Source: Treponemataceae bacterium (lineage in GTDB: Bacteria; Spirochaetota; Spirochaetia; Treponematales; Rectinemataceae). From it: a stretch of DNA of 64,000 nt. Location: positions 800,001-864,000 of the forward strand of contig CAXXVZ010000005.1 in assembly GCA_963678065.2 (NCBI GenBank), in the 5' to 3' direction. The position numbers were made by a program, and so were the translations under genes. The notes beneath the pieces were generated by a model. It saw only the letters and a list, made by a program, of their open reading frames with translations. It did no database searches and was not told the DNA's origin. Position 1 is the stretch's first letter; each line of letters begins with the position of its first letter. Shown here one piece after another: positions 1-64,000 of the stretch.

Positions 1-421
1 ATTCACTATGTTTTGCTAAGTATGCATCTATACTTTTGCAATAGGACTTTACCAGATTATCAACAGTATAGTTTTTCAGGAAAGCCGAATCATTTGAATG
101 ATTCTCCCCTATTCCAATAAATAGTTTTTCAGGAATAGCAATTCGGTATGTATGACCAAAATACTTTGAAATGAAGTATCCGAAATTGACTGAAATCCAT
201 TTACCTTTTTGTTTTTCTCCTAATACTGAAGCAGTTCCACTTCCTTCAAGATAAATTAGTAGGTCTTTACTGTTTGCTCCAACTTGATAAAGATGCGTTT
301 TATCATATTCTTCAATTTTCAAATTGCTATAGACGCTTTTTGTAGTAACACACGAACTAAGCAATAGAATACTCAAGATTACTGCACTAAAAACGAAGTT
401 GAGCTGTTTATATGTCTTCAT
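1..421 (-). CDS. Alpha/beta-hydrolase-fold lipoprotein, 5' part (runs off window); IS-free duplicate of 26361-28610
   Basis: Sequence matches 26880-28610 without the IS. N-terminus MKTYKQLNFVFSAVILSILLLSSC has a lipobox. Confidence 0.8.
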   Translation of the reverse strand, partial: MKTYKQLNFVFSAVILSILLLSSCVTTKSVYSNLKIEEYDKTHLYQVGANSKDLLIYLEGSGTASVLGEKQKGKWISVNFGYFISKYFGHTYRIAIPEKLFIGIGENHSNDSAFLKNYTVDNLVKSYCKSIDAYLAKHSE

Positions 422-691
422 GATTTATAAACAATTATGTATTCGAATTGTTACTACAAATTGTTCGAGCCCGACGGCCGGAGGCCCGGGTGAGACCTAA
501 AACACTTTAGCAAGGAATCAATATTTCGCCTAACGTTTGCCTGCCTACGACGTTGTGGCGAGCATCGGCGAGCCACAATGTGCCTGAGCGGAATGAGCGA
601 CAGCGAGTGCAGCGATGGCCGAAGAAGGAGCCGAAGGCGACTGATGAGCGTGGGCAGTGCTGTTAGCCGAAGTACCAAACCTCTTACATTT

Positions 692-1135
692 TTACATTAT
701 TTCTTTAAAGTCTATATGCTTATAATAAATACTATCTAGTGCCAGTTTTATTTCTTCTTTATCAAATACATTTTCCATAATCTTATTTTTTAGAATTCTC
801 TCTATCACCTGTTTCAGATTTTTGAGATCTTCTTTGACTATTTCATACACGATATACATATCAATACCCATATAATTATGTACTACTTTATTTCTGAAGT
901 TTTTTATTATCTGCCAATTGACCTCATTGTATTCACTTTTTATTTCTTTGGTTACCTTCGAAATCCCCTCTCCAATATTTGCCAACAAATTCAATGTTGC
1001 GTTAAAATTGAGTTGATCATTTTTACTATAAAAATCTTCTGGTCCACTTGTCCCTTTTGAATAGATTCCAATTTTTTCAATAGATTCCAGAATATTCAGT
1101 AAATACAACAGATCGTTTTTTTCATTCGGTAACAT
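692..1135 (-). CDS. HEPN/DUF86 (HepT-like) RNase toxin
   Basis: FRNKVVHNY (Rx4H) motif; overlaps the upstream MNT gene. Confidence 0.88.
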   Translation of the reverse strand: MLPNEKNDLLYLLNILESIEKIGIYSKGTSGPEDFYSKNDQLNFNATLNLLANIGEGISKVTKEIKSEYNEVNWQIIKNFRNKVVHNYMGIDMYIVYEIVKEDLKNLKQVIERILKNKIMENVFDKEEIKLALDSIYYKHIDFKEIM

Positions 1136-1445
1136 ACCGCATATCCTTCTGAGCCCTGTGCAGAATAATGGGATTTGCGTATTTTTTTAGTACCACATCA
1201 ATTCTAGTTTTAAACTCTTTTTCAAGTTCTGATTGAAGTTCAAGAAGTTTTTTATACTCCACAATATCTTCATCGATAAACAGGTCAATATCGTTGAATC
1301 GCTCACCGCGGGCAAATGATCCAAACACACCTATTTTCTTGAATCCATATTTCTTAAGAATGTTTTTATCACGAAGAGTCTTTTCAAATCCTTCGAACGT
1401 AGTGATGCCCATGTTCATAGTATACCCAATCACCAGAGTGGCCAC
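1122..1445 (-). CDS. Minimal nucleotidyltransferase (MntA-like) antitoxin
   Basis: GVFGSFARGE..NDIDL motif. The true start may be a downstream Met. Confidence 0.88.
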   Translation of the reverse strand: MATLVIGYTMNMGITTFEGFEKTLRDKNILKKYGFKKIGVFGSFARGERFNDIDLFIDEDIVEYKKLLELQSELEKEFKTRIDVVLKKYANPIILHRAQKDMRYVTE

Positions 1446-1659
1446 AAGATACTACAAAATCATGCATATTATTATATAGCAGTTATTTACTATATCTTGG
1501 TTTGGTATTTCGGCTAACGTTCGCCTGCCTACGACGTTGTGGCGAGCATCGGCGAGCCACAATGTGCCTGAGCGGAACGAGCGCATGCGAGTGCAGCGAT
1601 GGCCGAAGAAGGAGCCGACAGGCGACTGATGAGCGTGGGCAGTGCTGTTAGGTGAAGTG

Positions 1660-2001
1660 TTAGGGGCGACACTTCTCTACCAAATTTTCTATCTTTTTCT
1701 TAAGCTCGGGGATCTTTGAAACAGCAACGTCCCATACCAAGGAATAATCAACCGAAAAATAGCCATGTATTAGCTTGTCTCTCATCCCTGCCATATTTCT
1801 CCATTCTATTTCTTTGTTATTTAGTACTATTTCATTACTCAGGTTTTTGACTGCTTCTCCAATAATTTCCAAACATCGGGCAAAAGCCCGTTTCAATGTT
1901 TCATTTTTCAAAAACTCTTCTTTCGTTATTCCTTGCGTATGTTCTACCATAAAATCCATTTCATCTTGTATATGGAAAAGTAATTCTATGTCAGAACGCA
2001 T
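1660..2001 (-). CDS. HEPN/DUF86 toxin
   Basis: LEIIGEA and GMRDKLIHGY motifs. Confidence 0.92.
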   Translation of the reverse strand: MRSDIELLFHIQDEMDFMVEHTQGITKEEFLKNETLKRAFARCLEIIGEAVKNLSNEIVLNNKEIEWRNMAGMRDKLIHGYFSVDYSLVWDVAVSKIPELKKKIENLVEKCRP

Positions 2002-2296
2002 AATATTCTACCTCATTCAATATATGAGGTCCAATATACGGACTCAATGATTCTGGTGTTATCACATCCACTTTTCTATTCGTATTATCCTCTATAAAAT
2101 ACGTTAATCCTATATAGTTATCATAATTCTTCTTTTCAGGATCAAATTCCACAAGAAGATCTATATCACTTTTTTCTTTTTGGTCATTTCTGACAAAAGA
2201 GCCAAATAGACCGATCTTAGTAACTCCATATCTTTTAATGAGATATTTATTGTCGATGAAAAAGTCTATCAAGTCTTTTTTTGTTGCTACAGTCAT
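1991..2296 (-). CDS. Minimal nucleotidyltransferase antitoxin
   Basis: GLFGSFVRNDQ..SDIDLLVEF motif. Confidence 0.92.
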   Translation of the reverse strand: MTVATKKDLIDFFIDNKYLIKRYGVTKIGLFGSFVRNDQKEKSDIDLLVEFDPEKKNYDNYIGLTYFIEDNTNRKVDVITPESLSPYIGPHILNEVEYYAF

Positions 2297-2600
2297 GATA
2301 ATCCGTATTCTAGCCTAGATTTTCCAGAAAGACAAACCCTTTACTCCACGATCTTCGCCCCTAACATTTCACCTAACGTTTGTGCCTACGACGTTTTGGC
2401 CCGCATCGGCGGGACAAAATGTGCCTGAATGGAACGAGCGTATGCGAGTGGAATGAAGGCCGAAGAAGGAGCCACAGGCGACTGATGAGCGTGGGCACGG
2501 TGTTATCTGATTTTTGAACGCGCTCTTCTCTTCCATCTTCCCATTTTTAAAACTTTTCTTCCTCTTCATTTCTTCATTTTAAAATTTTGAATTCCTATCT

Positions 2601-3146
2601 TCATTTCCTATTTTTAACCCATTCTTCTTTTATAATTCCAAATACCATATCGTCTTTCCATTCATTTTGTATCAAAATACTTTTTACAAAGTATCCTTCA
2701 TTTCTGAACCCAAGATCTTTCAATAATCGTATTGACGATGTATTTTCAGGATCCACCGATGTAATAACCCTATGTTTTTTCATTGATGTAAATATATAGT
2801 CAATTATTGCCTCAACTGATTCTTTCCCGAATCCCTTATGTTGATCCTTTCTCCCTATTGTATACCCAATCTCACATTGTTGATTTTCCGGATCCAAGAA
2901 ATGAATTCCAATATCCCCAATAATTGTATCTTCACAATAGATTCCAATTTGAAACCATGTATTCACAACATTGAAGAATAGAGAATTATTTTTAATAAAT
3001 ATTTTGACATCATCGATAGTCGTAGGTTTGAAGGACTGAAACTCCATAATTGAAGGATCAGATCGGTATTCAAACATTTTCAGAGAATCTTCCAGAACAA
3101 TATCTTTCAAAACCAAACGATTTGTTCGAATGTTAATATAACCCAT
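2601..3146 (-). CDS. GNAT N-acetyltransferase (RimJ/RimL type), copy 1
   Basis: CEIGY, QHKGFG and N..S..LL..LGF..EG motifs. True ATG is at 3146; the longer ORF start lies inside the ISL3. Confidence 0.9.
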   Translation of the reverse strand: MGYINIRTNRLVLKDIVLEDSLKMFEYRSDPSIMEFQSFKPTTIDDVKIFIKNNSLFFNVVNTWFQIGIYCEDTIIGDIGIHFLDPENQQCEIGYTIGRKDQHKGFGKESVEAIIDYIFTSMKKHRVITSVDPENTSSIRLLKDLGFRNEGYFVKSILIQNEWKDDMVFGIIKEEWVKNRK

Positions 3147-3157
3147 TGTCTTTTTCC

Positions 3158-4431
3158 GGCTCTTCGCTGTTTCATGTGGGTAACTGCCCCAGTTTACCGG
3201 CGACAATGTAGGTCATGATCTTGAGATTTTTGATAGTTCGGAATCCTCTGGCTCTGGTCTTTGCTGACTGAATCAGACTATTCAACGATTCAAGAAGCCC
3301 ATTTGTCACTCCGGATGTAAGCCACCGAACGACTCCATTCCAGTGTCGTTTGAGCATCGCAGCAAAATTGATGATTGGGGTAAGCTGTGATCGTGTTGCC
3401 CATACTCTCCATTTTTTAAGTTCTTCTATGGCTCGAGAAGCCGAGAATTCGAAAAGTCCCTTGAAAATGTTCATCATTCGCCATGCTCGCCCTGTTTTTA
3501 ACTGTAATCCTGACAAGGTGTTGAGACGGGCCAAATTCTTAACCGACAGATTGTAGGGGTTGCTCAACCAGACATATTTCGAACCTCTGAGTACCGTTTC
3601 CATCGTTGATTCTTCTTTCCGCACGTCGTTGACTGCTTCACCCAGAAGCTTCATGACATGAAACCGATCAAACGTGAGAGCAGCCTGGGGAAGATGCTCT
3701 TCGATCCCGGACATGAACGCCGGCGACATATCGGTACAGACCGTCCGTGATAGCAGTTTTCGAGCCTCCATGGGCTTCCAGATGCTCTGTAAAGGCTTTT
3801 ATAGTGGATGCATCCTTGCCTTCGGTCACATATATGGCTTTCCCTGTATCGAGATCGGCCACAACGGTGATGTATGAGTGTCCGCGTTTGGCTGCTGTTT
3901 CGTCGATTCCGATTCGTGTGGTTTTCGATAAATCTTGTGTAGCCACGTCTTCGGAAACATAATGGTCCATAATTCGCCACACTCGCGTATCGGTGGTAGC
4001 TGTCAGTCTGGAAACTGCCTTGACGCTCATTTCCTTGACCATGATCATCATGAGGGCTTCGTACAGCAGGGTAAATCCCGATCCTTTACGCGCCCACGGG
4101 ATATCAATCAGATGAACGCCATGCTCAGGACAGTCTATCCGCGGAACTCGTGCATGCAGATAGGCTTCATGCTGGAAAAAATTGAGGTGACGCCATGTTT
4201 TGGGCATCGTATCGTAGGCTGTACCCTTGTAATCGCAGGAAAAACACGGAAAACGACTCCCGGGCTTGAACCCAAGCTGTATATCAAGCCGATGTTCTGT
4301 TGGTTTGAACTCTATGTTCTCAACAATCCAGGGTTCAGATAATCCAAGCGCAAGGGCGAATAGTTCTACGTCTTTCATGCTGCTCATCCTACCATGCTTC
4401 CTTGGTTACCCACACGATTCGTTGAAGAGCC
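3158..4431 (-). mobile_element. ISL3-family IS (1274 bp), transposase frameshifted
   Basis: GGCTCTTC...GAAGAGCC ends and 8-bp target duplication CTTTTTCC. ORFs 3668-4387 and 3172-3771 carry a CxxC finger, GIDE, DMS, FDRFHV and KxxARGFR. Confidence 0.93.
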
Positions 4432-4588
4432 CTTTTTCCTGATCTCGCGCGTTCAAATTTCAGATAACGTTTTGTGCCTACGACGTTTTGGCCCGCATCG
4501 GCGGGACAAAATGTGCCTGAGTGAAGTGAGCGCATGCGAGCGCAACGAAGGCCGAAGAGCCCGAACGGGCGATGAGCGTGGGCACGGT

Positions 4589-4726
4589 GTTAGCTACAGT
4601 CGTGTTCTTCAGCGCGCTTTGATTTTCGGACTGGATGTCCGAAAATCAAATCAGTGACATCTTGCGCGCCTCTTACTCTTCTCTTAACCCTTATTTCTTT
4701 CTTCTCTTTACACGATTGTAGCTAAC
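4589..4726. other. Gene-less structured mini-cassette, family B (1 copy)
   Basis: 17-bp terminal IR, GCGCGC stem, perfect 14-bp hairpin tttgattttcggac-tggat-gtccgaaaatcaaa, pyrimidine tract. Confidence 0.88.
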
Positions 4727-4852
4727 GTTCTGCCTGTTTGCGACGATGGCGTGAGCATCGGCGAACGCCATTGTGCCTGAGCGGAATGAGCGTTAGCGAG
4801 TGCAGCGAATGGCCGAAGAGGGAGCTTGCGACCGATGAGCGTGAACAGCGCT

Positions 4853-4986
4853 GTTAGTTGCAGTCGTGACCTTCGAGCGCGCTTGGATGGGGAGACTTGT
4901 CTCCTCATCCAATACTCTATCTTGCGCGCGTTCTTCTCTTCCTCTTCTCTTAACCCTTATTTTTTTCTTTCACGATTGCAACTAAC
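4853..4986. repeat. Gene-less structured mini-cassette, family A (1 of 18)
   Basis: gttagttgcagtcgtga...tcacgattgcaactaac with an internal ttggatggggagac/gtctccYcatccaa hairpin. Confidence 0.92.
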
Positions 4987-5543
4987 GTTCGCCTGCCTAC
5001 GACGTTGTGGCGAGCATCGGCGAGCCACAATGTGCCTGAATGGAACGAGCGTGAGCGAGTGCAATGAAGGCCGAAGAAGGAGCCGACAGGCGACTGATGA
5101 GCGTGGGCAGTGCTGTTATATGCTGTACGCCGCCATCTTCAACCTTTTCCATTTTTCTTTCTCTTCACTGCTTCATACGTTCCTTTTTTTGGGTTTCCTA
5201 TTGTTTTTATTGATCTATTCAATACTCGCAAAGCTATTTTTTTACCATTTCAAAATCATTTTTTTGCCGTACATATTTGCTACTATACCTAAGGACATTT
5301 TACATGCCATGCTTCAACTTCATTATGCCATTACGATTATACTGAGATCGTATTCCTAACCATGACAAAATGGAATATTTTGAGTATGCATATTTTTTCT
5401 ATTCCACAATTCTTATTCATGGACTTATGATTCACTATTCTGAACCTCTTATTTTTTGTCAGTACCCCAGATTCACCGTTACTGCATTTATTCCCGTACT
5501 ATGATACTTTTTATTAATGACGGTACAATGGTAATTGTTCCCT

Positions 5544-5879
5544 CTATACCTTGTTTCGTTTCACTTTTTTGGGCTTCGGTTCGGGTAATTCATTGGCGGT
5601 TATCAGTATCAAATCTCGTATCCATTCCCTATCGTCAAATTTGTCTTTTATCAGAAAACTCATTCGTGCTCCTACATATGCAGGAGCTTCCGTTACATCC
5701 CCAATATAGGATCTCCCTTTTTCGGTAGGTTTTACATACAGTTGATTATCACAGATAAGGGCTACTACTTTACCATTACAATACAGTGCATATTCTCCAA
5801 ACATTTTTCGGTAGGTAATTGTCCCAGCACTTTCTATTTGATCAACAATATACTCAACAAAGTCTTGATCAGATGACAT
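5544..5879 (-). CDS. TfoX/Sxy N-terminal domain protein
   Basis: RKMFGEYALY..GKVVALICDNQLYVK motif. Confidence 0.9.
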   Translation of the reverse strand: MSSDQDFVEYIVDQIESAGTITYRKMFGEYALYCNGKVVALICDNQLYVKPTEKGRSYIGDVTEAPAYVGARMSFLIKDKFDDREWIRDLILITANELPEPKPKKVKRNKV

Positions 5880-6110
5880 TGGTATCCTCTCTTTTCTTTG
5901 GCGGCGTATTGCATATAACGTTTCCGGCCTGCGACGTTTGCGACCGCATCGGCGGGCCGCAAATGTGCCTGAATGGAACGAGCGTATGCGAGTGCAATGA
6001 AGGCCGAAGAAGGAGCCAAAGGCGACTGATGAGCGTGGGCCGTGTTGTTATCTGATGTTTGAACGCGCTCTCCTCTTCAATCTTCCCATTTTTAAAACCT
6101 TTCTTACTCT

Positions 6111-6692
6111 TCATTTCTTCATTTCAAAATTTTCAATTCCTATCTTCATTTCCTTATTTTTAACCCATTCTTCTTCCAAAATTCCAAATACCATATCGTC
6201 TTTCCACTCATTTTGTATCAAAATACTTTTTACAAAATATCCCTCATTTCTGAACCCAAGATTTTTCAATAATCGTATTGATGCTGTATTGTCTGGATCT
6301 ACTGACGCAATAACCCTGTGTTTTTTCAATGATATAAATATATAGTCAATTAGTGCTTGAACGGATTCTTTCCCAAATCCCTTATGGTGATCCTTTTTCC
6401 CTATTGTATAACCAATTTCACATTGTTGATTTTCTGGATCTATAAAATGAATCCCACTATCTCCAATAATTGTATCTTCATAATAGATCCCAAGCTGAAA
6501 CCAGGTATTTCCAACATTGAAGAATAATGTGTTATTTTTAATGAATGATTCCACATCATCAATGGATGTAGGTTTGAAGGACTGAAACTCCATAATTGAA
6601 GGGTCAGATCGGTATTCAAACATTTTCAGAGAATCTTCCAGAACTATATCTTTCAAAACCAAACGGTTAGTCCGAATGATAATATAACTCAT
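6111..6692 (-). CDS. GNAT N-acetyltransferase (RimJ/RimL type), copy 2
   Basis: Close paralog of 2601-3146. Confidence 0.9.
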   Translation of the reverse strand: MSYIIIRTNRLVLKDIVLEDSLKMFEYRSDPSIMEFQSFKPTSIDDVESFIKNNTLFFNVGNTWFQLGIYYEDTIIGDSGIHFIDPENQQCEIGYTIGKKDHHKGFGKESVQALIDYIFISLKKHRVIASVDPDNTASIRLLKNLGFRNEGYFVKSILIQNEWKDDMVFGILEEEWVKNKEMKIGIENFEMKK

Positions 6693-6910
6693 TGTCTTTT
6701 CCCTGATCTCGCGCGTTCAAATTTCAGATAACGTTTGCCTGCCTACGACGTTTTGGCCCGCATCGGCGGGACAAAATGTGCCTGAGCGGAATGAGCGCAA
6801 GCGAGTGAAGCGAATGGCCGAAGAAGGAGCCGAAGGCGACTGATGAGCGCGGGCAGCGCTGTTAGCCGAAGTACCTTGGTTTCAAGGTAGTATGCCGGTT
6901 TTTAACGTTA

Positions 6911-9214
6911 TTAATTTGTTAAATCCAGCAAGGATAAGTCATATTTTGCTAATGCACTATAATAACTCATTCTTCCACTTTTTCTATATTCAGTATCATC
7001 TTCAAAAATATCATCATATATTTGCATATAAATATTTTTCTCTTTTTTGACACCAATTTTTTGATAATAATCAGCATAATATTTTACACGAATTAAATAT
7101 TCACTACCTAATTCATTATAGATATTACCAAGATCTTGAATATTTATTGCCAATACAGCAAGATTTGATAAATTTGTTTTTCCATCTGTAGCACTTTCAA
7201 GCAAATATTCTTTAAACTGTTTCGTATTACTTGTTTTACTATAATATGGTTCCATATTTTTAATAACTTTCCCTAAGTTTGTTTTAAAATCTTTAGCGAT
7301 ATTTATCCTAATTAAAATATCATCATATGCTTGCCTAGATAATGAGATATGCTCAATTGTTTTTGATTTCGATATTTCATTAAAAACTAACTTCGCTAAA
7401 CTACCAATTGCTGCAGGTAAAAATTGTACTAATACATCATTTTGAGTATACGCCTTATCAGCATTATTAAAAAGAGGGAGAATTAAACTTGTAGCGCTGC
7501 CAATTAGCAATGAAACATCACCTAATCTATCGTAATTATTTCTTATTAATTCACGAGGCTCTTTCAAAAGTCATGAGATGAACGAATTTTAATGAAAAGC
7601 GGGGACAGAACCTGTATGATGATGTTGCAACACAAACGTCACCAGGAGGAGCCCCCGCTGATGAAAACCATACCAGAAATACTGGGCGGAGCGCAAATAC
7701 TTTTGCCGATTTCCTACGATATCCAGCGATGTTTCGAAGAATATCTCACCGACGAGCATCGCTTTTTTATCGCCCTGCTCAGAGTCATTGAAGATGCTCA
7801 GCCACGGATTACATCACCATGTGCACGGACTGGCCGTCCTCCACATCGGAACGAACCGATCATGCGGGCGTTTTTCGCCCGAACGGTATTCCACATAGCG
7901 ACAGTCACGGACCTTAGGAACAGGCTGATCAACGATCCGAATCTGCGGAGGATATGCGGCTTCACCTCCGTTCCAAGCTCTGCGACCTTTTCGCGTCGCT
8001 ACGCGGAGTTTTCAAAAAAGACTCCGCTGATTCAGACTTTGAATACCATGGTGAAGGATTGTCATGACGGCCATATCGTCGGACACATAAATCGGGATGC
8101 GACGGAGATACGAGCACGAGAAAAACCTGTACCTGCCAAACGTGAAGCTGTTTCTTCCGTGACACCGCAACGGAAACGAGGTCGTCCCCGAAAAGGAGAA
8201 GTTCGGCCTGTGAAGGAGCCGACACAGATAGAAAAGCAAGTCGGCCAAAGCGTCAGGAAATCCTTGTCAGAACTATCCAAAGACTGTGCATGGGGATGCA
8301 AGAAGAACAGCCAGGGGAATAGGGAAACATGGAAAGGATACAAGTTGCACCTTGATGTCAGCGACACAGGATTCCCTATTTCAGCAGTCGTAACCGGCGC
8401 CAATGTTCATGATTCGCAAGTAGCGATTCCTCTGGAAAAGATAACAGAGAAAAAGGTCCGACATCTGTATTCAGTCATGGACGCTGCATACGATGCGGAT
8501 CCCATCGCGACCTATATCCAGGGACGTGGGCGTGTTCCGCTGATTGATCGGAATACGCGTCGTGGGACGGAACGGGAACCATTTTCGCCGTCACAGAAGG
8601 AGCGGTACACAATCAGGACAACGGTTGAACGTGCAAACTCGCATTTGAAGGATTGGCTCATACCGGGTCAGATATTTGTACGGGGATTTGAGAAAGTATC
8701 ATTCCTGCTCATGTGCGGGGTAGTGGTTCTGGCGGCCGTCAAGGCTTTGCAGTACTTCATCCTTCCCGAACTGCAGAAATCGTAACCGGGCAATCCGGCA
8801 GAACCGGATTTTGTAGGGGTAGTCCATCTTTTGCACTGAAAAGAGAGCCCTTTTTACTGCACATGTAATTTTTACTGTGCAAAAACGAAGCTTCAGTTAC
8901 AATAACTCGCTTTTTTACAAAGCGGATTACGAAGTTTTGAAAAAGCCTCTCACTATTAAATATATTGAGCTCTTTATTTAGAGCTATTTCGTAAGAGCCA
9001 TATCGAAAACCATCGTAAACTCCAACGAGGTAATTATTAGTATTAGTTATTAAATCTTTTAATAACTCAATTTTTTCTCCTTTCGCTTTTGCATTTCTTG
9101 CCAAATCGAACCACTCACTATACGATTGTACATTTGAAAATTTTATTTTTGGAAATGTTGTTGGAATAACATTTTCAGAAACTATTGTAAAACAAAATAA
9201 GAACAACATAGTAG
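6911..9214 (-). pseudogene. Hypothetical exported protein, interrupted by an IS5/IS1182-like element and 5'-truncated by IS1634
   Basis: Removing 7555-8949 and one TCAC rejoins ...IFNSE/LIRNNYD... in frame. The remaining N-terminus abuts the IS1634 end. Confidence 0.75.
7555..8949 (+). mobile_element. IS5/IS1182-like DDE IS (1395 bp), copy 1; transposase 7592-8785
   Basis: TIR GAGGCTCTTTCAAAA / TTTTGAAAAAGCCTC and TSD TCAC. Motifs DAT, GYKLHL, DAAYD and RTTVER. The exact family is uncertain. Confidence 0.9.
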
Positions 9215-10966
9215 CCTGAAATCCCGGGAATAATTTAACCTACAAGACATTTTACGCATAGAACAGAAATAATTCCCACTATTATCACGACATACATAGT
9301 GACAGGTCCTTCAGGTGTAGGCATAATGTGTTTAACCTACACAAAGAGGGACTGCCATGTCATGCATAGTCCACCAGAAAGTCGGTCAGCACACCTACCT
9401 GTATGAGTCAGTCTCCTACCGTGATGAACGGGGTAAGCCACGGGCGCATCGGGTTCCCATCGGAAAAGTAGACCCGGAAACGGGACAGGAAATCTACAAG
9501 CAGGAATACGTGTCGCGTATGGCAGCAGCGGGAACTCCGATCGCTGTCTATTCGCCACCACCGACTTTCACAGAACAGGATGTGCAAAAATCCTCAGTCC
9601 TGCATACCGGCATGGCCCTTTTGCTGAAGCAGTGTGCACAACAAACCGGACTTTCCGAAGTTTTGCGCGATGCATTCCCCCAGACACACGAACTTTTATT
9701 TGCACGTGCCTGCCACATCGTCTGCCGCGGGGAACCGTCCGCATATTGCGAGCAGTGGCTGGAAGACACCGACCTCACGGTTCCCGCCCGGCTCAGCTCG
9801 CAACGGATTTCGGATCTTGTGTCTTCACTGCCAGCATCCCAGGTTCTGCGGTTTTATCAGGCGTGGGTCGCCACGCGCAGTGAACAGGAATATCTGGCAC
9901 TGGATATCACCAGCATCTCGTCGTATTCACAGCTCATCGACGATGTCGACTGGGGGTACAATCGCGATCAGGAAAAACTGCCACAGGTGAATATCTGTCT
10001 GCTCACCGGGGAAGAGTCACACCTTCCCGTGCGCATGGTTGTCTATGACGGAAGCATCAAGGACGTGAACACCCTGAGAACGACGATGGCCGGTCTCACC
10101 GACGGTATCGGATCAAAGGTTCGCATCGTCACCGACAAGGGCTTCACCAGCAAACGGAATATCGAAGCCATGCTCGCGTTCGGGAATGTGGAGTTCATCA
10201 TGGCCCTCCCGTTCACGCTCACCTTTGCGGAAAACCAGGTGCGCAGCGAGAAAAAGGATATCGCGGATATCCGGAATACCATGATGAGCGGCAGCGATGT
10301 CTTCTATGGCGTGACCAAGCGGCGTACATGGGGCACAACGGAGCTGTATACCCACATCTGCTATAACGAGGTGAAAGCGACTCGTGAACGGAACCATCTG
10401 TATGGCTATGTCGCGAACCTGCGATCGCAGGCGCTGTGCGACCCGTGGAACGAGAAACTGAAAGCCGAGTTTGCAGAATATCTCATCATCAGAAAATCGG
10501 AGAAGCGAGAGGATGGAGTCACGGTCAGTATCCGCCAGGATGTGGTGGACGAGCATCTGGCTCATGCCGGGTGGATGGTGTGCGTGAGCAATTCCGTGGA
10601 TACCGTGCAGGAAGCGATCAGGATCTACCGGGCAAAGGATGTGGTGGAAAAAAGCTTTCTGCGCACCAAAAACAGCCTGGGTATCAACCGGCTACGGGTA
10701 CATTCCCAGCAAGCGATGGATGGAATGATGCTGGTAGCCTTCATCGCATTGATTCTCAACAGTCATATCCATCGGATCATGCTGGAGAAAAACCTGTACC
10801 GGAACATGAGCATGACGGATCTGGTGAAGACGATGGAGAAACTCAAGGTCATGGTCATCGGTGATACGCGAATCAATTATCCTGCTACCAAGAAGCAAAA
10901 AGAGATCGCAGAGGCTTTCGGTCTCACGAGCCTTTCTGTAGGTTAAATAATGGGCGGGATTTTAGG
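9215..10966 (+). mobile_element. IS1634-family IS; transposase 9357-10946
   Basis: 529 aa with YLYES.SYRD N-terminus, LDITS, GYNRD, TDKGF and VEKSF..K. TIR CCTGAAATCCCG / CGGGATTTTAGG. No TSD. Confidence 0.88.
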
Positions 10967-11291
10967 TATATAGTATTCTTTCATCTTTCTCTTTAAAATT
11001 CCTAAAACCCTTATTCTTCAATTCTTCTACCATTTTTCCAAGATCTTTTACCATAAAGCACATATGCTGTATTCCCATTTCATTCTTTTCATGGTTTACG
11101 TTTTCATATCCTGCTTTAGGAGTTTGTAATTCAATAATGATATCATTGAGTTTCAGCCATGTAGTATACTCTCTTCCATGAAATCCTTTCGTTTCATGTA
11201 GAATCATAAACCCCAATAATCCACAATAGAATTCTATACTCTCATTATATCTATCAGTTTCTATACACACATGATGAAACGATTGAATCAT
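10967..11291 (-). pseudogene. VOC/glyoxalase family protein, 3'-truncated by IS1634
   Basis: HHVCI, FY..LLGF, IIELQ and GIQHMCF motifs. The final strand (DPDG..E) is missing. Confidence 0.8.
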
Positions 11292-11891
11292 CCAGTATTC
11301 CTTATTCAAACCCAGTATTTCAGAAAAGCACACCATTTCAAACAGATCATTTCAGTAGTACAGTGGCTACAACATTTTTTTGCAGCAACTATTCAAAAAT
11401 CACTATGTTATTTTTTACATAGTACCACCATATAAAAATCAGCTACCAGGTACTCCAGAGAGCCGCCCCCAAAATATTGCACCTAACGTTCGCCTGCCTA
11501 CGACGTTGTGGCGAGCATCGGCGAGCCACAATGTGCCTGAGCGGAATGAGCGTTAGCGAGTGCAGCGATGGCCGAAGAAGGAGCCGCAGGCGACTGATGA
11601 GCGTGGGCAGTGCTGTTATCTGCTTTTCGCCCCCTCTTCAAACCTTTTTACCTTCTCTTTATCTTCCTCTTTTCTTCACCTTTTGTACATTTGTTTTCAT
11701 CTCTATTCCGTATATGATTTTATATCTATTCCCACAGTATTTAAAATATTATTCATAATATTTTTGTTATTATCTATAAATTCCATATTCCATTTTCTAC
11801 AACTCTTTTCAATTTTCTTTACCTTTGGAAATTTCTTATTATTTTACTTTATTTCTATTTAATATCAATAATTATTACCTATAGTATCTAT

Positions 11892-11920
11892 TTGACAAAC
11901 AGTTCTACTATATTTATACT
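11892..11920 (+). promoter_or_regulatory. Sigma70-type promoter of brnTA
   Basis: TTGACA-17-TATACT directly upstream of the toxin gene. Confidence 0.8.
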
Positions 11921-11926
11921 ATAATT

Positions 11927-12217
11927 ATGATGCCACTACGGTTTTCATGGGATGAATCAAAAAATACGATCAACATCTCAAAACACAACATTCCATTTGA
12001 TGAAGCCCAATCCGTATTCCATGATCCATATGCCAGAATCATTCCTGATCCAGAACATTCAGATCAAGAAGATCGTTTCATACTGTTAGGTTTGAGTCAG
12101 AAGCTCAGACTCTTGCTTGTCTGTCATTGTTATCGTTCTGATGACGACATCATCAGGATCATTTCTGCCAGAAAAGCATCAAAGACGGAATCAGTATATT
12201 ATGGAGGACCGCTATGA
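11927..12217 (+). CDS. brnT: BrnT family toxin (inverted in cassette)
   Basis: FSWDESKN..N..KH.I.F, EDRF and IRIISARKA motifs. Confidence 0.92.
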   Translation: MMPLRFSWDESKNTINISKHNIPFDEAQSVFHDPYARIIPDPEHSDQEDRFILLGLSQKLRLLLVCHCYRSDDDIIRIISARKASKTESVYYGGPL

Positions 12218-12423
12218 AAACTGAATACGATTTTTCCCAATCAAAACCCAATCCGTATATAAAGAAACTCAGAAAACAGATCACCATCAGAATTGATGTA
12301 GAGACGATTGAGTATTTCAAGAAGCAGGCTGAAACCACAGGGATTCCCTATCAAAACCTGATAAATCTCTATCTGTATGATTGTGCTTCGAAATCTAAAA
12401 AACTTGATCTTGCCTGGAAGTGA
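12214..12423 (+). CDS. brnA: BrnA family antitoxin
   Basis: EYDFS and ITIRID...IEYFK..A...GIPYQ..IN motifs; 4-bp overlap with brnT. Confidence 0.9.
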   Translation: MKTEYDFSQSKPNPYIKKLRKQITIRIDVETIEYFKKQAETTGIPYQNLINLYLYDCASKSKKLDLAWK

Positions 12424-12800
12424 TTTTCTTCCTCTCGGGGGCGAATTGCAGATAACGTTTTGTGCCTCTGACGTTTCGGACCGCATCGGCGGGCCGAAAT
12501 GTGCCTGAGTGAAGTGAGCGAATGCGAGCGCAACGATGGCCGAAGAGCCCTGAAAGGGCGATGAGCAGGGGCACGGTGTTAGGCGCTTTTGCACGGCGCT
12601 TATTACTCTTCAATATTTTGATACTAATTCTTATTTCTTTATCTTTATTATATTTATTAATTTTCTTATGCTTAAATACTTAGGATCTTTTATGTTTTTA
12701 TTCATATATTTTTATTTATGCTGGAAAATAACTACAGATCATATCGTGAAAAATCCACTTGAATTCTCTCTATCAGAATTTCCATTTCCAAAAGTATTCA

Positions 12801-13220
12801 TTATTCTCCAACAACCCATGTTTTTGCTTCTTCTGGATCCATAAAATACCTGATTACAATATTTTTTGTTATTCCTGAACTAGAAAACTTATTTTTTAAT
12901 TTCAGTTTATTGATGAACGATACTCCTACAAAAGCACATTTCTTTATTTTCCCCGATATTGAGATTAATAGATTTGACATCTCATGAGAAATATTTTTTG
13001 AGATAGTTGTTGAGTATAAATCAATCCAAATACCTGAAACGATGTTCTGAGATAGTGTAAATTCTTTTTCCAACTTTATAAGTTCCATTACCTTCATTTC
13101 ATCAGTATGGAAATTACCTAATTTCAGAGCATGAAGAGCTCCATGCTTATAGTAATACGGAAAATTAGAACCGCTTGGTGATTTCATCGAATATTCTCTT
13201 TTGTCATGTATATTCTTCAT
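12801..13220 (-). CDS. Hypothetical protein, possibly STAS/SEC14 (SpoIIAA-like)
   Basis: Fills the cassette; C-terminal IRYF.DPEEAKTW. Confidence 0.55.
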   Translation of the reverse strand: MKNIHDKREYSMKSPSGSNFPYYYKHGALHALKLGNFHTDEMKVMELIKLEKEFTLSQNIVSGIWIDLYSTTISKNISHEMSNLLISISGKIKKCAFVGVSFINKLKLKNKFSSSGITKNIVIRYFMDPEEAKTWVVGE

Positions 13221-13391
13221 TTCTTAAAGAATTTTCTCTATCTCGCGCCGTGCTATTGCGCCTAACGTTCTGCCTGTTTGCGACGATGGCGTGAGCATCG
13301 GCGAACGCCATTGTGCCTGAGCGGAATGAGCGATAGCGAGTGCAGCGATGGCCGAAGAGGGAGCTTGCGACCGATGAGCGTGAACAGCGCT

Positions 13392-13524
13392 GTTAGTTGC
13401 AGTCGTGACCTTCGAGCGCGCTTGGATGGGGAGACTTGTCTCCCCGTCCAATACTATATCTTGCGCGCGTTCTTCTCTTCCTCTTCTCTTACCCCTATTT
13501 TTTTCTTTCACGATTGCAACTAAC
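13392..13524. repeat. Mini-cassette family A
   Basis: Near-identical to 4853-4986. Confidence 0.92.
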
Positions 13525-13651
13525 GTTCGCCTGCCTACGACGTTGTGGCGAGCATCGGCGAGCCACAATGTGCCTGAGCGGAATGAGCGACAGCGAGTGC
13601 AGCGATGGCCGAAGAAGGAGCTGAAGGCGACTGATGAGCGTGGGCAGTGCT

Positions 13652-14264
13652 GTTATGTGCTGTGTTTTTGGGGCACACCCTGTTTCTTCTCTTCATTTCT
13701 ATAATTCTTATTCCTTTACTCTTAACCCTTTATCTTTGCATTTTAATACTTTATTCAGATACATACGCACTTTATTTCTCTATACCATAGTTATTTATTT
13801 ACTTTGACAGTGCCTCTTTTCTTATATCCTACTACCTATATATTTTATCCTTAAATTCATATTTACGTTTTCGACTATTATAGTTCAGTACATGTTTTTC
13901 GATGTTTCCAATTCAAAAATCTACCATTTTTACTCATAAACCATATAGTAATAATGCCACTACTCAATATGTTTCTATACTTCAAAAATCACATTTTTTA
14001 GATTCAAATAGTTCATGAGAAAAACAGCAGCATCTTCGAAAGGCGTTTTGAAATCTATGATAATCCTATACCCAGAAATCCTATTTTTTATCTATACCAT
14101 TTTTGTACTGCATATACTACCAACACTGAATATAGCACTGATCCACAATTACTACAGAATTGTGTATAAACCCAATATCAGAAGATTCTATTTTTGAATG
14201 CTCTGACGTCATTCAGAATCATATGGTTTCGCACGAGATCCGCCCCAAAAACATTGCAACTAAC
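13652..14264. other. Long gene-less cassette (~610 bp), copy 1
   Basis: AT-rich with no credible ORF. Near-identical to 34736-35348 and homologous to 41517-42141. Confidence 0.8.
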
Positions 14265-14388
14265 GTTCTGCCTGTTTGCGACGATGGCGTGAGCATCGGC
14301 GAACGCCATTGTGCCTGAGCGGAATGAGCAGAGCGAGTGCAGCGATGGCCGAAGAGGGAGCCTGCGACCGATGAGCGTGAACAGCGCT

Positions 14389-15293
14389 GTTAGTTGCAGT
14401 CGTGACCTTCGAGCGCGCTTGGATGGGGAGACTTGTCTCTCCATCCAATACTCTATCTTGCGCGCGTTCTTCTCTTCCTCTTCTCTTACCTCTATTTTTT
14501 TCTTTCACGATTGCAACTAACGTTTGTGCCTCTGACGTTTCGGACCGCATCGGCGGGACGAAATGTGCCTGAGCGGAATGAGCGAATGCGAGTGTAGCGA
14601 TGGCCGAAGAGGGAGCCTGCGACCGATGAGCGTGAACAGCGCTGTTAGTTGCAGTCGTGACCTTCGAGCGCGCTTGGATGGGGAGACTTGTCTCCTCATC
14701 CAATACTCTATCTTGCGCGCGTTCTTCTCTTCCTCTTCTCTTACCCTTATTTTTTTCTTTCACGATTGCAACTAACGTTCTGCCTGTTTGCGACGATGGC
14801 GTGAGCATCGGCGAACGCCATTGTGCCTGAGCGGAATGAGCGTATGCGAGTGCAGCGAAGGCCGAAGAGGGAGCCTGCGACCGATGAGCGTGAACAGCGC
14901 TGTTAGTTGCAGTCGTGACCTTCGAGCGCGCTTGGATGGGGAGACTTGTCTCCCCATCCAATACTCTATCTTGCGCGCGTTCTTCTCTTCCTCTTCTCTC
15001 TTACCCTTATTTTTTTCTTTCACGATTGCAACTAACGTTCTGCCTGTTTGCGACGATGGCGTGAGCATCGGCGAACGCCATTGTGCCTGAGCGGAATGAG
15101 CGATAGCGAGTGCAGCGATGGCCGAAGAGGGAGCTTGCGACCGATGAGCGTGAACAGCGCTGTTAGTTGCAGTCGTGACCTTCGAGCGCGCTTGGATGGG
15201 GAGACTTGTCTCCCCATCCAATACTCTATCTTGCGCGCGTTCTTCTCTTCCTCTTCTCTTACCCTTATTTTTTCTTTCACGATTGCAACTAAC
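14389..15293. repeat. Four tandem family A mini-cassettes
   Basis: 14389-14521, 14644-14776, 14902-15036 and 15162-15293, separated by attC sites. Confidence 0.93.
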
Positions 15294-15471
15294 GTTCTGC
15301 CTGTTTACGACGATGACGCGAGCATCGGCGAGCGCCATTGTGCCTGAGCGGAATGAGCAAAGCGAGTGCAGCGATGGCCGAGGAGTCGCCAGCTTCGCTG
15401 GCGGCGACGAGCAGGGGCACGGTGTTAGATGATGTTGGGCACCCTCTTCATATATATTACTTTGCTTTTTC

Positions 15472-16212
15472 TTATATCTTCTTTCTATACCAATATCTAT
15501 ATCGTTCTTCAAATCCTAATTTTGTATACAGATTCTTTGCTATAGTATTATGTGCTAGTACCTGTAAATAGGCAGTTTTAACATCCATTTCTTGTGCTGT
15601 TCCTAAAATCCCTAAAACCATCTCTTTCCCTATACCTTTTCCCCTCATCATCTCATCGACAACAATATCAAATATTCCAACATATCCATGTTCTAAAGCT
15701 CCAAATCCACATCCAATCAGTACATCATTACTTTTCTTACTGACGATTATTGTATCCAGTTTTATGTTATGCAACATTGTACTCAATACTTTATGATACT
15801 TTGGATCTATTTTATTACAGGATTCAAAACCCTTCTCCCACTCTTCATGGAATTCATGTTCTATAATTACGGTTGATTCATGGTCATGGTTTATTGATCC
15901 AAGATTTTTTGTCATAACTATCGTTTCATCAAGACGAGTATAGTTTCTCGTATCAAGAATATTCTCAATTTCAGGTTGTGTATAATCTTCTATTAGCTTA
16001 AAAACGACTGGTAGATCCTGATGTTCATAAACTGTTTCGCAAAAACTTATTTTTTCTTCAAGATCAATTGTTGACGGATACAGAGGATTTATAGAATTAG
16101 CACGTTTGGTATATCCATCAGAAAATCGTAGAATCCAACCATCGTACAATCGTGTTTGTAATGAGGGCCAGGCATTCATTGATAATTCTTCAATAATTTG
16201 CTGCACAGGCAT
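15472..16212 (-). CDS. GNAT N-acetyltransferase (two-domain)
   Basis: GYTKRANS, RGKGIG and AYLQV...N..A..LY.KLGF motifs. Confidence 0.9.
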   Translation of the reverse strand: MPVQQIIEELSMNAWPSLQTRLYDGWILRFSDGYTKRANSINPLYPSTIDLEEKISFCETVYEHQDLPVVFKLIEDYTQPEIENILDTRNYTRLDETIVMTKNLGSINHDHESTVIIEHEFHEEWEKGFESCNKIDPKYHKVLSTMLHNIKLDTIIVSKKSNDVLIGCGFGALEHGYVGIFDIVVDEMMRGKGIGKEMVLGILGTAQEMDVKTAYLQVLAHNTIAKNLYTKLGFEERYRYWYRKKI

Positions 16213-16378
16213 ATGAAAAATCTCCTCTTTCTCGGGTGCCCAATTTCATCTAACGTTCTGCCTGTTTGCGACGATGGCGCGAGCATCGGCGAGCGCCATT
16301 GTGCCTGAGCGGAATGAGCAAAGCGAGTGCAGCGATGGCCGAAGAGGGAGCCTGCGACCGATGAGCGTGAACAGCGCT

Positions 16379-16510
16379 GTTAGTTGCAGTCGTGACCTTC
16401 GAGCGCGCTTGGATGGGGAGACTTGTCTCCCCATCCAATACTATATCTTGCGCGCGTTCTTCTCTTCCTCTTCTCTTACCCTTATTTTTTCTTTCACGAT
16501 TGCAACTAAC
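16379..16510. repeat. Mini-cassette family A
   Basis: Near-identical to the other copies. Confidence 0.92.
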
Positions 16511-16637
16511 GTATGCCTGCCTACGACGTTTTGGCCCGCATCGGCGGGACAAAATGTGTCTGAGCGAAATGAGCGAATGCGAGTGGAGCGAAGACCGAAG
16601 AAGGAGCCGAAGGCGACTGATGAGCGCGGGCAGCGCT

Positions 16638-16775
16638 GTTATATGCTGTCGCGATCTTGGTTTAGCGCACTGAAAGATGGTGGCTGGATGCCACCATTTT
16701 TCAAGTAACATCCTGTGCGCGTTCTTTCTTTATCTCCTCTTCACTTTAGATACATTCCTCGCGATTGCATATAAC
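16638..16775. other. Gene-less structured mini-cassette, family C (copy 1)
   Basis: GCGCAC/GTGCGC stem, 14-bp hairpin tgaaagatggtggc-tggat-gccaccatttttca, pyrimidine tract. Confidence 0.88.
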
Positions 16776-16948
16776 GTTCGCCTGCCTACGACGTTGTGGC
16801 GAGCATCGGCGAGCCACAATGTGCCCGAGCGGAATGAGCGCATGCGAGTGTAGCGATGGCCGAAGAAGGAGCCGACAGGCGACTGATGAGCGTGGGCAGT
16901 GCTGTTAGGCGTAGTTATTTCCATCTTCATTCATTTATTCTACCCTAT

Positions 16949-17536
16949 TCATTTCTCTTTTATCACGATTTTGAAATATTCTATCAGTGACAATACATCA
17001 GGTACAGAGAATACTGCCTTCTCTATTCTATTGTTCCTCGGATCTATTTCATATCCGTGGGCTTTATAAAATGATGCTTTTCGTAGATCTGCATTATGAA
17101 AAAGCGTTGTTCGGAAAAAGCTTCCTGTAAAGTCGGATTCAACAAGATAGGTATTCTGAAACGCACAATCTACTAGTTCACAGTGTACGAATTTACTTTT
17201 TTTCATTGATACATCAGTAAAGTTACAGGCAACTATCCTACATTCATCGAAATCCATATCAAATGTTGTTTGATCACAATAGTAATAGTTTATACCCAAT
17301 ACTTTACTTTTAACAAACCTTACCCCTATAAATCGTGCCTTGTTGATTTTTGAATTACTGATGTTACACGTATCAAACACACAGTTTTCAAATTGACTTC
17401 CAATCAATATCGTTTCAGTGAAATTGCAGTCAATAAACTGGCATTCAGTAAATTCCTTATGTGCCAATTCTATACCGGTAAAATTGATACCTTTGAATTC
17501 TTTGCCTTCATAGTGAGATTCAAGAAACCCATTCAT
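16949..17536 (-). CDS. Pentapeptide repeat protein
   Basis: Tandem (C/A/S)xF/Lxx pentapeptides along the whole length. Confidence 0.92.
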   Translation of the reverse strand: MNGFLESHYEGKEFKGINFTGIELAHKEFTECQFIDCNFTETILIGSQFENCVFDTCNISNSKINKARFIGVRFVKSKVLGINYYYCDQTTFDMDFDECRIVACNFTDVSMKKSKFVHCELVDCAFQNTYLVESDFTGSFFRTTLFHNADLRKASFYKAHGYEIDPRNNRIEKAVFSVPDVLSLIEYFKIVIKEK

Positions 17537-17804
17537 GATGGTTATAGTATCCTATTCATATACTCTACACTATAGATTCTCTGGAAATAATTACGCCTAA
17601 CGTTTCCGGCCTGCGACGTTTTGGCCCGCATCGGCGGGACAAAATGTGCCTGAATGGAACGAGCGCATGCGAGTGGAATGAAGGCCGAAGAAGGAGCCAC
17701 AGGCGACTGATGAGCGTGGGCCGTGTTGTTATCTGATGTTTGAACGCGCTCTTCTCTTCTTTCTTCCCATTTTTAAAACCTTTCTTACTCTTCATTTCAA
17801 AATT

Positions 17805-19676
17805 TTAAATTCCTATCTTCATTTCCTTATTTTTAACCCATTCTTCTTCCAAAATTCCAAATACCATATCGTCTTTCCATTCATTTTGTATCAAAATACT
17901 TTTTACAAAATATCCCTCATTTCTGAATCCAAGATCTTTCAATAATCGTAGTGATGCTGTATTGCCTGGATCTACTGATGCAATAACCCTATGTTTTTTC
18001 AAAGATATAAATATATAGTCAGTAAGGCATCGCGCCAAAATAATTTGACTGCTTTTATTCTTTAGTCGGAAGCAAAGCATAGTTCCAATCGCCATGGAAT
18101 TTTGCCTGCTTAATGTTCAGGGCAGCAAGTTCTTCATCACTAACCTTGATCCCGAGTGGATACGAACCTGAATCCAATTCTGCGCATATTTTCAGTCCCG
18201 CTGCAGTGGTTGTATTTGCAATCAATTGAATAATTACCTCGTGGCTAATCAACGGTCGGCCTCGCCAGTTCTGAGTGATATGGCAAAACATTCGGTGCTC
18301 GATTTTATTCCATTTGCTGGTACCTGGTGGAAAGTGACACACGTGAATTGACATTCCAAGCTGATTCGCTAATTCGTGCAATGCAAGTTTCCAGAGCCGA
18401 CATCGACTACCGTTGCTGCCACCACCATCAGCGGTAATCAGCAATTCTTTTGCAGTACGATACCGTTTCACACCCATTTTTTCCCACCAACGTCGGATGG
18501 CTTCGGCAGCAAAATGTGCGGTATCGTGGTCGATTCCTACACTGACCCAGCCCTTGTTTTCGCTTATATCGAAGACTCCGTATGGTATGGCCTTGCCCAG
18601 CTCTGTATCAATGAAGTCATGAACCATTACAGATTCCGGTTCACCTTTGGGACGCCATTCTCGTCCTCCATTTCGAAATTCCCCAATCAATTCTTTCTTT
18701 TTCGTATCTACCGAGATAACTGGATTCCCTTTACGCTGAAACCGCTTGACCATGGTGTTGATATACTCAAACTGCGCATTTCGATCCGGATGCGACGTTC
18801 CTTCTTTGGTCTTCCGATTGCTCTGTAGACTGTAGCCTTCCGCGTTCAGTAGCCGTCCAACCGTGCGCGGGCTTACTGTGTGCCCTTGTCGTGTAAGCGT
18901 ATCTGCAAGATTACTGGTGCTCAGGCACGTCCACTGTAGTGGCGACTCTGGATCACCCCGTGTCATTGGTTCAATTAAGCTCGTAAGTTTTTCCCTTAAC
19001 TCGGGATCGTTTTCACTGCATCGTTTTCTTCCACCGCCTGGGAAACGTACGCGAGTGCGTATCTTCTCGTGCGGATTACTTTCGCGTAATGCCAGCTCAT
19101 TCATTCCTTTGCGTATTGTGTTCGGCGACATCTTAATCGCGGTATTGACTGCCTGTATCCCACCACGACCATACGCTCTTGCTTCAGCCGCCGCCCATTG
19201 ACGTCGCATTCGTTCATCCATCATGGGCACAAGTGCGTTGTACTTGGAAGCTATTTGTTTTACCGTTGCCTGATCTTGCATACTTCATTATAATATAATC
19301 AATATATTAGTCAAGTTATTTTGACGCATTGCCTAATTGCTTGAATGGATTCTTTTCCAAATCCCTTATGTTGATCCTTTTTCCCTATTGTATACCCAAT
19401 CTCACATTGCTGATTTTCTGGATCTATAAAATGAATTCCAATATCTCCAATAATTATATCTTCATAATAGATCCCAATCTAAAACCAAGTATTCACAACA
19501 TTGAAAAACAGGGAGCTATTTTTAATAAATGCTTCAACATCATTGATGGATTTTGGTTTGAAGGACTGAAACTCCATACTTGAAGGATCAGATCGGTATT
19601 CAAACATTTTTAGAGAATCTTCCAGAACAATATCTTTCAACACCAAACGGTTTGTCAGAATGTTAATATAACCCAT
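17805..19676 (-). pseudogene. GNAT (RimJ/RimL type) copy 3, ISAzo13 insertion plus nonsense codon
   Basis: Paralog of 6111-6692. A TAG at 19479 replaces Gln and an IS lies at 18026-19333. Confidence 0.88.
18026..19333 (-). mobile_element. ISAzo13-family IS (1308 bp), copy 1; transposase 18055-19281
   Basis: ISVDTKKKELIG, ADGGGSN and PPGTSKWNKIEHR motifs. TIR GGCATCGCGCCAAAATAA and 3-bp TSD TAA. Confidence 0.93.
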
Positions 19677-19878
19677 CGCCTTTTCCCTGATCTCGCGTGT
19701 TCAAATTTCAGATAACGTTCGCCTGCCTACGACGTTATCCTGGCGCTAACCGAGCGCCAGGATAATGTTCCGCAGCGAAGCGGCAGCTGAGCGGAGGATG
19801 AGGAGCGCACGCGACGATATGTGGGCAGGTTGTTAGCTGAAGGTTTTGGTCTTTCTTCTTTCTCTTTCGTTAATATTT

Positions 19879-20265
19879 TTAACTTCTATACTGTTTGAAA
19901 TCGATTATTTTGCTCATTAACTCAAAGTGTTTGTCCAGACTATACAACTCCAAATCATTATCTCGGACATTTTGAACAAGTATCAAATCTGGTATCCCTA
20001 CCCTATTTATTCCATTTTTTAGATTCTTTTCCTGAAACCGTATTATTTCTTCCCACCCTATTCCCAATTCTATTTTCCTGATACTTTTTAAAAACCCTAT
20101 TAACTCATTCTCTTTCTTTACCCTTAAGAAGGGTAGTATTTCTGCAAGAATCAAATCATTGATACATATCTGATTTTGATCAATCAATTCATCCAGAATA
20201 ATGACACTTTGACTACCTCGAAAATAGTCGATCCAGACTGAAGAATCCACAAGAATGTTTTTCAT
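19879..20265 (-). CDS. vapC: VapC PIN-domain toxin
   Basis: ILVDSSVWIDYFR, IPDLIL and SLDKHF motifs. Confidence 0.9.
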   Translation of the reverse strand: MKNILVDSSVWIDYFRGSQSVIILDELIDQNQICINDLILAEILPFLRVKKENELIGFLKSIRKIELGIGWEEIIRFQEKNLKNGINRVGIPDLILVQNVRDNDLELYSLDKHFELMSKIIDFKQYRS

Positions 20266-20453
20266 CTTTTTCTTATATCATCAAGATTTATATCAAGATT
20301 AATCTTACCATAATACTTCTTGATACCTTTGATCTTTTCTCTTTGAATAATATTCTCAAGAGCTGTTTTGATGAGATCGGTCTTCGTTTTCAATTTCGTC
20401 AAAGCCAGAGCTTCTGACACAAGGCTTTCAGGAAGATCCAAAGTGGTTCTCAT
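20262..20453 (-). CDS. vapB: VapB antitoxin (RHH type)
   Basis: MRTTLDLPESL...TKTDLI..AL. A TTGACA-18-TAGTAT promoter lies at 20505-20476. Confidence 0.88.
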   Translation of the reverse strand: MRTTLDLPESLVSEALALTKLKTKTDLIKTALENIIQREKIKGIKKYYGKINLDINLDDIRKR

Positions 20454-20675
20454 ACGATACACTCCATATATGCATATACTAGTCATATACTATATGCACT
20501 GTCAAGCGAATCCTGTATTTTTCTCCTCTTCACCAAAACTTTCAGCTAACGTTCTGCCTGTTTGCGACGATGGCGTGAGCATCGGCGAGCGCCATTGTGC
20601 CTGAGCGGAATGAGCGTATGCGAGTGGAGCGATGGCCGAAGAGGGAGCTTGCGACCGATGAGCGTGAACAGCGCT

Positions 20676-20807
20676 GTTAGTTGCAGTCGTGACCTTCGAG
20701 CGCGCTTGGATGGGGAGACTTGTCTCCTCATCCAATACTCTATCTTGCGCGCGTTCTTCTCTTCCTCTTCTCTTACCCTTATTTTTTCTTTCACGATTGC
20801 AACTAAC
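20676..20807. repeat. Mini-cassette family A
   Basis: Near-identical to the other copies. Confidence 0.92.
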
Positions 20808-20933
20808 GTTTCCGGCCTGCGACGTTTGCGACCGCATCGGCGGGCGCAAATGTGTCTGAATGGAACGAGCGGATGCGAGTGCAATGAAGGCCGAAGAAGG
20901 AGCCAAAGGCGACTGATGAGCGTGGGCCGCGGT

Positions 20934-21440
20934 GTTATCTGCTTTGTTTTTGGGGCTCATCCATTTCCTTTTCTTCATTTAAAAAACTTTTCTTTTTTAC
21001 TTCTTCAATCTTACCCTTATATACTATATTTATATATTTTATACAGATGTCGAATATTTTAATTATCTATATTATAGTTATTTAGTGGTTTTTCTCATCA
21101 AATATTTTATTATTATATTTTAAGTCCATGATTTTGTATAATAAGTATATATTACAGTATTAACCAATACTCTAAATTTCAATATTTATAATTTTTATCC
21201 AACAATAAGATCAGCTTTGAAAGATCCTTATCTTCTCCTGGAATCCCATATTCAAGAATCCCATATTCAAGAATTTTAAATTCATAATCCCTAACATTTC
21301 AGAAGCTACATATTTTCCCAAGAGATCAATACTGGATTAACAAAATATCTGGAATCTATGATTCTAGTTTTTAACAATTTGTCGTCATTCAGAATAACAA
21401 TGTTCAACAAAAGATCCGCCCCAAAAATATTGCAGATAAC
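20934..21440. other. Long gene-less cassette (~510 bp), distant relative of 13652-14264
   Basis: Shares the tgtttttggggc...agatccgccccaaaaa ends and the gtcattcagaat motif. No credible ORF. Confidence 0.7.
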
Positions 21441-21569
21441 GTTTGCCTGCCTACGACGTTGTGGCGAGCATCGGCGAGCCACAATGTGCCTGAATGGAGC
21501 GAGCGTATGCGAGTGGAATGAAGGCCGAAGAAGGAGCCGATAGGCGACTGATGAGCGTGGGCAGTGCTG

Positions 21570-21989
21570 TTAGATGAAGTTTGCGCGATCTTTTACTAGT
21601 TCCAAATATTCATTTACTCTACATATCTTTATGGTTCTAAATTCTTTTAATACCAACAAATCATCATCACCAGTCACAATATATTTAACGTTTCCTTCAC
21701 AAGCACATTCTAATATTTTATCATCATTATGATCTCGACATTGATTTTTCACTATTCCAGAAATTACTACAATCTTTGCTATGTCTTCTATGGCTTTTAC
21801 ATAATATTCTATATTGTAATTTTCTATTTTGAACTTTGGTCTTTTCAGTACAGTACATAATTCTTCAAGTATTTCTCTTGAAGTAAACAACTCATCTATT
21901 CCTTCAATACTTCTCTCAAGCACTCTTCGAGGATTCCCGCCCCAGAAAAATGCAGAAATGAAGATATTCGTATCCAGGACAACTTTCAT
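21570..21989 (-). CDS. PIN-domain toxin (PIN_3 type)
   Basis: MKVVLDTNIFISA, CRDHNDDKILECA and IVTGDDDLL motifs. Confidence 0.92.
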   Translation of the reverse strand: MKVVLDTNIFISAFFWGGNPRRVLERSIEGIDELFTSREILEELCTVLKRPKFKIENYNIEYYVKAIEDIAKIVVISGIVKNQCRDHNDDKILECACEGNVKYIVTGDDDLLVLKEFRTIKICRVNEYLELVKDRANFI

Positions 21990-22225
21990 TTTTTGTTCCG
22001 GGCACTTTTAATCTCTTTCATGATATCTTCCTCCAACACAGCAAGTTTCGGAGCGATGCTTTCACCGTACGAAAAAATACTTTGCCAGCGTTGTTTTTTC
22101 TCAATATACATTCTGGCAGCTTCTCGTATTAATTCAGACCGGGAACGAGCTTCATTCTGTGCAATTTTGTCTATTTGTTGCAAAAGATCCTCTTGAAACG
22201 ATATATTTACGGTTGATACTGCCAT
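21986..22225 (-). CDS. CopG/RHH antitoxin
   Basis: VNISF...LL..ID..A....SRSELIREA motif. Confidence 0.88.
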   Translation of the reverse strand: MAVSTVNISFQEDLLQQIDKIAQNEARSRSELIREAARMYIEKKQRWQSIFSYGESIAPKLAVLEEDIMKEIKSARNKK

Positions 22226-22422
22226 AATTTTCTCCTATCAATAATATACAATCTTTGTATATTGGAATCAATACTCCTCGCGCAAATTTCATCTAACGTT
22301 CTGCCTGTTTGCGACGATGGCGTGAGCATCGGCGAACGCCATTGTGCCTGAGCGGAATGAGCGACAGCGAGTGCAGCGATGGCCGAAGAGGGAGCCTGCG
22401 ACCGATGAGCGTGAACAGCGCT

Positions 22423-22813
22423 GTTAGTTGCAGTCGTGACCTTCGAGCGCGCTTGGATGGGGAGACTTGTCTCCCCATCCAATACTCTATCTTGCGCGCG
22501 TTCTTCTCTTCCTCTTCTCTTACCCTTTTTATTTTCTTTCACGATTGCAACTAACGTTCTGCCTGTTTGCGACGATGGCGTGAGCATCGGCGAACGCCAT
22601 TGTGCCTGAGCGGAATGAGCAAAGCGAGTGTAGCGATGGCCGAAGAGGGAGCCTGCGACCGATGAGCGTGAACAGCGCTGTTAGTTGCAGTCGTGACCTT
22701 CGAGCGCGCTTGGATGGGGAGACTTGTCTCTCCATCCAATACTCTATCTTGCGCGCGTTCTTCTCTTCTTCTTCTCTTACCCTTATTTTTTTTCTTTCAC
22801 GATTGCAACTAAC
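22423..22813. repeat. Two tandem family A mini-cassettes
   Basis: 22423-22555 and 22680-22813. Confidence 0.92.
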
Positions 22814-22956
22814 GTATGCCTGCCTACGACGTTGTGGCGAGCATCGGCGAGCCACAATGTGCCTGAGCGGAACGAGCGCATGCGAGTGCAGCAATTGGAA
22901 ATGGCAAGTAGTTTTCCCCACCATATGGCAACTAGGAATCCCCACCCGGTAGAGGG

Positions 22957-23697
22957 TTATTCCTCCTTCTTTGCAGAGATGCGATATGACTCCCCTGACA
23001 GGGAGAAAATCTTTGCGTGATGCATGAGACGATCCAACAGGGCTGCGGTCATAACCTCGTCGCCCATGAGTTCTGACCAAGAGTTCAGGTCCTTGTTGCT
23101 CGTCACGACGATAGAGGCACGTTCATAGAGATCCGAGACGAAGGTGAAAAAGAGATTGGCTTCCTTGCGCTCGATAGGAGTGTAGCCAATCTCATCAATG
23201 ATCATGAGGTTGGCCTTCGCGAGCCGGCTTAGCCTGAACTGAGCGCTGCGTGCGGCGTCAGAGCGCACGAGGAGCTTCACCAGTGAGGTCATGCGCTCGT
23301 AACAAACCGAATAGCCTTTGCGTACGGCCACATGGCCAAGAGCGATTGCGAGATGGGTCTTTCCGAGTCCAGGAGGCCCGAAGAGCAGAAGGTTCTCGTG
23401 ACGGTCTATCCAAGAGCACTCGGTGAGCTCAGAGAGGTCTCGTTTTCCAATTCCTGCTACTCGGCCGAGTTTGAAATCCTCGAGGCGCTTTACGACGGGA
23501 AAATGGGCCATGGCGAGGCCTCGTTTGAGGCGCCTGTCGCCGCGATCCTGTAGTTCGACGTCCACGAGGGTCTCGAGGAAGGCAAGGCATGTCAGTCCCC
23601 CGCTTTCAGCTTGTTTAAGAAGCTCAGGAAGCCGTGACGACGCGCCACGAAGCCGCAGGGACTCCAGTTTACGAGCGGATTCTGCGAGGGCGCTCAT
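22957..23697 (-). CDS. istB: IS21 helper AAA+ ATPase
   Basis: GPPGLGKT Walker A, IIDEIGY Walker B and LLDRL.HH. Confidence 0.95.
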   Translation of the reverse strand: MSALAESARKLESLRLRGASSRLPELLKQAESGGLTCLAFLETLVDVELQDRGDRRLKRGLAMAHFPVVKRLEDFKLGRVAGIGKRDLSELTECSWIDRHENLLLFGPPGLGKTHLAIALGHVAVRKGYSVCYERMTSLVKLLVRSDAARSAQFRLSRLAKANLMIIDEIGYTPIERKEANLFFTFVSDLYERASIVVTSNKDLNSWSELMGDEVMTAALLDRLMHHAKIFSLSGESYRISAKKEE

Positions 23698-25241
23698 TCT
23701 TCGTGCCTCTGCGTATCGACGAGCGCGTCGAGGAATCGCTGATACTCGCTGACCGAGCGTGTGGCAACTAGTGGAAGGTCTCTGGTTTGATGAAGGCCGC
23801 GGTACGGCGAAGGCGCCACTGCGGGCACTGGCGTCGTGCTGTTGACCGCGTCGATGAGATCCTGGGCGCTTGCAAGTCCTCTATCCAGGCAGAACTTCAA
23901 TGCAAGCACGAGTTTCTCTCTGTCGATGTTGCGCTTGAGAAGCTTCCGAAGTCGGCCAGCGTGCTCCCGGAAGTAGCGTCGATACTCGGTATAGATACCA
24001 TCGACGAAGCTCCCCCACTCGGGAAGATCATCTACTGCGGCGACAAGATCCGCGCGGAGCGTTTCCTGGGATCCTTCGCGATCGCGATAGTGAGCCTTGT
24101 CCAGCACCGTTCCGCCGGGTGTTGCCGCTTCGCGATGCGCCGCGATCTGGATACCCGTCTTCGTATCGAATACCAGGATGAGTCCGTCCTTGCGCTCGAT
24201 AGTGACCTCGTTGAGCCGGTACGAGTTCGGCACCGAGTACCTGGTCGCGGCGATCGATATAAGGCTTTTCTGATCCACGTTACGGCTCTCTCGGCAGCCC
24301 GATGCGGTGTCCGCGCGGAAAATAGACGCTCGGAGCGCCCGCAAGATGGGTTTCTCGTGCGCTTCGAAGTCCGCGAGCGGCATGAGACGCGTGGCTTGGC
24401 TCAGTTTTGCGTTCACTCGTAAGAGCCATTTGCGCATGCCTGCCTGGAGTTCGTCGAAGGTCGCGAAGCTGCGGCTCGAGAAATAGCTCGTTTTGACGTA
24501 TTTGACCGCATTCTCGACCTTTCCTTTCGATTCCGGATCGGCCGCACGGCAGACACGAAGCCGCAGTCCCTGTTCTGCGACGAACTCAGCAAAGGCTTTT
24601 GTCGTCGTGAGGTCGCCAAGGTTTTCCGTCACAATCATTGTCCGGTCCTGATCCATGACGAGTTCTTCGGTGATACCGCCAAAAAACTCGAAGGCGTCCA
24701 GGAGATGGCCGATCACATCCTCGCTGGTAAAGGGCCTGGATTGGGCCGCTACGTAGCGGTAACGGCTTCGTGAGAGTACTACGACAACAAACCAAGCCTT
24801 TCCGATGTTCGTCGTCTCTACGCCGAAATCAATCTGAGCCTGCTTGCCGTAGGCCAGAGGCTCCACAGGACGATATTCCCGACACAGGCCCACCTTAATC
24901 GCACCGGATGCCTTGAGATACGTCAGGTAGTTCCGCAACGTACGGTCCGAGCCTGGAAGCTCTCCGTATTTCTCGCTTAAGTAGTCGTGGACGGACGATG
25001 AGTAGACCATTCTGCCTTCGTGGTTCTTTTTAAAAATCTCGAGGATTTCGTCCTTGTAGACCGAAAAAGCCTTACCGCGTTCTGCCATTCGCTCGAGATA
25101 CCGTAAGAATTGGTCATTGTCCATGCGCAGGTACTTTCTCACGGTCTTGCGGTCCTTGCCAAGTTTTACCGCTAGTGCGCTGACTGTGAGTCCTTGCCTG
25201 TGCCCTGTTCGTACGATGTTGTAGTCCTTCATGGTAATCAT
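23694..25241 (-). CDS. istA: IS21 transposase
   Basis: HTH N-terminus (DRKTVRKYL), QAQIDFG and SKGKVEN.V.Y motifs. Confidence 0.95.
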   Translation of the reverse strand: MITMKDYNIVRTGHRQGLTVSALAVKLGKDRKTVRKYLRMDNDQFLRYLERMAERGKAFSVYKDEILEIFKKNHEGRMVYSSSVHDYLSEKYGELPGSDRTLRNYLTYLKASGAIKVGLCREYRPVEPLAYGKQAQIDFGVETTNIGKAWFVVVVLSRSRYRYVAAQSRPFTSEDVIGHLLDAFEFFGGITEELVMDQDRTMIVTENLGDLTTTKAFAEFVAEQGLRLRVCRAADPESKGKVENAVKYVKTSYFSSRSFATFDELQAGMRKWLLRVNAKLSQATRLMPLADFEAHEKPILRALRASIFRADTASGCRESRNVDQKSLISIAATRYSVPNSYRLNEVTIERKDGLILVFDTKTGIQIAAHREAATPGGTVLDKAHYRDREGSQETLRADLVAAVDDLPEWGSFVDGIYTEYRRYFREHAGRLRKLLKRNIDREKLVLALKFCLDRGLASAQDLIDAVNSTTPVPAVAPSPYRGLHQTRDLPLVATRSVSEYQRFLDALVDTQRHEE

Positions 25242-25407
25242 TTCTTGTGCCGCATGCTCGCAAGCATAGCGGCCAAGGCCCCTGTGGGTGGGGAATCCTA
25301 TTTGCCAACTGCTGGGGAATTCAGTTTACCATTTCCAGCAGCAATGGCCGAAGAAGGAGCCACAGGCGACTGATGAGCGTGGGCAGCGCTGTTAGACGAC
25401 GTTTGGG

Positions 25408-25797
25408 CTAGTCTTCAGTACTTTTTTGTTTTGGAAAATACTTTACATCTTTCATATTTTCAAAATGTTTATCTTGCGTATACAAAACACCATTATTCTT
25501 TACGGTAATTGCATAAATTAGACTATCTGCCATCGGAAGTTTTTTTTCAATACTTATTTTTGCAGCATATAAGGCAATACCTTCATCAATATCAATAACA
25601 CTGCCTTGTTGCATGTGCGCAATTGCTATCAAGGCATTATCTTCATCTTTTTCAAGTTTGATTTTTTTAAATACTTCATATAATACAATTACTGGTACGA
25701 TTAGTTTATCAGTTTCTTCAATTGCTACGGAGAAATATTTTGCCCGATCACTTCCTGCGAAATATTCCAGCCATGCTGAAGAATCAACGACGTTCAT
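25408..25797 (-). CDS. vapC: VapC PIN-domain toxin
   Basis: VVDSSAWLEYF, MADSLI and TQDKHF motifs. Confidence 0.92.
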   Translation of the reverse strand: MNVVDSSAWLEYFAGSDRAKYFSVAIEETDKLIVPVIVLYEVFKKIKLEKDEDNALIAIAHMQQGSVIDIDEGIALYAAKISIEKKLPMADSLIYAITVKNNGVLYTQDKHFENMKDVKYFPKQKSTED

Positions 25798-26000
25798 AGT
25801 CTATCGGCCTCACGTATGATTGTGGTATCGATTCCCTTCAGAAATCCATGTAACTTTTTGATAGAATCTATTGGAATCATTTCTATTCTATTTCCATATG
25901 ATATGATCTCAACGGTTGTTCCAGCCTTCAGACCAGATTTTTCTCTAACCTCTTTCGGTATAACAACCTGAAATTTGGGGGATACTTTGACTGTGCTCAT
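25794..26000 (-). CDS. AbrB/MazE/SpoVT-type antitoxin
   Basis: VSPKFQVVIPKEVRE..GLKAG. A TTGACA-17-TATCCT promoter lies at 26049-26021. Confidence 0.9.
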   Translation of the reverse strand: MSTVKVSPKFQVVIPKEVREKSGLKAGTTVEIISYGNRIEMIPIDSIKKLHGFLKGIDTTIIREADRL

Positions 26001-26360
26001 ATGATTCCTCTCTTTCATAGAGGATACTCATCGTTTCATATTTTGTCAACCATAATCATGATCGATCAACATTATGTACTCATGTTTTGTTTATTATACT
26101 ATTATATAAGTAGTTAGATGTCATTTTCTTTTCTTCTAGCCCAAATGTCGTCTAACGTTCGCCTGCCTACGACGTTGTGGCGAGCATCGGCGAGCCACAA
26201 TGTGCCTGAGCGGAACGAGCGCATGCGAGTGAAACGAAGGCCGAAGAAGGAGCCGCAGGCGACTGATGAGCGTGGGCAGTGCTGTTAGGCGAAGTATTGA
26301 TTCCGTACTTTTTCAAATATCTTCGCGCCGAACGGCTGGAAGCCGAGGCGCGAAGATTCA

Positions 26361-28610
26361 TTATTTCATTAACCAATCATTTAATTCTTTGATAAATTGC
26401 TTCATCGCTTCATCATCAAATGCAGGTGTATGCCCCATAGTATCTATGTACCTATATTCAAAGTTCGTGTTTTGTATATTTTTTTGAAGATATTCTACAG
26501 ACTCTACTGGACTGCTCCAATCAAGTCTACCTTGGTAAAACAGTACTGGAATTTTTATCGCTGAATAATACTCATATGGTCTATATTTAAAAAAACTGTT
26601 CCATCGTAAATATGACCATCCCATATATTGCTTTTCAATGGATTCTGGATAAGTGTTAATTTCGTTTACTATTTCATCGACTTTTTTGCATTCATCCCTA
26701 TAATTCTCAGGCATTTCGATACTTGATTTTGCCAATATTCTAAAGCATTCGTATTGATCGAGCCCACCAGCTCCAATCACTATTGCCTTTTTAATTCTAT
26801 CTCTTTGGTTGAGTTCAGCATATACTTTTGGTAACAGTAAACCGCCTTCCGATGCCCCTATTATATAAACATTCTCATATTCACTATGTTTTGCTAAGTA
26901 TGCATCTATACTTTTGCAATAGGACTTTACCAGATTATCAACAGTATAGTTTTTCAGGAAAGCCGAATCATTTGAATGATTCTCCCCTATTCCAATAAAT
27001 AGTTTTTCAGGAATAGCAATTCGGTATGTATGACCAAAATACTTTGAAATGAAGTATCCGAAATTGACTGAAATCCATTTACCTTTTTGTTTTTCTCCTA
27101 ATACTGAAGCAGTTCCACTTCCTTCAAGATAAATTAGTAGGTCTTTACTGTTTGCTCCAACTTGATAAAGATGCGTTTTATCATATTCTTCAATTTTCAA
27201 ATTGCTATAGACGCTTTTTGTAGTAACACACGAACTAAGCAATAGAATACTCAAGATTAGGCATCGCGCCAAAATAATTTGACTGCTTTTATTCTTTAGT
27301 CGGAAGCAAAGCATAGTTCCAATCGCCATGGAATTTTGCCTGCTTAATGTTCAGGGCAGCAAGTTCTTCATCACTAACCTTGATCCCGAGTGGATACGAA
27401 CCTGAATCCAATTCTGCGCATATTTTCAGTCCCGCTGCAGTGGTTGTATTTGCAATCAATTGAATAATTACCTCGTGGCTAATCAACGGTCGGCCTCGCC
27501 AGTTCTGAGTGATATGGCAAAACATTCGGTGCTCGATTTTATTCCATTTGCTGGTACCTGGTGGAAAGTGACACACGTGAATTGACATTCCAAGCTGATT
27601 CGCTAATTCGTGCAATGCAAGTTTCCAGAGCCGACATCGACTACCGTTGCTGCCACCACCATCAGCGGTAATCAGCAATTCTTTTGCAGTACGATACCGT
27701 TTCACACCCATTTTTTCCCACCAACGTCGGATGGCTTCGGCAGCAAAATGTGCGGTATCGTGGTCGATTCCTACACTGACCCAGCCCTTGTTTTCGCTTA
27801 TATCGAAGACTCCGTATGGTATGGCCTTGCCCAGCTCTGTATCAATGAAGTCATGAACCATTACAGATTCCGGTTCACCTTTGGGACGCCATTCTCGTCC
27901 TCCATTTCGAAATTCCCCAATCAATTCTTTCTTTTTCGTATCTACCGAGATAACTGGATTCCCTTTACGCTGAAACCGCTTGACCATGGTGTTGATATAC
28001 TCAAACTGCGCATTTCGATCCGGATGCGACGTTCCTTCTTTGGTCTTCCGATTGCTCTGTAGACTGTAGCCTTCCGCGTTCAGTAGCCGTCCAACCGTGC
28101 GCGGGCTTACTGTGTGCCCTTGTCGTGTAAGCGTATCTGCAAGATTACTGGTGCTCAGGCACGTCCACTGTAGTGGCGACTCTGGATCACCCCGTGTCAT
28201 TGGTTCAATTAAGCTCGTAAGTTTTTCCCTTAACTCGGGATCGTTTTCACTGCATCGTTTTCTTCCACCGCCTGGGAAACGTACGCGAGTGCGTATCTTC
28301 TCGTGCGGATTACTTTCGCGTAATGCCAGCTCATTCATTCCTTTGCGTATTGTGTTCGGCGACATCTTAATCGCGGTATTGACTGCCTGTATCCCACCAC
28401 GACCATACGCTCTTGCTTCAGCCGCCGCCCATTGACGTCGCATTCGTTCATCCATCATGGGCACAAGTGCGTTGTACTTGGAAGCTATTTGTTTTACCGT
28501 TGCCTGATCTTGCATACTTCATTATAATATAATCAATATATTAGTCAAGTTATTTTGACGCATTGCCTTACTGCACTAAAAACGAAGTTGAGCTGTTTAT
28601 ATGTCTTCAT
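26361..28610 (-). pseudogene. Alpha/beta-hydrolase lipoprotein, ISAzo13 inserted in its signal peptide
   Basis: GASEG nucleophile elbow, QG..D and GH motifs. The IS-free allele is at 1-421. Confidence 0.85.
27260..28567 (-). mobile_element. ISAzo13-family IS copy 2; transposase 27289-28515
   Basis: Same transposase as copy 1; TSD TTA. Confidence 0.93.
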
Positions 28611-28872
28611 GATTTATAAACAATTATGTATTCGAATTGTTACTACAAATTGTTCGAGCCCGACGGCCGGAGGCCCGGGTGAGACCTAAAACACTTTAGC
28701 AAGGAATCAATATTTCGCCTAACGTTTTGTGCCTCTGACGTGTGCGTCCGCACAGGCGGGCGCACATGTGCCTGAGTGGAGTGAGCGAATGCGAGCGTAA
28801 CGAAGGCCGAAGAGCCCTGAAAGGGCGATGAGCAGGGGCACGGTGTTAGGCGAAGTAATGTGGAAATCTCAA

Positions 28873-29502
28873 TTATTTGCCCCTCCACTTAAATGCCCTT
28901 CTATATCCCTCCATCTCAGCATCTGAAATATTATATTTGTAGATTATTTTATCACTATTTTTCATAATGATATTATCATATTGTTGATCCATCGGGAGGT
29001 GATAAATAAAAGTCTTATTACCATAATCATCTCGTCCAATATGACACTTTATCATTGGGTAATCGGGAATATCTATATTCTCTTCGAATCTTACATTTAA
29101 TGCATTTGCAAATGCCTTTGCGACACTAGATAATTCAGTATGAGTAATAAAATAACCTTTTATTGTTCTTTTTTCTTCAGGATGCTCAAGTTTATATAAA
29201 ATAGTAGTTCCATACAATTGAGCTATATGTTTTTCATGAATCATTTTAGCTTTTGCCCAATACTTGCATTGAATTATTAATATTTCTTTTTCATTATGCG
29301 CAATTAAATCACGCCCTAAATCTTCAAGTTTTTTGTGTATTCCATAATATTCTACCAAATATTTATTATTTTCAAACCTATATCCAATGTATCTTTCAAA
29401 ATCTCTTCCAATTTCCCATCTCTTTTTTTTACGATTTTTGTATATTTCTAGAGCAAGAATACTTTTATCAACATTCGTAAGTTCTTTAAAATCTATACTA
29501 TT
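28873..29502 (-). pseudogene. Mrr-like/PD-(D/E)xK restriction endonuclease domain, 5'-truncated by IS
   Basis: GRDFERYIG...DLGRDLIA...IIQCKYW. The frame stays open up to the IS end. Confidence 0.75.
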
Positions 29503-30897
29503 GAGGCTCTTTCAAAAGTCATGAGATGAACGAATTTTAATGAAAAGCGGGGACAGAACCTGTATGATGATGTTGCAACACAAACGTCACCAGGAGGAGC
29601 CCCCGCTGATGAAAACCATACCAGAAATACTGGGCGGAGCGCAAATACTTTTGCCGATTTCCTACGATATCCAGCGATGTTTCGAAGAATATCTCACCGA
29701 CGAGCATCGCTTTTTTATCGCCCTGCTCAGAGTCATTGAAGATGCTCAGCCACGGATTACATCACCATGTGCACGGACTGGCCGTCCTCCACATCGGAAC
29801 GAACCGATCATGCGGGCGTTTTTCGCCCGAACGGTATTCCACATAGCGACAGTCACGGACCTTAGGAACAGGCTGATCAACGATCCGAATCTGCGGAGGA
29901 TATGCGGCTTCACCTCCGTTCCAAGCTCTGCGACCTTTTCGCGTCGCTACGCGGAGTTTTCAAAAAAGACTCCGCTGATTCAGACTTTGAATACCATGGT
30001 GAAGGATTGTCATGACGGCCATATCGTCGGACACATAAATCGGGATGCGACGGAGATACGAGCACGAGAAAAACCTGTACCTGCCAAACGTGAAGCTGTT
30101 TCTTCCGTGACACCGCAACGGAAACGAGGTCGTCCCCGAAAAGGAGAAGTTCGGCCTGTGAAGGAGCCGACACAGATAGAAAAGCAAGTCGGCCAAAGCG
30201 TCAGGAAATCCTTGTCAGAACTATCCAAAGACTGTGCATGGGGATGCAAGAAGAACAGCCAGGGGAATAGGGAAACATGGAAAGGATACAAGTTGCACCT
30301 TGATGTCAGCGACACAGGATTCCCTATTTCAGCAGTCGTAACCGGCGCCAATGTTCATGATTCGCAAGTAGCGATTCCTCTGGAAAAGATAACAGAGAAA
30401 AAGGTCCGACATCTGTATTCAGTCATGGACGCTGCATACGATGCGGATCCCATCGCGACCTATATCCAGGGACGTGGGCGTGTTCCGCTGATTGATCGGA
30501 ATACGCGTCGTGGGACGGAACGGGAACCATTTTCGCCGTCACAGAAGGAGCGGTACACAATCAGGACAACGGTTGAACGTGCAAACTCGCATTTGAAGGA
30601 TTGGCTCATACCGGGTCAGATATTTGTACGGGGATTTGAGAAAGTATCATTCCTGCTCATGTGCGGGGTAGTGGTTCTGGCGGCCGTCAAGGCTTTGCAG
30701 TACTTCATCCTTCCCGAACTGCAGAAATCGTAACCGGGCAATCCGGCAGAACCGGATTTTGTAGGGGTAGTCCATCTTTTGCACTGAAAAGAGAGCCCTT
30801 TTTACTGCACATGTAATTTTTACTGTGCAAAAACGAAGCTTCAGTTACAATAACTCGCTTTTTTACAAAGCGGATTACGAAGTTTTGAAAAAGCCTC
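29503..30897 (+). mobile_element. IS5/IS1182-like IS copy 2; transposase 29540-30733
   Basis: Same as 7555-8949. Flanks TATT/TATG do not form a TSD. Confidence 0.9.
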
Positions 30898-31112
30898 TAT
30901 GTTGATTCATTAATTCTATTTTTTAGCAGAACCCATGAAAATATTCCACTTGCAATCAATGATGCACCTATTGATTCAATAATCTGCTTTATATGATTAG
31001 TTATATCAGTATATATATTCCAAATTAATGGGAATAGACATAACAACAGTCCAATAAGGAAAATAATCGCTGATAATAAATTTTCAGTTCTTTGTCTACT
31101 ATTCATTTTCAT
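30898..31112 (-). pseudogene. N-terminal fragment of a two-TM membrane protein, cut by IS
   Basis: Two hydrophobic segments; the ORF ends at the IS boundary. Confidence 0.65.
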
Positions 31113-31456
31113 CTCCAATCTAATTACGCCTAACGTTCGCCTGCCTACGACGTTGTGGCGAGCATCGGCGAGCCACAATGTGCCTGAGCGGAATGAGCGA
31201 TAGCGAGTGCAGCGATGGCCGAAGAAGGAGCCGAAAGGCGACTGATGAGCGTGGGCAGTGCTGTTAGGCGATTTAAGGCGCGATCTTCTATTCCAATTCC
31301 CCATTCTTTGCCTATTCACTTTTTAGTTATACATTACAACTATGTTTGCAATTACAACAAATGATATTCGGTTTATTTATACCTATGACTTATTTATTAT
31401 TTCTATATTCAATAATGAATAATAATCATAGGTACAAATATTCTGGATCTCAGATC

Positions 31457-31807
31457 CTAATACCTGATACTCTCTTTTGCCAGCTCATCTTCAACTGCTT
31501 TTTGGATGAATTGATTCAAAGACAGTCCCATCTGTACTGCCGTTCGTTTCACCTTTCTATGTAAGTCCGATGGTATTCGTACGTTAAAACTTCCCTTATA
31601 TGATTTTTCTATATCTTTATTTCCCCTTTTGCATATATCCACATAATCTTCAACTGCCTCTTCAAATGCCATCTTGAGTTCATTGACGCTTTTGCCTTCA
31701 AATGAGATTAAATCTTCAATTCCTTCAATTTTCCCATAAAAGACTTCATCTTCAGCATTGAAATGGACTGATCCTATATATTCTTTGTACATCATCACAT
31801 CTTTCAT
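31457..31807 (-). CDS. hicB: HicB family antitoxin
   Basis: YK.YIGSV, F..AVEDY and YKGSFNVRI motifs. Confidence 0.93.
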   Translation of the reverse strand: MKDVMMYKEYIGSVHFNAEDEVFYGKIEGIEDLISFEGKSVNELKMAFEEAVEDYVDICKRGNKDIEKSYKGSFNVRIPSDLHRKVKRTAVQMGLSLNQFIQKAVEDELAKESIRY

Positions 31808-32061
31808 ATGATCCCCCTTCCCTCTAGTTCTTCCCGAATGAGATCAATTTGATACATTTTTAACTCATTCCCTGGATGTGGCTTATGGAGCCTTATACTA
31901 TGTTTCGTCTTCTCATTATAAAACGCTACTCGTGATCCAGAAGTCTTGCCTTGTTGATCTTCGCTATATCCAAAGCTCTTAAGCATTTTACGTAATTCAT
32001 CATATGTAAAATTTTTAGGTCGAGCGAGAAATCGCTTCACAAGCTTTTCATCTTTGCTCAT
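31804..32061 (-). CDS. hicA: HicA family toxin
   Basis: GKTSGSRV.F and LHKPHP motifs. Start reassigned to MSKDEKL. Confidence 0.92.
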   Translation of the reverse strand: MSKDEKLVKRFLARPKNFTYDELRKMLKSFGYSEDQQGKTSGSRVAFYNEKTKHSIRLHKPHPGNELKMYQIDLIREELEGRGII

Positions 32062-32271
32062 ATAGCAATGTACCATAAATTCAGGAGAATAGCAACTATT
32101 TTTCAGTTGCATACATCGTATTCTCTCGCGCCTTATTTCGCCTAACGTTCTGCCTGTTTGCGACGATGGCGCGAGCATCGGCGAGCGCCATTGTGCCTGA
32201 GCGGAATGAGCGCATGCGAGTGCAGCGATGGCCGAAGAGGGAGCCTGCGACCGATGAGCGTGAACAGCGCT

Positions 32272-32662
32272 GTTAGTTGCAGTCGTGACCTTCGAGCGCG
32301 CTTGGATGGGGAGACTTGTCTCTCCATCCAATACTCTATCTTGCGCGCGTTCTTCTCTTCCTCTTTTCTTACCCTTATTTTTTCTTTCACGATTGCAACT
32401 AACGTTCTGCCTGTTTGCGACGATGGCGCGAGCATCGGCGAGCGCCATTGTGCCTGAGCGGAATGAGCGATAGCGAGTGCAGCGATGGCCGAAGAGGGAG
32501 CCTGCGACCGATGAGCGTGAACAGCGCTGTTAGTTGCAGTCGTGACCTTCAAGCGCGCTTGGATGGGGAGACTTGTCTCCTCATCCAATACTATATCTTG
32601 CGCGCGTTCTTCTCTTTCTCTTTTCTTAACCCTTATTTTTCTCTTTCACGATTGCAACTAAC
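32272..32662. repeat. Two tandem family A mini-cassettes
   Basis: 32272-32403 and 32529-32662. Confidence 0.92.
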
Positions 32663-32868
32663 GTTCGCCTGCCTACGACGTTGTGGCGAGCATCGGCGAG
32701 CCACAATGTGCCTGAGCGGAATGAGCGTCAGCGAGTGCAGCGATGGCCGAAGAAGGAGCCGAAAGGCGACTGATGAGCGTGGGCAGTGCTGTTAGCCGCT
32801 GCCACCTTCGTGTCATCCCAATACTATGTACTTGCTTATAGCAAGCTTTATGTGTATCATTCGTCTAT

Positions 32869-33303
32869 ATGAGTAGTATCAATGCGGTAAAAGACGTCAG
32901 AACATTTAACCGTTTCTATACCAACATCATTGGCGTTATTGACCGTCATATCCTCGATAGTCCGTATTCATTGACTGAAGCAAGAATTCTCTATGAAATC
33001 TATAATAACCATACTATGACAGCTCGAAAAATAAAGAAGTATCTCCACATTGATGAAGGTTATCTGAGTCATGCACTAGAAAAAATGATCAAGAATGGCT
33101 TACTCATACGACAAAAATCCAAAGATGATAGAAGACTCAATCTCTTATCCTTAACTCAGAAGGGTGAAACTGAGTTTTTAGCACTAAGTTTGCGTTCTGA
33201 ACATGCAATTGCATCCCTTATCAAAGATCTGACCGGTAATGAACTAGAAAGGCTCACAGCTGCAATGCGGGAAATTACGTTTTTACTCACCAAAGAGGGG
33301 TAA
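32869..33303 (+). CDS. MarR family regulator (inverted cassette)
   Basis: RTFNRFYT, SLTEARILYE and DDRR...LSLTQKG motifs. Confidence 0.9.
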   Translation: MSSINAVKDVRTFNRFYTNIIGVIDRHILDSPYSLTEARILYEIYNNHTMTARKIKKYLHIDEGYLSHALEKMIKNGLLIRQKSKDDRRLNLLSLTQKGETEFLALSLRSEHAIASLIKDLTGNELERLTAAMREITFLLTKEG

Positions 33304-33307
33304 TCTT

Positions 33308-33805
33308 ATGGTAACACTGGATGATATCACGATTCGAAATGAATTAGTGCCCGGCGACATTGGTTATATAATCTATCTGCATGGACTGCTGTATAGTACA
33401 GAAAATGCTTATGGACTTCAATTTGAAGCATATGTAACCGAAGGTTTGTTAGAATTTGTAAAAAGATACGATCCCTCTATAGATCGTGTATGGGTATGTG
33501 AACACAATACCCATATTGTAGGATTTATTTTGCTCATGCATCGCGATAACAATGCAGCTCAACTACGCTATTTCCTTATCCATCCGCAGTATCGGGGTAT
33601 TGGCTTAGGGAAAAGGCTTATTGAGTTGTATATGCAATTCTTACATCACTGTAACTACAGTACATCATATCTTTGGACAACCACTGAGCAGAAAACCGCT
33701 ATATCCTTATATAGGAGATATGGATTTTGTTTAACCGAGGAAAAAAAGTCATCGTTATTCGGGAAACCTTTACGTGAACAACGTTTTGACTTGGTTATTC
33801 GGTAG
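33308..33805 (+). CDS. GNAT N-acetyltransferase coupled to MarR
   Basis: PGDIG, AQLRYFL..P.YRGIGLG and LY...GF motifs. Confidence 0.9.
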   Translation: MVTLDDITIRNELVPGDIGYIIYLHGLLYSTENAYGLQFEAYVTEGLLEFVKRYDPSIDRVWVCEHNTHIVGFILLMHRDNNAAQLRYFLIHPQYRGIGLGKRLIELYMQFLHHCNYSTSYLWTTTEQKTAISLYRRYGFCLTEEKKSSLFGKPLREQRFDLVIR

Positions 33806-33961
33806 AGTTTGGGGGCTCGAAGGTGGTTGCGGCTAACGTTCTGCCTGTTTGCGACGATGGCGCGAGCATCGGCGAGCGCCATTGTGCCTGAGCGGAATGA
33901 GCAGAGCGAGTGCAGCGATGGCCGAAGAGGGAGCTTGCGACCGATGAGCGTGAACAGCGCT

Positions 33962-34608
33962 GTTAGTTGCAGTCGTGACCTTCGAGCGCGCTTGGATGGG
34001 GAGACTTGTCTCTCCATCCAATACTCTATCTTGCGCGCGTTCTTCTCTTCTTCTTCTCTTACCCTTATTTTTTTCTTTCACGATTGCAACTAACGTTCTG
34101 CCTGTTTGCGACGATGGCGTGAGCATCGGCGAACGCCATTGTGCCTGAGCGGAATGAGCGAATGCGAGTGTAGCGATGGCCGAAGAGGGAGCCTGCGACC
34201 GATGAGCGTGAACAGCGCTGTTAGTTGCAGTCGTGACCTTCGAGCGCGCTTGGATGGGGAGACTTGTCTCCTCATCCAATACTATATCTTGCGCGCGTTC
34301 TTCTCTTCCTCTTCTCTTACCCTTATTTTTTTCTTTCACGATTGCAACTAACGTTCTGCCTGTTTGCGACGATGGCGTGAGCATCGGCGAACGCCATTGT
34401 GCCTGAGCGGAATGAGCAAAGCGAGTGTAGCGATGGCCGAAGAGGGAGCTTGCGACCGATGAGCGTGAACAGCGCTGTTAGTTGCAGTCGTGACCTTCGA
34501 GCGCGCTTGGATGGGGAGACTTGTCTCCTCATCCAATACTCTATCTTGCGCGCGTTCTTCTCTTCCTCTTCTCTTACCCTTATTTTTTCTTTCACGATTG
34601 CAACTAAC
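33962..34608. repeat. Three tandem family A mini-cassettes
   Basis: 33962-34094, 34220-34352 and 34477-34608. Confidence 0.93.
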
Positions 34609-34735
34609 GTTTGCCTGCCTACGACGTTGTGGCGAGCATCGGCGAGCCACAATGTGCCTGAGCAGAATGAGCGACAGCGAGTGCAGCGATGGCCGAAGAA
34701 GGAGCTGAAGGCGACTGATGAGCGTGGGCAGTGCT

Positions 34736-35348
34736 GTTATGTGCTGTGTTTTTGGGGCACACCCTGTTTCTTCTCTTCATTTCTATAATTCTTATTCCTT
34801 TACTCTTAACCCTTTATCTTTGCATTTTAATACTTTATTCAGATACATACGCACTTTATTTCTCTATACCATAGTTATTTATTTACTTTGACAGTGCCTC
34901 TTTTCTTATATCCTACTACCTATATATTTTATCCTTAAATTCATATTTACGTTTTCGACTATTATAGTTCAGTACATGTTTTTCGATGTTTCCAATTCAA
35001 AAATCTACCATTTTTACTCATAAACCATATAGTAATAATGCCACTACTCAATATGTTTCTATACTTCAAAAATCACATTTTTTAGATTCAAATAGTTCAT
35101 GAGAAAAACAGCAGCATCTTCGAAAGGCGTTTTGAAATCTATGATAATCCTATACCCAGAAATCCTATTTTTTATCTATACCATTTTTGTACTGCATATA
35201 CTACCAACACTGAATATAGCACTGATCCACAATTACTACAGAATTGTGTATAAACCCAATATCAGAAGATTCTATTTTTGAATGCTCTGACGTCATTCAG
35301 AATCATATAGTTTCGCACGAGATCCGCCCCAAAAACATTGCACATAAC
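34736..35348. other. Long gene-less cassette, copy 2
   Basis: Near-identical to 13652-14264, with the same attC variant on its left. Confidence 0.8.
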
Positions 35349-35430
35349 GTTTGCCTGCCTACGACGTTGTGGCGAGCATCGGCGAGCCACAATGTGCCTG
35401 AGCGGAACGAGCGCATGCGAGTGCAGCAAT

Positions 35431-38400
35431 TGGAAATGGCAAGTAGTTTTCCCCACCATATGGCAACTAGGAATCCCCACCCGGTAGAGGGTTATTCCTC
35501 CTTCTTTGCAGAGATGCGATATGACTCCCCTGACAGGGAGAAAATCTTTGCGTGATGCATGAGACGATCCAACAGGGCTGCGGTCATAACCTCGTCGCCC
35601 ATGAGTTCTGACCAAGAGTTCAGGTCCTTGTTGCTCGTCACGACGATAGAGGCACGTTCATAGAGATCCGAGACGAAGGTGAAAAAGGGCTCTTCGCTGT
35701 TTCATGTGGGTAACTGCCCCAGTTTACCGGCGACAATGTAGGTCATGATCTTGAGATTTTTGATAGTTCGGAATCCTCTGGCTCTGGTCTTTGCTGACTG
35801 AATCAGACTATTCAACGATTCAAGAAGCCCATTTGTCACTCCGGATGTAAGCCACCGAACGACTCCATTCCAGTGTCGTTTGAGCATCGCAGCAAAATTG
35901 ATGATTGGGGTAAGCTGTGATCGTGTTGCCCATACTCTCCATTTTTTAAGTTCTTCTATGGCTCGAGAAGCCGAGAATTCGAAAAGTCCCTTGAAAATGT
36001 TCATCATTCGCCATGCTCGCCCTGTTTTTAACTGTAATCCTGACAAGGTGTTGAGACGGGCCAAATTCTTAACCGACAGATTGTAGGGGTTGCTCAACCA
36101 GACATATTTCGAACCTCTGAGTACCGTTTCCATCGTTGATTCTTCTTTCCGCACGTCGTTGACTGCTTCACCCAGAAGCTTCATGACATGAAACCGATCA
36201 AACGTGAGAGCAGCCTGGGGAAGATGCTCTTCGATCCCGGACATGAACGCCGGCGACATATCGGTACAGACCGTCCGTGATAGCAGTTTTCGAGCCTCCA
36301 TGGGCTTCCAGATGCTCTGTAAAGGCTTTTATAGTGGATGCATCCTTGCCTTCGGTCACATATATGGCTTTCCCTGTATCGAGATCGGCCACAACGGTGA
36401 TGTATGAGTGTCCGCGTTTGGCTGCTGTTTCGTCGATTCCGATTCGTGTGGTTTTCGATAAATCTTGTGTAGCCACGTCTTCGGAAACATAATGGTCCAT
36501 AATTCGCCACACTCGCGTATCGGTGGTAGCTGTCAGTCTGGAAACTGCCTTGACGCTCATTTCCTTGACCATGATCATCATGAGGGCTTCGTACAGCAGG
36601 GTAAATCCCGATCCTTTACGCGCCCACGGGATATCAATCAGATGAACGCCATGCTCAGGACAGTCTATCCGCGGAACTCGTGCATGCAGATAGGCTTCAT
36701 GCTGGAAAAAATTGAGGTGACGCCATGTTTTGGGCATCGTATCGTAGGCTGTACCCTTGTAATCGCAGGAAAAACACGGAAAACGACTCCCGGGCTTGAA
36801 CCCAAGCTGTATATCAAGCCGATGTTCTGTTGGTTTGAACTCTATGTTCTCAACAATCCAGGGTTCAGATAATCCAAGCGCAAGGGCGAATAGTTCTACG
36901 TCTTTCATGCTGCTCATCCTACCATGCTTCCTTGGTTACCCACACGATTCGTTGAAGAGCCTGAAAAAGAGATTGGCTTCCTTGCGCTCGATAGGAGTGT
37001 AGCCAATCTCATCAATGATCATGAGGTTGGCCTTCGCGAGCCGGCTTAGCCTGAACTGAGCGCTGCGTGCGGCGTCAGAGCGCACGAGGAGCTTCACCAG
37101 TGAGGTCATGCGCTCGTAACAAACCGAATAGCCTTTGCGTACGGCCACATGGCCAAGAGCGATTGCGAGATGGGTCTTTCCGAGTCCAGGAGGCCCGAAG
37201 AGCAGAAGGTTCTCGTGACGGTCTATCCAAGAGCACTCGGTGAGCTCAGAGAGGTCTCGTTTTCCAATTCCTGCTACTCGGCCGAGTTTGAAATCCTCGA
37301 GGCGCTTTACGACGGGAAAATGGGCCATGGCGAGGCCTCGTTTGAGGCGCCTGTCGCCGCGATCCTGTAGTTCGACGTCCACGAGGGTCTCGAGGAAGGC
37401 AAGGCATGTCAGTCCCCCGCTTTCAGCTTGTTTAAGAAGCTCAGGAAGCCGTGACGACGCGCCACGAAGCCGCAGGGACTCCAGTTTACGAGCGGATTCT
37501 GCGAGGGCGCTCATTCTTCGTGCCTCTGCGTATCGACGAGCGCGTCGAGGAATCGCTGATACTCGCTGACCGAGCGTGTGGCAACTAGTGGAAGGTCTCT
37601 GGTTTGATGAAGGCCGCGGTACGGCGAAGGCGCCACTGCGGGCACTGGCGTCGTGCTGTTGACCGCGTCGATGAGATCCTGGGCGCTTGCAAGTCCTCTA
37701 TCCAGGCAGAACTTCAATGCAAGCACGAGTTTCTCTCTGTCGATGTTGCGCTTGAGAAGCTTCCGAAGTCGGCCAGCGTGCTCCCGGAAGTAGCGTCGAT
37801 ACTCGGTATAGATACCATCGACGAAGCTCCCCCACTCGGGAAGATCATCTACTGCGGCGACAAGATCCGCGCGGAGCGTTTCCTGGGATCCTTCGCGATC
37901 GCGATAGTGAGCCTTGTCCAGCACCGTTCCGCCGGGTGTTGCCGCTTCGCGATGCGCCGCGATCTGGATACCCGTCTTCGTATCGAATACCAGGATGAGT
38001 CCGTCCTTGCGCTCGATAGTGACCTCGTTGAGCCGGTACGAGTTCGGCACCGAGTACCTGGTCGCGGCGATCGATATAAGGCTTTTCTGATCCACGTTAC
38101 GGCTCTCTCGGCAGCCCGATGCGGTGTCCGCGCGGAAAATAGACGCTCGGAGCGCCCGCAAGACGGGTTTCTCGTGCGCTTCGAAGTCCGCGAGCGGCAT
38201 GAGACGCGTGGCTTGGCTCAGTTTTGCGTTCACTCGTAAGAGCCATTTGCGCATGCCTGCCTGGAGTTCGTCGAAGGTCGCGAAGCTGCGGCTCGAGAAA
38301 TAGCTCGTTTTGACGTATTTGACCGCATTCTCGACCTTTCCTTTCGATTCCGGATCGGCCGCACGGCAGACACGGAGCCGCAGTCCCTGTTCTGCGACGA

Positions 38401-39154
38401 ACTCAGCAAAGGCTTTTGTCGTCGTGAGGTCGCCAAGGTTTTCCGTCACAATCATTGTCCGGTCCTGATCCATGACGAGTTCTTCGGTGATACCGCCAAA
38501 AAACTCGAAGGCGTCCAGGAGATGGCCGATCACATCCTCGCTGGTAAAGGGCCTGGATTGGGCCGCTACGTAGCGGTAACGGCTTCGTGAGAGTACTACG
38601 ACAACAAACCAAGCCTTTCCGATGTTCGTCGTCTCTACGCCGAAATCAATCTGAGCCTGCTTGCCGTAGGCCAGAGGCTCCACAGGACGATATTCCCGAC
38701 ACAGGCCCACCTTAATCGCACCGGATGCCTTGAGATACGTCAGGTAGTTCCGCAACGTACGGTCCGAGCCTGGAAGCTCTCCGTATTTCTCGCTTAAGTA
38801 GTCGTGGACGGACGATGAGTAGACCATTCTGCCTTCGTGGTTCTTTTTAAAAATCTCGAGGATTTCGTCCTTGTAGACCGAAAAAGCCTTACCGCGTTCT
38901 GCCATTCGCTCGAGATACCGTAAGAATTGGTCATTGTCCATGCGCAGGTACTTTCTCACGGTCTTGCGGTCCTTGCCAAGTTTTACCGCTAGTGCGCTGA
39001 CTGTGAGTCCTTGCCTGTGCCCTGTTCGTACGATGTTGTAGTCCTTCATGGTACTCATTTCTTGTGCCGCATGCTCGCAAGCATAGCGGCCAAGGCCCCT
39101 GTGGGTGGGGAATCCTATTTGCCAACTGCTGGGGAATTCAGTTTACCATTTCCA
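35431..39154 (-). mobile_element. IS21 copy 2 inside attC; istA 37511-39058 intact, istB disrupted by nested ISL3
   Basis: Length 3724 = 2442 + 1274 + 8. Left flank is the same as copy 1, right flank is a different attC position, and there is no TSD. Confidence 0.93.
35688..36961 (-). mobile_element. ISL3 copy 2 nested in istB
   Basis: Same ORFs as 3158-4431; 8-bp TSD TGAAAAAG. Confidence 0.93.
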
Positions 39155-39390
39155 GAGCGTATGCGAGTGCAATGAAGGCCGAAGAAGGAGCCGAAGGCGA
39201 CTGATGAGCGTGGGCAGTGCTGTTAGGCGACGTGTTGTTTTGCGTTTCTTCAAAATACACAATTACGTTGATACAGTTGTCAGATGTATTTTATCTACTG
39301 CTTTGCTGTTACCTAAAAATGGGGACTATATCATAAATGATTTCCTACTGATGTTTTAGTCTAATCAATGCTTGAAGTCATCTAAACATA

Positions 39391-39912
39391 CTATGCTGTA
39401 CAATAAGCTTCTTTTATTGACCTAATAGTTTTTAGTGCCCAGTCATAATGGCTGGATGTTGCTGATACTAGATATGCACCTAACGATGTTGTTCCTGTCC
39501 ATGCGTACTTTTTTTTAGTAAATAATTCATCATCACTATGTTTTTGTATTATTTCTATCATTTCTTTATGACTTTTCTTTATTAGCTTTATTGCTTCATT
39601 TAATTCTGTTCCTTTATACTTTTCATAAATTCTATGATTTAGGACAGGCAAGGTTTGCCAGGTAACATCTTCTGCCGGAATAGCTGGCTTCTTGCCGGAC
39701 ATTCCAATTTTATACCAATTCTTCATCATCGAATGCCATTCATGTAAATGACAAATCACATCAGCTATTGTCTTATCTCTATCATTGAGTTCATTATTTT
39801 CGTATGATTTAACTTGATATTCTTTGGGTAGCGATTCAATGAACACTAATAGTTTTGTAAGGTTTTCATCGCCAAGCGACAGTAGCTCTGCTTTGTTGGT
39901 TGGTCTAGGCAT
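39391..39912 (-). CDS. ClbS/DfsB (DUF1706) family four-helix bundle protein, copy 1
   Basis: MPRP..K.EL, RDK...DV..HL.EWH and SATSSHY.WA motifs. A 1-bp indel alters the last residues relative to copy 2. Confidence 0.85.
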   Translation of the reverse strand: MPRPTNKAELLSLGDENLTKLLVFIESLPKEYQVKSYENNELNDRDKTIADVICHLHEWHSMMKNWYKIGMSGKKPAIPAEDVTWQTLPVLNHRIYEKYKGTELNEAIKLIKKSHKEMIEIIQKHSDDELFTKKKYAWTGTTSLGAYLVSATSSHYDWALKTIRSIKEAYCTA

Positions 39913-40202
39913 GTAATTCTCCTAAATTAATTCGCGCCAAAGGCGTCCTGTTAACAGCATTTACCGTGATACATATAAACCTATTTGTATAAGTGGTAAA
40001 ACACTAAAATGGTAATCTCTGGAAGGATCGCGCAAAACAATATGTCGCCTAACGTTCGCCTGCCTACGACGTTGTGGCGAGCATCGGCGAGCCACAATGT
40101 GCCTGAATGGAACGAGCGTATGCGAGTGGAGTGAAGGCCGAAGAAGGAGCCGAAGGCGACTGATGAGCGTGGGCAGTGCTGTTAGGTGAAGTTGTTCAGG
40201 CA

Positions 40203-41072
40203 CTATCTCCCGTAATACTCAATTACTTCTCTCGCCCTTCTTGTAATGAACTCATTTTTATCTGTATTTCCGATTGATATTACCAAATCTTTAATCTGAC
40301 GCTCTATTTCCCACGTCGAATCTGGTTTCATTTTGCTTCTTAATAGATCCAACGCTTTCGTAATATGTACCGATTCCACCTTTTCCCGTTTCAAAAGCCA
40401 GAGTATTTCCAGATAATCTCCTTGATACATATTCGGAAATGTAAGCTTTTTTATAGTGGTATGGATAAACGATGTACTATCATGCGAACTGAAGCAAACA
40501 TCATGCAGTAAAATAAAGGCTATACACTGAGCACGTAGCTTTTTAGCATTTTCTGATCGTTTGTTCTCAGGAATAAAGGATAATCCCTTCAAGAGCTTCA
40601 CAATTCCCCAATAACAGGTATGTTTTCCATAGCAACTACGATTCGAACAATACGGAAAGGAAGAAGGAGTCTTGAAATCCCCATCATCAAATCGTTGGTA
40701 GTCTGCAAAAAAGTCTATGATGCTTGTAATAACAGATTCATTTTCAAAATGAAAATATGAATGCACATACAGCATATTCCCATTCAAGCACGGAATTGGG
40801 AAATGAGTTTTCCCCAAAGAGTAAATATTCACGGTTCGATCGAGAAAATGATTTGCTATCGTCTGCAAAGGTCTGATTAGGCTAGTTATTCTATAATCGC
40901 AGTGCATATCAGCTAACAGGATGAGCGTCCATAAGGTGGATTTATAATTGGGTACGTAATAATTCAACGCTGGGTAATGCGTATCCCTTTTATCCAGAAC
41001 GTTCCAACATCCATTTTCATCCTGCAATTCAAGTATCTTTGACGTAAGTGATTGTGCTAAATCTGTAGTCAT
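40203..41072 (-). CDS. Hypothetical protein, prenyltransferase/squalene-cyclase-repeat-like
   Basis: LQDENGCW and QRFDDG QW-like repeats; fills the cassette. Confidence 0.55.
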   Translation of the reverse strand: MTTDLAQSLTSKILELQDENGCWNVLDKRDTHYPALNYYVPNYKSTLWTLILLADMHCDYRITSLIRPLQTIANHFLDRTVNIYSLGKTHFPIPCLNGNMLYVHSYFHFENESVITSIIDFFADYQRFDDGDFKTPSSFPYCSNRSCYGKHTCYWGIVKLLKGLSFIPENKRSENAKKLRAQCIAFILLHDVCFSSHDSTSFIHTTIKKLTFPNMYQGDYLEILWLLKREKVESVHITKALDLLRSKMKPDSTWEIERQIKDLVISIGNTDKNEFITRRAREVIEYYGR

Positions 41073-41251
41073 ACTGATTTCCCACTAAACGAGTGTGTGG
41101 TGTGCCTGAACAATTTCACCTAACGTATGCCTGCCTGCGACGTTTTGGCCCGCATCGGCGGGACAAAATGTGCTTGAGCGGAACGAGCGAATGCGAGTGA
41201 AGTGAAAGCCGAAGAAGGAGCCGAAGGCGACTGATGAGCGGGGGCAGCGCT

Positions 41252-41389
41252 GTTATGTGCTGTCGCGATCTTGGTTTAGCGCACTGAAAGGTGGTGGCTG
41301 GATGCCACCACTTTTCAAGAAATATCCTGTGCGCGTTCTTTCTTTATCTTCTCTTCACTTTAGATACATTCCTCGCGATTGCACATAAC
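41252..41389. other. Mini-cassette family C (copy 2)
   Basis: Differs from 16638-16775 by compensatory A-T to G-C changes in the hairpin and in the R boxes. Confidence 0.88.
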
Positions 41390-41516
41390 GTTCGCCTGCC
41401 TACGACGTTGTGGCGAGCATCGGCGAGCCGCAATGTGCCTGAATGAAACGAGCGAATGCGAGTGAAATGAAGGCCGAAGAAGGAGCCACAGGCGACTGAT
41501 GAGCGTGGGCAGTGCT

Positions 41517-42141
41517 GTTATGTGCTGTGTTTTTGGGGCACACCCTGTGTCTTTTCTTCATTTCTATTATTCTTATTCCTTTACTCCTTACCCTTTTTCT
41601 TTGCAGTTTATTACTTTATTCAGATTCATACATGTTTTATTCCTCTATACCATAGCTAGTTTTATTTTTGGCAGTATCTCTTTTCTTATATCCTAATACC
41701 TGTTTACTTCCCCCCTTACTTTATCTATGTTTTTTTACTATCATTTTTTAACACACTTTTTAATAGATAGTTCCAATTCCAGAATCCACTGTTTTTACTC
41801 ATAAAAAATACAGTACATATTCCCACTACTCAATATTTTCTATACTTCAAAAATCACTTTTTGGGATTCACCTATTTCATGGCACATATCTCATGAGAAA
41901 AATTGCAGCACCTTAGAAAGATGTTTTGAACTTTATGATAATCCATATTCAAAAATCGTATTTTTTATTTATACCATTTTTGTATTGCACATACCAATAA
42001 CACTGAATATAGCACTGATCCACAATTACTACAGGATTGTTCATAAACCCAGTATCAGGAGATCCTATTTTTGAATACTCTGACGTCATTCAGAATCATA
42101 CAGTTCAGTAAGAGATCCGCCCCAAAAACATTGCACATAAC
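41517..42141. other. Long gene-less cassette, diverged copy 3
   Basis: Collinear with 13652-14264, with many substitutions and indels. Confidence 0.78.
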
Positions 42142-42294
42142 GTTCGCCTGCCTACGACGTTGTGGCGAGCATCGGCGAGCCACAATGTGCCTGAGCGGAA
42201 TGAGCGAATGCGAGTGGAGTGAAGGCCGAAGAAGGAGCCACAGGCGACTGATGAGCGTGGGCAGTGCTGTTAGGCGATGTTCCAGCGCGATCTT

Positions 42295-42570
42295 CTATTC
42301 AATTTTGATCAATAATTTCTTCCCAAATACTTCTGCTACTTTCTCCAAGGTCGATAACCGAATATCTTCTGCATGATTTTCCATCCGAGATATGACACTT
42401 TTCTTTGTCTGTAATCGTGTTGCCAATTCTTCCTGGGTCATTCCTTCATTTTTCCTGAGTTCTTTAAGCATGATTCCTATCTTAAATTCCTCATATCCTT
42501 TCTCATATCCTATGCCAAATTCCGGATCTTTCTTTTTCCTGTTTTCAATATAGACAGATAAATCACTCAT
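42295..42570 (-). CDS. higA: HigA-like XRE HTH antitoxin
   Basis: [26 protein letters not shown] motif. Confidence 0.88.
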
Positions 42571-43109
42571 TTTTTTACCCTCGTAAAATACTCTGTACGA
42601 TATTTTTCTGCCCTTTGGATCTCATCTCGTGGTGTTTTCTGAGTCTTTTTACCAAACCCATTAGTCAGAACAACTAGATTTCCAGAATCCATAAAGCACA
42701 ATATCCTATATGCCATCCGACCTACATCGATTCGACATTCCCATAGTTCATCAGTTCCCGATAGTTTCTTGAAATACTGAATCGGAACTCTGTCCATTTC
42801 TTCTACAATCCGTAATACCCAGGTTATCTTTTGTAATTCTTTACCTGATACAGAATCAAAAAACTCTTCTATGGGACATCGTCCTTCCTGATTTCCCGGA
42901 AAATTGTAGCTATGAATAAATATGTCTATATTATAAATAGAAATGATTCACCATCCGAGAGCGTTGCATAGCTGTATTTGTAGCTATACTTCTTGCCCAT
43001 GAAAATATGTAACTTCTATTTGGATATGAAGTTACCAATTCCCTAGTTACAATGCGCCGGGAAATCAAGGTCCTTCGGAAGTCCTATAGAAGATTATTGT
43101 TCTCTTCAT
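42567..43109 (-). pseudogene. higB: HigB/RelE (Gp49-like) toxin interrupted by a MITE
   Basis: Removing 42887-43070 and one TSD restores MKRTIIFYRTSEGRCPIEEF...LWECR...LTNGF.KKTQKTP. Confidence 0.88.
42887..43070. mobile_element. 184-bp MITE with IS1634-like ends
   Basis: TIR cctgatttcccggaaaattgtagcta / tagttacaatgcgccgggaaatcaagg; TSD (G)TCCTT. Confidence 0.85.
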
Positions 43110-43115
43110 GTATAC

Positions 43116-43144
43116 ATGTTAGCACATATGCTAACTACCGTCAA
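43116..43144 (-). promoter_or_regulatory. higBA promoter with overlapping palindromic operator
   Basis: TTGACG-17-TAACAT; inverted repeat gttagca-cata-tgctaac at 43118-43135. Confidence 0.65.
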
Positions 43145-43330
43145 GTTTCTTTTCTCCTCTTCGCGCTGGAATTTCGCCTAACGTTTTGTGCCTACGACGT
43201 TTCGGACCGCATCGGCGGGCCGAAATGTGCCTGAGTGAAGTGAGCGCATGCGAGCGGAACGATGGCCGAGGAGCCATGAAATGGCGACGAGCAGGGGCAC
43301 GGTGTTAGGCGATGTGTGTGCGCGACTGTC

Positions 43331-43729
43331 TTACCAAATTACTTTTAGTCCATCTTCTTCATATTTTTTAAAATTTTCATCTTTACTTATTATTCCCATC
43401 TTTCTATGAAGTGCTTGCCATATCAACATTCGATCAAATGGATCTTTATGATCCTCATAATAACTCAATTCATTATATGTACTGGATTCATCTTCATCCA
43501 AAGTAATTATTGAACCCAATTGTTTCGCATATTTTGGTAAATCCTTGATCTCTATTCCTTCCAAGGTATATCGGTGCATTCGAACTTTTATCGCTATTTC
43601 CCAAAATGAAATAGTGCTGATATAGATTCCAGTATCTTTATTTTTAAGTATATCAGATACTCTTTTACTTAACTTATCAGAATCCAATATAGACCAAATA
43701 AATGTATGTGTATCAAGTAAATACATCAT
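43331..43729 (-). CDS. vapC: VapC PIN toxin
   Basis: YLLDTHTFIW, SFWEIAIK and HKDPFDRMLI motifs. Confidence 0.93.
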   Translation of the reverse strand: MMYLLDTHTFIWSILDSDKLSKRVSDILKNKDTGIYISTISFWEIAIKVRMHRYTLEGIEIKDLPKYAKQLGSIITLDEDESSTYNELSYYEDHKDPFDRMLIWQALHRKMGIISKDENFKKYEEDGLKVIW

Positions 43730-43732
43730 ATT

Positions 43733-43960
43733 TTATCCCAAAAACTCTTCAACAGTAATTTTCCCATCTCCCATGATGGAAAATGATGCTTTCCCATTGA
43801 GCATACCTATTTTTCGTTGTTTTTTTTCTTCATTCGGTACAAGCATTGCGATAGGTTTTTTTGCTTTCCCATACAGTATCCTAACTTTTTCTCCATGCTT
43901 TACGAGTTCAAGGAGTTCAGAAAAGTGGCTCTTGAATTCTCCAACCGTCATCTCATTCAT
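43733..43960 (-). CDS. Phd/YefM-type antitoxin
   Basis: TVGEFKSHFSELLE.V..GE. A TTGACA-17-TATACT promoter lies at 43995-43967. Confidence 0.88.
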   Translation of the reverse strand: MNEMTVGEFKSHFSELLELVKHGEKVRILYGKAKKPIAMLVPNEEKKQRKIGMLNGKASFSIMGDGKITVEEFLG

Positions 43961-44226
43961 ATCCCAAGTATACGTTATTCTTTTCAAGTTGTCAACTATA
44001 TCTCGCGCACACATTTCGCCTAACGTTCGCCTGCCTACGACGTTGTGGCGAGCATCGGCGAGCCACAATGTGCCTGAGCGCAATGAGCGTTAGCGAGTGC
44101 AGCGATGGCCGAAGAAGGAGCCGCAGGCGACTGATGAGCGTGGGCAGTGCTGTTAGCTGATGGTTTGCCCCCCATCCATGTCTTTTCTCTCTTCACCTTA
44201 TTCATTGTTTTTCAATATCTTATACC

Positions 44227-44736
44227 TTATATCTTTATCCAATAATAACAATGTTCATGTTCTATCTTTTCCAATATCCCATTATTCCATTCTATTACTT
44301 TTCTTGATCCTCTGTTGGTTTCATCACAGGTTATCAATACATCATTCACATCACGTTTCTTTATTTCGTTCAATGTCAGTTCCAATAACTTCTTCCCATA
44401 CCCCTTATTTCGTTGTTCTTTCCGAATCCCATATCCTATATGCCCACCATGAGCACGCAATTTATCGGTTAAGTAATGCCTCATTTTTGAGTACCCTAGT
44501 ACTTCTTCATCATCCATAAGCCAATATATTGTTTGTGGCACATATCCTTTTTCAAGCTCAGGAGCTTCATACTGCGCAATAAGTTTTTCGATATATCCCG
44601 GATACTCTTCCCATGAGATCCCATATCCACCATTCATAAATCCATTTTCTTCTTGATCAATCGATTGTAGCATCTGATAAATGTTTCTATTCGTTGTATC
44701 ACGTTCAGAAACCTTCTGAAGATAAATCCTACCCAT
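44227..44736 (-). CDS. GNAT N-acetyltransferase
   Basis: GGHIGYGIR...RNKGYG and N.GSRKVIE.N.G motifs. Confidence 0.9.
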   Translation of the reverse strand: MGRIYLQKVSERDTTNRNIYQMLQSIDQEENGFMNGGYGISWEEYPGYIEKLIAQYEAPELEKGYVPQTIYWLMDDEEVLGYSKMRHYLTDKLRAHGGHIGYGIRKEQRNKGYGKKLLELTLNEIKKRDVNDVLITCDETNRGSRKVIEWNNGILEKIEHEHCYYWIKI

Positions 44737-45087
44737 AATAATTCCTTAAAAGAACAATACTGTATCACACAATCAAATAGTGCAAAACATATGTAAATTC
44801 ACCATCCAAAGTCTCAAGCCGACACTACATTTGATACAGTTTGAAAATATTGATATCGGCATATCGGATCTCGGGGGGCAAACTTTCAGCTAACGTTTCC
44901 GGCCTGCGACGTTTGCGACCGCATCGGCGGGCGCAAATGTGCCTGAACGGAATGAGCGACTGCGAGTGGAGTGAAGGCCGAAGAAGGAGCCGCAGGCGAC
45001 TGATGAGCGTGGGCCGTGTTGTTAGGTGACGTTTTAGAGGCGAATTTAGAGAAGGCGCGCCGTCGGCCGGAGGTCCGGCGCGCTAAA

Positions 45088-45945
45088 CTATCTTGAAGTA
45101 GCATTAACCATATTCCTAATCTCATCTACAGTATAATTTGGCTTTTTACTATGAATTATTGCATGACAATTTGGGCATAACGGAATTAGATCCTTCACCG
45201 GATCTATACTATGAGCTTTATCAGTCCCTGCAATAGCTACAATATGATGAACATGGATTATTTCAGTAATACTTATTCCATATGCGCTTTTTGAATCAAA
45301 TCCGCAGATTGCACACTTAGCTCCATAGTATTCAAGGCACTTATCTCTTGCAGCTCGATTCCTTCCATAGTCATTAATTTGCCTTATTTCCCTATACCCC
45401 TCAATATATCGAAGTTCGATTTCTCCAATATCATTAGCATTTTTCACATCCTGCCTTTCAGAATATTTACTTTTTGCATAATCTATTAAGCCCTGAAAAT
45501 TGCTTTTCTTGAATATTGCTGAAAAAGGCTTTCCGCCCTTTGTTATCGCAACTTTATCAACAAAGCCTTTGTGATAAGGCCAAAGTGTTTCACTTACTTT
45601 ATCAAACTCAGTGTAATCACCACAGAATGCGCATTGATCAACTTGGACAGTTTTATAATGACTTTCTTCATATTCGGAGCCAATAAAGGGTCCCTTACCA
45701 TATTTTCCAATACAATTTAGCCTTACAAAGTCTTCGCCTACAATATAAACTTCAACCCTTCCAACATTTAAGCGGAATATATTGCTATATAGAGTTACAC
45801 TCCAAACTTGGCCAGCTATTTCTTCAACATAGGCAATTGTCTTGAGCAGTTGAGATAATACAATTCGCTCTTGTTCAGGGCTAGTTATAAATCCAGACAA
45901 TATCAATGCAGCATCTGAAGAATCATTTGGATCAATTTCTTTCAT
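45088..45945 (-). CDS. HNH endonuclease (McrA-like C-terminus)
   Basis: RN..AR..C, CAICGF, HVHH and LCPNCHAIIH motifs. Confidence 0.9.
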   Translation of the reverse strand: MKEIDPNDSSDAALILSGFITSPEQERIVLSQLLKTIAYVEEIAGQVWSVTLYSNIFRLNVGRVEVYIVGEDFVRLNCIGKYGKGPFIGSEYEESHYKTVQVDQCAFCGDYTEFDKVSETLWPYHKGFVDKVAITKGGKPFSAIFKKSNFQGLIDYAKSKYSERQDVKNANDIGEIELRYIEGYREIRQINDYGRNRAARDKCLEYYGAKCAICGFDSKSAYGISITEIIHVHHIVAIAGTDKAHSIDPVKDLIPLCPNCHAIIHSKKPNYTVDEIRNMVNATSR

Positions 45946-46227
45946 TTTCTTCCTTCTATTGCGCCCGACGGCCGGAGGCCCGGGCGCTCTTCAATTTTCG
46001 ACAGAGCCTCTAAAATGTCACCTAACGTTCGCCTGCCTACGACGTTGTGGCGAGCATCGGCGAGCCACAATGTGCCTGAGCGGAATGAGCGTATGCGAGT
46101 GCAGCGATGGCCGAAGAAGGAGCCGCAGGCGACTGATGAGCGTGGGCAGTGCTGTTAGACGAAGTTATTCCATTCTTACATCGATATACTTTTTTAATTA
46201 CTAGCGATACTTATCGTTGTAATATTT

Positions 46228-47019
46228 CTATATAGCATCTCTATCTTCAACAATTGCACTTTTTCCCAAAGAAAATATATCCAAATATCCAAGAATTGTA
46301 TAAATTGCGAATCTTCTGCGTTTTTCTATTATTACAAATATTGTCGTACACATTAATGCGATTATTAATAGCATCCACAAATAATTCATATAAGTATATT
46401 TTACTAAAAGTATACTTATCATCATTACTATTATTTGCAGATAATAGACTTCTCTTATTTCATCACGAAGTTGATCCCTTTTAACTTGTTCTTGTGTTAC
46501 AGAACTATAATAATCTGCATACTCAATATACCTTATTTCACTAAGTCCATCAATATGCTTTTCTATTCCTTCAATTTGTTTTTTTAAGGTATTCATTTTA
46601 CCCTTAGATTCTGGTTGCGCCCAACATTTCAGAGAGTAGTACTCATTTATACTTTTGCAATGATTTTTAAAATATCTTTTTGCTAATTCTGGTATTGGAA
46701 CAAATAACAATGCAATTACTTCTTTTTTAAAAAACACCTTACCTATTATTTTTTTAAATAAAATATAGACAAATGAGCCTATTGCAGTTGTTATTGTCTC
46801 TAGTAGGAATAGACCTAATGCACCAATTATTGCAATAAAAAAAATTATAAGAATACTTGGTGTCAAGCTGTTTATTATTTTGAAATCAATTTTTTTAATA
46901 CTTTCAATAAACATATTTATTAAATTACGATCATCAGCTAAAACTACACACAGTATAACAAATATTAATCCCAGAAACAGCCTAAGTAAAAAATTCCAGA
47001 ATCTAATAAATGCTTCCAT
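46228..47019 (-). CDS. Hypothetical 4-TM membrane protein
   Basis: Fills the cassette; two pairs of hydrophobic helices. Confidence 0.7.
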   Translation of the reverse strand: MEAFIRFWNFLLRLFLGLIFVILCVVLADDRNLINMFIESIKKIDFKIINSLTPSILIIFFIAIIGALGLFLLETITTAIGSFVYILFKKIIGKVFFKKEVIALLFVPIPELAKRYFKNHCKSINEYYSLKCWAQPESKGKMNTLKKQIEGIEKHIDGLSEIRYIEYADYYSSVTQEQVKRDQLRDEIREVYYLQIIVMMISILLVKYTYMNYLWMLLIIALMCTTIFVIIEKRRRFAIYTILGYLDIFSLGKSAIVEDRDAI

Positions 47020-47201
47020 GCTTCTTGCCTCTTTTTCTCATGGAATAATTTCGTCTAACGTTTTGTGCCTCTGACGTTTCGGACCGCATCGGCGGGCCGA
47101 AATGTGCCTGAGTGAAGTGAGCGAATGCGAGCGAAACGATGGCCGAAGAGCCCTGAAAGGGCGATGAGCAGGGGCACGGTGTTAGGCGCTGTTCTGCTAA
47201 T

Positions 47202-47951
47202 TCATGATCCTATTCGGCATACCTTTCTTTTTCTTCTTCTTGAGTATGGCTGTGATTTTAAATAGAATAATGAACAGAATATATTAATTTGATATCTCAT
47301 CTCTAATTCCATTTTTATTTTACTTGTATGAATATTCGATGATCCAGAAAGCATCAATGAAGGTGCTAAATGCAGAGGATCTTTCATTACGTTTGTGCTA
47401 TAAAAAGATTTAGTATGAATTTCATTTATTATACCTATAAAATTAAAAAGCAATTCGGGGAATGGATTGAGATTTTTTGATTCGAAAAAAGTGATTAAGT
47501 TTCTATTTTTTACAGAAGAATAATTCCTTCCACTAATATAGAAATCATTTGTATTGGAAATTGAATTAACATCAATTACCGATACATCAGGTGTAACAAA
47601 AATACTCTGCGATCTAGCTGATTCAATAGCAATATTATGATGTATTTCGAATTCAAATATTTTATTATTTCTAATATATTTTTTACTAACAATAAAATAA
47701 GAGAAATTTTTAGGATTCCCTGCTGGAGATAATTTATACCGAAATACATTATTTACTATATTTTTAGCACATGCAACAAAATTATTATTTCTATAGTATT
47801 GAACCACACTATTATATACAGAGATTTCAAAGTAATCACTTATCCTTTTTGCATGATTATAGCTATTTATATTATATCCAGAAAGGAACCCGTTAATTTC
47901 GTGCATAAATTCATTAATATCTTTAAATGGATTATTCATATTTTTACTCAT
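47202..47951 (-). CDS. Hypothetical protein, probable PD-(D/E)xK nuclease fold
   Basis: DYFE...TPDVSV...FFESKN spacing. Confidence 0.6.
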   Translation of the reverse strand: MSKNMNNPFKDINEFMHEINGFLSGYNINSYNHAKRISDYFEISVYNSVVQYYRNNNFVACAKNIVNNVFRYKLSPAGNPKNFSYFIVSKKYIRNNKIFEFEIHHNIAIESARSQSIFVTPDVSVIDVNSISNTNDFYISGRNYSSVKNRNLITFFESKNLNPFPELLFNFIGIINEIHTKSFYSTNVMKDPLHLAPSLMLSGSSNIHTSKIKMELEMRYQINIFCSLFYLKSQPYSRRRKRKVCRIGS

Positions 47952-48373
47952 GCATAATGATCATATATTTTTATATGATCATTAATCTTCTTTAAGAATG
48001 TCTTTGCATCAGAATAATCAAATAACTCCGATGTTATTCTATATTTTAGTAATAATTTATTAAATTCAAATATTTTGTTTTGTAAACTAAGATATTCTTC
48101 AATTCCATATTTACTATTTCCAATTTCAATGCTCTTTACTTCATGGCTATCTCGTAGCTTGACAGAATATTCACACATTGATTCAAGAATTGAGATATAA
48201 TTTCTATAATATATTGATAATGCAAGAATATAATATATTGATTGACCAAATTCGTGCAAACTACTCTCGTTCTGCTTAAGCAAATAGTCAATTTCCGTTT
48301 TTCTGGATGAATACTCTTTTTTCATTTTATCGGATAAAAAATATGGTAAATCTCTACAAAATGAGTCAATCAT
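47948..48373 (-). CDS. Hypothetical protein, translationally coupled to 47202-47951
   Basis: RBS, 4-bp overlap, same cassette. Confidence 0.7.
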   Translation of the reverse strand: MIDSFCRDLPYFLSDKMKKEYSSRKTEIDYLLKQNESSLHEFGQSIYYILALSIYYRNYISILESMCEYSVKLRDSHEVKSIEIGNSKYGIEEYLSLQNKIFEFNKLLLKYRITSELFDYSDAKTFLKKINDHIKIYDHYA

Positions 48374-48550
48374 TTAAGTCCTCTTAGCAGAATTGCGCCT
48401 AACGTTTGCCTGCCTACGACGTTGTGGCGAGCATCGGCGAGCCACAATGTGCCTGAGCGGAACGAGCGCAAGCGAGTGTAGCGATGGCCGAAGAAGGAGC
48501 CGACAGGCGACTGATGAGCGTGGGCAGTGCTGTTAGGTGAAGTACGCCCG

Positions 48551-48862
48551 CTATCTTTTCCCCAATCGTTTTCCTATTGTTCTATAAATCTCTTCTTTAT
48601 CCCTTTTACCTATTCCCCAAATTTCAACTATCTCAATTTTATCTGGAGTTATAAGCTTATAGACTATTCTATGTTTTTTATTATTTACATAAATCTTAAA
48701 AAATCCTGTAAGGTCTATATTGAACTTATGTCCTAATCGTTCTCCCAAAAACGGATTTTGAGATAATTCTTCAAGCTTTTTATCTACCTGGTTCCGCACA
48801 CTCCCATCCAATTCCTTATAATCTTTGGCTGCCTCACGTACAAATTCTACGGGATAGCTCAT
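48551..48862 (-). CDS. relE: RelE/ParE family toxin
   Basis: V.F..EA.KD...LD, L..NP.LG..L, RIVY and IGKR motifs. Confidence 0.88.
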   Translation of the reverse strand: MSYPVEFVREAAKDYKELDGSVRNQVDKKLEELSQNPFLGERLGHKFNIDLTGFFKIYVNNKKHRIVYKLITPDKIEIVEIWGIGKRDKEEIYRTIGKRLGKR

Positions 48863-49155
48863 AGTTCTTGCCTCAGGCTCTCCCAGCTAACATTCTCTTT
48901 AGTATCATAGGAAGTCATTCTTTTCTTAATCATTTCATCTATTTCAAAGTATTCAAACATCTCTTCAAGATTGACAAGATGCTTATACTCATCAAAGGAG
49001 ACTAATACAGCTTCCATATTGTTGTTCTTGAGAATATAGACCGGTTCTCCCGTTGCAGATAATTCACGAATCTTTTTCGTCAATTCTTTCTGTAATCTAG
49101 TAATAGGTATAACATTATCAGAATCTACTAACATAGATGCCTCCATATAATACAT
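48859..49155 (-). CDS. Phd/YefM antitoxin
   Basis: IPIT.L....GEPVYILKNN..EAVLVS..EY motif. A TTGACT-18-TATAAT promoter overlaps the 5' end, so the start is probably a downstream Met. Confidence 0.88.
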   Translation of the reverse strand: MYYMEASMLVDSDNVIPITRLQKELTKKIRELSATGEPVYILKNNNMEAVLVSFDEYKHLVNLEEMFEYFEIDEMIKKRMTSYDTKENVSWESLRQEL

Positions 49156-49395
49156 ATTATACTATATATTATAACAATTAGTCAAATATGTTGTATTTCT
49201 TATAATCCTGATCTTAGCGGGCGTATTTCACCTAACGTATGCCTGCCTGCGACGTTTTGGCCCGCATCGGCGGGACAAAATGTGCCTGAGTGGAACGAGC
49301 GAATGCGAGTGGAATGAAGGCCGAAGAAGGAGCCAAAGGCGACTGATGAGCGTGGGCAGCGCTGTTATACGCTGTTGGGGAATTATCTTAATTAA

Positions 49396-50790
49396 GAGGC
49401 TTTTTCAAAACTTCGTAATCCGCTTTGTAAAAAAGCGAGTTATTGTAACTGAAGCTTCGTTTTTGCACAGTAAAAATTACATGTGCAGTAAAAAGGGCTC
49501 TCTTTTCAGTGCAAAAGATGGACTACCCCTACAAAATCCGGTTCTGCCGGATTGCCCGGTTACGATTTCTGCAGTTCGGGAAGGATGAAGTACTGCAAAG
49601 CCTTGACGGCCGCCAGAACCACTACCCCGCACATGAGCAGGAATGATACTTTCTCAAATCCCCGTACAAATATCTGACCCGGTATGAGCCAATCCTTCAA
49701 ATGCGAGTTTGCACGTTCAACCGTTGTCCTGATTGTGTACCGCTCCTTCTGTGACGGCGAAAATGGTTCCCGTTCCGTCCCACGACGCGTATTCCGATCA
49801 ATCAGCGGAACACGCCCACGTCCCTGGATATAGGTCGCGATGGGATCCGCATCGTATGCAGCGTCCATGACTGAATACAGATGTCGGACCTTTTTCTCTG
49901 TTATCTTTTCCAGAGGAATCGCTACTTGCGAATCATGAACATTGGCGCCGGTTACGACTGCTGAAATAGGGAATCCTGTGTCGCTGACATCAAGGTGCAA
50001 CTTGTATCCTTTCCATGTTTCCCTATTCCCCTGGCTGTTCTTCTTGCATCCCCATGCACAGTCTTTGGATAGTTCTGACAAGGATTTCCTGACGCTTTGG
50101 CCGACTTGCTTTTCTATCTGTGTCGGCTCCTTCACAGGCCGAACTTCTCCTTTTCGGGGACGACCTCGTTTCCGTTGCGGTGTCACGGAAGAAACAGCTT
50201 CACGTTTGGCAGGTACAGGTTTTTCTCGTGCTCGTATCTCCGTCGCATCCCGATTTATGTGTCCGACGATATGGCCGTCATGACAATCCTTCACCATGGT
50301 ATTCAAAGTCTGAATCAGCGGAGTCTTTTTTGAAAACTCCGCGTAGCGACGCGAAAAGGTCGCAGAGCTTGGAACGGAGGTGAAGCCGCATATCCTCCGC
50401 AGATTCGGATCGTTGATCAGCCTGTTCCTAAGGTCCGTGACTGTCGCTATGTGGAATACCGTTCGGGCGAAAAACGCCCGCATGATCGGTTCGTTCCGAT
50501 GTGGAGGACGGCCAGTCCGTGCACATGGTGATGTAATCCGTGGCTGAGCATCTTCAATGACTCTGAGCAGGGCGATAAAAAAGCGATGCTCGTCGGTGAG
50601 ATATTCTTCGAAACATCGCTGGATATCGTAGGAAATCGGCAAAAGTATTTGCGCTCCGCCCAGTATTTCTGGTATGGTTTTCATCAGCGGGGGCTCCTCC
50701 TGGTGACGTTTGTGTTGCAACATCATCATACAGGTTCTGTCCCCGCTTTTCATTAAAATTCGTTCATCTCATGACTTTTGAAAGAGCCTC
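49396..50790 (-). mobile_element. IS5/IS1182-like IS copy 3 (inverted); transposase 49560-50753
   Basis: Same element as copies 1 and 2; 3-bp TSD TAA. Confidence 0.9.
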
Positions 50791-51466
50791 TAAGTTTATT
50801 TTTTAATAAAATAATATTCTTCGCAATTGGACCTAGGATAAAAACAAATACTCCTACTTCAAAATACATAGCTAATATTATGTGTCTATATAATTGTTGA
50901 CTTAATAATCCATTTTCCTTACTAAACATTGTAGATATTAGGCTACCACCTGAAACTAGTAACGGGAAGTTTATGCTAATTGGACATAGCAATTTCATTA
51001 AATCCCAAAGCTCTTGATATATTTTCTCATTATTTTGTTTTTCCCCATTTTTAGGGAAAAATTCGTTTCTAATTGATAATCCAATAAATACTATTAGAGA
51101 GAAAAAAAATTCGTAAATAAACCTAATCATGCTGGAAAATAGAAACTGAGAAAAAATGCTTAGTACTATTGAAACGCAAAAACCTTTTTTAAATACAACT
51201 ATTCCATCTATAGCTTTAAGTGATTTTAATATCACCAACATTAATAAAAAAGCTAATATCGTTAGTATGCTGCTACATATATAAACTAATATTATGGAAG
51301 GTTGAGTTATAGATATTTTTAGTATATTCCACCACGTTTGAAGCGAAGTATTTCCTCGTCCTTTATAGACAGAAATATTTAAATATTGACTTAAAAATAA
51401 CCCAAGAGCTATATAAATAGAACCGAGATAGTAAGTATATTCCTTATTCCTAACATCTGTTTTCAC
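50753..51466 (-). CDS. Hypothetical multi-pass membrane protein; IS inserted at its last codon
   Basis: About 6 hydrophobic segments. The native end ...KNKLN* is replaced by IS-derived residues. Confidence 0.7.
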   Translation of the reverse strand: MKTDVRNKEYTYYLGSIYIALGLFLSQYLNISVYKGRGNTSLQTWWNILKISITQPSIILVYICSSILTILAFLLMLVILKSLKAIDGIVVFKKGFCVSIVLSIFSQFLFSSMIRFIYEFFFSLIVFIGLSIRNEFFPKNGEKQNNEKIYQELWDLMKLLCPISINFPLLVSGGSLISTMFSKENGLLSQQLYRHIILAMYFEVGVFVFILGPIAKNIILLKNKLRGSFKSHEMNEF

Positions 51467-51615
51467 TGCTAATTCCCCAATTGCGTATAACGTTCTGCCT
51501 GTTTACGACGATGGCGCGAGCATCGGCGAGCGCCATTGTGCCTGAGCGGAACGAGCAAAGCGAGTGTAGCGATGGCCGAAGAGGGAGCCTGCGACCGATG
51601 AGCGTGAACAGCGCT

Positions 51616-51748
51616 GTTAGTTGCAGTCGTGACCTTCGAGCGCGCTTGGATGGGGAGACTTGTCTCCTCATCCAATACTCTATCTTGCGCGCGTTCTTCT
51701 CTTCCTCTTCTCTTACCCCTATTTTTTTCTTTCACGATTGCAACTAAC
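51616..51748. repeat. Mini-cassette family A
   Basis: Near-identical to the other copies. Confidence 0.92.
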
Positions 51749-51908
51749 GTTCGCCTGCCTACGACGTTGTGGCGAGCATCGGCGAGCCACAATGTGCCTG
51801 AGCGGAATGAGCGCATGCGAGTGCAGCGATGGCCGAAGAAGGAGCCGATAGGCGACTGATGAGCGTGGGCAGTGCTGTTAGCTGATGTACACCCCACTCT
51901 TCCATCTT

Positions 51909-52436
51909 TCAATTCTTTTCTATTCCTATTCCTATTCCAAAATACTCTCTTTCGTTTTTATCCATCACAACTTTTTTGTAATTTACTATCGTCATCTTTT
52001 CATTGATAACCGTTTCTTCTCCTGTTTTTATATACCCCATTTTCTCATATACATAACAATTACCTTTTTCTTGAAGTATGGTATCAAGCTTCCAGATAGA
52101 ATATTCCGTATACATAGCTTCGATTATTTTAAATACAGTTTGAGCAATTCCTCTTCCTTGACACGCTGGAAGTACGAATATCGGACTTATTCTATAGACT
52201 TGTTCATGTTCCAATCGAATAATCCGTATGGCTCCTACAACACAGGTATCATTCAGTATCAAATAGTAATCCGTCGTTTTTTGATCAAATCTTCTATATA
52301 TTTTTTCTATAGGTTCATTCCCGGGACTCATTTCATAATCATGATATTTTTCAAGTAATGATGCAAATGCTTCACGTTGCATGGTATGAATCAACGGACA
52401 GTCTTCACGAATCGCTTTTCTTAACGATATACCCAT
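51909..52436 (-). CDS. GNAT N-acetyltransferase
   Basis: ISPIFVLP..QGRGIA and LDTILQEKGNCY.YEKMGY motifs. Confidence 0.88.
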   Translation of the reverse strand: MGISLRKAIREDCPLIHTMQREAFASLLEKYHDYEMSPGNEPIEKIYRRFDQKTTDYYLILNDTCVVGAIRIIRLEHEQVYRISPIFVLPACQGRGIAQTVFKIIEAMYTEYSIWKLDTILQEKGNCYVYEKMGYIKTGEETVINEKMTIVNYKKVVMDKNEREYFGIGIGIEKN

Positions 52437-52785
52437 ATATCTATTCCATAAATCCTTGAGCCTGAGAATTCTGTTCAAAACATATCAGAAGTTGTTTTAC
52501 TAGTATAAACACAATCGAGCATATCTATCGATGGATGTATACGGTGGAGAAGGAATGCCGTAGGTCTGATTATTGAAAATATCTTTTCTTCTCTCGTGGG
52601 GTGTATTTCAGCTAACGTTTGTGCCTACGACGTTTTGGCCCGCATCGGCGGGGCAAAATGTGCCTGAGTGAAGTGAGCGCATGCGAGCGAAACGATGGCC
52701 GAAGAGCCCGAACGGGCGATGAGCGCGGGCACGGTGTTAGGTGCTGTACCGCCCAGATCTTAATACCCAATATTTGTATTGTATT

Positions 52786-53676
52786 TCATTTTAACATTTT
52801 GCTAATAATTCCGATACATTCAGGCCTAGATAAAAAAGAAAATGCTCCTACTAATACATTTCCACCAATAGCTTTAATTTTTTCGAAGATTCTATTTATT
52901 TTATTTGTATCAATTTCAATTCTATTTATTTCATTTGCCAATTCTTTGATATCATCTCTGATTTTATCAATCAGAGAAATATCAATTCCCTTTTTTAACA
53001 ATTCTCTTATTATTTCACTTTCACTTATACCAACAGTATTATGTTGTGCAATATTAGATCCAATGGCAACATTACCGTTTTCATTGTTAACTGTTATATA
53101 CTGATGTTTATCATCATGATTCATGAACAACCTCTCAAATTCTTCAAGATTATTTATACCTCTTTCAAATGTTATATAGGCTCGACTATCCATTTTTATG
53201 TTTGAGAATACTGAACAAGCAATTCCCGAAGCATCTCTATGATCACTTTTCTCATATGATAGTACACTAATTTCTTTTAAATACTCTAATATTACATGGT
53301 ATTCATTTTTACTATTGGTATAACAACACTGATATGGTATTTTTACTATTTTTGATCCAAGTCCATTTTCCATAGTTTTTTTATAACAATACTCTGCCAA
53401 TTTATATGCTTTAAACGCTATTCGGCCTTTTTCATTGATATCGATTTTTTGTATACACTTGGAATCGATAATGAACACATCGCGATTATTTTGTGTATTT
53501 TCAAATATCTCTCCAACAATAATGCCTTTTATATTTTCAGAAATGCTTGCAGGAAACACTGACAAAGCCTGAAATGTGACTTTATATTCTCCACAAGCAT
53601 CACATCTTATATGGATATATGCACCTAAAGGAGCAATATCCTCTGTAATATTTCCACAAAAATAACATTTGCTCAT
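52786..53676 (-). CDS. Hypothetical protein with N-terminal Zn-ribbon
   Basis: CYFCG-x14-CDACG; fills the cassette; RBS present. Confidence 0.7.
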   Translation of the reverse strand: MSKCYFCGNITEDIAPLGAYIHIRCDACGEYKVTFQALSVFPASISENIKGIIVGEIFENTQNNRDVFIIDSKCIQKIDINEKGRIAFKAYKLAEYCYKKTMENGLGSKIVKIPYQCCYTNSKNEYHVILEYLKEISVLSYEKSDHRDASGIACSVFSNIKMDSRAYITFERGINNLEEFERLFMNHDDKHQYITVNNENGNVAIGSNIAQHNTVGISESEIIRELLKKGIDISLIDKIRDDIKELANEINRIEIDTNKINRIFEKIKAIGGNVLVGAFSFLSRPECIGIISKMLK

Positions 53677-53926
53677 TCACTTCTCCAATATAACAATAAC
53701 TATAATAACCAATATTTACAGTGCAAGCCATCCCTCTCTTCTGGGCGGTATTGCACCTAACGTTCGCCTGCCTACGACGTTGTGGCGAGCATCGGCGAGC
53801 CACAATGTGCCTGAATGGAACGAGCGCATGCGAGTGCAATGAAGGCCGAAGAAGGAGCCGCAGGCGACTGATGAGCGTGGGCAGTGCTGTTATGCGCTGT
53901 TGCATTATTTTCCCATATTCAACATC

Positions 53927-54403
53927 TTATGTTTTATTCCTATTTTCATATTCTTTTATCTCTTCTACCCTTTTCTCAAATAATTCCTTATGCCACTTCA
54001 TATGCCTGAAATAATCTTCAACAAGATAGTTCAAACTTTTTCCTTCATCGTTTATTTTCCAATAATTCTTCATATCTTCATCTTTAATGTTTTTAATTAT
54101 ATACACTATAAATACATTATAAGATTTCCAGAATGATACGAGAAACTCGTAATCCATTCTTCCAATATCTGATACGTTTTTCCACTCTTCCTCATTATAT
54201 CCTGGAAATTCTATTGTTTGGTTTATCTGAAGACGGATGAACCTCTGATGATTGTTTGATGCGGAATCTATCAGATGTCCAACCATCTCCTGTAATGTCC
54301 ATTTATTCGTTTCAATACGCACAGATGCACTATCCTTATACTGAAGCATTACGACCTGGAATTCATTGATAAGGTTTTCATAATGTTGAATAGCAAATGG
54401 CAT
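53927..54403 (-). CDS. DinB family protein
   Basis: KW...E.VGHLIDSASNNHQRFIR and DY.RHM.WH motifs. Confidence 0.9.
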   Translation of the reverse strand: MPFAIQHYENLINEFQVVMLQYKDSASVRIETNKWTLQEMVGHLIDSASNNHQRFIRLQINQTIEFPGYNEEEWKNVSDIGRMDYEFLVSFWKSYNVFIVYIIKNIKDEDMKNYWKINDEGKSLNYLVEDYFRHMKWHKELFEKRVEEIKEYENRNKT

Positions 54404-54965
54404 ATTTCTCTCCAGATAAAGCTTTTAATCGTGATTCCTAAATCATAGCACAAAATTCTTTAATTCATTTCATACATACACGATAGCAAAATATCAAACA
54501 CGGAATAAATACGTACTGAATCATGGTTTTCAGATCTTAACCCTGAGATCTTCAATACCCGGGTACGAGACATCATGACGTGTACAATGACAAAAACACA
54601 AAATGGCTACAATTCTTATTTAGCTTCTTGCCATGATAGTATTGTTACAGTTTATTCTTCAAATAATGCAATTGCGCATAACGTTTGCCTGCCTACGACG
54701 TTGTGGCGAGCATCGGCGAGCCACAATGTGCCTGAATGGAACGAGCGTATGCGAGTGGAGTGAAGGCCGAAGAAGGAGCCGAAGGCGACTGATGAGCGTG
54801 GGCAGTGCTGTTAGGCGACGTGTTGTTTTGCGTTTCTTCAAAATACACAATTACGTTGATACAGTTGTCAGATGTATTTTATCTACTGCTTTGCTGTTAC
54901 CTAAAAATGGGGACTATATCATAAATGATTTCCTACTGATGTTTTAGTCTAATCAATGCTTGAAG

Positions 54966-55499
54966 TCATCTAAACATACTATGCTGTACAATAAGCTTCT
55001 TTATTGGCCTAATAGTTTTTAGTGCCCAGTCATAATGGCTGGATGTTGCTGATACTAGATATGCACCTAACGATGTTGTTCCTGTCCATGCGTACTTTTT
55101 CTTAGTAAATAATTCATCATCACTATGTTTTTGTATTATTTCTATCATTTCTTTATGACTTTTCTTTACTAGCTTTATTGCTTCATTTAATTCTGTTCCT
55201 TTATACTTTTCATAAATTCTATGATTTAGGACAGGCAAGGTTTGCCAGGTAACATCTTCTGCCGGAATAGCTGGCTTCTTGCCGGACATTCCAATTTTAT
55301 ACCAATTCTTCATCATCGAATGCCATTCATGTAAATGACAAATCACATCAGCTATTGTCTTATCTCTATCATTGAGTTCATTATTTTCGTATGATTTAAC
55401 TTGATATTCTTTGGGTAGCGATTCAATGAACGCTAATAGTTTTGTAATGTTTTCATCGCCAAGCGACACTAGCTCTGCTTTGTTGGTTGGTCTAGGCAT
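54966..55499 (-). CDS. ClbS/DfsB (DUF1706) family protein, copy 2
   Basis: Near-identical cassette to 39222-40053. Confidence 0.85.
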   Translation of the reverse strand: MPRPTNKAELVSLGDENITKLLAFIESLPKEYQVKSYENNELNDRDKTIADVICHLHEWHSMMKNWYKIGMSGKKPAIPAEDVTWQTLPVLNHRIYEKYKGTELNEAIKLVKKSHKEMIEIIQKHSDDELFTKKKYAWTGTTSLGAYLVSATSSHYDWALKTIRPIKKLIVQHSMFR

Positions 55500-55770
55500 G
55501 TAATTCTCCTAAATTAATTCGCGCCAAAGGCGTCCTGTTAACAGCATTTACCGTGATACATATAAACCTATTTGTATAAGTGGTAAAACACTAAAATGGT
55601 AATCTCTGGAAGGATCGCGCAAAACAATATGTCGCCTAACGTTTTGCCTGTTTGCGACGATGGCGCGAGCATCGGCGAGCGCCATTGTGCCTGAGCGGAA
55701 TGAGCGCATGCGATGCGAGTGCAGCGATGGCCGAAGAGGGAGCTTGCGACCGATGAGCGTGAACAGCGCT

Positions 55771-55902
55771 GTTAGTTGCAGTCGTGACCTTCGAGCGCGC
55801 TTGGATGGGGAGACTTGTCTCCTCATCCAATGCTATATCTTGCGCGCGTTCTTCTCTTCCTCTTCTCTTAACCCTTATTTTTTTTTCACGATTGCAACTA
55901 AC
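55771..55902. repeat. Mini-cassette family A
   Basis: Near-identical to the other copies. Confidence 0.92.
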
Positions 55903-56046
55903 GTTCGCCTGCCTACGACGTTGTGGCGAGCATCGGCGAGCCACAATGTGCCTGAGCGGAACGAGCGCATGCGAGTGCAGCGATGGCCGAAGAAGGAGCC
56001 GATAGGCGACTGATGAGCGTGGGCAGTGCTGTTATGTGCAGTTGCT

Positions 56047-57222
56047 CTAATCCACCATTCCAATACTTGTACAGGAATTAAATCTACAAAACCTTTCAAA
56101 ACAGGTGTTGAGAGCATCACGCAGTCGCTTGTTTTTCTTTACTCCATCCTCATACCAAAGATGCTTCACTTCAAGTGTTTGACTTTTCTTATTGTTGACT
56201 ATTTCAGCCCTGCCAATAAACCGATCTCCTGATACGATCGGTACTACATAATAGCCATATACTCGTTGTTTCTCGGGTGTATAGATTTCCCACTTGTATT
56301 CAAAATCAAAAATGCACCGTATCAGTTTTCTGTCCCATAATAAATTATCAAGAGGCGCAAGCAATTCTGTCCGCTCCTCAAAACCATCAGTATGTACTGC
56401 CGATTCCACTAATGTGCTATCTGATTTTAGGCAATAGAGCTTTTCTTGTATCCCTTCAACAGAAATTTCCATAATCATTTCTTCATCCAGTAGCTGCCCG
56501 AAAACGATATCGCGTTCACCACTTTTGAGATTCCGTATATTCAAATATGCATCAGATGCTTTATTCCATAGCATTCCAACCGACGATATTCTTCTGAGAA
56601 CCCGCCATTTCATATGACTTAGTTCCTCTTTTAATGGATCCTCTGCCTGAAGTATCTCATGTGGAATATAATCTTCTGAGCATGCGTAATACTTTATTGA
56701 GCCCTTTTTATGATGGATTATCAGATCCCCACGAAAATATAAGGTTTCGAGCGCTGCTCGTGCAAGATTTGTGCTGGACCAATACCAATCTACCTTATGC
56801 TTCAGGTCAAAGTCTTTTGAGCACACCGGACCCTTTTCTTTTATTGTCTGGATTATGGTATCGGCAACTGTTTTCACCTCTTCATAACCTCGTCCATTTT
56901 TCCGATGGGCTTCACGTATTCGTTCAAAATACTTCCAATCACTCAGTTGTATGATCGAAAGATTTTTATCAAAATAATCAACTAATTCCCTATCCTCATA
57001 CAAAAGTTCATACAACATTGACTTGGTAAAGCCTTCTACTCTGGACTGGAGGACCAGTTCTGCATTTTTCCCACATATATCAATAGGATCAAATTGGATA
57101 CAGCCGGCCTGACGTACAAAATCAATGATACCGTGCTTTAGTGAGAACCTGTAGGTACCACATAATCCATGCTTCAGCAAAAGGAACTGGCGTGCTTGCT
57201 GTTTTGACAGTGTTTTCTGCAT
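56047..57222 (-). CDS. YcaQ/AlkZ-like (HTH_42) winged-helix DNA glycosylase
   Basis: IQFDP (QxD), LLAPLDNLLWDR and F.Y.WEIY.P...R.YGYYV.P motifs. Start reassigned to MQKTLS. Confidence 0.9.
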   Translation of the reverse strand: MQKTLSKQQARQFLLLKHGLCGTYRFSLKHGIIDFVRQAGCIQFDPIDICGKNAELVLQSRVEGFTKSMLYELLYEDRELVDYFDKNLSIIQLSDWKYFERIREAHRKNGRGYEEVKTVADTIIQTIKEKGPVCSKDFDLKHKVDWYWSSTNLARAALETLYFRGDLIIHHKKGSIKYYACSEDYIPHEILQAEDPLKEELSHMKWRVLRRISSVGMLWNKASDAYLNIRNLKSGERDIVFGQLLDEEMIMEISVEGIQEKLYCLKSDSTLVESAVHTDGFEERTELLAPLDNLLWDRKLIRCIFDFEYKWEIYTPEKQRVYGYYVVPIVSGDRFIGRAEIVNNKKSQTLEVKHLWYEDGVKKNKRLRDALNTCFERFCRFNSCTSIGMVD

Positions 57223-57455
57223 GTACTTTCCATGATAACTGCTGATTAGAGCAATTGCACATAACGTTTTGTGCCTCTGACGTGTGCGACCGCACAGGCG
57301 GGCGCACATGTGCCTGAGCGGAATGAGCGCAAGCGAGTGCAGCGATGGCCGAGGAGCCATGAAATGGCGACGAGCAGGGGCACGGTGTTAGGCGCTTTTA
57401 TTTTTTTCTTAATTCAACTTCTCTGTAAAAACATAATGTATTTATAAATATTTCA

Positions 57456-58247
57456 TCAAACTTCCCAACATTTATCCACAATTTCTTTATCCCAAATCTT
57501 TAGCTTTTCTCCAAATAATGATAATAAACAGTGAAAAAATGTAGAAGCATTGCTGAATACATTCCCAATATCGAATTCATCTGTTTGAAGTGTCCATATC
57601 ATTGATTCTTGATTGATTCTCAAAAACCTGTCAATTTCTTCAATATCACCATGAACAAATGATGATAAAAAGGTATAAAAATAGTCATATGATTCAAGAT
57701 GATCTACATTTTCCGCCATTTCTCTGATACTTTTACCAGACCAATTAGAAAATTCTATATTTTTACCTTTTCTAGTTTTTCTAGAATAATTTCCAATTAC
57801 TTCTTCATATTCCCTGTCTATTGTCTCTTTTTCATCATCCCAACAGTCATCCCATTCCATATTTAATGCATATTTCCAGTCTTCCTTTTTAGTATTTAGA
57901 TGTTTTTTACATACCTCCATTCGATTTTTTTTTATGACCTTTTTATAGAAAATATATTGCCTAGATCGTTCTGTAGGCCTTTCAGAAATATAATGGGCAT
58001 TTATGTCAATTTCCAGCATTGATCTGCACATAACATATCCGACTGTTGACGGATAATATTGTGGGTTTACACTATCGTAAAGCCTTATTAATGAATTTGA
58101 TATTGATAATTCCTGCAATAAAAAGCAAATCATTATTGATTTATATGAAATGTTCTCAGTTTCAATACGCTTTATATCAACATTTTTACCAATTTTTATA
58201 AGATTTTTTAAGACAGAAATATGTTGTTCAAATGTAAGTGCTTTCAT
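57456..58247 (-). CDS. DUF5677-like (HEPN-related) hypothetical protein
   Basis: CRSMLE, WSGKSIREMA and Y..LSSFVHG motifs. Confidence 0.7.
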   Translation of the reverse strand: MKALTFEQHISVLKNLIKIGKNVDIKRIETENISYKSIMICFLLQELSISNSLIRLYDSVNPQYYPSTVGYVMCRSMLEIDINAHYISERPTERSRQYIFYKKVIKKNRMEVCKKHLNTKKEDWKYALNMEWDDCWDDEKETIDREYEEVIGNYSRKTRKGKNIEFSNWSGKSIREMAENVDHLESYDYFYTFLSSFVHGDIEEIDRFLRINQESMIWTLQTDEFDIGNVFSNASTFFHCLLSLFGEKLKIWDKEIVDKCWEV

Positions 58248-58432
58248 GTTTTTCCTAATTGTATGTTTGGCAAACAAGATAAAGCTAAAAAAATAATTGC
58301 GCCTAACGTTCTGCCTGTTTGCGACGATGGCGTGAGCATCGGCGAACGCCATTGTGCCTGAGCGGAATGAGCGTATGCGAGTGTAGCGATGGCCGAAGAG
58401 GGAGCTTGCGACCAATGAGCGTGAACAGCGCT

Positions 58433-58565
58433 GTTAGTTGCAGTCGTGACCTTCGAGCGCGCTTGGATGGGGAGACTTGTCTCCCCATCCAATACTATAT
58501 CTTGCGCGCGTTCTTCTCTTCCTCTTCTCTTAACCCTTATTTTTTCTTTCACGATTGCAACTAAC
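58433..58565. repeat. Mini-cassette family A
   Basis: Near-identical to the other copies. Confidence 0.92.
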
Positions 58566-58778
58566 GTTTTGTGCCTCTGACGTTTCGGACCGCATCGGCG
58601 GGCCGAAATGTGCCTGAGTGGAGTGAGCGTATGCGAGCGGAACGATGGCCGAAGAGCCCTGAAAGGGCGATGAGCAGGGGCACGGTGTTAGCTGCAGTGC
58701 AAATTGCCTTCAGGAAGACGGAGTTTCACAGGTTGAAAGTTCGATGTTAATCCATAGTTCTTTATTTATTCAAATCTA

Positions 58779-59462
58779 CTACTTTATAAACAGGATACTT
58801 CTGTAATCACTATTATGCGATGTACTTCGATGTATTAAGACACTACTATTTTTAATCTCAATACTATGTCCGGCTTTACCGAGAAAACCGTTCATTATTT
58901 TTAATATTTTATCATTATTCGTACAAATTTGAAAGCCGCTCTTTTCAATACACTTTATTACATTTACTAAAGAAGGATCTACTTCAATAACCCATCTATT
59001 TTTTTTGCTTGCAGTAAGCAAGATAAGCATTCGTGTTAGCAGGCTTTGCTTACTAAGAATGAATTTTTTGCTAATGCCGCCCTCTAGAATTTTTGACCAA
59101 AACTCTCCATCAATCTCAATGTAATCGCTGAAAATATTATATCCGCACATGCGCGATAATAAATAGTATATTTGGATACGCTTCATAGGAATATCATAGT
59201 AAGGGTTATTACAGGACTGAACCCATTCATCTATAGGTACAGTTGTGCCGTATTTGCCATATATTTCAAGATACATGCTATATATATGCATTCTTTCATT
59301 TTTTGATAACTGGCCAAAGCAAATAATACGCGAGCTTTCTATTATCGATCTTTTCATAACTGGCTGTAATAATATATTTATCATTTGTTGTAGTAGGAAA
59401 ACAAAAAATATGCAAGAGAATTCGCCACTAATATTATTAGGTAAAACATTAAGTTGTGCCAT
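58779..59462 (-). CDS. Hypothetical protein, weak GNAT-like features; start uncertain
   Basis: Second gene of a two-gene cassette; C-terminal IEKSGF. Confidence 0.55.
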   Translation of the reverse strand: MAQLNVLPNNISGEFSCIFFVFLLQQMINILLQPVMKRSIIESSRIICFGQLSKNERMHIYSMYLEIYGKYGTTVPIDEWVQSCNNPYYDIPMKRIQIYYLLSRMCGYNIFSDYIEIDGEFWSKILEGGISKKFILSKQSLLTRMLILLTASKKNRWVIEVDPSLVNVIKCIEKSGFQICTNNDKILKIMNGFLGKAGHSIEIKNSSVLIHRSTSHNSDYRSILFIK

Positions 59463-59845
59463 CTATCTTTTTTGAAAATCAGTCTTAATATTTTTCTTAT
59501 AGAAGGTGCCCTAATAACGTGTCCCAAACCAAACTCGTATGGGTATACTGCATTAACGTTTCCTTTTATCGAGTTTTGTATCATATCTTCTAGTTTATAC
59601 GTTCTCATAATTGCATCTTCCTGGAAGCATTTCCAAGAGTATTCCAAAAAAATGAAACAGAAGATGAGAAAGTAATTGGTTAACAAAATAGTTGCCTTGT
59701 TCTCTGAAACAGCATATGCAATGATCGCAGATGATGTAGCCACTGCTAGGTTCCTAATAGAAAAAATGTACTGATCCATTCGAGAAATGAAGTCTTGAGT
59801 AGAATGATAATCCTCAAAGGCTATGTCTAGGGTATCCATATTCAA
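59381..59845 (-). CDS. Hypothetical 3-TM membrane protein
   Basis: GGAGG RBS upstream; hydrophobic segments. Confidence 0.7.
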   Translation of the reverse strand: MNMDTLDIAFEDYHSTQDFISRMDQYIFSIRNLAVATSSAIIAYAVSENKATILLTNYFLIFCFIFLEYSWKCFQEDAIMRTYKLEDMIQNSIKGNVNAVYPYEFGLGHVIRAPSIRKILRLIFKKDRWHNLMFYLIILVANSLAYFLFSYYNK

Positions 59846-60201
59846 AGTAGTAACCTCCTAAATGTGGGGTTTATTAGAATTAACATTGATTTATTACTTC
59901 GGTACATTCCCTATATTTCGTCCAAAAACAAACGTCAGCTGCTGTTATCAATTTTTCGGAGCAATTTGCATTGCAGCTAACGTTCGCCTGCCTACGACGT
60001 TGTGGCGAGCATCGGCGAGCCACAATGTGCCTGAGCGGAACGAGCGCATGCGAGTGCAGCGATGGCCGAAGAAGGAGCCGCAGGCGACTGATGAGCGTGG
60101 GCAGCGCTGTTAGGCGACGTTGTTCTGGGCGCTCTCCCTACCCTTTCGTTTGTATCGTCCTCGTCACGATGGCGAGGATGTTCAGTATTTATACAGTTCC
60201 T

Positions 60202-60774
60202 TTAGTTTACTCGATATTCCCTACCCGAACTCCATCCCTGTCCTAGTTCCTTTCCAACTTCACAATACCTATTTTCTAAACCTAAAAAACACAGCGGATT
60301 CATTTTTCTACTATCGATCCTTTTATCATCAGATACATACTCCTCATTAATATATACTTGAACAACTTCTCCAAAATAAACCCTATCCATAGCAAATTCC
60401 ACTACTTTATCTATGAACCTACATTCACATGTAATCGGAAATTCCTGAATCATTGGAGCCGTTCCTAATTCCCCATAAAATGAAGTAAATATTTTTGATT
60501 TACTGGTTTTCCTTCCACTCACAAGACCACAAAAATCTGTTTCGACAACATACTCCGCTGATGGAAAATTGATACTGAATGTTTTGTTTTCAATAATTCC
60601 CTCAGAAGTATAGTGATTTCTATTTATACTTATATAGACAATAGCTGGATTACTATTCACTCCATTCGTAAATCCTATCGTTGCATAATTAGGCTCATTT
60701 TCGATGTTTGTACCAACGAGTGCTATAGGAGCAATTGGAAAAGGAATAAACGCTCCAGTCTTAATCTTATTCAT
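60202..60774 (-). CDS. Flavin reductase family protein
   Basis: P.ALVG, FSINFP, DFCGLVSGR and APMIQE.P...EC motifs. Confidence 0.9.
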   Translation of the reverse strand: MNKIKTGAFIPFPIAPIALVGTNIENEPNYATIGFTNGVNSNPAIVYISINRNHYTSEGIIENKTFSINFPSAEYVVETDFCGLVSGRKTSKSKIFTSFYGELGTAPMIQEFPITCECRFIDKVVEFAMDRVYFGEVVQVYINEEYVSDDKRIDSRKMNPLCFLGLENRYCEVGKELGQGWSSGREYRVN

Positions 60775-61236
60775 TGAAGTACTCTCCTTGCAGTGTTTGC
60801 GGATCATGAACTGCTAATGAGATACTTCAGTATACTAAAACATTTGTCAAACCTTTTTTTAAACTTATTCTATTTCATTATCCTCAATAGATTAGAATGA
60901 TTCGTATACAACTCGAATTGTGGTATGCAGCCCGCTAGGACGGCTGGCTGTTGCAAAGACTGCGCCCAGAATAATGTCGCCTAACGTTCGCCTGCCTACG
61001 ACGTTGTGGCGAGCATCGGCGAGCCACAATGTGCCTGAGTGGAACGAGCGCATGCGAGTGTAGCGATGGCCGAAGAAGGAGCCAAAGGCGACTGATGAGC
61101 GTGGGCAGTGCTGTTAGGCGAAGTATGGATTCCCTTTTTTGCATCTTTCTCCGCGCCGAACGCCCGGAGGGCGAGGTGCGGAGATGCCCTTATACTATTA
61201 CCCGATAGACTAAAGAACATTAAGTAATTTTTCAGT

Positions 61237-62970
61237 TCACGTATTTACCAAATATCCCTTTCTTACACATTCATCTATTAAATACTTGAAAAAGTCCCAT
61301 ATTTCTTCTGAACCTTCTGCTATATGTTTATTCTTTTCTAGAATCATACTCTTCGTAATTCCATTTTTCTTCCAAGTATATCCTTCGGTTTTATAGTTCT
61401 GTAATACTGGTTCCAGTCTATCAAATACCGCTGCGTATTTAGATTCATTCGTTTTTCGTTTCTCAAATTCATTCCACAATTCATATAATTCTTTTGTTTG
61501 ATCCTCTGGAAGTATTCCAAAGATTCGTTTTGCAGCGAGTTCTTCTCTTGCATGTGCTGAATCACGTTCGTGTGAATATAAGAATGTATCCCCAGCATCA
61601 ATTTCTACAATGTCATGAACTAGTGTTCCGTCTTTTACAGATTGCCTAATAGCCCTTGGCAGTTGCAATGCTCGAAGAAATTTGTTCAGCAGATTTTACC
61701 CATTTGAATTTACGACCTGATGTATTCCAGCCTTTGATGAAATCGTCTATCGCCTTTTCAAGTTCATCAACACTGGTCCAACTATCGCGCCGAATTCGCT
61801 TAGTGGTGATTTCTCCAAACCAGCGTTCAACAAGATTCAGCCATGAAGAATGTGTCGGTATGAAGTGCTCAACAAATCGACCATTCATCGAATCCAGATA
61901 TTTCCTGACCTCTTGAGTTTTATGTGCAGAATAATTATCCGCAACGATATGAAGCGTCTTTCCCTTAGGGCTCTTGCGATTGACCATCTTCAAGAAAGAA
62001 ATATAGTCAGCTGCCTTGTGTTGTTCCTTGCAGTCGCCGATTACTTTCCCGCTCACGACATTTAATGCTGCAAAAAGCGTTGTTGTACCATGGCGATAGT
62101 AGTCGTGAGATTGACGTTCAGGAACACCGGGAAGCAACGGTAGAATCGGCTGCGATCGCTCTACGGCTTGAATCTGTGATTTCTCGTCCACACAAAGAAC
62201 TATCGAGTTCTCGGGAGGATTGAGATACAAGCCGACGACATCTTCCAGCTTCTTTTCAAAATCAGGATCGGTGCTGAATTGAAAATGCTTCACCAGATGG
62301 GGCTTTAGTCCTCGTTCGCGAAGAATGGTATTCACCGAGGAATGCCCTATGCCAAGTTTTTTTGCCAACTCTCTCGTACTCCAATGCGTTCCCTGTTCAG
62401 GTTTTTCATTGCAGACAAGCGTACAAAGCTCATTCTTTACTTCGATTGGAATTGGCTGTTTCCCTGGTTTTCTTGTTTTGTCAGTGAGTAAGGACTTTAA
62501 TCCGCCCTCATTGTACCGGTGGACATACCGGCTCACCGTGACATTATTAATCCCAAGAAACGCTGCTGTGTCGTTCGTTGATCGGTTATGGGCTCTGCTT
62601 AGGACGGTTTGAAGACGTACAGCATATTTGTGCTGAATATCCCCGATAGCTAAAATCTTTTCCATAAGGATAACGTCTTCTTTGGTCGTGTTCGGTTTTA
62701 CTTCTTTCGCCATGTGGTAAGTATAGCATACTTTTATTAGGTTGTCTGTATTGGACAGTACACTAGTAGCATTACTATCACTTTTTCTATGTTTATGGTT
62801 GTATTTGAGTATTCTTTTAGTAGAATAGCCATTATGCAGATTGTCCAAGAGTGCTCAGCATCATTTTCAAATCGAGAAGAATCAAAGAGTTTTGATTTTC
62901 TAATTATGCTTTTGACCTTATCTACTTCGAATATGAAATTGAGTTGTGTTTCAAATCTATTTCTGTCCAT
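61237..62970 (-). pseudogene. HD-domain hydrolase interrupted by IS630
   Basis: ENDAEHSW...MLLV/HDIVEIDAGD rejoin in frame once the IS is removed. Confidence 0.9.
61623..62763 (-). mobile_element. IS630-family IS; transposase ends at 61646
   Basis: VDEKSQIQA, DNYSAHK and SWLNLVERWF motifs; ~26-bp TIR; TA duplication at a CTAG site. Confidence 0.93.
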
Positions 62971-63244
62971 ATATTCCCCAAATCACAAATATCCTATCTA
63001 TTTTTTATTTTCTACATATGCGCGAGCCCGACGGCCGGAGGCCCGGGCGAGCTCTACTACAAACAGATGCAGGGAATCCATATTTCGCCTAACGTTCGCC
63101 TGCCTACGACGTTGTGGCGAGCATCGGCGAGCCACAATGTGCCTGAGCGGAATGAGCGACAGCGAGTGGAGCGATGGCCGAAGAAGGAGCCGAAGGCGAC
63201 TGATGAGCGCGGGCAGTGCTGTTAGCTGATGTGTCTGCGCGATC

Positions 63245-63637
63245 TTACTCTATCCAATTCTCTATTCTTAACTCTTTTATCTCTTTATAATGTTTCATAT
63301 TCCCTGTAATTAATCGATTGCATTCGACTAATGCACATGCTGCCACAAATATATCTGCATCTTCTTGTCGTTTACCTTTTAACTCCAATTTCCCTTTCAG
63401 TTCCCCAAACTTTTTACATATCCTCATATCTGATTCGATGATATTTACACTTAATAAAAACTTTTCCACCACTATTTTCATCTGTTCTTGTAGTTTCGAT
63501 TTTTCTGCACCATAATACAATTCTGCAACTGTTATAAACGATACTGCGACAGCATCATTGACTACTTTCCGATGTTCAAGAACTTTTTCATTCCCATGCA
63601 ACAATTCCACACAAACATCGGTATCTAAAAGAATCAT
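63245..63637 (-). CDS. vapC: VapC/FitB PIN toxin
   Basis: ILLDTD, AELYYGA, D.FVAA.A and ITGN..HY motifs. Confidence 0.92.
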   Translation of the reverse strand: MILLDTDVCVELLHGNEKVLEHRKVVNDAVAVSFITVAELYYGAEKSKLQEQMKIVVEKFLLSVNIIESDMRICKKFGELKGKLELKGKRQEDADIFVAACALVECNRLITGNMKHYKEIKELRIENWIE

Positions 63638-63912
63638 AGATCAACCTTTCTTCCCTTAGTACGACGTGTATAGATATCAGTTATTATTTCATCTGAACTC
63701 CGTCCATCGTTCCATTTTCCACAGACATCATTCCAGATACTCAGTTGCAGTTCTTTATCGTATATCATCATAGGCTTTTGATCATAGCATTTCAGGCCAT
63801 TTTCCAGGATCATGAGAATCTCATTATTTAAGCTTCGGCGTTCTACTTCAGAGAGGACTCTGATCTTATCAAGAATCATATCGGGAATATTTCGTACTGT
63901 TAAGCTTGCCAT
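63634..63912 (-). CDS. FitA-like RHH/Arc antitoxin
   Basis: MASLTVRNIPD....RRSLNNEIL.IL motif. Confidence 0.88.
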   Translation of the reverse strand: MASLTVRNIPDMILDKIRVLSEVERRSLNNEILMILENGLKCYDQKPMMIYDKELQLSIWNDVCGKWNDGRSSDEIITDIYTRRTKGRKVDL

Positions 63913-63932
63913 ATAATAACCACCATAGTTTT

Positions 63933-63961
63933 ATTATAGTTCCAGGGTATCTGATTGTCAA
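63933..63961 (-). promoter_or_regulatory. Consensus sigma70 promoter of the fitAB-like cassette
   Basis: TTGACA-17-TATAAT. Confidence 0.85.
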
Positions 63962-64000
63962 GATTCTTCGCGCAGACATTTCAGCTAACGTTTTGCCTGT

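Follow-up and report, generated by a model that had tools for sequence, protein, structure and literature searches.

Complementary cassette ends of about 21 bases in a 177-kb array adjacent to a tyrosine recombinase gene

The closest described systems are the sedentary chromosomal integrons, above all the Treponema integrons of the same-direction, 'inverted integrase' type (PMC3607928, PMC4889954) and superintegrons of the Vibrio scale. They consist of a recombinase, one docking site and a long co-oriented array of cassettes, and the array described here has the same layout. Canonical attC sites have 7-bp R boxes, 5-6 nt spacers and L boxes with one extrahelical G, a description that the sites of this array do not fit. 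According to the available text of PMC7790495, integron biology regards the IntI-specific I2 helix as necessary for single-strand cassette recombination and sees a lack of intermediates between Xer and IntI. The authors of IntegronFinder concluded that a non-IntI recombinase close to attC sites does not count as an integron integrase (PMC4889954).

Organization of the array

The array comprises about 172 cassettes and 177 site copies within 177 kb (G000:C5:754682-931570) of a spirochaete genome assembled in 5 contigs. The window, by which we mean the whole stretch of 64,000 nucleotides that was analyzed, is the central third of the array (1..64000) and has the cassettes on the minus strand, so that the high-coordinate arm is the start of each cassette. 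Fifty-eight of the 62 window cassettes are coding on one strand. Each cassette begins at G|TT and continues with the gene and then its own site, oriented like the others. Copies of one cassette occur with different neighbors; the site after the gene is common to them (0.93 identity), whereas the site before the gene shows 0.83 identity, as random sites do. Each site is linked to the gene preceding it, and the cassettes are apparently mobile. The cargo includes toxin-antitoxin, acetyltransferase and ORF-less cassettes, and the array also holds insertion sequences and group II introns, all of which are found in integrons as well. The main features, in window coordinates except for those of contig C5, are:

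531..665, plus strand: example site element of about 133 bp belonging to cassette 662-1518, after the gene on the coding strand
662..681, minus strand: example gene-end arm of cassette 662-1518, pairing with 1499-1518 except at position 11
692..1445, minus strand: cargo of cassette 662-1518, a nucleotidyltransferase and a HepT-like ribonuclease (toxin-antitoxin pair)
1499..1518, minus strand: example gene-start arm of cassette 662-1518, a G, an 11-bp dif-like half-site (consensus TTA-KNYGM-AAT) and a cassette-specific extension
1518/1517, minus strand: inferred crossover G|TT of cassette 662-1518
1647..2377, minus strand: cassette with 23-bp arms and a second nucleotidyltransferase/HepT pair
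4853..4986, minus strand: ORF-less cassette of about 132 bp with 16-bp arms and an internal palindrome, one of 51 copies array-wide
5115..5919, minus strand: cassette with 20-bp arms and a TfoX-like gene
39222..40053, minus strand: cassette with a DUF1706 gene; its 22-base arms are common to three cassettes with unrelated cargo (C5:773261, 776443, 877698)
48532..49236, minus strand: cassette with 22-bp arms and a Phd/ParE toxin-antitoxin pair
60109..60985, minus strand: cassette with a flavin-reductase gene; its arms, with 73-90 nt of flank at 83-86% identity, also enclose an unrelated gene in another genome (G005)
61113..63093, minus strand: shell-family cassette, with hairpin flanks common to the family, unrelated cargo and an interrupting transposase gene
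63221..63989, minus strand: cassette with 23-bp arms and a FitA-like/PIN toxin-antitoxin pair
C5:931570: docking (first) site of the array, 325 bp past the recombinase stop codon
C5:931895-933076, minus strand: gene of a 393-aa tyrosine recombinase, in the same direction as the cassettes and about 68 kb past the right end of the window

A scan of window positions 1-20000 against Rfam gave no match at E values up to 0.1. The DUF1874 motif, an attC-like arrangement without a described integrase in the available text of PMC5737381, was considered and set aside, there being no Rfam match tying the array to it. Four contig sets from four studies cover the recombinase gene and sites (C5:914001-934000) and show other cassette ends at shared sites; the 15 joints listed include no recognizable circle junction, are unreliable because of repeats, and were counted neither for nor against any reading.

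Complementarity between the ends of a cassette

The first-pass annotation had described paired ends of about 20 bp on nearly every cassette, and the five arm pairs that it quoted are all present where it placed them. When a match was defined as at least 11 complementary bases of the 16 at arm positions 5-20, it was found in 167 of the 172 intervals between usable site ends of the whole array and in 59/62 in the window, which bears out this description; the complementarity of the 167 extends over about 21 bases, and the mean over all 172 intervals is 13.2/16. Five low intervals were excluded before clustering, one consisting of two cassettes separated by a damaged site, one having arms that match after a one-base shift, and three showing low end complementarity. 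The remaining 167 formed 79 arm families, on which the comparison with shuffled left/right pairings, proposed together with the original description, was carried out. The true mean was 14.08/16 and that of the shuffled pairings 6.37 ± 0.21, with a maximum of 7.27 in 10,000 shuffles. The shuffles rule out chance as the source of the pairing and, together with its recurrence in other genomes, an assembly artefact. The long end complementarity is therefore confirmed as real.

Complementarity was 89-100% at positions 5-9 and 12-20, 75% at position 21 and 57% at position 22, falling to about the shuffled level from positions 23-24 on. Of the odd pair previously noticed at positions 10-11, the mismatch at position 11 is fixed, being present in 79/79 families and never replaced by a Watson-Crick pair, while position 10 is mismatched in only 46/79. 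Position 11 is A in the gene-start arm, and G (70 families) or T (9 families) in the gene-end arm. In cassette 662-1518 it is a T-G wobble on the plus strand and an A-C mismatch on the minus strand, and every fixed wobble reads T-G on the non-coding and A-C on the coding strand. At positions 13-20 the bases are used almost uniformly. The GC content is 74% at positions 5-9, 51% at positions 13-20 and 34% in the cassette bodies; the arms are GC-rich in AT-rich cassettes on average, as had been claimed, and some are A/T-rich.

The arms had also been called private. Their first 12 bases read as a conserved dif-like half-site, and bases 13-21 as a cassette-specific extension, so that the name does not suit the whole arm. 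Bases 2-12 of the start arm, which match the XerD arms of dif given in the available text of PMC2731167, are inferred to serve as a binding half-site, with the cut falling at AA|C of the non-coding strand. One arm is common to 51 copies of one ORF-less cassette in the whole array and another, identical in all four, to four cassettes with unrelated genes, so that the arms are private only in part. Among 75 unrelated cargo groups, with homology judged by tblastx/blastn, 8 of 2775 pairs match at 9 or 10 of the 10 extension bases, where 0.13 were expected and 300 shuffles gave at most 2; a single set of four cassettes accounts for 6 of these pairs. Shells recur across genomes, and related shells keep their pairing through two-sided changes, including an inserted base; the arms of cassette 61113-63093 differ from those of its shell relatives by changes on both sides. 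Close cassette copies showed 4 one-sided and 2 two-sided arm changes. The identical arms around unrelated genes are new here and offer a handle on cassette genesis.

The pairing of about 21 nt exceeds the 9-11 nt published for canonical sites (PMC2727003), which is itself more than the 7-bp R-box pairing that the standard model had been said to need. In IntI arrays from this genome and its phylum, used as a control, pairing extends only to position 8 (39 cassettes; 17 loci scanned, at 8 of which the heuristic found no attC), and long pairing is not a general attC feature. No published description of long paired cassette ends was found in our literature search.

Linked cassettes are present at 30/91 loci with a related recombinase (98 cassettes, 4 of them on the reverse strand) and absent at 61/91, many of which are short. 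At many of these loci the array begins 56-330 bp past the recombinase gene. The end arm of the relatives has G at position 11 in 88/91, and the mismatch is kept in 89/91. Their arms are shorter, about 15-18 bases, with a lineage-typical length; the full 21-base arm is therefore not required. IntI above the cut-off was found in 0/5 other array-bearing genomes (two in a single contig, two others scanned on incomplete sequence). A single-protein search of genome contigs gave only 2 loci, neither with cassettes.

The recombinase and the predicted folding of the sites

The array recombinase scored 197 bits against TIGR02249 (cut-off 265), and its alignment to the genome's own IntI contains two gaps of about 40 residues in total. 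At the place of the IntI insertion it has 58 residues, compared with 100 in IntI, 58-64 in its own family and 62-66 in XerC/D. As judged from its sequence, the protein is without the IntI-specific insertion (I2 region), and the array, whose sites are not canonical attC, is on these grounds not a classical integron, contrary to the frame with 7-bp R boxes used in the first-pass annotation. The catalytic set R247, K272, H336, R339, H362 and Y371 is invariant in 35/35 sequences. For TIGR02224, TIGR02225 and NF040815 (214 vs 220) the scores stay under the curated cut-offs, which does not support an identity as XerC, XerD or archaeal XerA. A quick tree, the only basis of the placement and one from which we claim no sister relationship to IntI, set the array recombinases apart from XerC/D, with IntI as one group (support 100) and the array recombinases as a separate group (support 83-92). 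The AlphaFold model (pLDDT 84.6) was matched by Foldseek to XerA and IntI4 about equally, so the fold search cannot place the protein. The same genome has separate XerC/D-like genes and, on contig C3, a full IntI with its own array of canonical sites that lack long arms.

The site at 531-665 has an asymmetric spacer, an inner stem with an invariant T-G and covarying pairs, and a branched loop, and its best fold is predicted on the plus (non-coding) strand. Over the array the inner stem consists of 8 pairs with no bulge, with T-G at position 5 in 168/168 sites, and four site types differ by two-sided changes. Spacer length is mostly 7-9 nt on one side, compared with 5-6 nt on the opposite one. 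In the relatives' sites a second motif resembling a half-site, YGMHGT, follows the crossover at a distance of 12-15 nt in 56/74 on the folding strand and in 0/74 on the other strand. Read as an 11-6-11 inverted pair, the docking site is clean in three close relatives (8, 10 and 8 of 11) and reaches 5/11 here; a universal docking site of this form is unsupported beyond the close relatives, since the average over 26 loci stays at or below 4.4/11 whatever the spacer length.

In models of the excised circle the plus strand folds better in 164/164 cases, and the circle form beats the array form in 146/164 (mean -11.6 kcal/mol). These models favor the earlier proposal that the arms lengthen the site stem only once the ends of one cassette meet. 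Own-arm pairing was predicted in 45/55 site-cassette-site strands and on the coding strand in 41/55 (DNA parameters), these being equilibrium folds of about 1 kb, and the fourth arm of a four-way junction appeared in only 16/55. The role in the circle is the safer reading, and that of a clamp between neighboring sites, the other proposal, is less certain.

Possible roles of the paired ends and comparison with known systems

The arms probably form the outer stem of a recombination site folded from a single strand, and this site would be complete only when the two ends of one cassette meet, because bases 13-21 would carry no sequence information but have to pair. This site is predicted to be used by the Xer-like, non-IntI recombinase at the head of the array. 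The T-G wobbles at arm position 11 and inner-stem position 5 would pick the non-coding strand, the job performed in integrons by the extrahelical bases and the I2 helix. The excised circle, by joining both ends, would become the preferred partner of a double-stranded docking site and, possibly, looping out the gene in the array strand would bring two neighboring sites together for excision. The folded-site reading draws on the arm geometry, the fixed mismatch, the inner-stem covariation, the link between site and gene, the recombinase features and the recurrent layout. Against it stand the genome's own IntI, the 61/91 loci without cassettes, the docking site (5/11), the fourth arm (16/55), the pairing on the coding strand (41/55), the shorter arms of the relatives and the 4 one-sided versus 2 two-sided changes.

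That the arms are a by-product of cassette making or replication, with pairing beyond the half-site doing no work, is unlikely, although it can coexist with the folded site. Such arms could arise by copying of one end from the other, either when the template is switched on a quasi-palindrome or when new genes enter a fixed shell, and the eight sharing pairs and the recurrent shells lend some support to the earlier suggestion of a footprint of cassette genesis; copying as well as selection could yield two-sided changes. Plain copying would, however, erase the position-11 mismatch, kept in 79/79 families and 89/91 elsewhere, and the lineage-typical arm length also speaks against it. We give little credence to a role in RNA, in which the arms would fold the transcript of each cassette into a long closed stem serving RNase III-like processing or translation control. 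The arms do flank each gene closely and are predicted to pair on the coding strand in most folds, but the fixed wobbles are A-C on that strand, ORF-less cassettes have arms too, and the start arm matches a DNA-binding half-site.

The two other readings concern the enzyme. An unusual attC cluster served in trans by the genome's IntI, with the neighboring recombinase as a bystander, would agree with the full IntI on contig C3, with the integron-like crossover trinucleotide, strand bias and cargo, and with the IntegronFinder authors' view (PMC4889954); it is very improbable, as that IntI has its own canonical array without long arms, the other array-bearing genomes gave none, and arrays repeatedly start close after a related recombinase gene. 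It is likewise hard to believe that the recombinase uses only double-stranded dif-like sites, like XerC/D on pdif modules, with both arms as plain half-sites. Its Xer-length catalytic domain and the I2 helix reportedly needed for single-strand activity (available text of PMC7790495) would fit, yet ends 0.1-4 kb apart would have no reason to covary at sequence-free positions, nor would the inner stem.

Beyond the folded-site reading, it is conceivable, though rather doubtful, that these loci form a second widespread family of gene-capture platforms, in spirochaetes, Bacteroidota and others, recombining folded single strands without an I2 helix. The paired ends would then serve as a self-recognition clamp, assembling a four-way junction in excision and a perfect stem in integration, and as reusable shells for new genes. 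If true, this would expose the birth of cassettes and a step between Xer and IntI. Through the identical ends that enclose unrelated genes, the origin of cassettes becomes open to a comparative test, and the long paired ends are a simple mutate-and-compensate handle on the choice of strand and direction.

With XerC/D-dif the array shares 11-bp arms resembling the XerD arm and the Xer-length catalytic domain; it differs in having a single, dedicated recombinase whose extra N-terminal domain is HARP-like, an array of its own, and 177 sites instead of one chromosomal dif. In the pdif modules of Acinetobacter plasmids, the sites are complete 28-bp duplexes that alternate in orientation and serve the host XerC/D. 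The modules resemble the array in that accessory genes are bounded by dif-like sequences, whereas the array sites are split between the cassette ends and a 133-bp hairpin and all have one orientation. In CTX phage integration, as presented in the available text of PMC7790495, a folded single strand mimics the dif duplex for an enzyme without I2, as we propose here. In Bacteroidota and Acinetobacter, the 'TnpF/XerD' genes that adjoin tet(X) and further resistance genes belong to the same recombinase family (43-48% identity), and the genes at these loci lie directly after a half-site of the same form as that of the array. The available text of PMC11194056 gives them only as mobile-element markers and describes no cassette sites or arrays. 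Relatives of the enzyme adjoin resistance genes, tet(X3) among them, and the system may therefore account for the first gathering of such genes. Integrons share with the array the G|TT junction, the site carried after the gene and the non-coding strand predicted to fold. The array, in contrast, lacks the IntI insertion, has 11-bp dif-like half-sites where integrons have 7-bp R and L boxes, and shows fixed T-G wobbles with a longer cut-strand spacer in place of the canonical extrahelical G. An enzyme without I2 that runs an array of 177 kb would be a living counter-example, invisible to IntI-keyed searches.

Organization of the cassette array and its recombinase

A profile search from the repeated element located 177 copies of the 133-bp element at C5:754682-931442, all on the same strand, and a single partial match in the rest of the genome. 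These copies define 172 cassette intervals. The window corresponds to G000:C5:800001-864000. Of the 62 cassettes in the window, 58 have their longest ORF on the minus strand. Among copies of one cassette the element found after the gene (minus strand) is common (identity 0.93), while the element before the gene shows the identity of random pairs (0.83 for both). Since the site follows its gene in the copies, a cassette consists of a start arm, the gene, an end arm and its own site; given this orientation, the arm that carries an invariant A is the start arm. The array starts with a start arm at C5:931570 that no element precedes. Different neighbors flank copies of the same cassette, as expected for putatively mobile units. 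The cargo, which among 51 proteins scanned included toxin-antitoxin pairs, acetyltransferases, nucleases and transposases, is integron-like as judged from sequence. The main features are as follows.

325 bp before the first site, same direction as the cassettes: tyrosine recombinase, 393 aa
Window 4853-4986, plus 50 more array copies (51 in total): ORF-less 132-bp cassette with a 30-nt internal palindrome
Window 4589-4726 and 16638-16775: two further ORF-less cassette types, 138 bp
Window 22896-25337 and 35431-39154, C5:761855-764298 and 788044-790480: IS21-family element, with repeated insertions within or at the edge of 133-bp sites
G000:C5:773261-776315 (this array), L085:18747-20063 and L086:8708-9988 (plasmids): group II intron reverse transcriptases within such arrays

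Almost a third of the array consists of the 132-bp cassette, whose copies often follow one another in tandem. The cassette that opens the array at the docking site (the first site of the array) is also of this type, which may be a spacer, a promoter or a selfish unit. At window 32791-33837 genes for a MarR regulator and an acetyltransferase face against the array, and the arms of that cassette keep their normal orientation. Other cassettes are interrupted by ISL3, ISAzo13-type and other DDE transposases. In L086 the intron is reversed and located at the end arm, a placement that presumably resembles that of group IIC-attC introns.

The catalytic residues of the recombinase are invariant in 35 aligned relatives. 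The source names of its relatives are Rectinemataceae or Spirochaetota, which suggests a spirochaete host. Against the integron-integrase model the protein reached 197 bits, short of the cut-off of 265, and its scores for XerC, XerD and archaeal XerA were also under the respective cut-offs. Alignment to the true IntI of this genome (contig C3) showed two gaps, about 40 residues in total, where the IntI insertion lies; the segment is 100 residues long in IntI, 62-66 in E. coli XerC/D and 58-64 in the relatives that have arrays. A quick tree placed the array recombinases apart from IntI and XerC/D with modest support. On sequence grounds, the array would work like an integron but its recombinase falls outside IntI. 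An extra N-terminal HARP-like domain (PF07443; L009:2396-3577, residues about 10-72) scored 24.8 bits, just under the Pfam cut-off of 25, and is well predicted by AlphaFold. HARP domains are single-strand annealing modules, and such a role would suit arm pairing. By eye, an N-terminal extension of similar appearance is present in the C3 IntI.

In the available portions of the sources, the IntegronFinder study dismissed 21 non-IntI recombinases near attC sites, four of them between IntI and Xer (PMC4889954), a recombinase survey described an "integron-like" subgroup with incomplete conservation of the insertion (PMC8138268), and Treponema was named the sole spirochaete clade with integrons (PMC3607928). 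The available portions of PMC11194056, PMC8352920 and PMC5737381 do not describe these arrays or arms, and we found no paper that does in the open-access literature searched. The supplementary trees of PMC4889954 and PMC8138268 may contain family members.

Complementarity of the cassette ends

The first-pass annotation held that nearly every cassette has complementary ends of about 20 bp, and the five pairs that it quoted lie exactly where it placed them. Scoring arm positions 5-20 (16 positions) with a threshold of 11 or more matches, its claim held for 167 of 172 intervals, 59 of 62 in the window, with a mean of 13.2/16 over all 172. Among the five low intervals, one represents two cassettes around a damaged site and another has arms with a one-base shift. 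Once these five were dropped and near-identical arms merged, 79 arm families remained. True pairings of these families averaged 14.08 matches versus 6.37 ± 0.21 (maximum 7.27) in 10,000 shuffles, the comparison that the annotation had proposed. Pairing was 89-100% at positions 5-9 and 12-20 and faded at 21-23. The recurrent mismatch or wobble reported at positions 10-11 was also recovered: position 11 is mismatched in 79/79 families, one arm having A and its partner G (70 families) or T (9 families), and position 10 in 46/79.

IntI cassettes served as control, including those of the following integron.

G000:C3:97196 onward (L011:4957-15270): canonical same-direction IntI integron of the same genome, at least 8 attC sites

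The arm detector found no paired arms at the canonical sites of this array. Cassettes of this and related IntI arrays have a conserved GAC/GAT and a small hairpin directly after the core site. A scan of 17 IntI loci of this genome and phylum gave 39 distinct cassettes at 8 of the loci; their ends were complementary in 92-95% at positions 5-7 and 74% at position 8, and were at the shuffled level from position 9. The available portion of Bouvier et al. (PMC2727003) gives 9-11 nt of end pairing for most canonical cassettes. With IntI pairing that ends by about 8-11 nt, long arms are not characteristic of attC sites in general. IntI scored above the cut-off in none of five genomes with this array type, two of them with incomplete sequence. 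The arm pairing is real, far beyond chance and specific to the non-IntI cassette system.

Relatives of the array and shared cassette ends

From 143 loci with a recombinase relative we took the 91 distinct ones with at least 900 nt downstream. Linked cassettes were found at 30 of them, two or more at 17, and the detector returned 98 cassettes forward versus 4 on the reverse strand of the same loci. Because its criteria included paired positions 4-9 and 12 and A as base 11 of the start arm, only the remaining positions count as evidence. Of 91 distinct cassettes, 88 carry G at position 11 of the end arm. At positions 13-20 matches amounted to 6.2/8 in same-phylum genomes (62 cassettes) and 4.1/8 in Bacteroidota plasmids and metagenome contigs (29 cassettes), versus 2.1 shuffled, and to about 7.7/8 in this genome. 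From this gradation, the 21-base arm is the long end of a family-wide trait. The counts come from related genomes and hence are not independent.

One genome (G233; L072, L178) has several recombinase copies, each with an array of its own. Short-armed arrays are present on two named Bacteroidota plasmids (L084, L085); the latter, from Chryseobacterium, includes an empty cassette type with back-to-back arms, almost no body and a long hairpin (L085:13124-13303). A resistance gene was found in a related setting.

L083:12052-14100 (plasmid pHH1107) and many Acinetobacter plasmids: tet(X3), directly preceded by a half-site of the same form and lying 186 bp behind a truncated recombinase relative ("tnpF")

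In pHH1107 tet(X3) terminates in a partly matching end arm. The gene seems to have once been a cassette of this system.

PMC8618304 counts the formation of cassettes among the open questions. Comparison of 75 cargo groups with no detectable homology to each other gave 2775 pairs, of which 8 agree in 9-10 of 10 extension bases (the cassette-specific part of the arm) versus 0.13 expected; six of the 8 derive from one set of four cassettes. The arms of one window cassette, with 73-90 nt of flank, recur in another genome (G005) around an unrelated gene. A second such family shares its hairpin flanks, and its arms have diverged through two-sided changes, one of them an inserted base. This family, whose genes are unrelated, was located as follows.

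Window 61113-63093, C5:799406, 900274 and 930247: conserved GC-rich (REP-like) hairpins just inside both arms

Identical ends are found around unrelated cargo, and thus cassette ends seem to be reused around new genes, the REP-like hairpins suggesting larger reusable shells. Very old divergence of the cargo is an unlikely source of the shared ends because the protein families differ; end-swapping between existing cassettes may have produced them. Changes in the arms of close cassette copies, a small and mixed tally, were two-sided in 2 cases and one-sided in 4.

Site folding and a possible recombination mechanism

Start-arm bases 2-12 read TTA-KNYGM-AAT, and the G|TT junction sits at the inner edge of this half-site arm, where recombinases of this kind cut. 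The half-site has the same form as the XerD arms of Vibrio and Xanthomonas dif in the available portion of PMC2731167. A half-site-like motif is found 12-15 nt past the junction on the folding strand in 120/169 own sites and 56/74 sites of relatives (0/74 on the opposite strand). The docking site is symmetrical in three close relatives (8-10/11) but neither here (5/11) nor on average, which counts against a tidy dif interpretation. In 168/168 sites the fifth pair of the inner stem is T-G. Between four site types the stem has changed on both sides, and the site spacer is longer on the strand predicted to be cut.

When the ends were joined in a modelled circle, the non-coding strand folded better in 164/164 cases and the circle was more stable than the array form in 146/164 (mean -11.6 kcal/mol), with position 11 mostly a T-G wobble. 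These models suggest a folded, strand-specific site with two half-sites, in which the first 12 arm bases would serve binding and strand choice, and bases 13-21 would need only to pair.

Along the array, every end arm meets a foreign start arm, and therefore the classical hairpin is weak. Of 55 folded site-cassette-site strands, 45 had the cassette's own arms paired, versus 3 and 2 for the classical outer stems, a predicted structure that resembles a junction ready for excision. The fourth arm was predicted in only 16/55 folds, and the coding strand also showed own-arm pairing (41/55); as equilibrium predictions of about 1-kb strands, these folds offer limited guidance to the state in vivo. Among described mechanisms, the integration of the CTX phage would be nearest: it presents a folded strand as a mimic of dif to Xer enzymes without I2 (PMC7790495).

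Follow-up and report, generated by a model that had tools for sequence, protein, structure and literature searches.

Gene-less mini-cassettes in a spirochaete integron-like array share one fold and likely spread as passengers of an unusual recombinase

Why does a cassette array in a spirochaete carry many short elements that encode nothing and share one fold? The elements belong to three families (A, B and C) and were found in a 64,000-nt stretch of DNA (the window), which a site scan of contig C5 placed in the middle of a 177-site integron-like cassette array (window 1..64000, - strand). The array spans C5 754682-931442 of spirochaete genome G000, and its cargo includes TA pairs, GNATs and IS elements. 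About 68 kb past the right end of the window lie the integrase gene (C5 931898-933073, minus strand) and the array's first slot, which a family A copy occupies (C5 931439-931571). Every mini-cassette sits between two attC-like sites with GTT/AAC cores, and its body of ~130 bp has no protein-coding ORF. The mini-cassettes are gene-less cassettes of an integron-like array. ORFs of 70 or more codons crossing tandem attC-A units exist and vary from copy to copy.

In the window A is present 18 times, B once and C twice; the genome has 52 A, 1 B and 3 C, every copy on contig C5. A genome-wide search placed 56/56 copies inside the array and returned only short chance matches outside it. Unit length is 132-138 bp across the three families. 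The search confirmed the original prediction in its count of A copies, its lengths and its exact B and C coordinates. The 52 A copies represent 33 haplotypes, and 1- and 2-nt indels segregate among them. Mini-cassettes are also present in four other DNA runs. Among relatives, the A/B/C pattern matched 0/100, a model search of 149 gave no full-length match, and the fragments examined contained no such mini-cassette.

All mini-cassettes of the window have their sense on the - strand; their parts are given here on the + strand. The single B body (4589..4726, GTTA...TAAC on +) runs through an outer arm (4589-4605), a 6-bp stem (4612-4617), a hairpin (4618-4650, loop TGGAT at 4632-4636), a bulge (4651-4663), the returning stem (4664-4669), a pyrimidine tract (4670-4709) and the second outer arm (4710-4726). 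Its own attC-like site of 128 bp is at 4465..4592 (-). The reference A copy (4853..4986) has its own attC-like site, of an A-specific variant, at 4723..4856 (-) and is built in the same order: outer arm 4853-4869, stem 4877-4882, hairpin 4883-4912 (loop TT), bulge 4913-4923, stem 4924-4929, tract 4930-4969 and outer arm 4970-4986. C copy 1 (16638..16775, own attC 16507-16641) comprises outer arm 16638-16654, stem 16665-16670, hairpin 16671-16703 (loop TGGAT), bulge 16704-16714, stem 16715-16720, tract 16721-16758 and outer arm 16759-16775; C copy 2 is at 41252..41389 (own attC 41121-41255). Single A copies are found at 13392..13524, 16379..16510 and 20676..20807. Four A cassettes with their attC sites stand in tandem at 14389..15293 (bodies 14389-14521, 14644-14776, 14902-15036 and 15162-15293), and neighbours are non-identical. 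Further tandems contain two (22423..22813, with 22423-22555 and 22680-22813; 32272..32662, with 32272-32403 and 32529-32662) or three A cassettes (33962..34608, with 33962-34094, 34220-34352 and 34477-34608). Positions 4589-41389 include 15/18 A copies, and the others are at 51616..51748, 55771..55902 and 58433..58565.

The shared layout consists of a 17-bp outer stem, a 6-bp GCGCRC/GYGCGC stem, a 14-bp hairpin, an 11-13-nt bulge ending in ATCYT and a pyrimidine-rich tract of 38-40 nt. The hairpin loop is TGGAT in B and C and TT in A. This covarying layout, from its stems to the loop common to B and C, is as originally described. Six copies were aligned (three of A, one of B and two of C). Of the 222 cells of this alignment 99.1% are paired, and both sides change in 16/37 pairs, a score that relatedness inflates and that 0/500 shuffles attained. 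Four elements were folded on both strands, and 8/8 RNA folds (z -6.5 to -10.0) and 8/8 DNA folds (z -6.3 to -8.7) beat 200/200 shuffles. The window's two C copies differ at 7/138 positions, namely two compensatory A-T to G-C pairs and three unpaired positions. The pair in the hairpin had been predicted; the pair in the outer stem is a second.

The families had been thought unrelated in sequence. However, identical columns number 90/132 for A-B, 79/132 for A-C and 77/134 for B-C (57-68%), and with the outer 12 bases removed only 0, 1 and 9 of 2000 block-shuffles, respectively, score as well. By both measures A, B and C are homologous, and their sequences mark them as three diverged lineages of one gene-less cassette. 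Because of this homology, the covariation comes from only three lineages. Among the 52 A copies, variable columns make up 4/74 of the paired and 15/58 of the unpaired positions (Fisher p=0.001). The proposal that structure is under selection thus holds insofar as stems are kept more tightly than loops. Covariation, however, need not prove a selected functional molecule, since 78 end stems are near-perfectly Watson-Crick, as templated copying would also give. The proposal of an unrecognised class fared similarly. No Rfam, terminator or promoter match was obtained, but the ends and the hairpin are shared with gene-bearing cassettes. Nothing equivalent to the inner 6-bp stem or the displaced tract is seen in long cassettes.

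What is shared becomes evident from the gene-length cassettes. Their own ends are complementary over at least 16 nt in 83/88 types (~20 bp; array median 21 bp). A.C/G.T occupies a fixed mismatch position in 73/83 long types, and AGA lies inside the end stem in 45 and 50 of the 83, against backgrounds of 0.12 and 0.21. The inner end stems are of 78 distinct kinds among 83 types, with ~17 mismatches beyond two fixed positions outside the core. The same ends occur in relatives G039, G046, G032, G005, G042, G092, G075 and G203. The outer helix, fixed G.T pair and AGA/TCT flanks of the mini-cassettes are therefore an array-wide end design. A hairpin with an NGGAY loop begins 2/83 long types here, at the same place as in the mini-cassettes, and 3/19 cassettes of relatives, plus L056; 80 kb of bottom-strand cassette interiors contained none. 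An AGGAC-loop hairpin at 60927..60951 (+), 10 nt from the end stem, starts a flavin reductase-like cassette and matches the mini-cassette hairpin in position. A GNAT cassette (C5 905452-906366) begins with a stem, AAGAT and a 13-bp hairpin, exactly like the inner module of the mini-cassettes. The C-AGGAY-G apex is also repeated in G128 (13 matches, 0 in the control) and is found between genes in G032.

Family A fills ~30% of array slots, and the three families together fill almost a third. Placement is random, with 19 mini-mini adjacencies where 17.3 are expected and 12, 19, 15 and 9 mini-cassettes in successive array quarters of 43 slots each. Family A reaches 52 copies, compared with at most 7 for any long cassette type. 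Since 0/15 tandem A pairs are identical, amplification did not proceed by slippage duplication. The A-specific attC variant occupies 50/51 A slots and 0/117 long slots. On metagenome contig L036, a TA cassette that occurs once in G000 has A-A on its opposite flank; cassette order thus differs between samples. This distribution (own attC, varied neighbours, L036 order) suggests that A moves as a unit with its own attC. B (1 copy) and C (3 copies) have the same fold without amplification.

Several features point to the + strand, the bottom strand of the cassettes, as the one that folds. G.T is on + in 36/37 A copies having a stem variant. The events are few, with three G.T sites and one singleton of the opposite kind in A and one G.T in C, and two of the A sites are C-to-T changes explicable by deamination alone. 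Predicted circles are 7-9 kcal/mol more stable on + in 5/5 tested. C-GNA-G mini-loops, which have DNA-specific stability, number 177 on + and 2 on - in 169 attC sites. These results predict a bottom-strand folding bias, as in canonical integrons. As DNA, the bodies alone fold better on + by 1.3-2.5 kcal/mol in A and C and on - by 0.4 in B. As RNA they fold better on + by 1.7-8.2 kcal/mol; the same strand bias would therefore be expected of an antisense RNA. In a model of the linear array, the pairing probability of the cassette's own attC core is 0.0 in 5/5 cases and the core often pairs across the cassette instead (0.96, 0.93, 0.69, 0.01 and 0.0). The fold could thus impede excision instead of aiding it. 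Excess G.T on attC bottom strands has been described (PMC5027507). In PMC5371416, 60-bp cassettes are excised more than 3-kb cassettes, an effect that held where the bottom strand was on the lagging-strand template; below 1.5 kb it was modest at most. Here the position of dnaA suggests that the bottom strand is on the leading-strand template.

The integrase, a tyrosine recombinase, is encoded beside the TAAC...GTTA sites of the array and is transcribed toward them. It scores 197 bits against the integron-integrase model TIGR02249, in a split match below the cut-off of 265. It lacks ~45 residues found in V. cholerae IntI4, its residues 284-291 facing IntI4 (2a3v) 172-225, and it aligns to XerA unbroken. 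The IntI-specific insertion is absent from these alignments. The N-terminus matches Pfam PF07443 (HARP) at 28.4 bits (cut-off 25), and 4/13 members match. In a structural model (pLDDT 84.8), the best Foldseek match is 4o66 at an E of 0.014. In the VIA comparison UvsW is best (Z 6.8, rmsd 5.0, 66 aligned), XPB has Z 6.2, and the unrelated CASTOR1 ties at 6.7. Comparison with SMARCAL1 HARP, UvsW and XPB makes a HARP-like N-terminal domain possible.

We consider it somewhat probable that A, B and C are a gene-less cassette with array-type self-pairing ends, amplified as a recombination-ready folded passenger of the integrase; spread as passengers of an unusual recombinase is likely, rather than action as a new kind of RNA. 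Excision would release the bottom (+) strand as a ~260-nt single-stranded circle. In this circle attC and body may fold as a two-ended rod, a compact substrate whose outer 11-bp arms the integrase would bind before re-inserting copies at attI. The short length would raise the excision rate, and a C-poor, structured sense strand would cost little to read-through transcription. As the substrate is single-stranded DNA in its folded form, stems would persist by substitutions that tolerate G.T and perhaps also by templated repair from one arm to the other. The mini-cassettes would not need to yield a product.

Could the host instead keep the mini-cassettes for transcription control? The + strand would then stop antisense transcription, with a strong hairpin and, after it, an unpaired tract rich in C and poor in G acting as a Rho-dependent or weak intrinsic stop, and array transcripts would pass through the purine-rich sense strand; alternatively, the mini-cassette would provide a promoter for a non-sigma70 factor. 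The genome has rho, and 43-49 of the 55-59 unpaired + bases are pyrimidines and 2-5 are G; such a pyrimidine-rich, G-poor composition is that of Rho loading sites. Promoter-active gene-less cassettes are documented in Vibrio (10.1101/2023.11.21.568050) and oral Treponema (PMC6557892). However, three regions, which together include five A copies, one B and one C, gave no sigma70-type promoter and 0, 0 and 1 intrinsic terminator calls, none on real stems. The one call, in B, is off the real structure and at chance level; the scan took loops of 3-8 nt, which puts a 6-bp stem closing a long insert beyond its reach. Furthermore, placement is random and bears no relation to a promoter-like motif in the neighbour (p=0.78 and 0.58, by a crude regex), runs of 3-4 copies would be redundant, and the tract is only ~40 nt, making this role rather unlikely. 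A structured sRNA made from array transcripts (a decoy, antitoxin-like RNA or trans regulator, with copy number as dose) would account for the strong RNA fold on both strands and for stems conserved over loops. The C hairpin change adjoins a G.T pair that was kept, the pattern expected if selection acted stepwise through wobble, and Xanthomonas has a cassette-borne sRNA (10.1101/2025.06.18.660453). Conversely, no promoter motif was found, parts of the fold recur at the ends of protein-coding cassettes, and target-like matches elsewhere in the genome are only short chance ones. Rfam gave 0 matches at gathering score in the whole window; at E<=5 in 4400-17000 it gave two chance snoRNA/lncRNA matches, both outside the elements. 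The Rfam match that would have overturned the original prediction was thus absent for A, B and C. An sRNA is quite improbable.

Complementarity could also be written rather than selected, if the second cassette end arose by templated fold-back copying of the first; mini-cassettes would then be products without a captured gene, or blanks into which genes are captured. In agreement with this, the 83 types have 78 different inner end stems with few mismatches, a GNAT cassette starts like the inner module, and the mini end stem looks split (11+5-6 bp, then 6 bp + RRGAT) and totals the array median of 21 bp. However, 34/52 A copies retain a wobble or mismatch, left uncorrected, at central positions of the hairpin, which shows that copying from arm to arm is infrequent. 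The genome search showed no long cassette that begins or ends with an A, B or C body, and the reverse transcriptases inspected (3/6 matches and a copy of one) are proteins of group II introns with no link to the mini-cassettes, leaving such an origin improbable. It is likewise doubtful, to much the same degree, that the integrase has a HARP-like fork-binding domain in place of the IntI insertion and reads cassette-end junctions, with mini-cassettes as cargo-free blanks and ends written by fold-back. The single-strand/double-strand junctions would be at the TCT/ATCYT flanks and the fixed G.T pair, mini-cassettes would give two such junctions in a row, and a new cassette would form when templated fold-back wrote the second end around captured DNA. 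If true, this would reveal an overlooked integron class, and cassette birth, a long-open question, could be tested with a 260-base substrate and one protein. Finally, mini-cassettes might benefit the host as easy substrates that absorb integrase under stress and slow the loss or reshuffling of useful cassettes. Their high, even occupancy along the array and presence in four other DNA runs fit such a sink, but these data do not separate it from plain selfish spread and the relatives' fragments examined lack such cassettes; we regard it as very improbable.

Spread as passengers of the integrase would have consequences. If the mini-cassettes are only passengers, one third of a superintegron can be parasitic, and array covariation needs comparison with ordinary cassette ends before an RNA is claimed. 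As a natural minimal cassette in three diverged versions, with 52 scored copies, they mark the constrained bases and pairs of cassette ends. They also offer a set of substrates ready for use with an integrase that has a possible fork-binding domain but not the textbook insertion for single-strand recognition.

Large integrons commonly contain gene-less cassettes, whose role is disputed between selfish spread and regulation. V. vulnificus has non-coding families with 45 and 34 copies of one family, for which Boucher et al. 2006 (PMC1382264) raise selfish and beneficial readings and gene conversion. Amplified gene-less cassettes are thus already known from Vibrio; the architecture of the mini-cassettes adds a variant to them. 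Both types are gene-less, highly paralogous, lineage-restricted and conserved along their length (PMC1382264). Compared by description, the passages of that paper on the Vibrio cassettes describe no fold, whereas the ~130 bp here are nearly all stems plus one tract, in an array with ~20-bp complementary cassette ends and an integrase without the IntI insertion. Like promoter-bearing gene-less cassettes (10.1101/2023.11.21.568050; PMC6557892), mini-cassettes have no ORF, have their own attC and can hold the first slot, but the three regions scanned showed no sigma70-type promoter in them and they are randomly placed. They resemble REP/REPIN elements as sequence-variable hairpins with a conserved apex, but occur only in the array, bounded by attC-like sites, with no dispersed copies. 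Like sRNA-Xcc1 of Xanthomonas (10.1101/2025.06.18.660453) they are non-coding elements in integron cassettes; the sRNA-Xcc1 cassette, however, also carries symE and its RNA is a shown transcript, whereas the mini-cassettes are gene-less. As in canonical integrons, a tyrosine recombinase lies beside a TAAC...GTTA array with a bottom-strand G.T bias (PMC5027507) and a cargo of TA pairs, GNATs and IS elements, and as in the same-direction integrons of Treponema (PMC3607928) the integrase is transcribed toward the array. Unlike canonical IntI, this integrase is below the integron-integrase cut-off, lacks the IntI additional domain and has a possibly HARP-like N-terminus, and its cassette ends are complementary over ~20 bp where canonical attC has a 7-bp core complementarity (PMC5027507).

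A pattern search for the shared layout found 56 mini-cassettes genome-wide, every one inside the array: 52 of family A (33 haplotypes), one of B and three of C. Pattern search and folding confirmed the copies and layout of the original prediction in the window, 18 of A, one of B and two of C. In every family, folding gave a 17-bp outer stem followed by a 6–10-nt linker, a 6-bp GCGCRC stem that stacks on the 14-bp hairpin, a bulge of 11–13 nt ending in ATCYT, and a tract of 38–40 nt. Across six aligned copies, 16/37 base pairs are changed on both sides. Among A copies 4/74 paired columns are variable, against 15/58 unpaired columns (p=0.001). The families had been described as unrelated in sequence. 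They are homologous: identity between them is 57–68%, and of 2000 block shuffles that preserve composition only 0, 1 and 9 align as well as the family pairs. A and B have 8/14 hairpin-arm bases in common, and 34 tract bases agree at 94%. Because A, B and C are homologous, the covariation stems from three lineages.

A profile built from the window's 128–136-bp repeats identified 177 attC-like sites on contig C5 (754682–931442), on one strand only, an array that takes in the entire window (C5 800001–864000); the same search found a lone half site far from the array (G000:C2 667433–667506, in the genome analysed). The sites read TAAC...GTTA on the + strand and the cargo genes lie mostly on the − strand, identifying the + strand as the attC bottom strand. 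Cassette genes on the + strand, opposing the array direction, were seen at window 11616–12455 (BrnT toxin) and 32792–33836 (MarR plus GNAT). The cargo (58 proteins scanned) includes HEPN-nucleotidyltransferase, PIN, HicAB, BrnT and ParE toxin-antitoxin pairs, GNAT acetyltransferases and IS elements. The 176 inter-site segments comprise 54 short and 122 long; 117 long segments with intact ends collapse to 88 types, on which the end-stem counts are based. Long types have at most 7 copies, a number reached by the commonest, a gene-less or decayed type of 505–623 bp. In the window these cassettes lie at 13653–14263, 20935–21439, 34737–35347 and 41518–42140 and have one common end stem. An IS21-like element repeatedly splits attC sites at a similar position (window 22810–25394 and 35345–39225, and at least 3 other array places). 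A group II intron is present twice, at G000:C5 about 773490–775410 and C3 about 118120–120040, each time after an identical short target whose first bases are an attC-like TAAC core. At C5 it breaks up, within the array, a foreign-type site that had escaped the attC profile. For the RTs inspected, which belong to group II introns, a link to a retron, DGR or RT was rejected.

The minis occupy 55 of 172 slots, evenly along the array (12, 19, 15 and 9 per quarter), with 19 mini-mini adjacencies observed and 17.3 expected. An A-specific attC variant is present in 50/51 labelled A slots and 0/117 long slots. Since none of 15 neighbouring A pairs is identical, tandem slippage was ruled out as the source of A runs. 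Polymorphisms of body and attC combine in many ways among copies, a sequence pattern that suggests conversion or recombination among them. The first array slot holds an A copy. A cassette with a single copy in this genome is flanked by A-A on its opposite side in a metagenome contig (L036). Four DNA runs from two studies contain family A; the B body is partly covered in one of them, and the source sample may be among the four.

The minis had been proposed as a structured class of their own. Most of the architecture is array-wide; what sets the minis apart is the inner 6-bp stem, which closes straight onto the hairpin, and the placement of the tract between inner and outer stems. In 83/88 long types the two ends are complementary for 16 nt or more, with a median of 21. 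The sense-strand outer arm TTAKNNGMAAT is conserved among long types, an A.C mismatch (G.T on the + strand) stands at a fixed position in 73/83, and the inner end stems, almost all Watson-Crick, are of 78 different kinds among the 83. AGA lies immediately inside the stem at the start of 45/83 and the end of 50/83 long types (expected shares 0.12 and 0.21); read on the + strand, these flanks correspond to the minis' ATCYT and TCTT motifs. Cassettes of relatives share these ends, with AGA in 4 and 10 of 19.

Six perfect hairpins of at least 8 bp with an NGGAY loop occur in the genome: B, the three C copies, one beyond the array, and one in a GNAT cassette (C5 905452–906366), where it directly follows the stem and AAGAT. 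A wobble-tolerant search on the + strand placed such hairpins at the start of 2/83 long types and nowhere in the interiors, which total 80 kb. On the − strand the start zone had 2 and interiors had 11, indicating that hairpins of this kind also form by chance, and the + total is low. The hairpin is present in 3/19 relatives' cassettes and once in another stretch (L056). In one relative, G128, an NGGAY-type apex is a dispersed repeat (13 matches vs 0 in the control). In L062, L114–L116 (G128) and L110–L113 (G032, another relative), hairpins with a C-AGGAY-G apex form part of branched, REP-like repeats; these repeats lie between genes, after tRNAs and next to a probable Rpn-like gene, and at the apex they match the hairpin of B and C. 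Another hairpin module, whose bottom-strand loop is GGA, stands roughly 10 nt in from one end or both ends of some gene cassettes (window 45065, 45970, 61162, 63033, 28665 and 476, and nine more array places) and also occurs in L042, L045 and L055; gene cassettes carrying it tend to be without a purine tail. L045:5996–6294 (G046) is a 297-bp gene-less-looking cassette of a design unlike A/B/C, almost entirely one long rod, predicted to fold at about −127 kcal/mol as bottom-strand RNA.

The strands of the array differ. G.T pairs fall on the + strand in 36/37 A copies with a stem variant, though these variants come from only four sites. C-GNA-G and C-GNNA-G mini-loops are stable in DNA, and in the attC sites they number 177 on the + strand and 2 on the − strand. 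Circles of attC and body fold better as the + strand by 7–9 kcal/mol; this advantage is largely that of attC, because bodies alone, folded as DNA, differ between strands by only −2.5 to +0.4 kcal/mol. Against the simple picture, a mini's own attC core was unpaired in 5/5 unconstrained folds of the linear array. Counted at fourfold-degenerate sites, the sense strand becomes richer in purines along the cassette, with shares of 0.49, 0.61, 0.63 and 0.67 in 43 one-gene cassettes and of 0.51, 0.62, 0.66 and 0.71 in 19 two-gene cassettes, both genes included. The rise follows the cassette rather than the gene, with positive slopes in 56/64; chromosomal ORFs (4051) and AT-rich ORFs outside the array (76) are flat, and the gradient was not reproduced in relatives (positive slopes 8/16). 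Either depurination of a single-stranded bottom strand or selection would fit the gradient. GC skew is too flat to set the direction of replication, and the position of dnaA (C5 1174321) suggests that the array bottom strand is on the leading template.

Gene and domain searches identified the array integrase as a tyrosine recombinase (L001:1896–3077 = G000:C5 931898–933073). The gene is directed at the array and ends about 450 bp ahead of the first cassette. Between them (G000:C5 about 931575–931890) the sense strand is C-rich and G-poor, the opposite of cassette tails, and a pair of direct repeats there, similar to the outer arm of cassettes, are candidate attI binding sites. For a neighbouring homoserine kinase the closest named homologs belong to Spirochaetia, Treponema sp. 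and Rectinemataceae, on which basis the host is taken as a spirochaete. The protein scores 197 bits against the integron-integrase model (cut-off 265), lacks about 45 residues found in V. cholerae IntI4 (the IntI insertion) and aligns to XerA without a break. Residues 22–60 match Pfam HARP above cut-off, and alignment of 13 relatives shows this HARP-like N-terminal region to be conserved. Its predicted model (pLDDT 84.8) matched SMARCAL1 HARP, UvsW and XPB domains first, with modest scores; a search with the region returned solely the query. Parts of a review (PMC3409536) link HARP domains to annealing and fork binding; the domain may act at cassette ends. Homologs of the integrase (E<=1e-45) occur in 65/300 genomes of the order, some probably plain Xer proteins; an integrase scan of genome contigs gave 2 loci, none with an array.

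No A, B or C homolog was found in other species, but the arrays of relatives are mostly unassembled. An Rfam search, proposed with the original prediction, gave no match on the elements. A strict motif pattern matched 0/100 relatives, 0 viral contigs and 17 metagenome stretches; one is real (L036, family A itself), and the other 16 were judged chance from context and fold. Covariance model R1, with 22 candidates scored per genome, gave no full match in 149 relatives and one partial match, limited to hairpin and bulge, that falls within a REP-like region of G128. A generic short-cassette pattern matched 6/400 order and 10/350 phylum genomes, in overlapping samples where a control pattern also matched, and all 17 matching segments lack the inner module. 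Most relatives' contigs stop just past the integrase, so blanks there are no proof of absence. Plasmid BLAST with B returned nothing beyond 5 short low-complexity matches.

We favor, somewhat above even odds, the reading that the minis are a cargo-free passenger cassette of the array. A mini would leave the array as a bottom-strand circle of some 260 nt, fold as a two-ended rod and be re-inserted at attI. Being short and well folded, it may be copied more often than gene cassettes, and its C-poor, structured sense strand could make it cheap to host. For the lagging template, parts of PMC5371416 report excision of 1.17e-3 with 60 bp vs 5.25e-5 with 3 kb, and no consistent drop below 1.5 kb.

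Some cassettes without a gene show promoter activity, according to parts of 10.1101/2023.11.21.568050 and PMC6557892. Transcription control by the minis is nevertheless unlikely, as promoter and terminator scans of their stems were empty in three window regions, and the minis show no neighbour preference and no targeted placement ahead of promoterless genes. Two readings are more doubtful still, and about equally so: that the minis are a template or blank of cassette birth, and that they are blanks of a HARP-integrase integron class. An sRNA role, against which the empty Rfam result speaks, is slightly less probable again, and a sink for integrase is very improbable.

Returning to the passenger reading, parts of PMC1382264 describe amplified non-coding Vibrio cassettes, with 45 copies of one family; like the minis they are amplified, and they raise the same question of selfish or useful. 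In the literature searched, with subscription papers thinly covered and supplements outside scope, no title or abstract opening describes the A/B/C architecture, cassette-end stems of about 20 bp or a HARP domain on an integron integrase; supplementary cassette sequences of PMC6557892 or PMC4909258, beyond this search, could bear on novelty. In Treponema, parts of PMC3607928 and PMC4889954 describe same-direction integrases, which the array integrase, directed at its cassettes, resembles. Amplified gene-less cassettes are thus already known from Vibrio, and what is new here is the A/B/C architecture.

Follow-up and report, generated by a model that had tools for sequence, protein, structure and literature searches.

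Gene-less cassettes make up as much as half of some superintegrons, and the reason has been debated since 2006, with selfishness, promoter activity and RNA as the explanations. The locus studied here raises this question for a very small unit, family A, a gene-free cassette of 257 bases (attC plus body) that accounts for 52 of about 174 cassettes in an integron-like array of 177 kb. The phenomenon itself is not new, since high-copy gene-less cassettes and the idea that they are selfish have already been published (Vibrio, 2006). Family A offers defined helices with natural compensatory variants, together with built-in controls, namely two low-copy families with the same fold and a canonical integron of the same genome without any copy. 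It would also bear on how cassettes are handled by a recombinase that lacks the hairpin-reading domain of IntI. The host may be uncultured.

The window, by which we mean the whole stretch of 64,000 nucleotides that was analysed, contained 18 family A bodies of 132-135 bp (typically about 134 bp) among 63 complete cassettes, arranged as seven singles and as tandems of four, two, two and three units, the units being on the minus strand. The attC of the first copy occupies positions 4723..4856 and its body positions 4853..4986. The other single units lie at 13263..13524, 16251..16510 (identical to four of the other copies in the array), 20547..20807, 51488..51748, 55637..55902 (with a 5-bp duplication in its own attC) and 58304..58565. 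The four-unit tandem spans 14261..15293, with bodies at 14389, 14644, 14902 and 15162 and, at 14518, a hybrid attC that combines two types; the tandems of two are found at 22294..22813 and 32143..32662, and that of three at 33834..34608. These data confirmed the counts and the anatomy given in the original prediction, including a probable 19th copy at 63983: an attC on the minus strand (~63983/63986..64000) opens a further tandem of three, the bodies of which lie right past the end of the window. The statement that no gene cassette exceeds three copies is also true of the window, in which every other family has at most 3; over the whole array the next largest cassette families reach 6 copies, and 18 families of gene cassettes have 2-6.

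Family A units are bounded by attC-type sites inside the cassette array, the first position of which is also taken by this family. All 56 model matches sat between such sites of this single array (contig C5), and a search of the whole genome found no copy outside it, the second, canonical integron included. Such confinement is unlike the genome-wide dispersal of MITE or REP elements. An assembly artefact, which the original prediction had considered, was ruled out by the finding of 33 distinct bodies and by the presence of the unit in independent samples.

The fold that had been described for the plus strand was reproduced. In copy 1 it consists of 17-bp outer arms (4853-4869 and 4970-4986), a GCGCGC helix (4877-4882 and 4924-4929), a 14-bp hairpin (4883-4912) with a TT loop (4897-4898), an 11-nt bulge (4913-4923) and a 40-nt pyrimidine tract (4930-4969). 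It was more stable than that of shuffled sequences (z = -8.4 as DNA and -10.0 as RNA), none of 200 shuffles being as stable, and a pattern spanning the structure gave 21 matches in the window versus 0.00 expected. A comparable hairpin near an end was present in 3 of 69 other cassette families of up to 1,500 bp. The body was indeed non-coding as judged from sequence: it contained no ORF of more than 150 bp and no conserved reading frame, and body lengths were spread over all three frames (23, 21 and 7 of 51), so that a conserved peptide was dropped.

Two other gene-less families have an A-like fold with other sequences. Family B, which has another attC type, is present once in the genome (body at 4589..4726). 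Family C is present three times, its bodies in the window being at 16638..16775 and at 41252..41389, the latter 5% diverged from the former and carrying a compensatory change in the hairpin. The one fold was kept in A, B and C through compensatory changes in 15 of 36 pairs, including 10 of the 14 in the hairpin, a level reached by none of 500 shuffles in a test that comprised seven sequences from three independent families and a shuffle control that ignores relatedness. Pairing was retained in 99.2% of cells despite the turnover of sequence. Within family A, 4 of 74 paired columns varied versus 21 of ~62 unpaired ones, the latter count being inflated by homopolymer slippage, and the unpaired sequence beside the GCGCGC helix was conserved. 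Where families B and C have ATG, A has ATA. Since B and C share the size and the fold of A yet are rare (1 and 3 copies), the fold is insufficient for amplification.

The original prediction had the fold favour the bottom strand, on which attC folds. The conserved fold was biased to that strand, but as DNA the preference was small (-27.7 kcal/mol on the plus strand versus -25.2 kcal/mol) and it was absent from the body of family B. As RNA, the plus strand was favoured by ~4 kcal/mol in A and by 3-5 kcal/mol in C. The accompanying rule, that hairpin variants form G·T pairs on the plus strand, held for 3 of the 4 variable hairpin sites in A, which give G·T on the strand that carries the array-wide stem G·T, but in one copy, which lies outside the window, the hairpin has changed so as to form A·C on the plus strand. 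With this exception, the polarity rests on some four mutational events, and it bears only indirectly on single-strand recombination.

As had been claimed, family A possesses its own attC variant: both markers were carried by 48 of the 50 intact attC sites of A, and by none of 120 other sites. The TAAC...GTTA of the first copy is read on the plus strand, which is the predicted folding (bottom) strand. Predicted folding favoured the bottom strand over the other in A (medians of -26.0 versus -19.5 kcal/mol, n = 50) and in the other cassettes (-28.6 versus -21.5 kcal/mol, n = 120), A thus being slightly weaker; in the circle state the predicted values were -38.4 for A and -45.5 for the others. An optimised attC was rejected on this ground, and the idea of a unit optimised for IntI-driven amplification was not borne out, in view also of the rarity of B and C. 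Neither was the terminal stem special, as cassette ends formed a stem of 17-25 bp in 80 of 90 families of the array, the shortest being those of the three gene-less families. In 71 of 80 families, position 11 of the stem is a G·T. Gene cassettes too had flanks rich in pyrimidines and arms with GC-rich ends. A retron-like RNA was dropped, since all cassettes share such a terminal repeat and the unit has no associated reverse transcriptase. Excised circles, which had been expected to be rod-like, were predicted as DNA to form a loose dumbbell with 42-55% pairing (three copies folded). In the folding model, 6 of the 7 A-A junctions sampled had an R-box pairing of 0.96 or more, and 10 of 11 sampled single copies paired their own ends instead of the R-box.

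We also compared the recombinase adjacent to the array with the genome's own canonical IntI. A gap of ~41 residues indicated that the IntI-specific insertion is absent, and matches to 2A3V and TIGR02249 were split and below cut-off. Recombinases without the additional IntI domain are classed as not IntI in one study (PMC4889954). Because this domain is missing, IntI chemistry cannot be assumed for the array, and the IntI mechanism that the original prediction called established is an extrapolation here. The first cassette begins ~325 bp past the recombinase stop, with no attC ahead of it. The locus resembles canonical sedentary chromosomal integrons in that a tyrosine recombinase adjoins a long one-way array, and also by its TAAC/GTTA attC cores, bottom-strand folding bias, TA cassettes and low GC. 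It differs from them by the missing IntI insertion and by a recombinase oriented the same way as the cassettes, and its long end stems contrast with the ~8 bp paired in the canonical integron of the same genome (contig C3).

How copies were multiplied was addressed by comparing them with each other. Among 50 full units there were 17 identical pairs, up to 90 kb apart, while tandem neighbours differed in 15 of 15 cases, by 5-26 edits. Similarity was not correlated with distance (rho -0.005), and A-A adjacencies were as frequent as expected at random (15 observed versus 14.7), tandems being neither enriched nor depleted. Tandem amplification in place was therefore rejected. Copying through a circle that reinserts fits the data, because identical copies are far apart and adjacent copies never identical, and the dispersal is consistent with the amplified, non-coding mobile cassette originally proposed. 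Copy-and-paste duplication of cassettes has been demonstrated in class 1 integrons (PMC8024014). The four-gamete test failed for 88 of 136 site pairs, indicating mosaic alleles among the copies. Replichores could not be placed from the GC skew, which was too flat; if oriC is at dnaA, the bottom strand would be the leading-strand template, for which another study reports no consistent gain in excision from short length up to 1,500 bp (PMC5371416).

The paralogous non-coding cassettes of Vibrio vulnificus (Boucher et al. 2006, PMC1382264) are likewise gene-less and restricted to the array and to a lineage, with 45 of 219 and 34 of 187 cassettes versus 52 of ~174 here. Gene conversion and the alternative between selfish and functional elements were already proposed in that work. 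Unlike them, family A combines a body of ~134 bp, a private attC and a recombinase without the IntI insertion; by description, rather than by sequence, it also differs in a fold that compensatory changes have conserved across three families, the term 'secondary structure' being absent from the main text of the 2006 report.

We consider the chances evenly balanced that family A is a passenger cassette that is re-inserted by copy-and-paste, is shuffled by recombination between copies and has a fold that acts in single-stranded DNA. The recombinase of the array would excise A while the donor copy stays put, as is known of copy-and-paste by IntI1, the circle would re-enter beside the recombinase gene, and homologous recombination would shuffle alleles among the copies. 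The fold likely acts in single-stranded DNA and not through a product that benefits the host. More speculatively, the lead of A over B and C might be frequency-dependent, since an A-A junction would rebuild in the chromosome a fully paired, circle-like attC; this step gains no support from the tandems, which are neither enriched nor depleted. Also against the passenger reading are the attC of A, not predicted to fold better than others, the rarity of B and C, the loosely paired circle and the recombinase, for which the missing IntI insertion leaves single-strand, replicative recombination unproven. The parasite of the original prediction was only partly supported. A minimal parasite defined by its structure, living on a recombinase devoid of the IntI domain and driven by runaway feedback (the commoner A is, the more A-A junctions with a circle-like attC and the more circles), with B and C staying rare, appears unlikely to us. 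Pure drift would suppose a cheap, short cassette that became common by chance, through gene conversion and a recombinase biased to duplication, its fold being a relic inherited from the architecture of cassette ends, without a role today. It would agree with the duplication of gene cassettes, the rarity of B and C despite their A-like fold, the unremarkable attC of A and the presence of similar flanks and arm ends in gene cassettes. We find it distinctly improbable nonetheless, given the pairing retained despite sequence turnover, the low variability of paired columns within A and the few other families with a comparable hairpin.

The covariation is equally compatible with a structured non-coding RNA, probably made from the plus (antisense) strand and raised in dose by high copy number, as it is with the passenger cassette. 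The better folding of the plus strand as RNA and the conserved unpaired sequence beside the GCGCGC helix also point to an RNA, and the A body also turned up in contigs of three metatranscriptome runs, which belong to two studies. Such contigs from RNA libraries cannot, however, show transcription, strand, ends or level, and carried-over DNA may be their source. In four runs family B was not covered, which is uninformative as to absence. An sRNA in an ORF-less Xanthomonas cassette is a precedent (sRNA-Xcc1, as cited in PMC6557892 and 10.1101/2025.06.18.660453); it is likewise non-coding, possibly antisense-oriented and cassette-borne, whereas the present body, a candidate RNA only, has no Rfam match and no linked symE or other gene. 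In Rfam 15 no family reached the gathering score and only chance-level matches were obtained. A resemblance to Y RNA had no Rfam support. A CsrA sponge, suggested by GGA loops in families B and C, was dropped, since the genome gave no sign of a CsrA. An RNA acting in trans would moreover leave random dispersal over 52 positions unexplained, gene cassettes share the outer stem, which belongs to the recombination site, no promoter consensus was found on either strand and the covariation comes from three families; we thus regard the RNA as doubtful. A transcriptional spacer (cryptic promoter, antisense terminator or polar untranslated block) selected for tuning the expression of neighbours is improbable. 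Gene-less cassettes with promoter activity exist in Treponema-derived DNA (Tansirichaiya et al. 2019, PMC6557892) and in Vibrio (Blanco et al., 10.1101/2023.11.21.568050); like A they lack an ORF and sit in chromosomal arrays, among them reverse-orientation Treponema integrons, with cases in first position. Cassettes lying downstream of untranslated stretches are subject to polar effects (10.1101/2024.03.26.586746). The strong plus-strand hairpin followed by a pyrimidine tract would also suit a spacer, as would the first position held by A. In contrast to the promoter cassettes, family A contained no sigma-70 consensus, nor any intrinsic-terminator match. The four-copy tandem had 0 promoter-like and 0 terminator-like sites, and no promoter-like site was found in six A, B and C units at a 9-of-12 threshold, in consensus scans that overlook cryptic and non-sigma-70 promoters. 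Family A was not associated with the promoter status of its neighbours, as it preceded 11 of 34 cassettes with a promoter-like site and 30 of 84 without (p = 0.83), and tandems, redundant for such a role, were not depleted. In the work on promoter-carrying cassettes, Vibrio genomes are listed with 3-13 gene-less cassettes each, far fewer than the 52 of family A.

Lastly, the comparison across genomes that had been suggested was made with several searches. A DNA search found no copy of A in 40 relatives and covariance model R1 none in 62 related genomes; as these are mostly fragmented assemblies, absence from relatives is not demonstrated. The attC pattern was missing from 68 genomes of the same family. 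A generic short-cassette pattern gave 14 single matches in 400 genomes of the same order, which is the control level; 13 of them were without end complementarity, and the remaining one (L136) paired 16 of 20 without the fold. Pattern scans returned 9 viral, 9 genome and 10 metagenome loci; the sole true match was L073, one of 19 collection loci. This independent metagenome contig carries the A unit in a different arrangement, which includes an A-A tandem.

The window (G000:C5:800001-864000) is part of a roughly 177-kb cassette array, in a host that is probably a spirochaete. A profile derived from the attC sites of the window gave 178 matches on its contig (C5, 754.7-931.4 kb), all in a single orientation, and one partial match outside the array, on contig C2. 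The latter (G000:C2:667433-667508) is a lone site of the C5 type adjoining an insertion sequence. As predicted, the window contained 18 bodies of the gene-less cassette (family A), as 7 singles and tandems of 4, 2, 2 and 3. The whole array held 52 copies with 33 distinct body sequences, and the next largest families had 6 copies each. Of the 173 cassettes resolved by our parser, 51 belonged to family A; because a 52nd copy, whose neighbouring attC is interrupted, was not split off by the parser, we express the share as 52 of about 174. The cassette nearest the recombinase was likewise of family A. The private attC variant was confirmed, both markers being present in 48 of 50 intact family A sites and in 0 of 120 other sites.

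Scanning of 42 ORFs placed the cassette genes on the - strand, with GNAT acetyltransferases and PIN, ParE and HepT toxin-antitoxin genes among them, and showed the array to be broken up by many insertion sequences. IS21-type elements (IstA/IstB) repeatedly split attC sites, mid-site at both window 22813-25391 and 35348-39222, and again on C5 near 761.8, 788.0 and 796.6 kb. A cassette at window 32869-33805 had both of its ORFs on the + strand, against the array direction; they encode products of 144 and 165 aa, the latter a GNAT. A reverse transcriptase (G000:C5:773956-774618, 439-aa frame), possibly of a group II intron, lay within a 3-kb array cassette.

Both strands of the family A body folded far more stably than shuffled sequences. 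The terminal stem was present, but it was not peculiar to family A: cassette ends paired over 17-25 bp in 80 of the 90 families of the array (e.g. window 662-1518 and 5115-5919), the shortest stems being those of the three gene-less families. Among 18 stretches retrieved from related genomes, 11 showed the same end stems. In contrast, the canonical integron on contig C3 of the same genome had no 17-25 bp stems, only an 8-bp end match (9-11 of 20 in 9 intervals). Stem position 11 was G·T on the + strand in 71 of the 80 families, and the remaining wobbles on that strand were 7 G·T versus 0 A·C. Therefore, the terminal stem and part of the proposed strand preference are properties of the whole system. 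The inner fold was better on the + strand in 23 of 33 family A variants (medians of -17.6 versus -15.8 kcal/mol as DNA and -29.7 versus -25.8 as RNA). The + strand was slightly better in family C and, as DNA, no better in family B. The expectation that hairpin variants give G·T on the + strand was borne out at three of the four variable family A sites, while one singleton yielded A·C.

Families B (one copy, window 4589-4726) and C (three copies, at window 16638 and 41252 and one outside the window) are unlike family A in sequence, yet share its outer stem, GCGCGC helix, 14-bp hairpin, one-sided bulge and pyrimidine tract. In a chosen set of seven sequences (four of the 52 A copies, the single B and two of the three C), pairing was kept in 99.2% of cells, and two-sided changes affected 15 of 36 pairs, 10 of 14 within the hairpin; 0 of 500 shuffles scored as high, in a control that ignores relatedness and with three independent lineages only. 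Within family A, 4 of 74 paired positions varied versus 21 of about 62 unpaired columns. This covariation across families and low variation at paired positions indicate that the inner fold is probably under selection. In the literature searched, main texts with few subscription papers among them, we found no gene-less cassette for which a covarying fold was described. The sequence around the inner GCGCGC helix (window 4919-4942) resembles the joined inner ends of the end stem of a gene-cassette family (2502-2535, 4440-4468), which may be a hint of origin or a low-complexity coincidence. GC-rich hairpins also recurred in the untranslated ends of relatives' gene cassettes (L031, L034, L035, L046-L048), some of these hairpins sharing an ATCC-type loop with families B and C.

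The idea that the cassette is optimised for amplification was not supported by folding: the family A attC was predicted to be slightly weaker than those of other cassettes, both as a core (-26.0 versus -28.6 kcal/mol) and in the circle (-38.4 versus -45.5 kcal/mol). Pairing of the R box rose in the circle for all cassettes (medians from 0.18 to 0.94 for A and from 0.41 to 0.98 for others). The circular unit was a loose dumbbell, 42-55% paired as DNA in three copies, rather than the expected rod. We also folded a random subsample in array context (19 A, 9 gene and 4 B/C cassettes), using an equilibrium model of naked DNA. Since single A copies paired their own ends (10 of 11, as did 9 of 9 gene cassettes) while 6 of 7 A-A junctions formed the full attC stem, the model suggests that amplification may be frequency-dependent; tandem counts lend this no independent support. 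The dnaA-dnaN locus (C5, ~1.175 Mb) has DnaA-box-like sites. If it is the origin, the attC bottom strand would be the template of the leading strand, the arrangement of large sedentary integrons, in which short cassettes had no consistent advantage in excision (PMC5371416).

Local tandem duplication was rejected as the source of the copies: adjacent neighbours were never identical (15 of 15 pairs differed, by 5-26 edits), adjacency was random (15 pairs observed versus 14.7 expected), and the 17 identical pairs among 50 full units were separated by up to 90 kb. Similarity between copies was independent of distance along the array, and 88 of 136 pairs of biallelic sites failed the four-gamete test. 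The pattern fits repeated re-insertion of single cassettes plus recombination among copies. Copy-and-paste outcomes have been demonstrated for class 1 integrons (PMC8024014). Two hybrid attC sites (window 14518-14646 and 15290-15427), with halves from different attC types, would fit homologous recombination within their conserved central part. An A-A tandem, arranged differently, was found in a public metagenome (L073).

Family A works like, and shares the descriptive features of, a non-coding cassette family of V. vulnificus, present in 45 copies in one strain and 34 in another, for which gene conversion was invoked and selfish versus promoter or RNA roles were offered (Boucher et al. 2006, PMC1382264). 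The family A cassette is a real and exceptionally clear case, but its kind is already known. We give about even chances to its being an amplified passenger whose fold would work at the DNA level. A structured RNA seems less likely; no Rfam family matched the body. Consensus scans, which cryptic promoters could escape, found no sigma-70 promoter or intrinsic terminator in the gene-less units. Contigs containing the body came from one DNA run and from three RNA-library runs of two studies (four runs examined of 24 listed); contigs cannot show transcription. The gene-less units also held no conserved ORF. A transcriptional spacer appears less probable still; promoter activity of gene-less cassettes has been demonstrated elsewhere (PMC6557892; 10.1101/2023.11.21.568050), and here placement of family A was unrelated to whether neighbours had a promoter-like site (p = 0.83 upstream, 0.67 downstream). 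Abundance by drift, against which the probable selection on the inner fold would count, we rate marginally lower again.

The array recombinase (L005:1183-2364, i.e. G000:C5:931898-933076) was short of the ~41-residue IntI-specific insertion found in the canonical IntI of the same genome, and aligned to VchIntIA and TIGR02249 in two pieces, below the cut-off. Enzymes without the IntI-specific domain are classed as not IntI in PMC4889954, and by this test the host system, with such a recombinase adjacent, falls outside IntI. Bottom-strand, replicative recombination, which the original prediction carried over from IntI, is therefore an extrapolation for this array. The C5 array might be acted on in trans by the canonical IntI encoded on C3, but that enzyme's own array contained no family A copies. 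N-terminally, the array recombinase is extended by a region that weakly matches HARP. Of 301 genomes of the order, 57 had close homologues of this recombinase, as against 0 of 93 in family f3. The C3 integron (L158, G000:C3:96500-116499) encodes a complete IntI; its attC sites, about ten in number, are of a different type, and its cassettes carry short hairpins after the R' box. A second reverse transcriptase lies just past its array (118915-119577).
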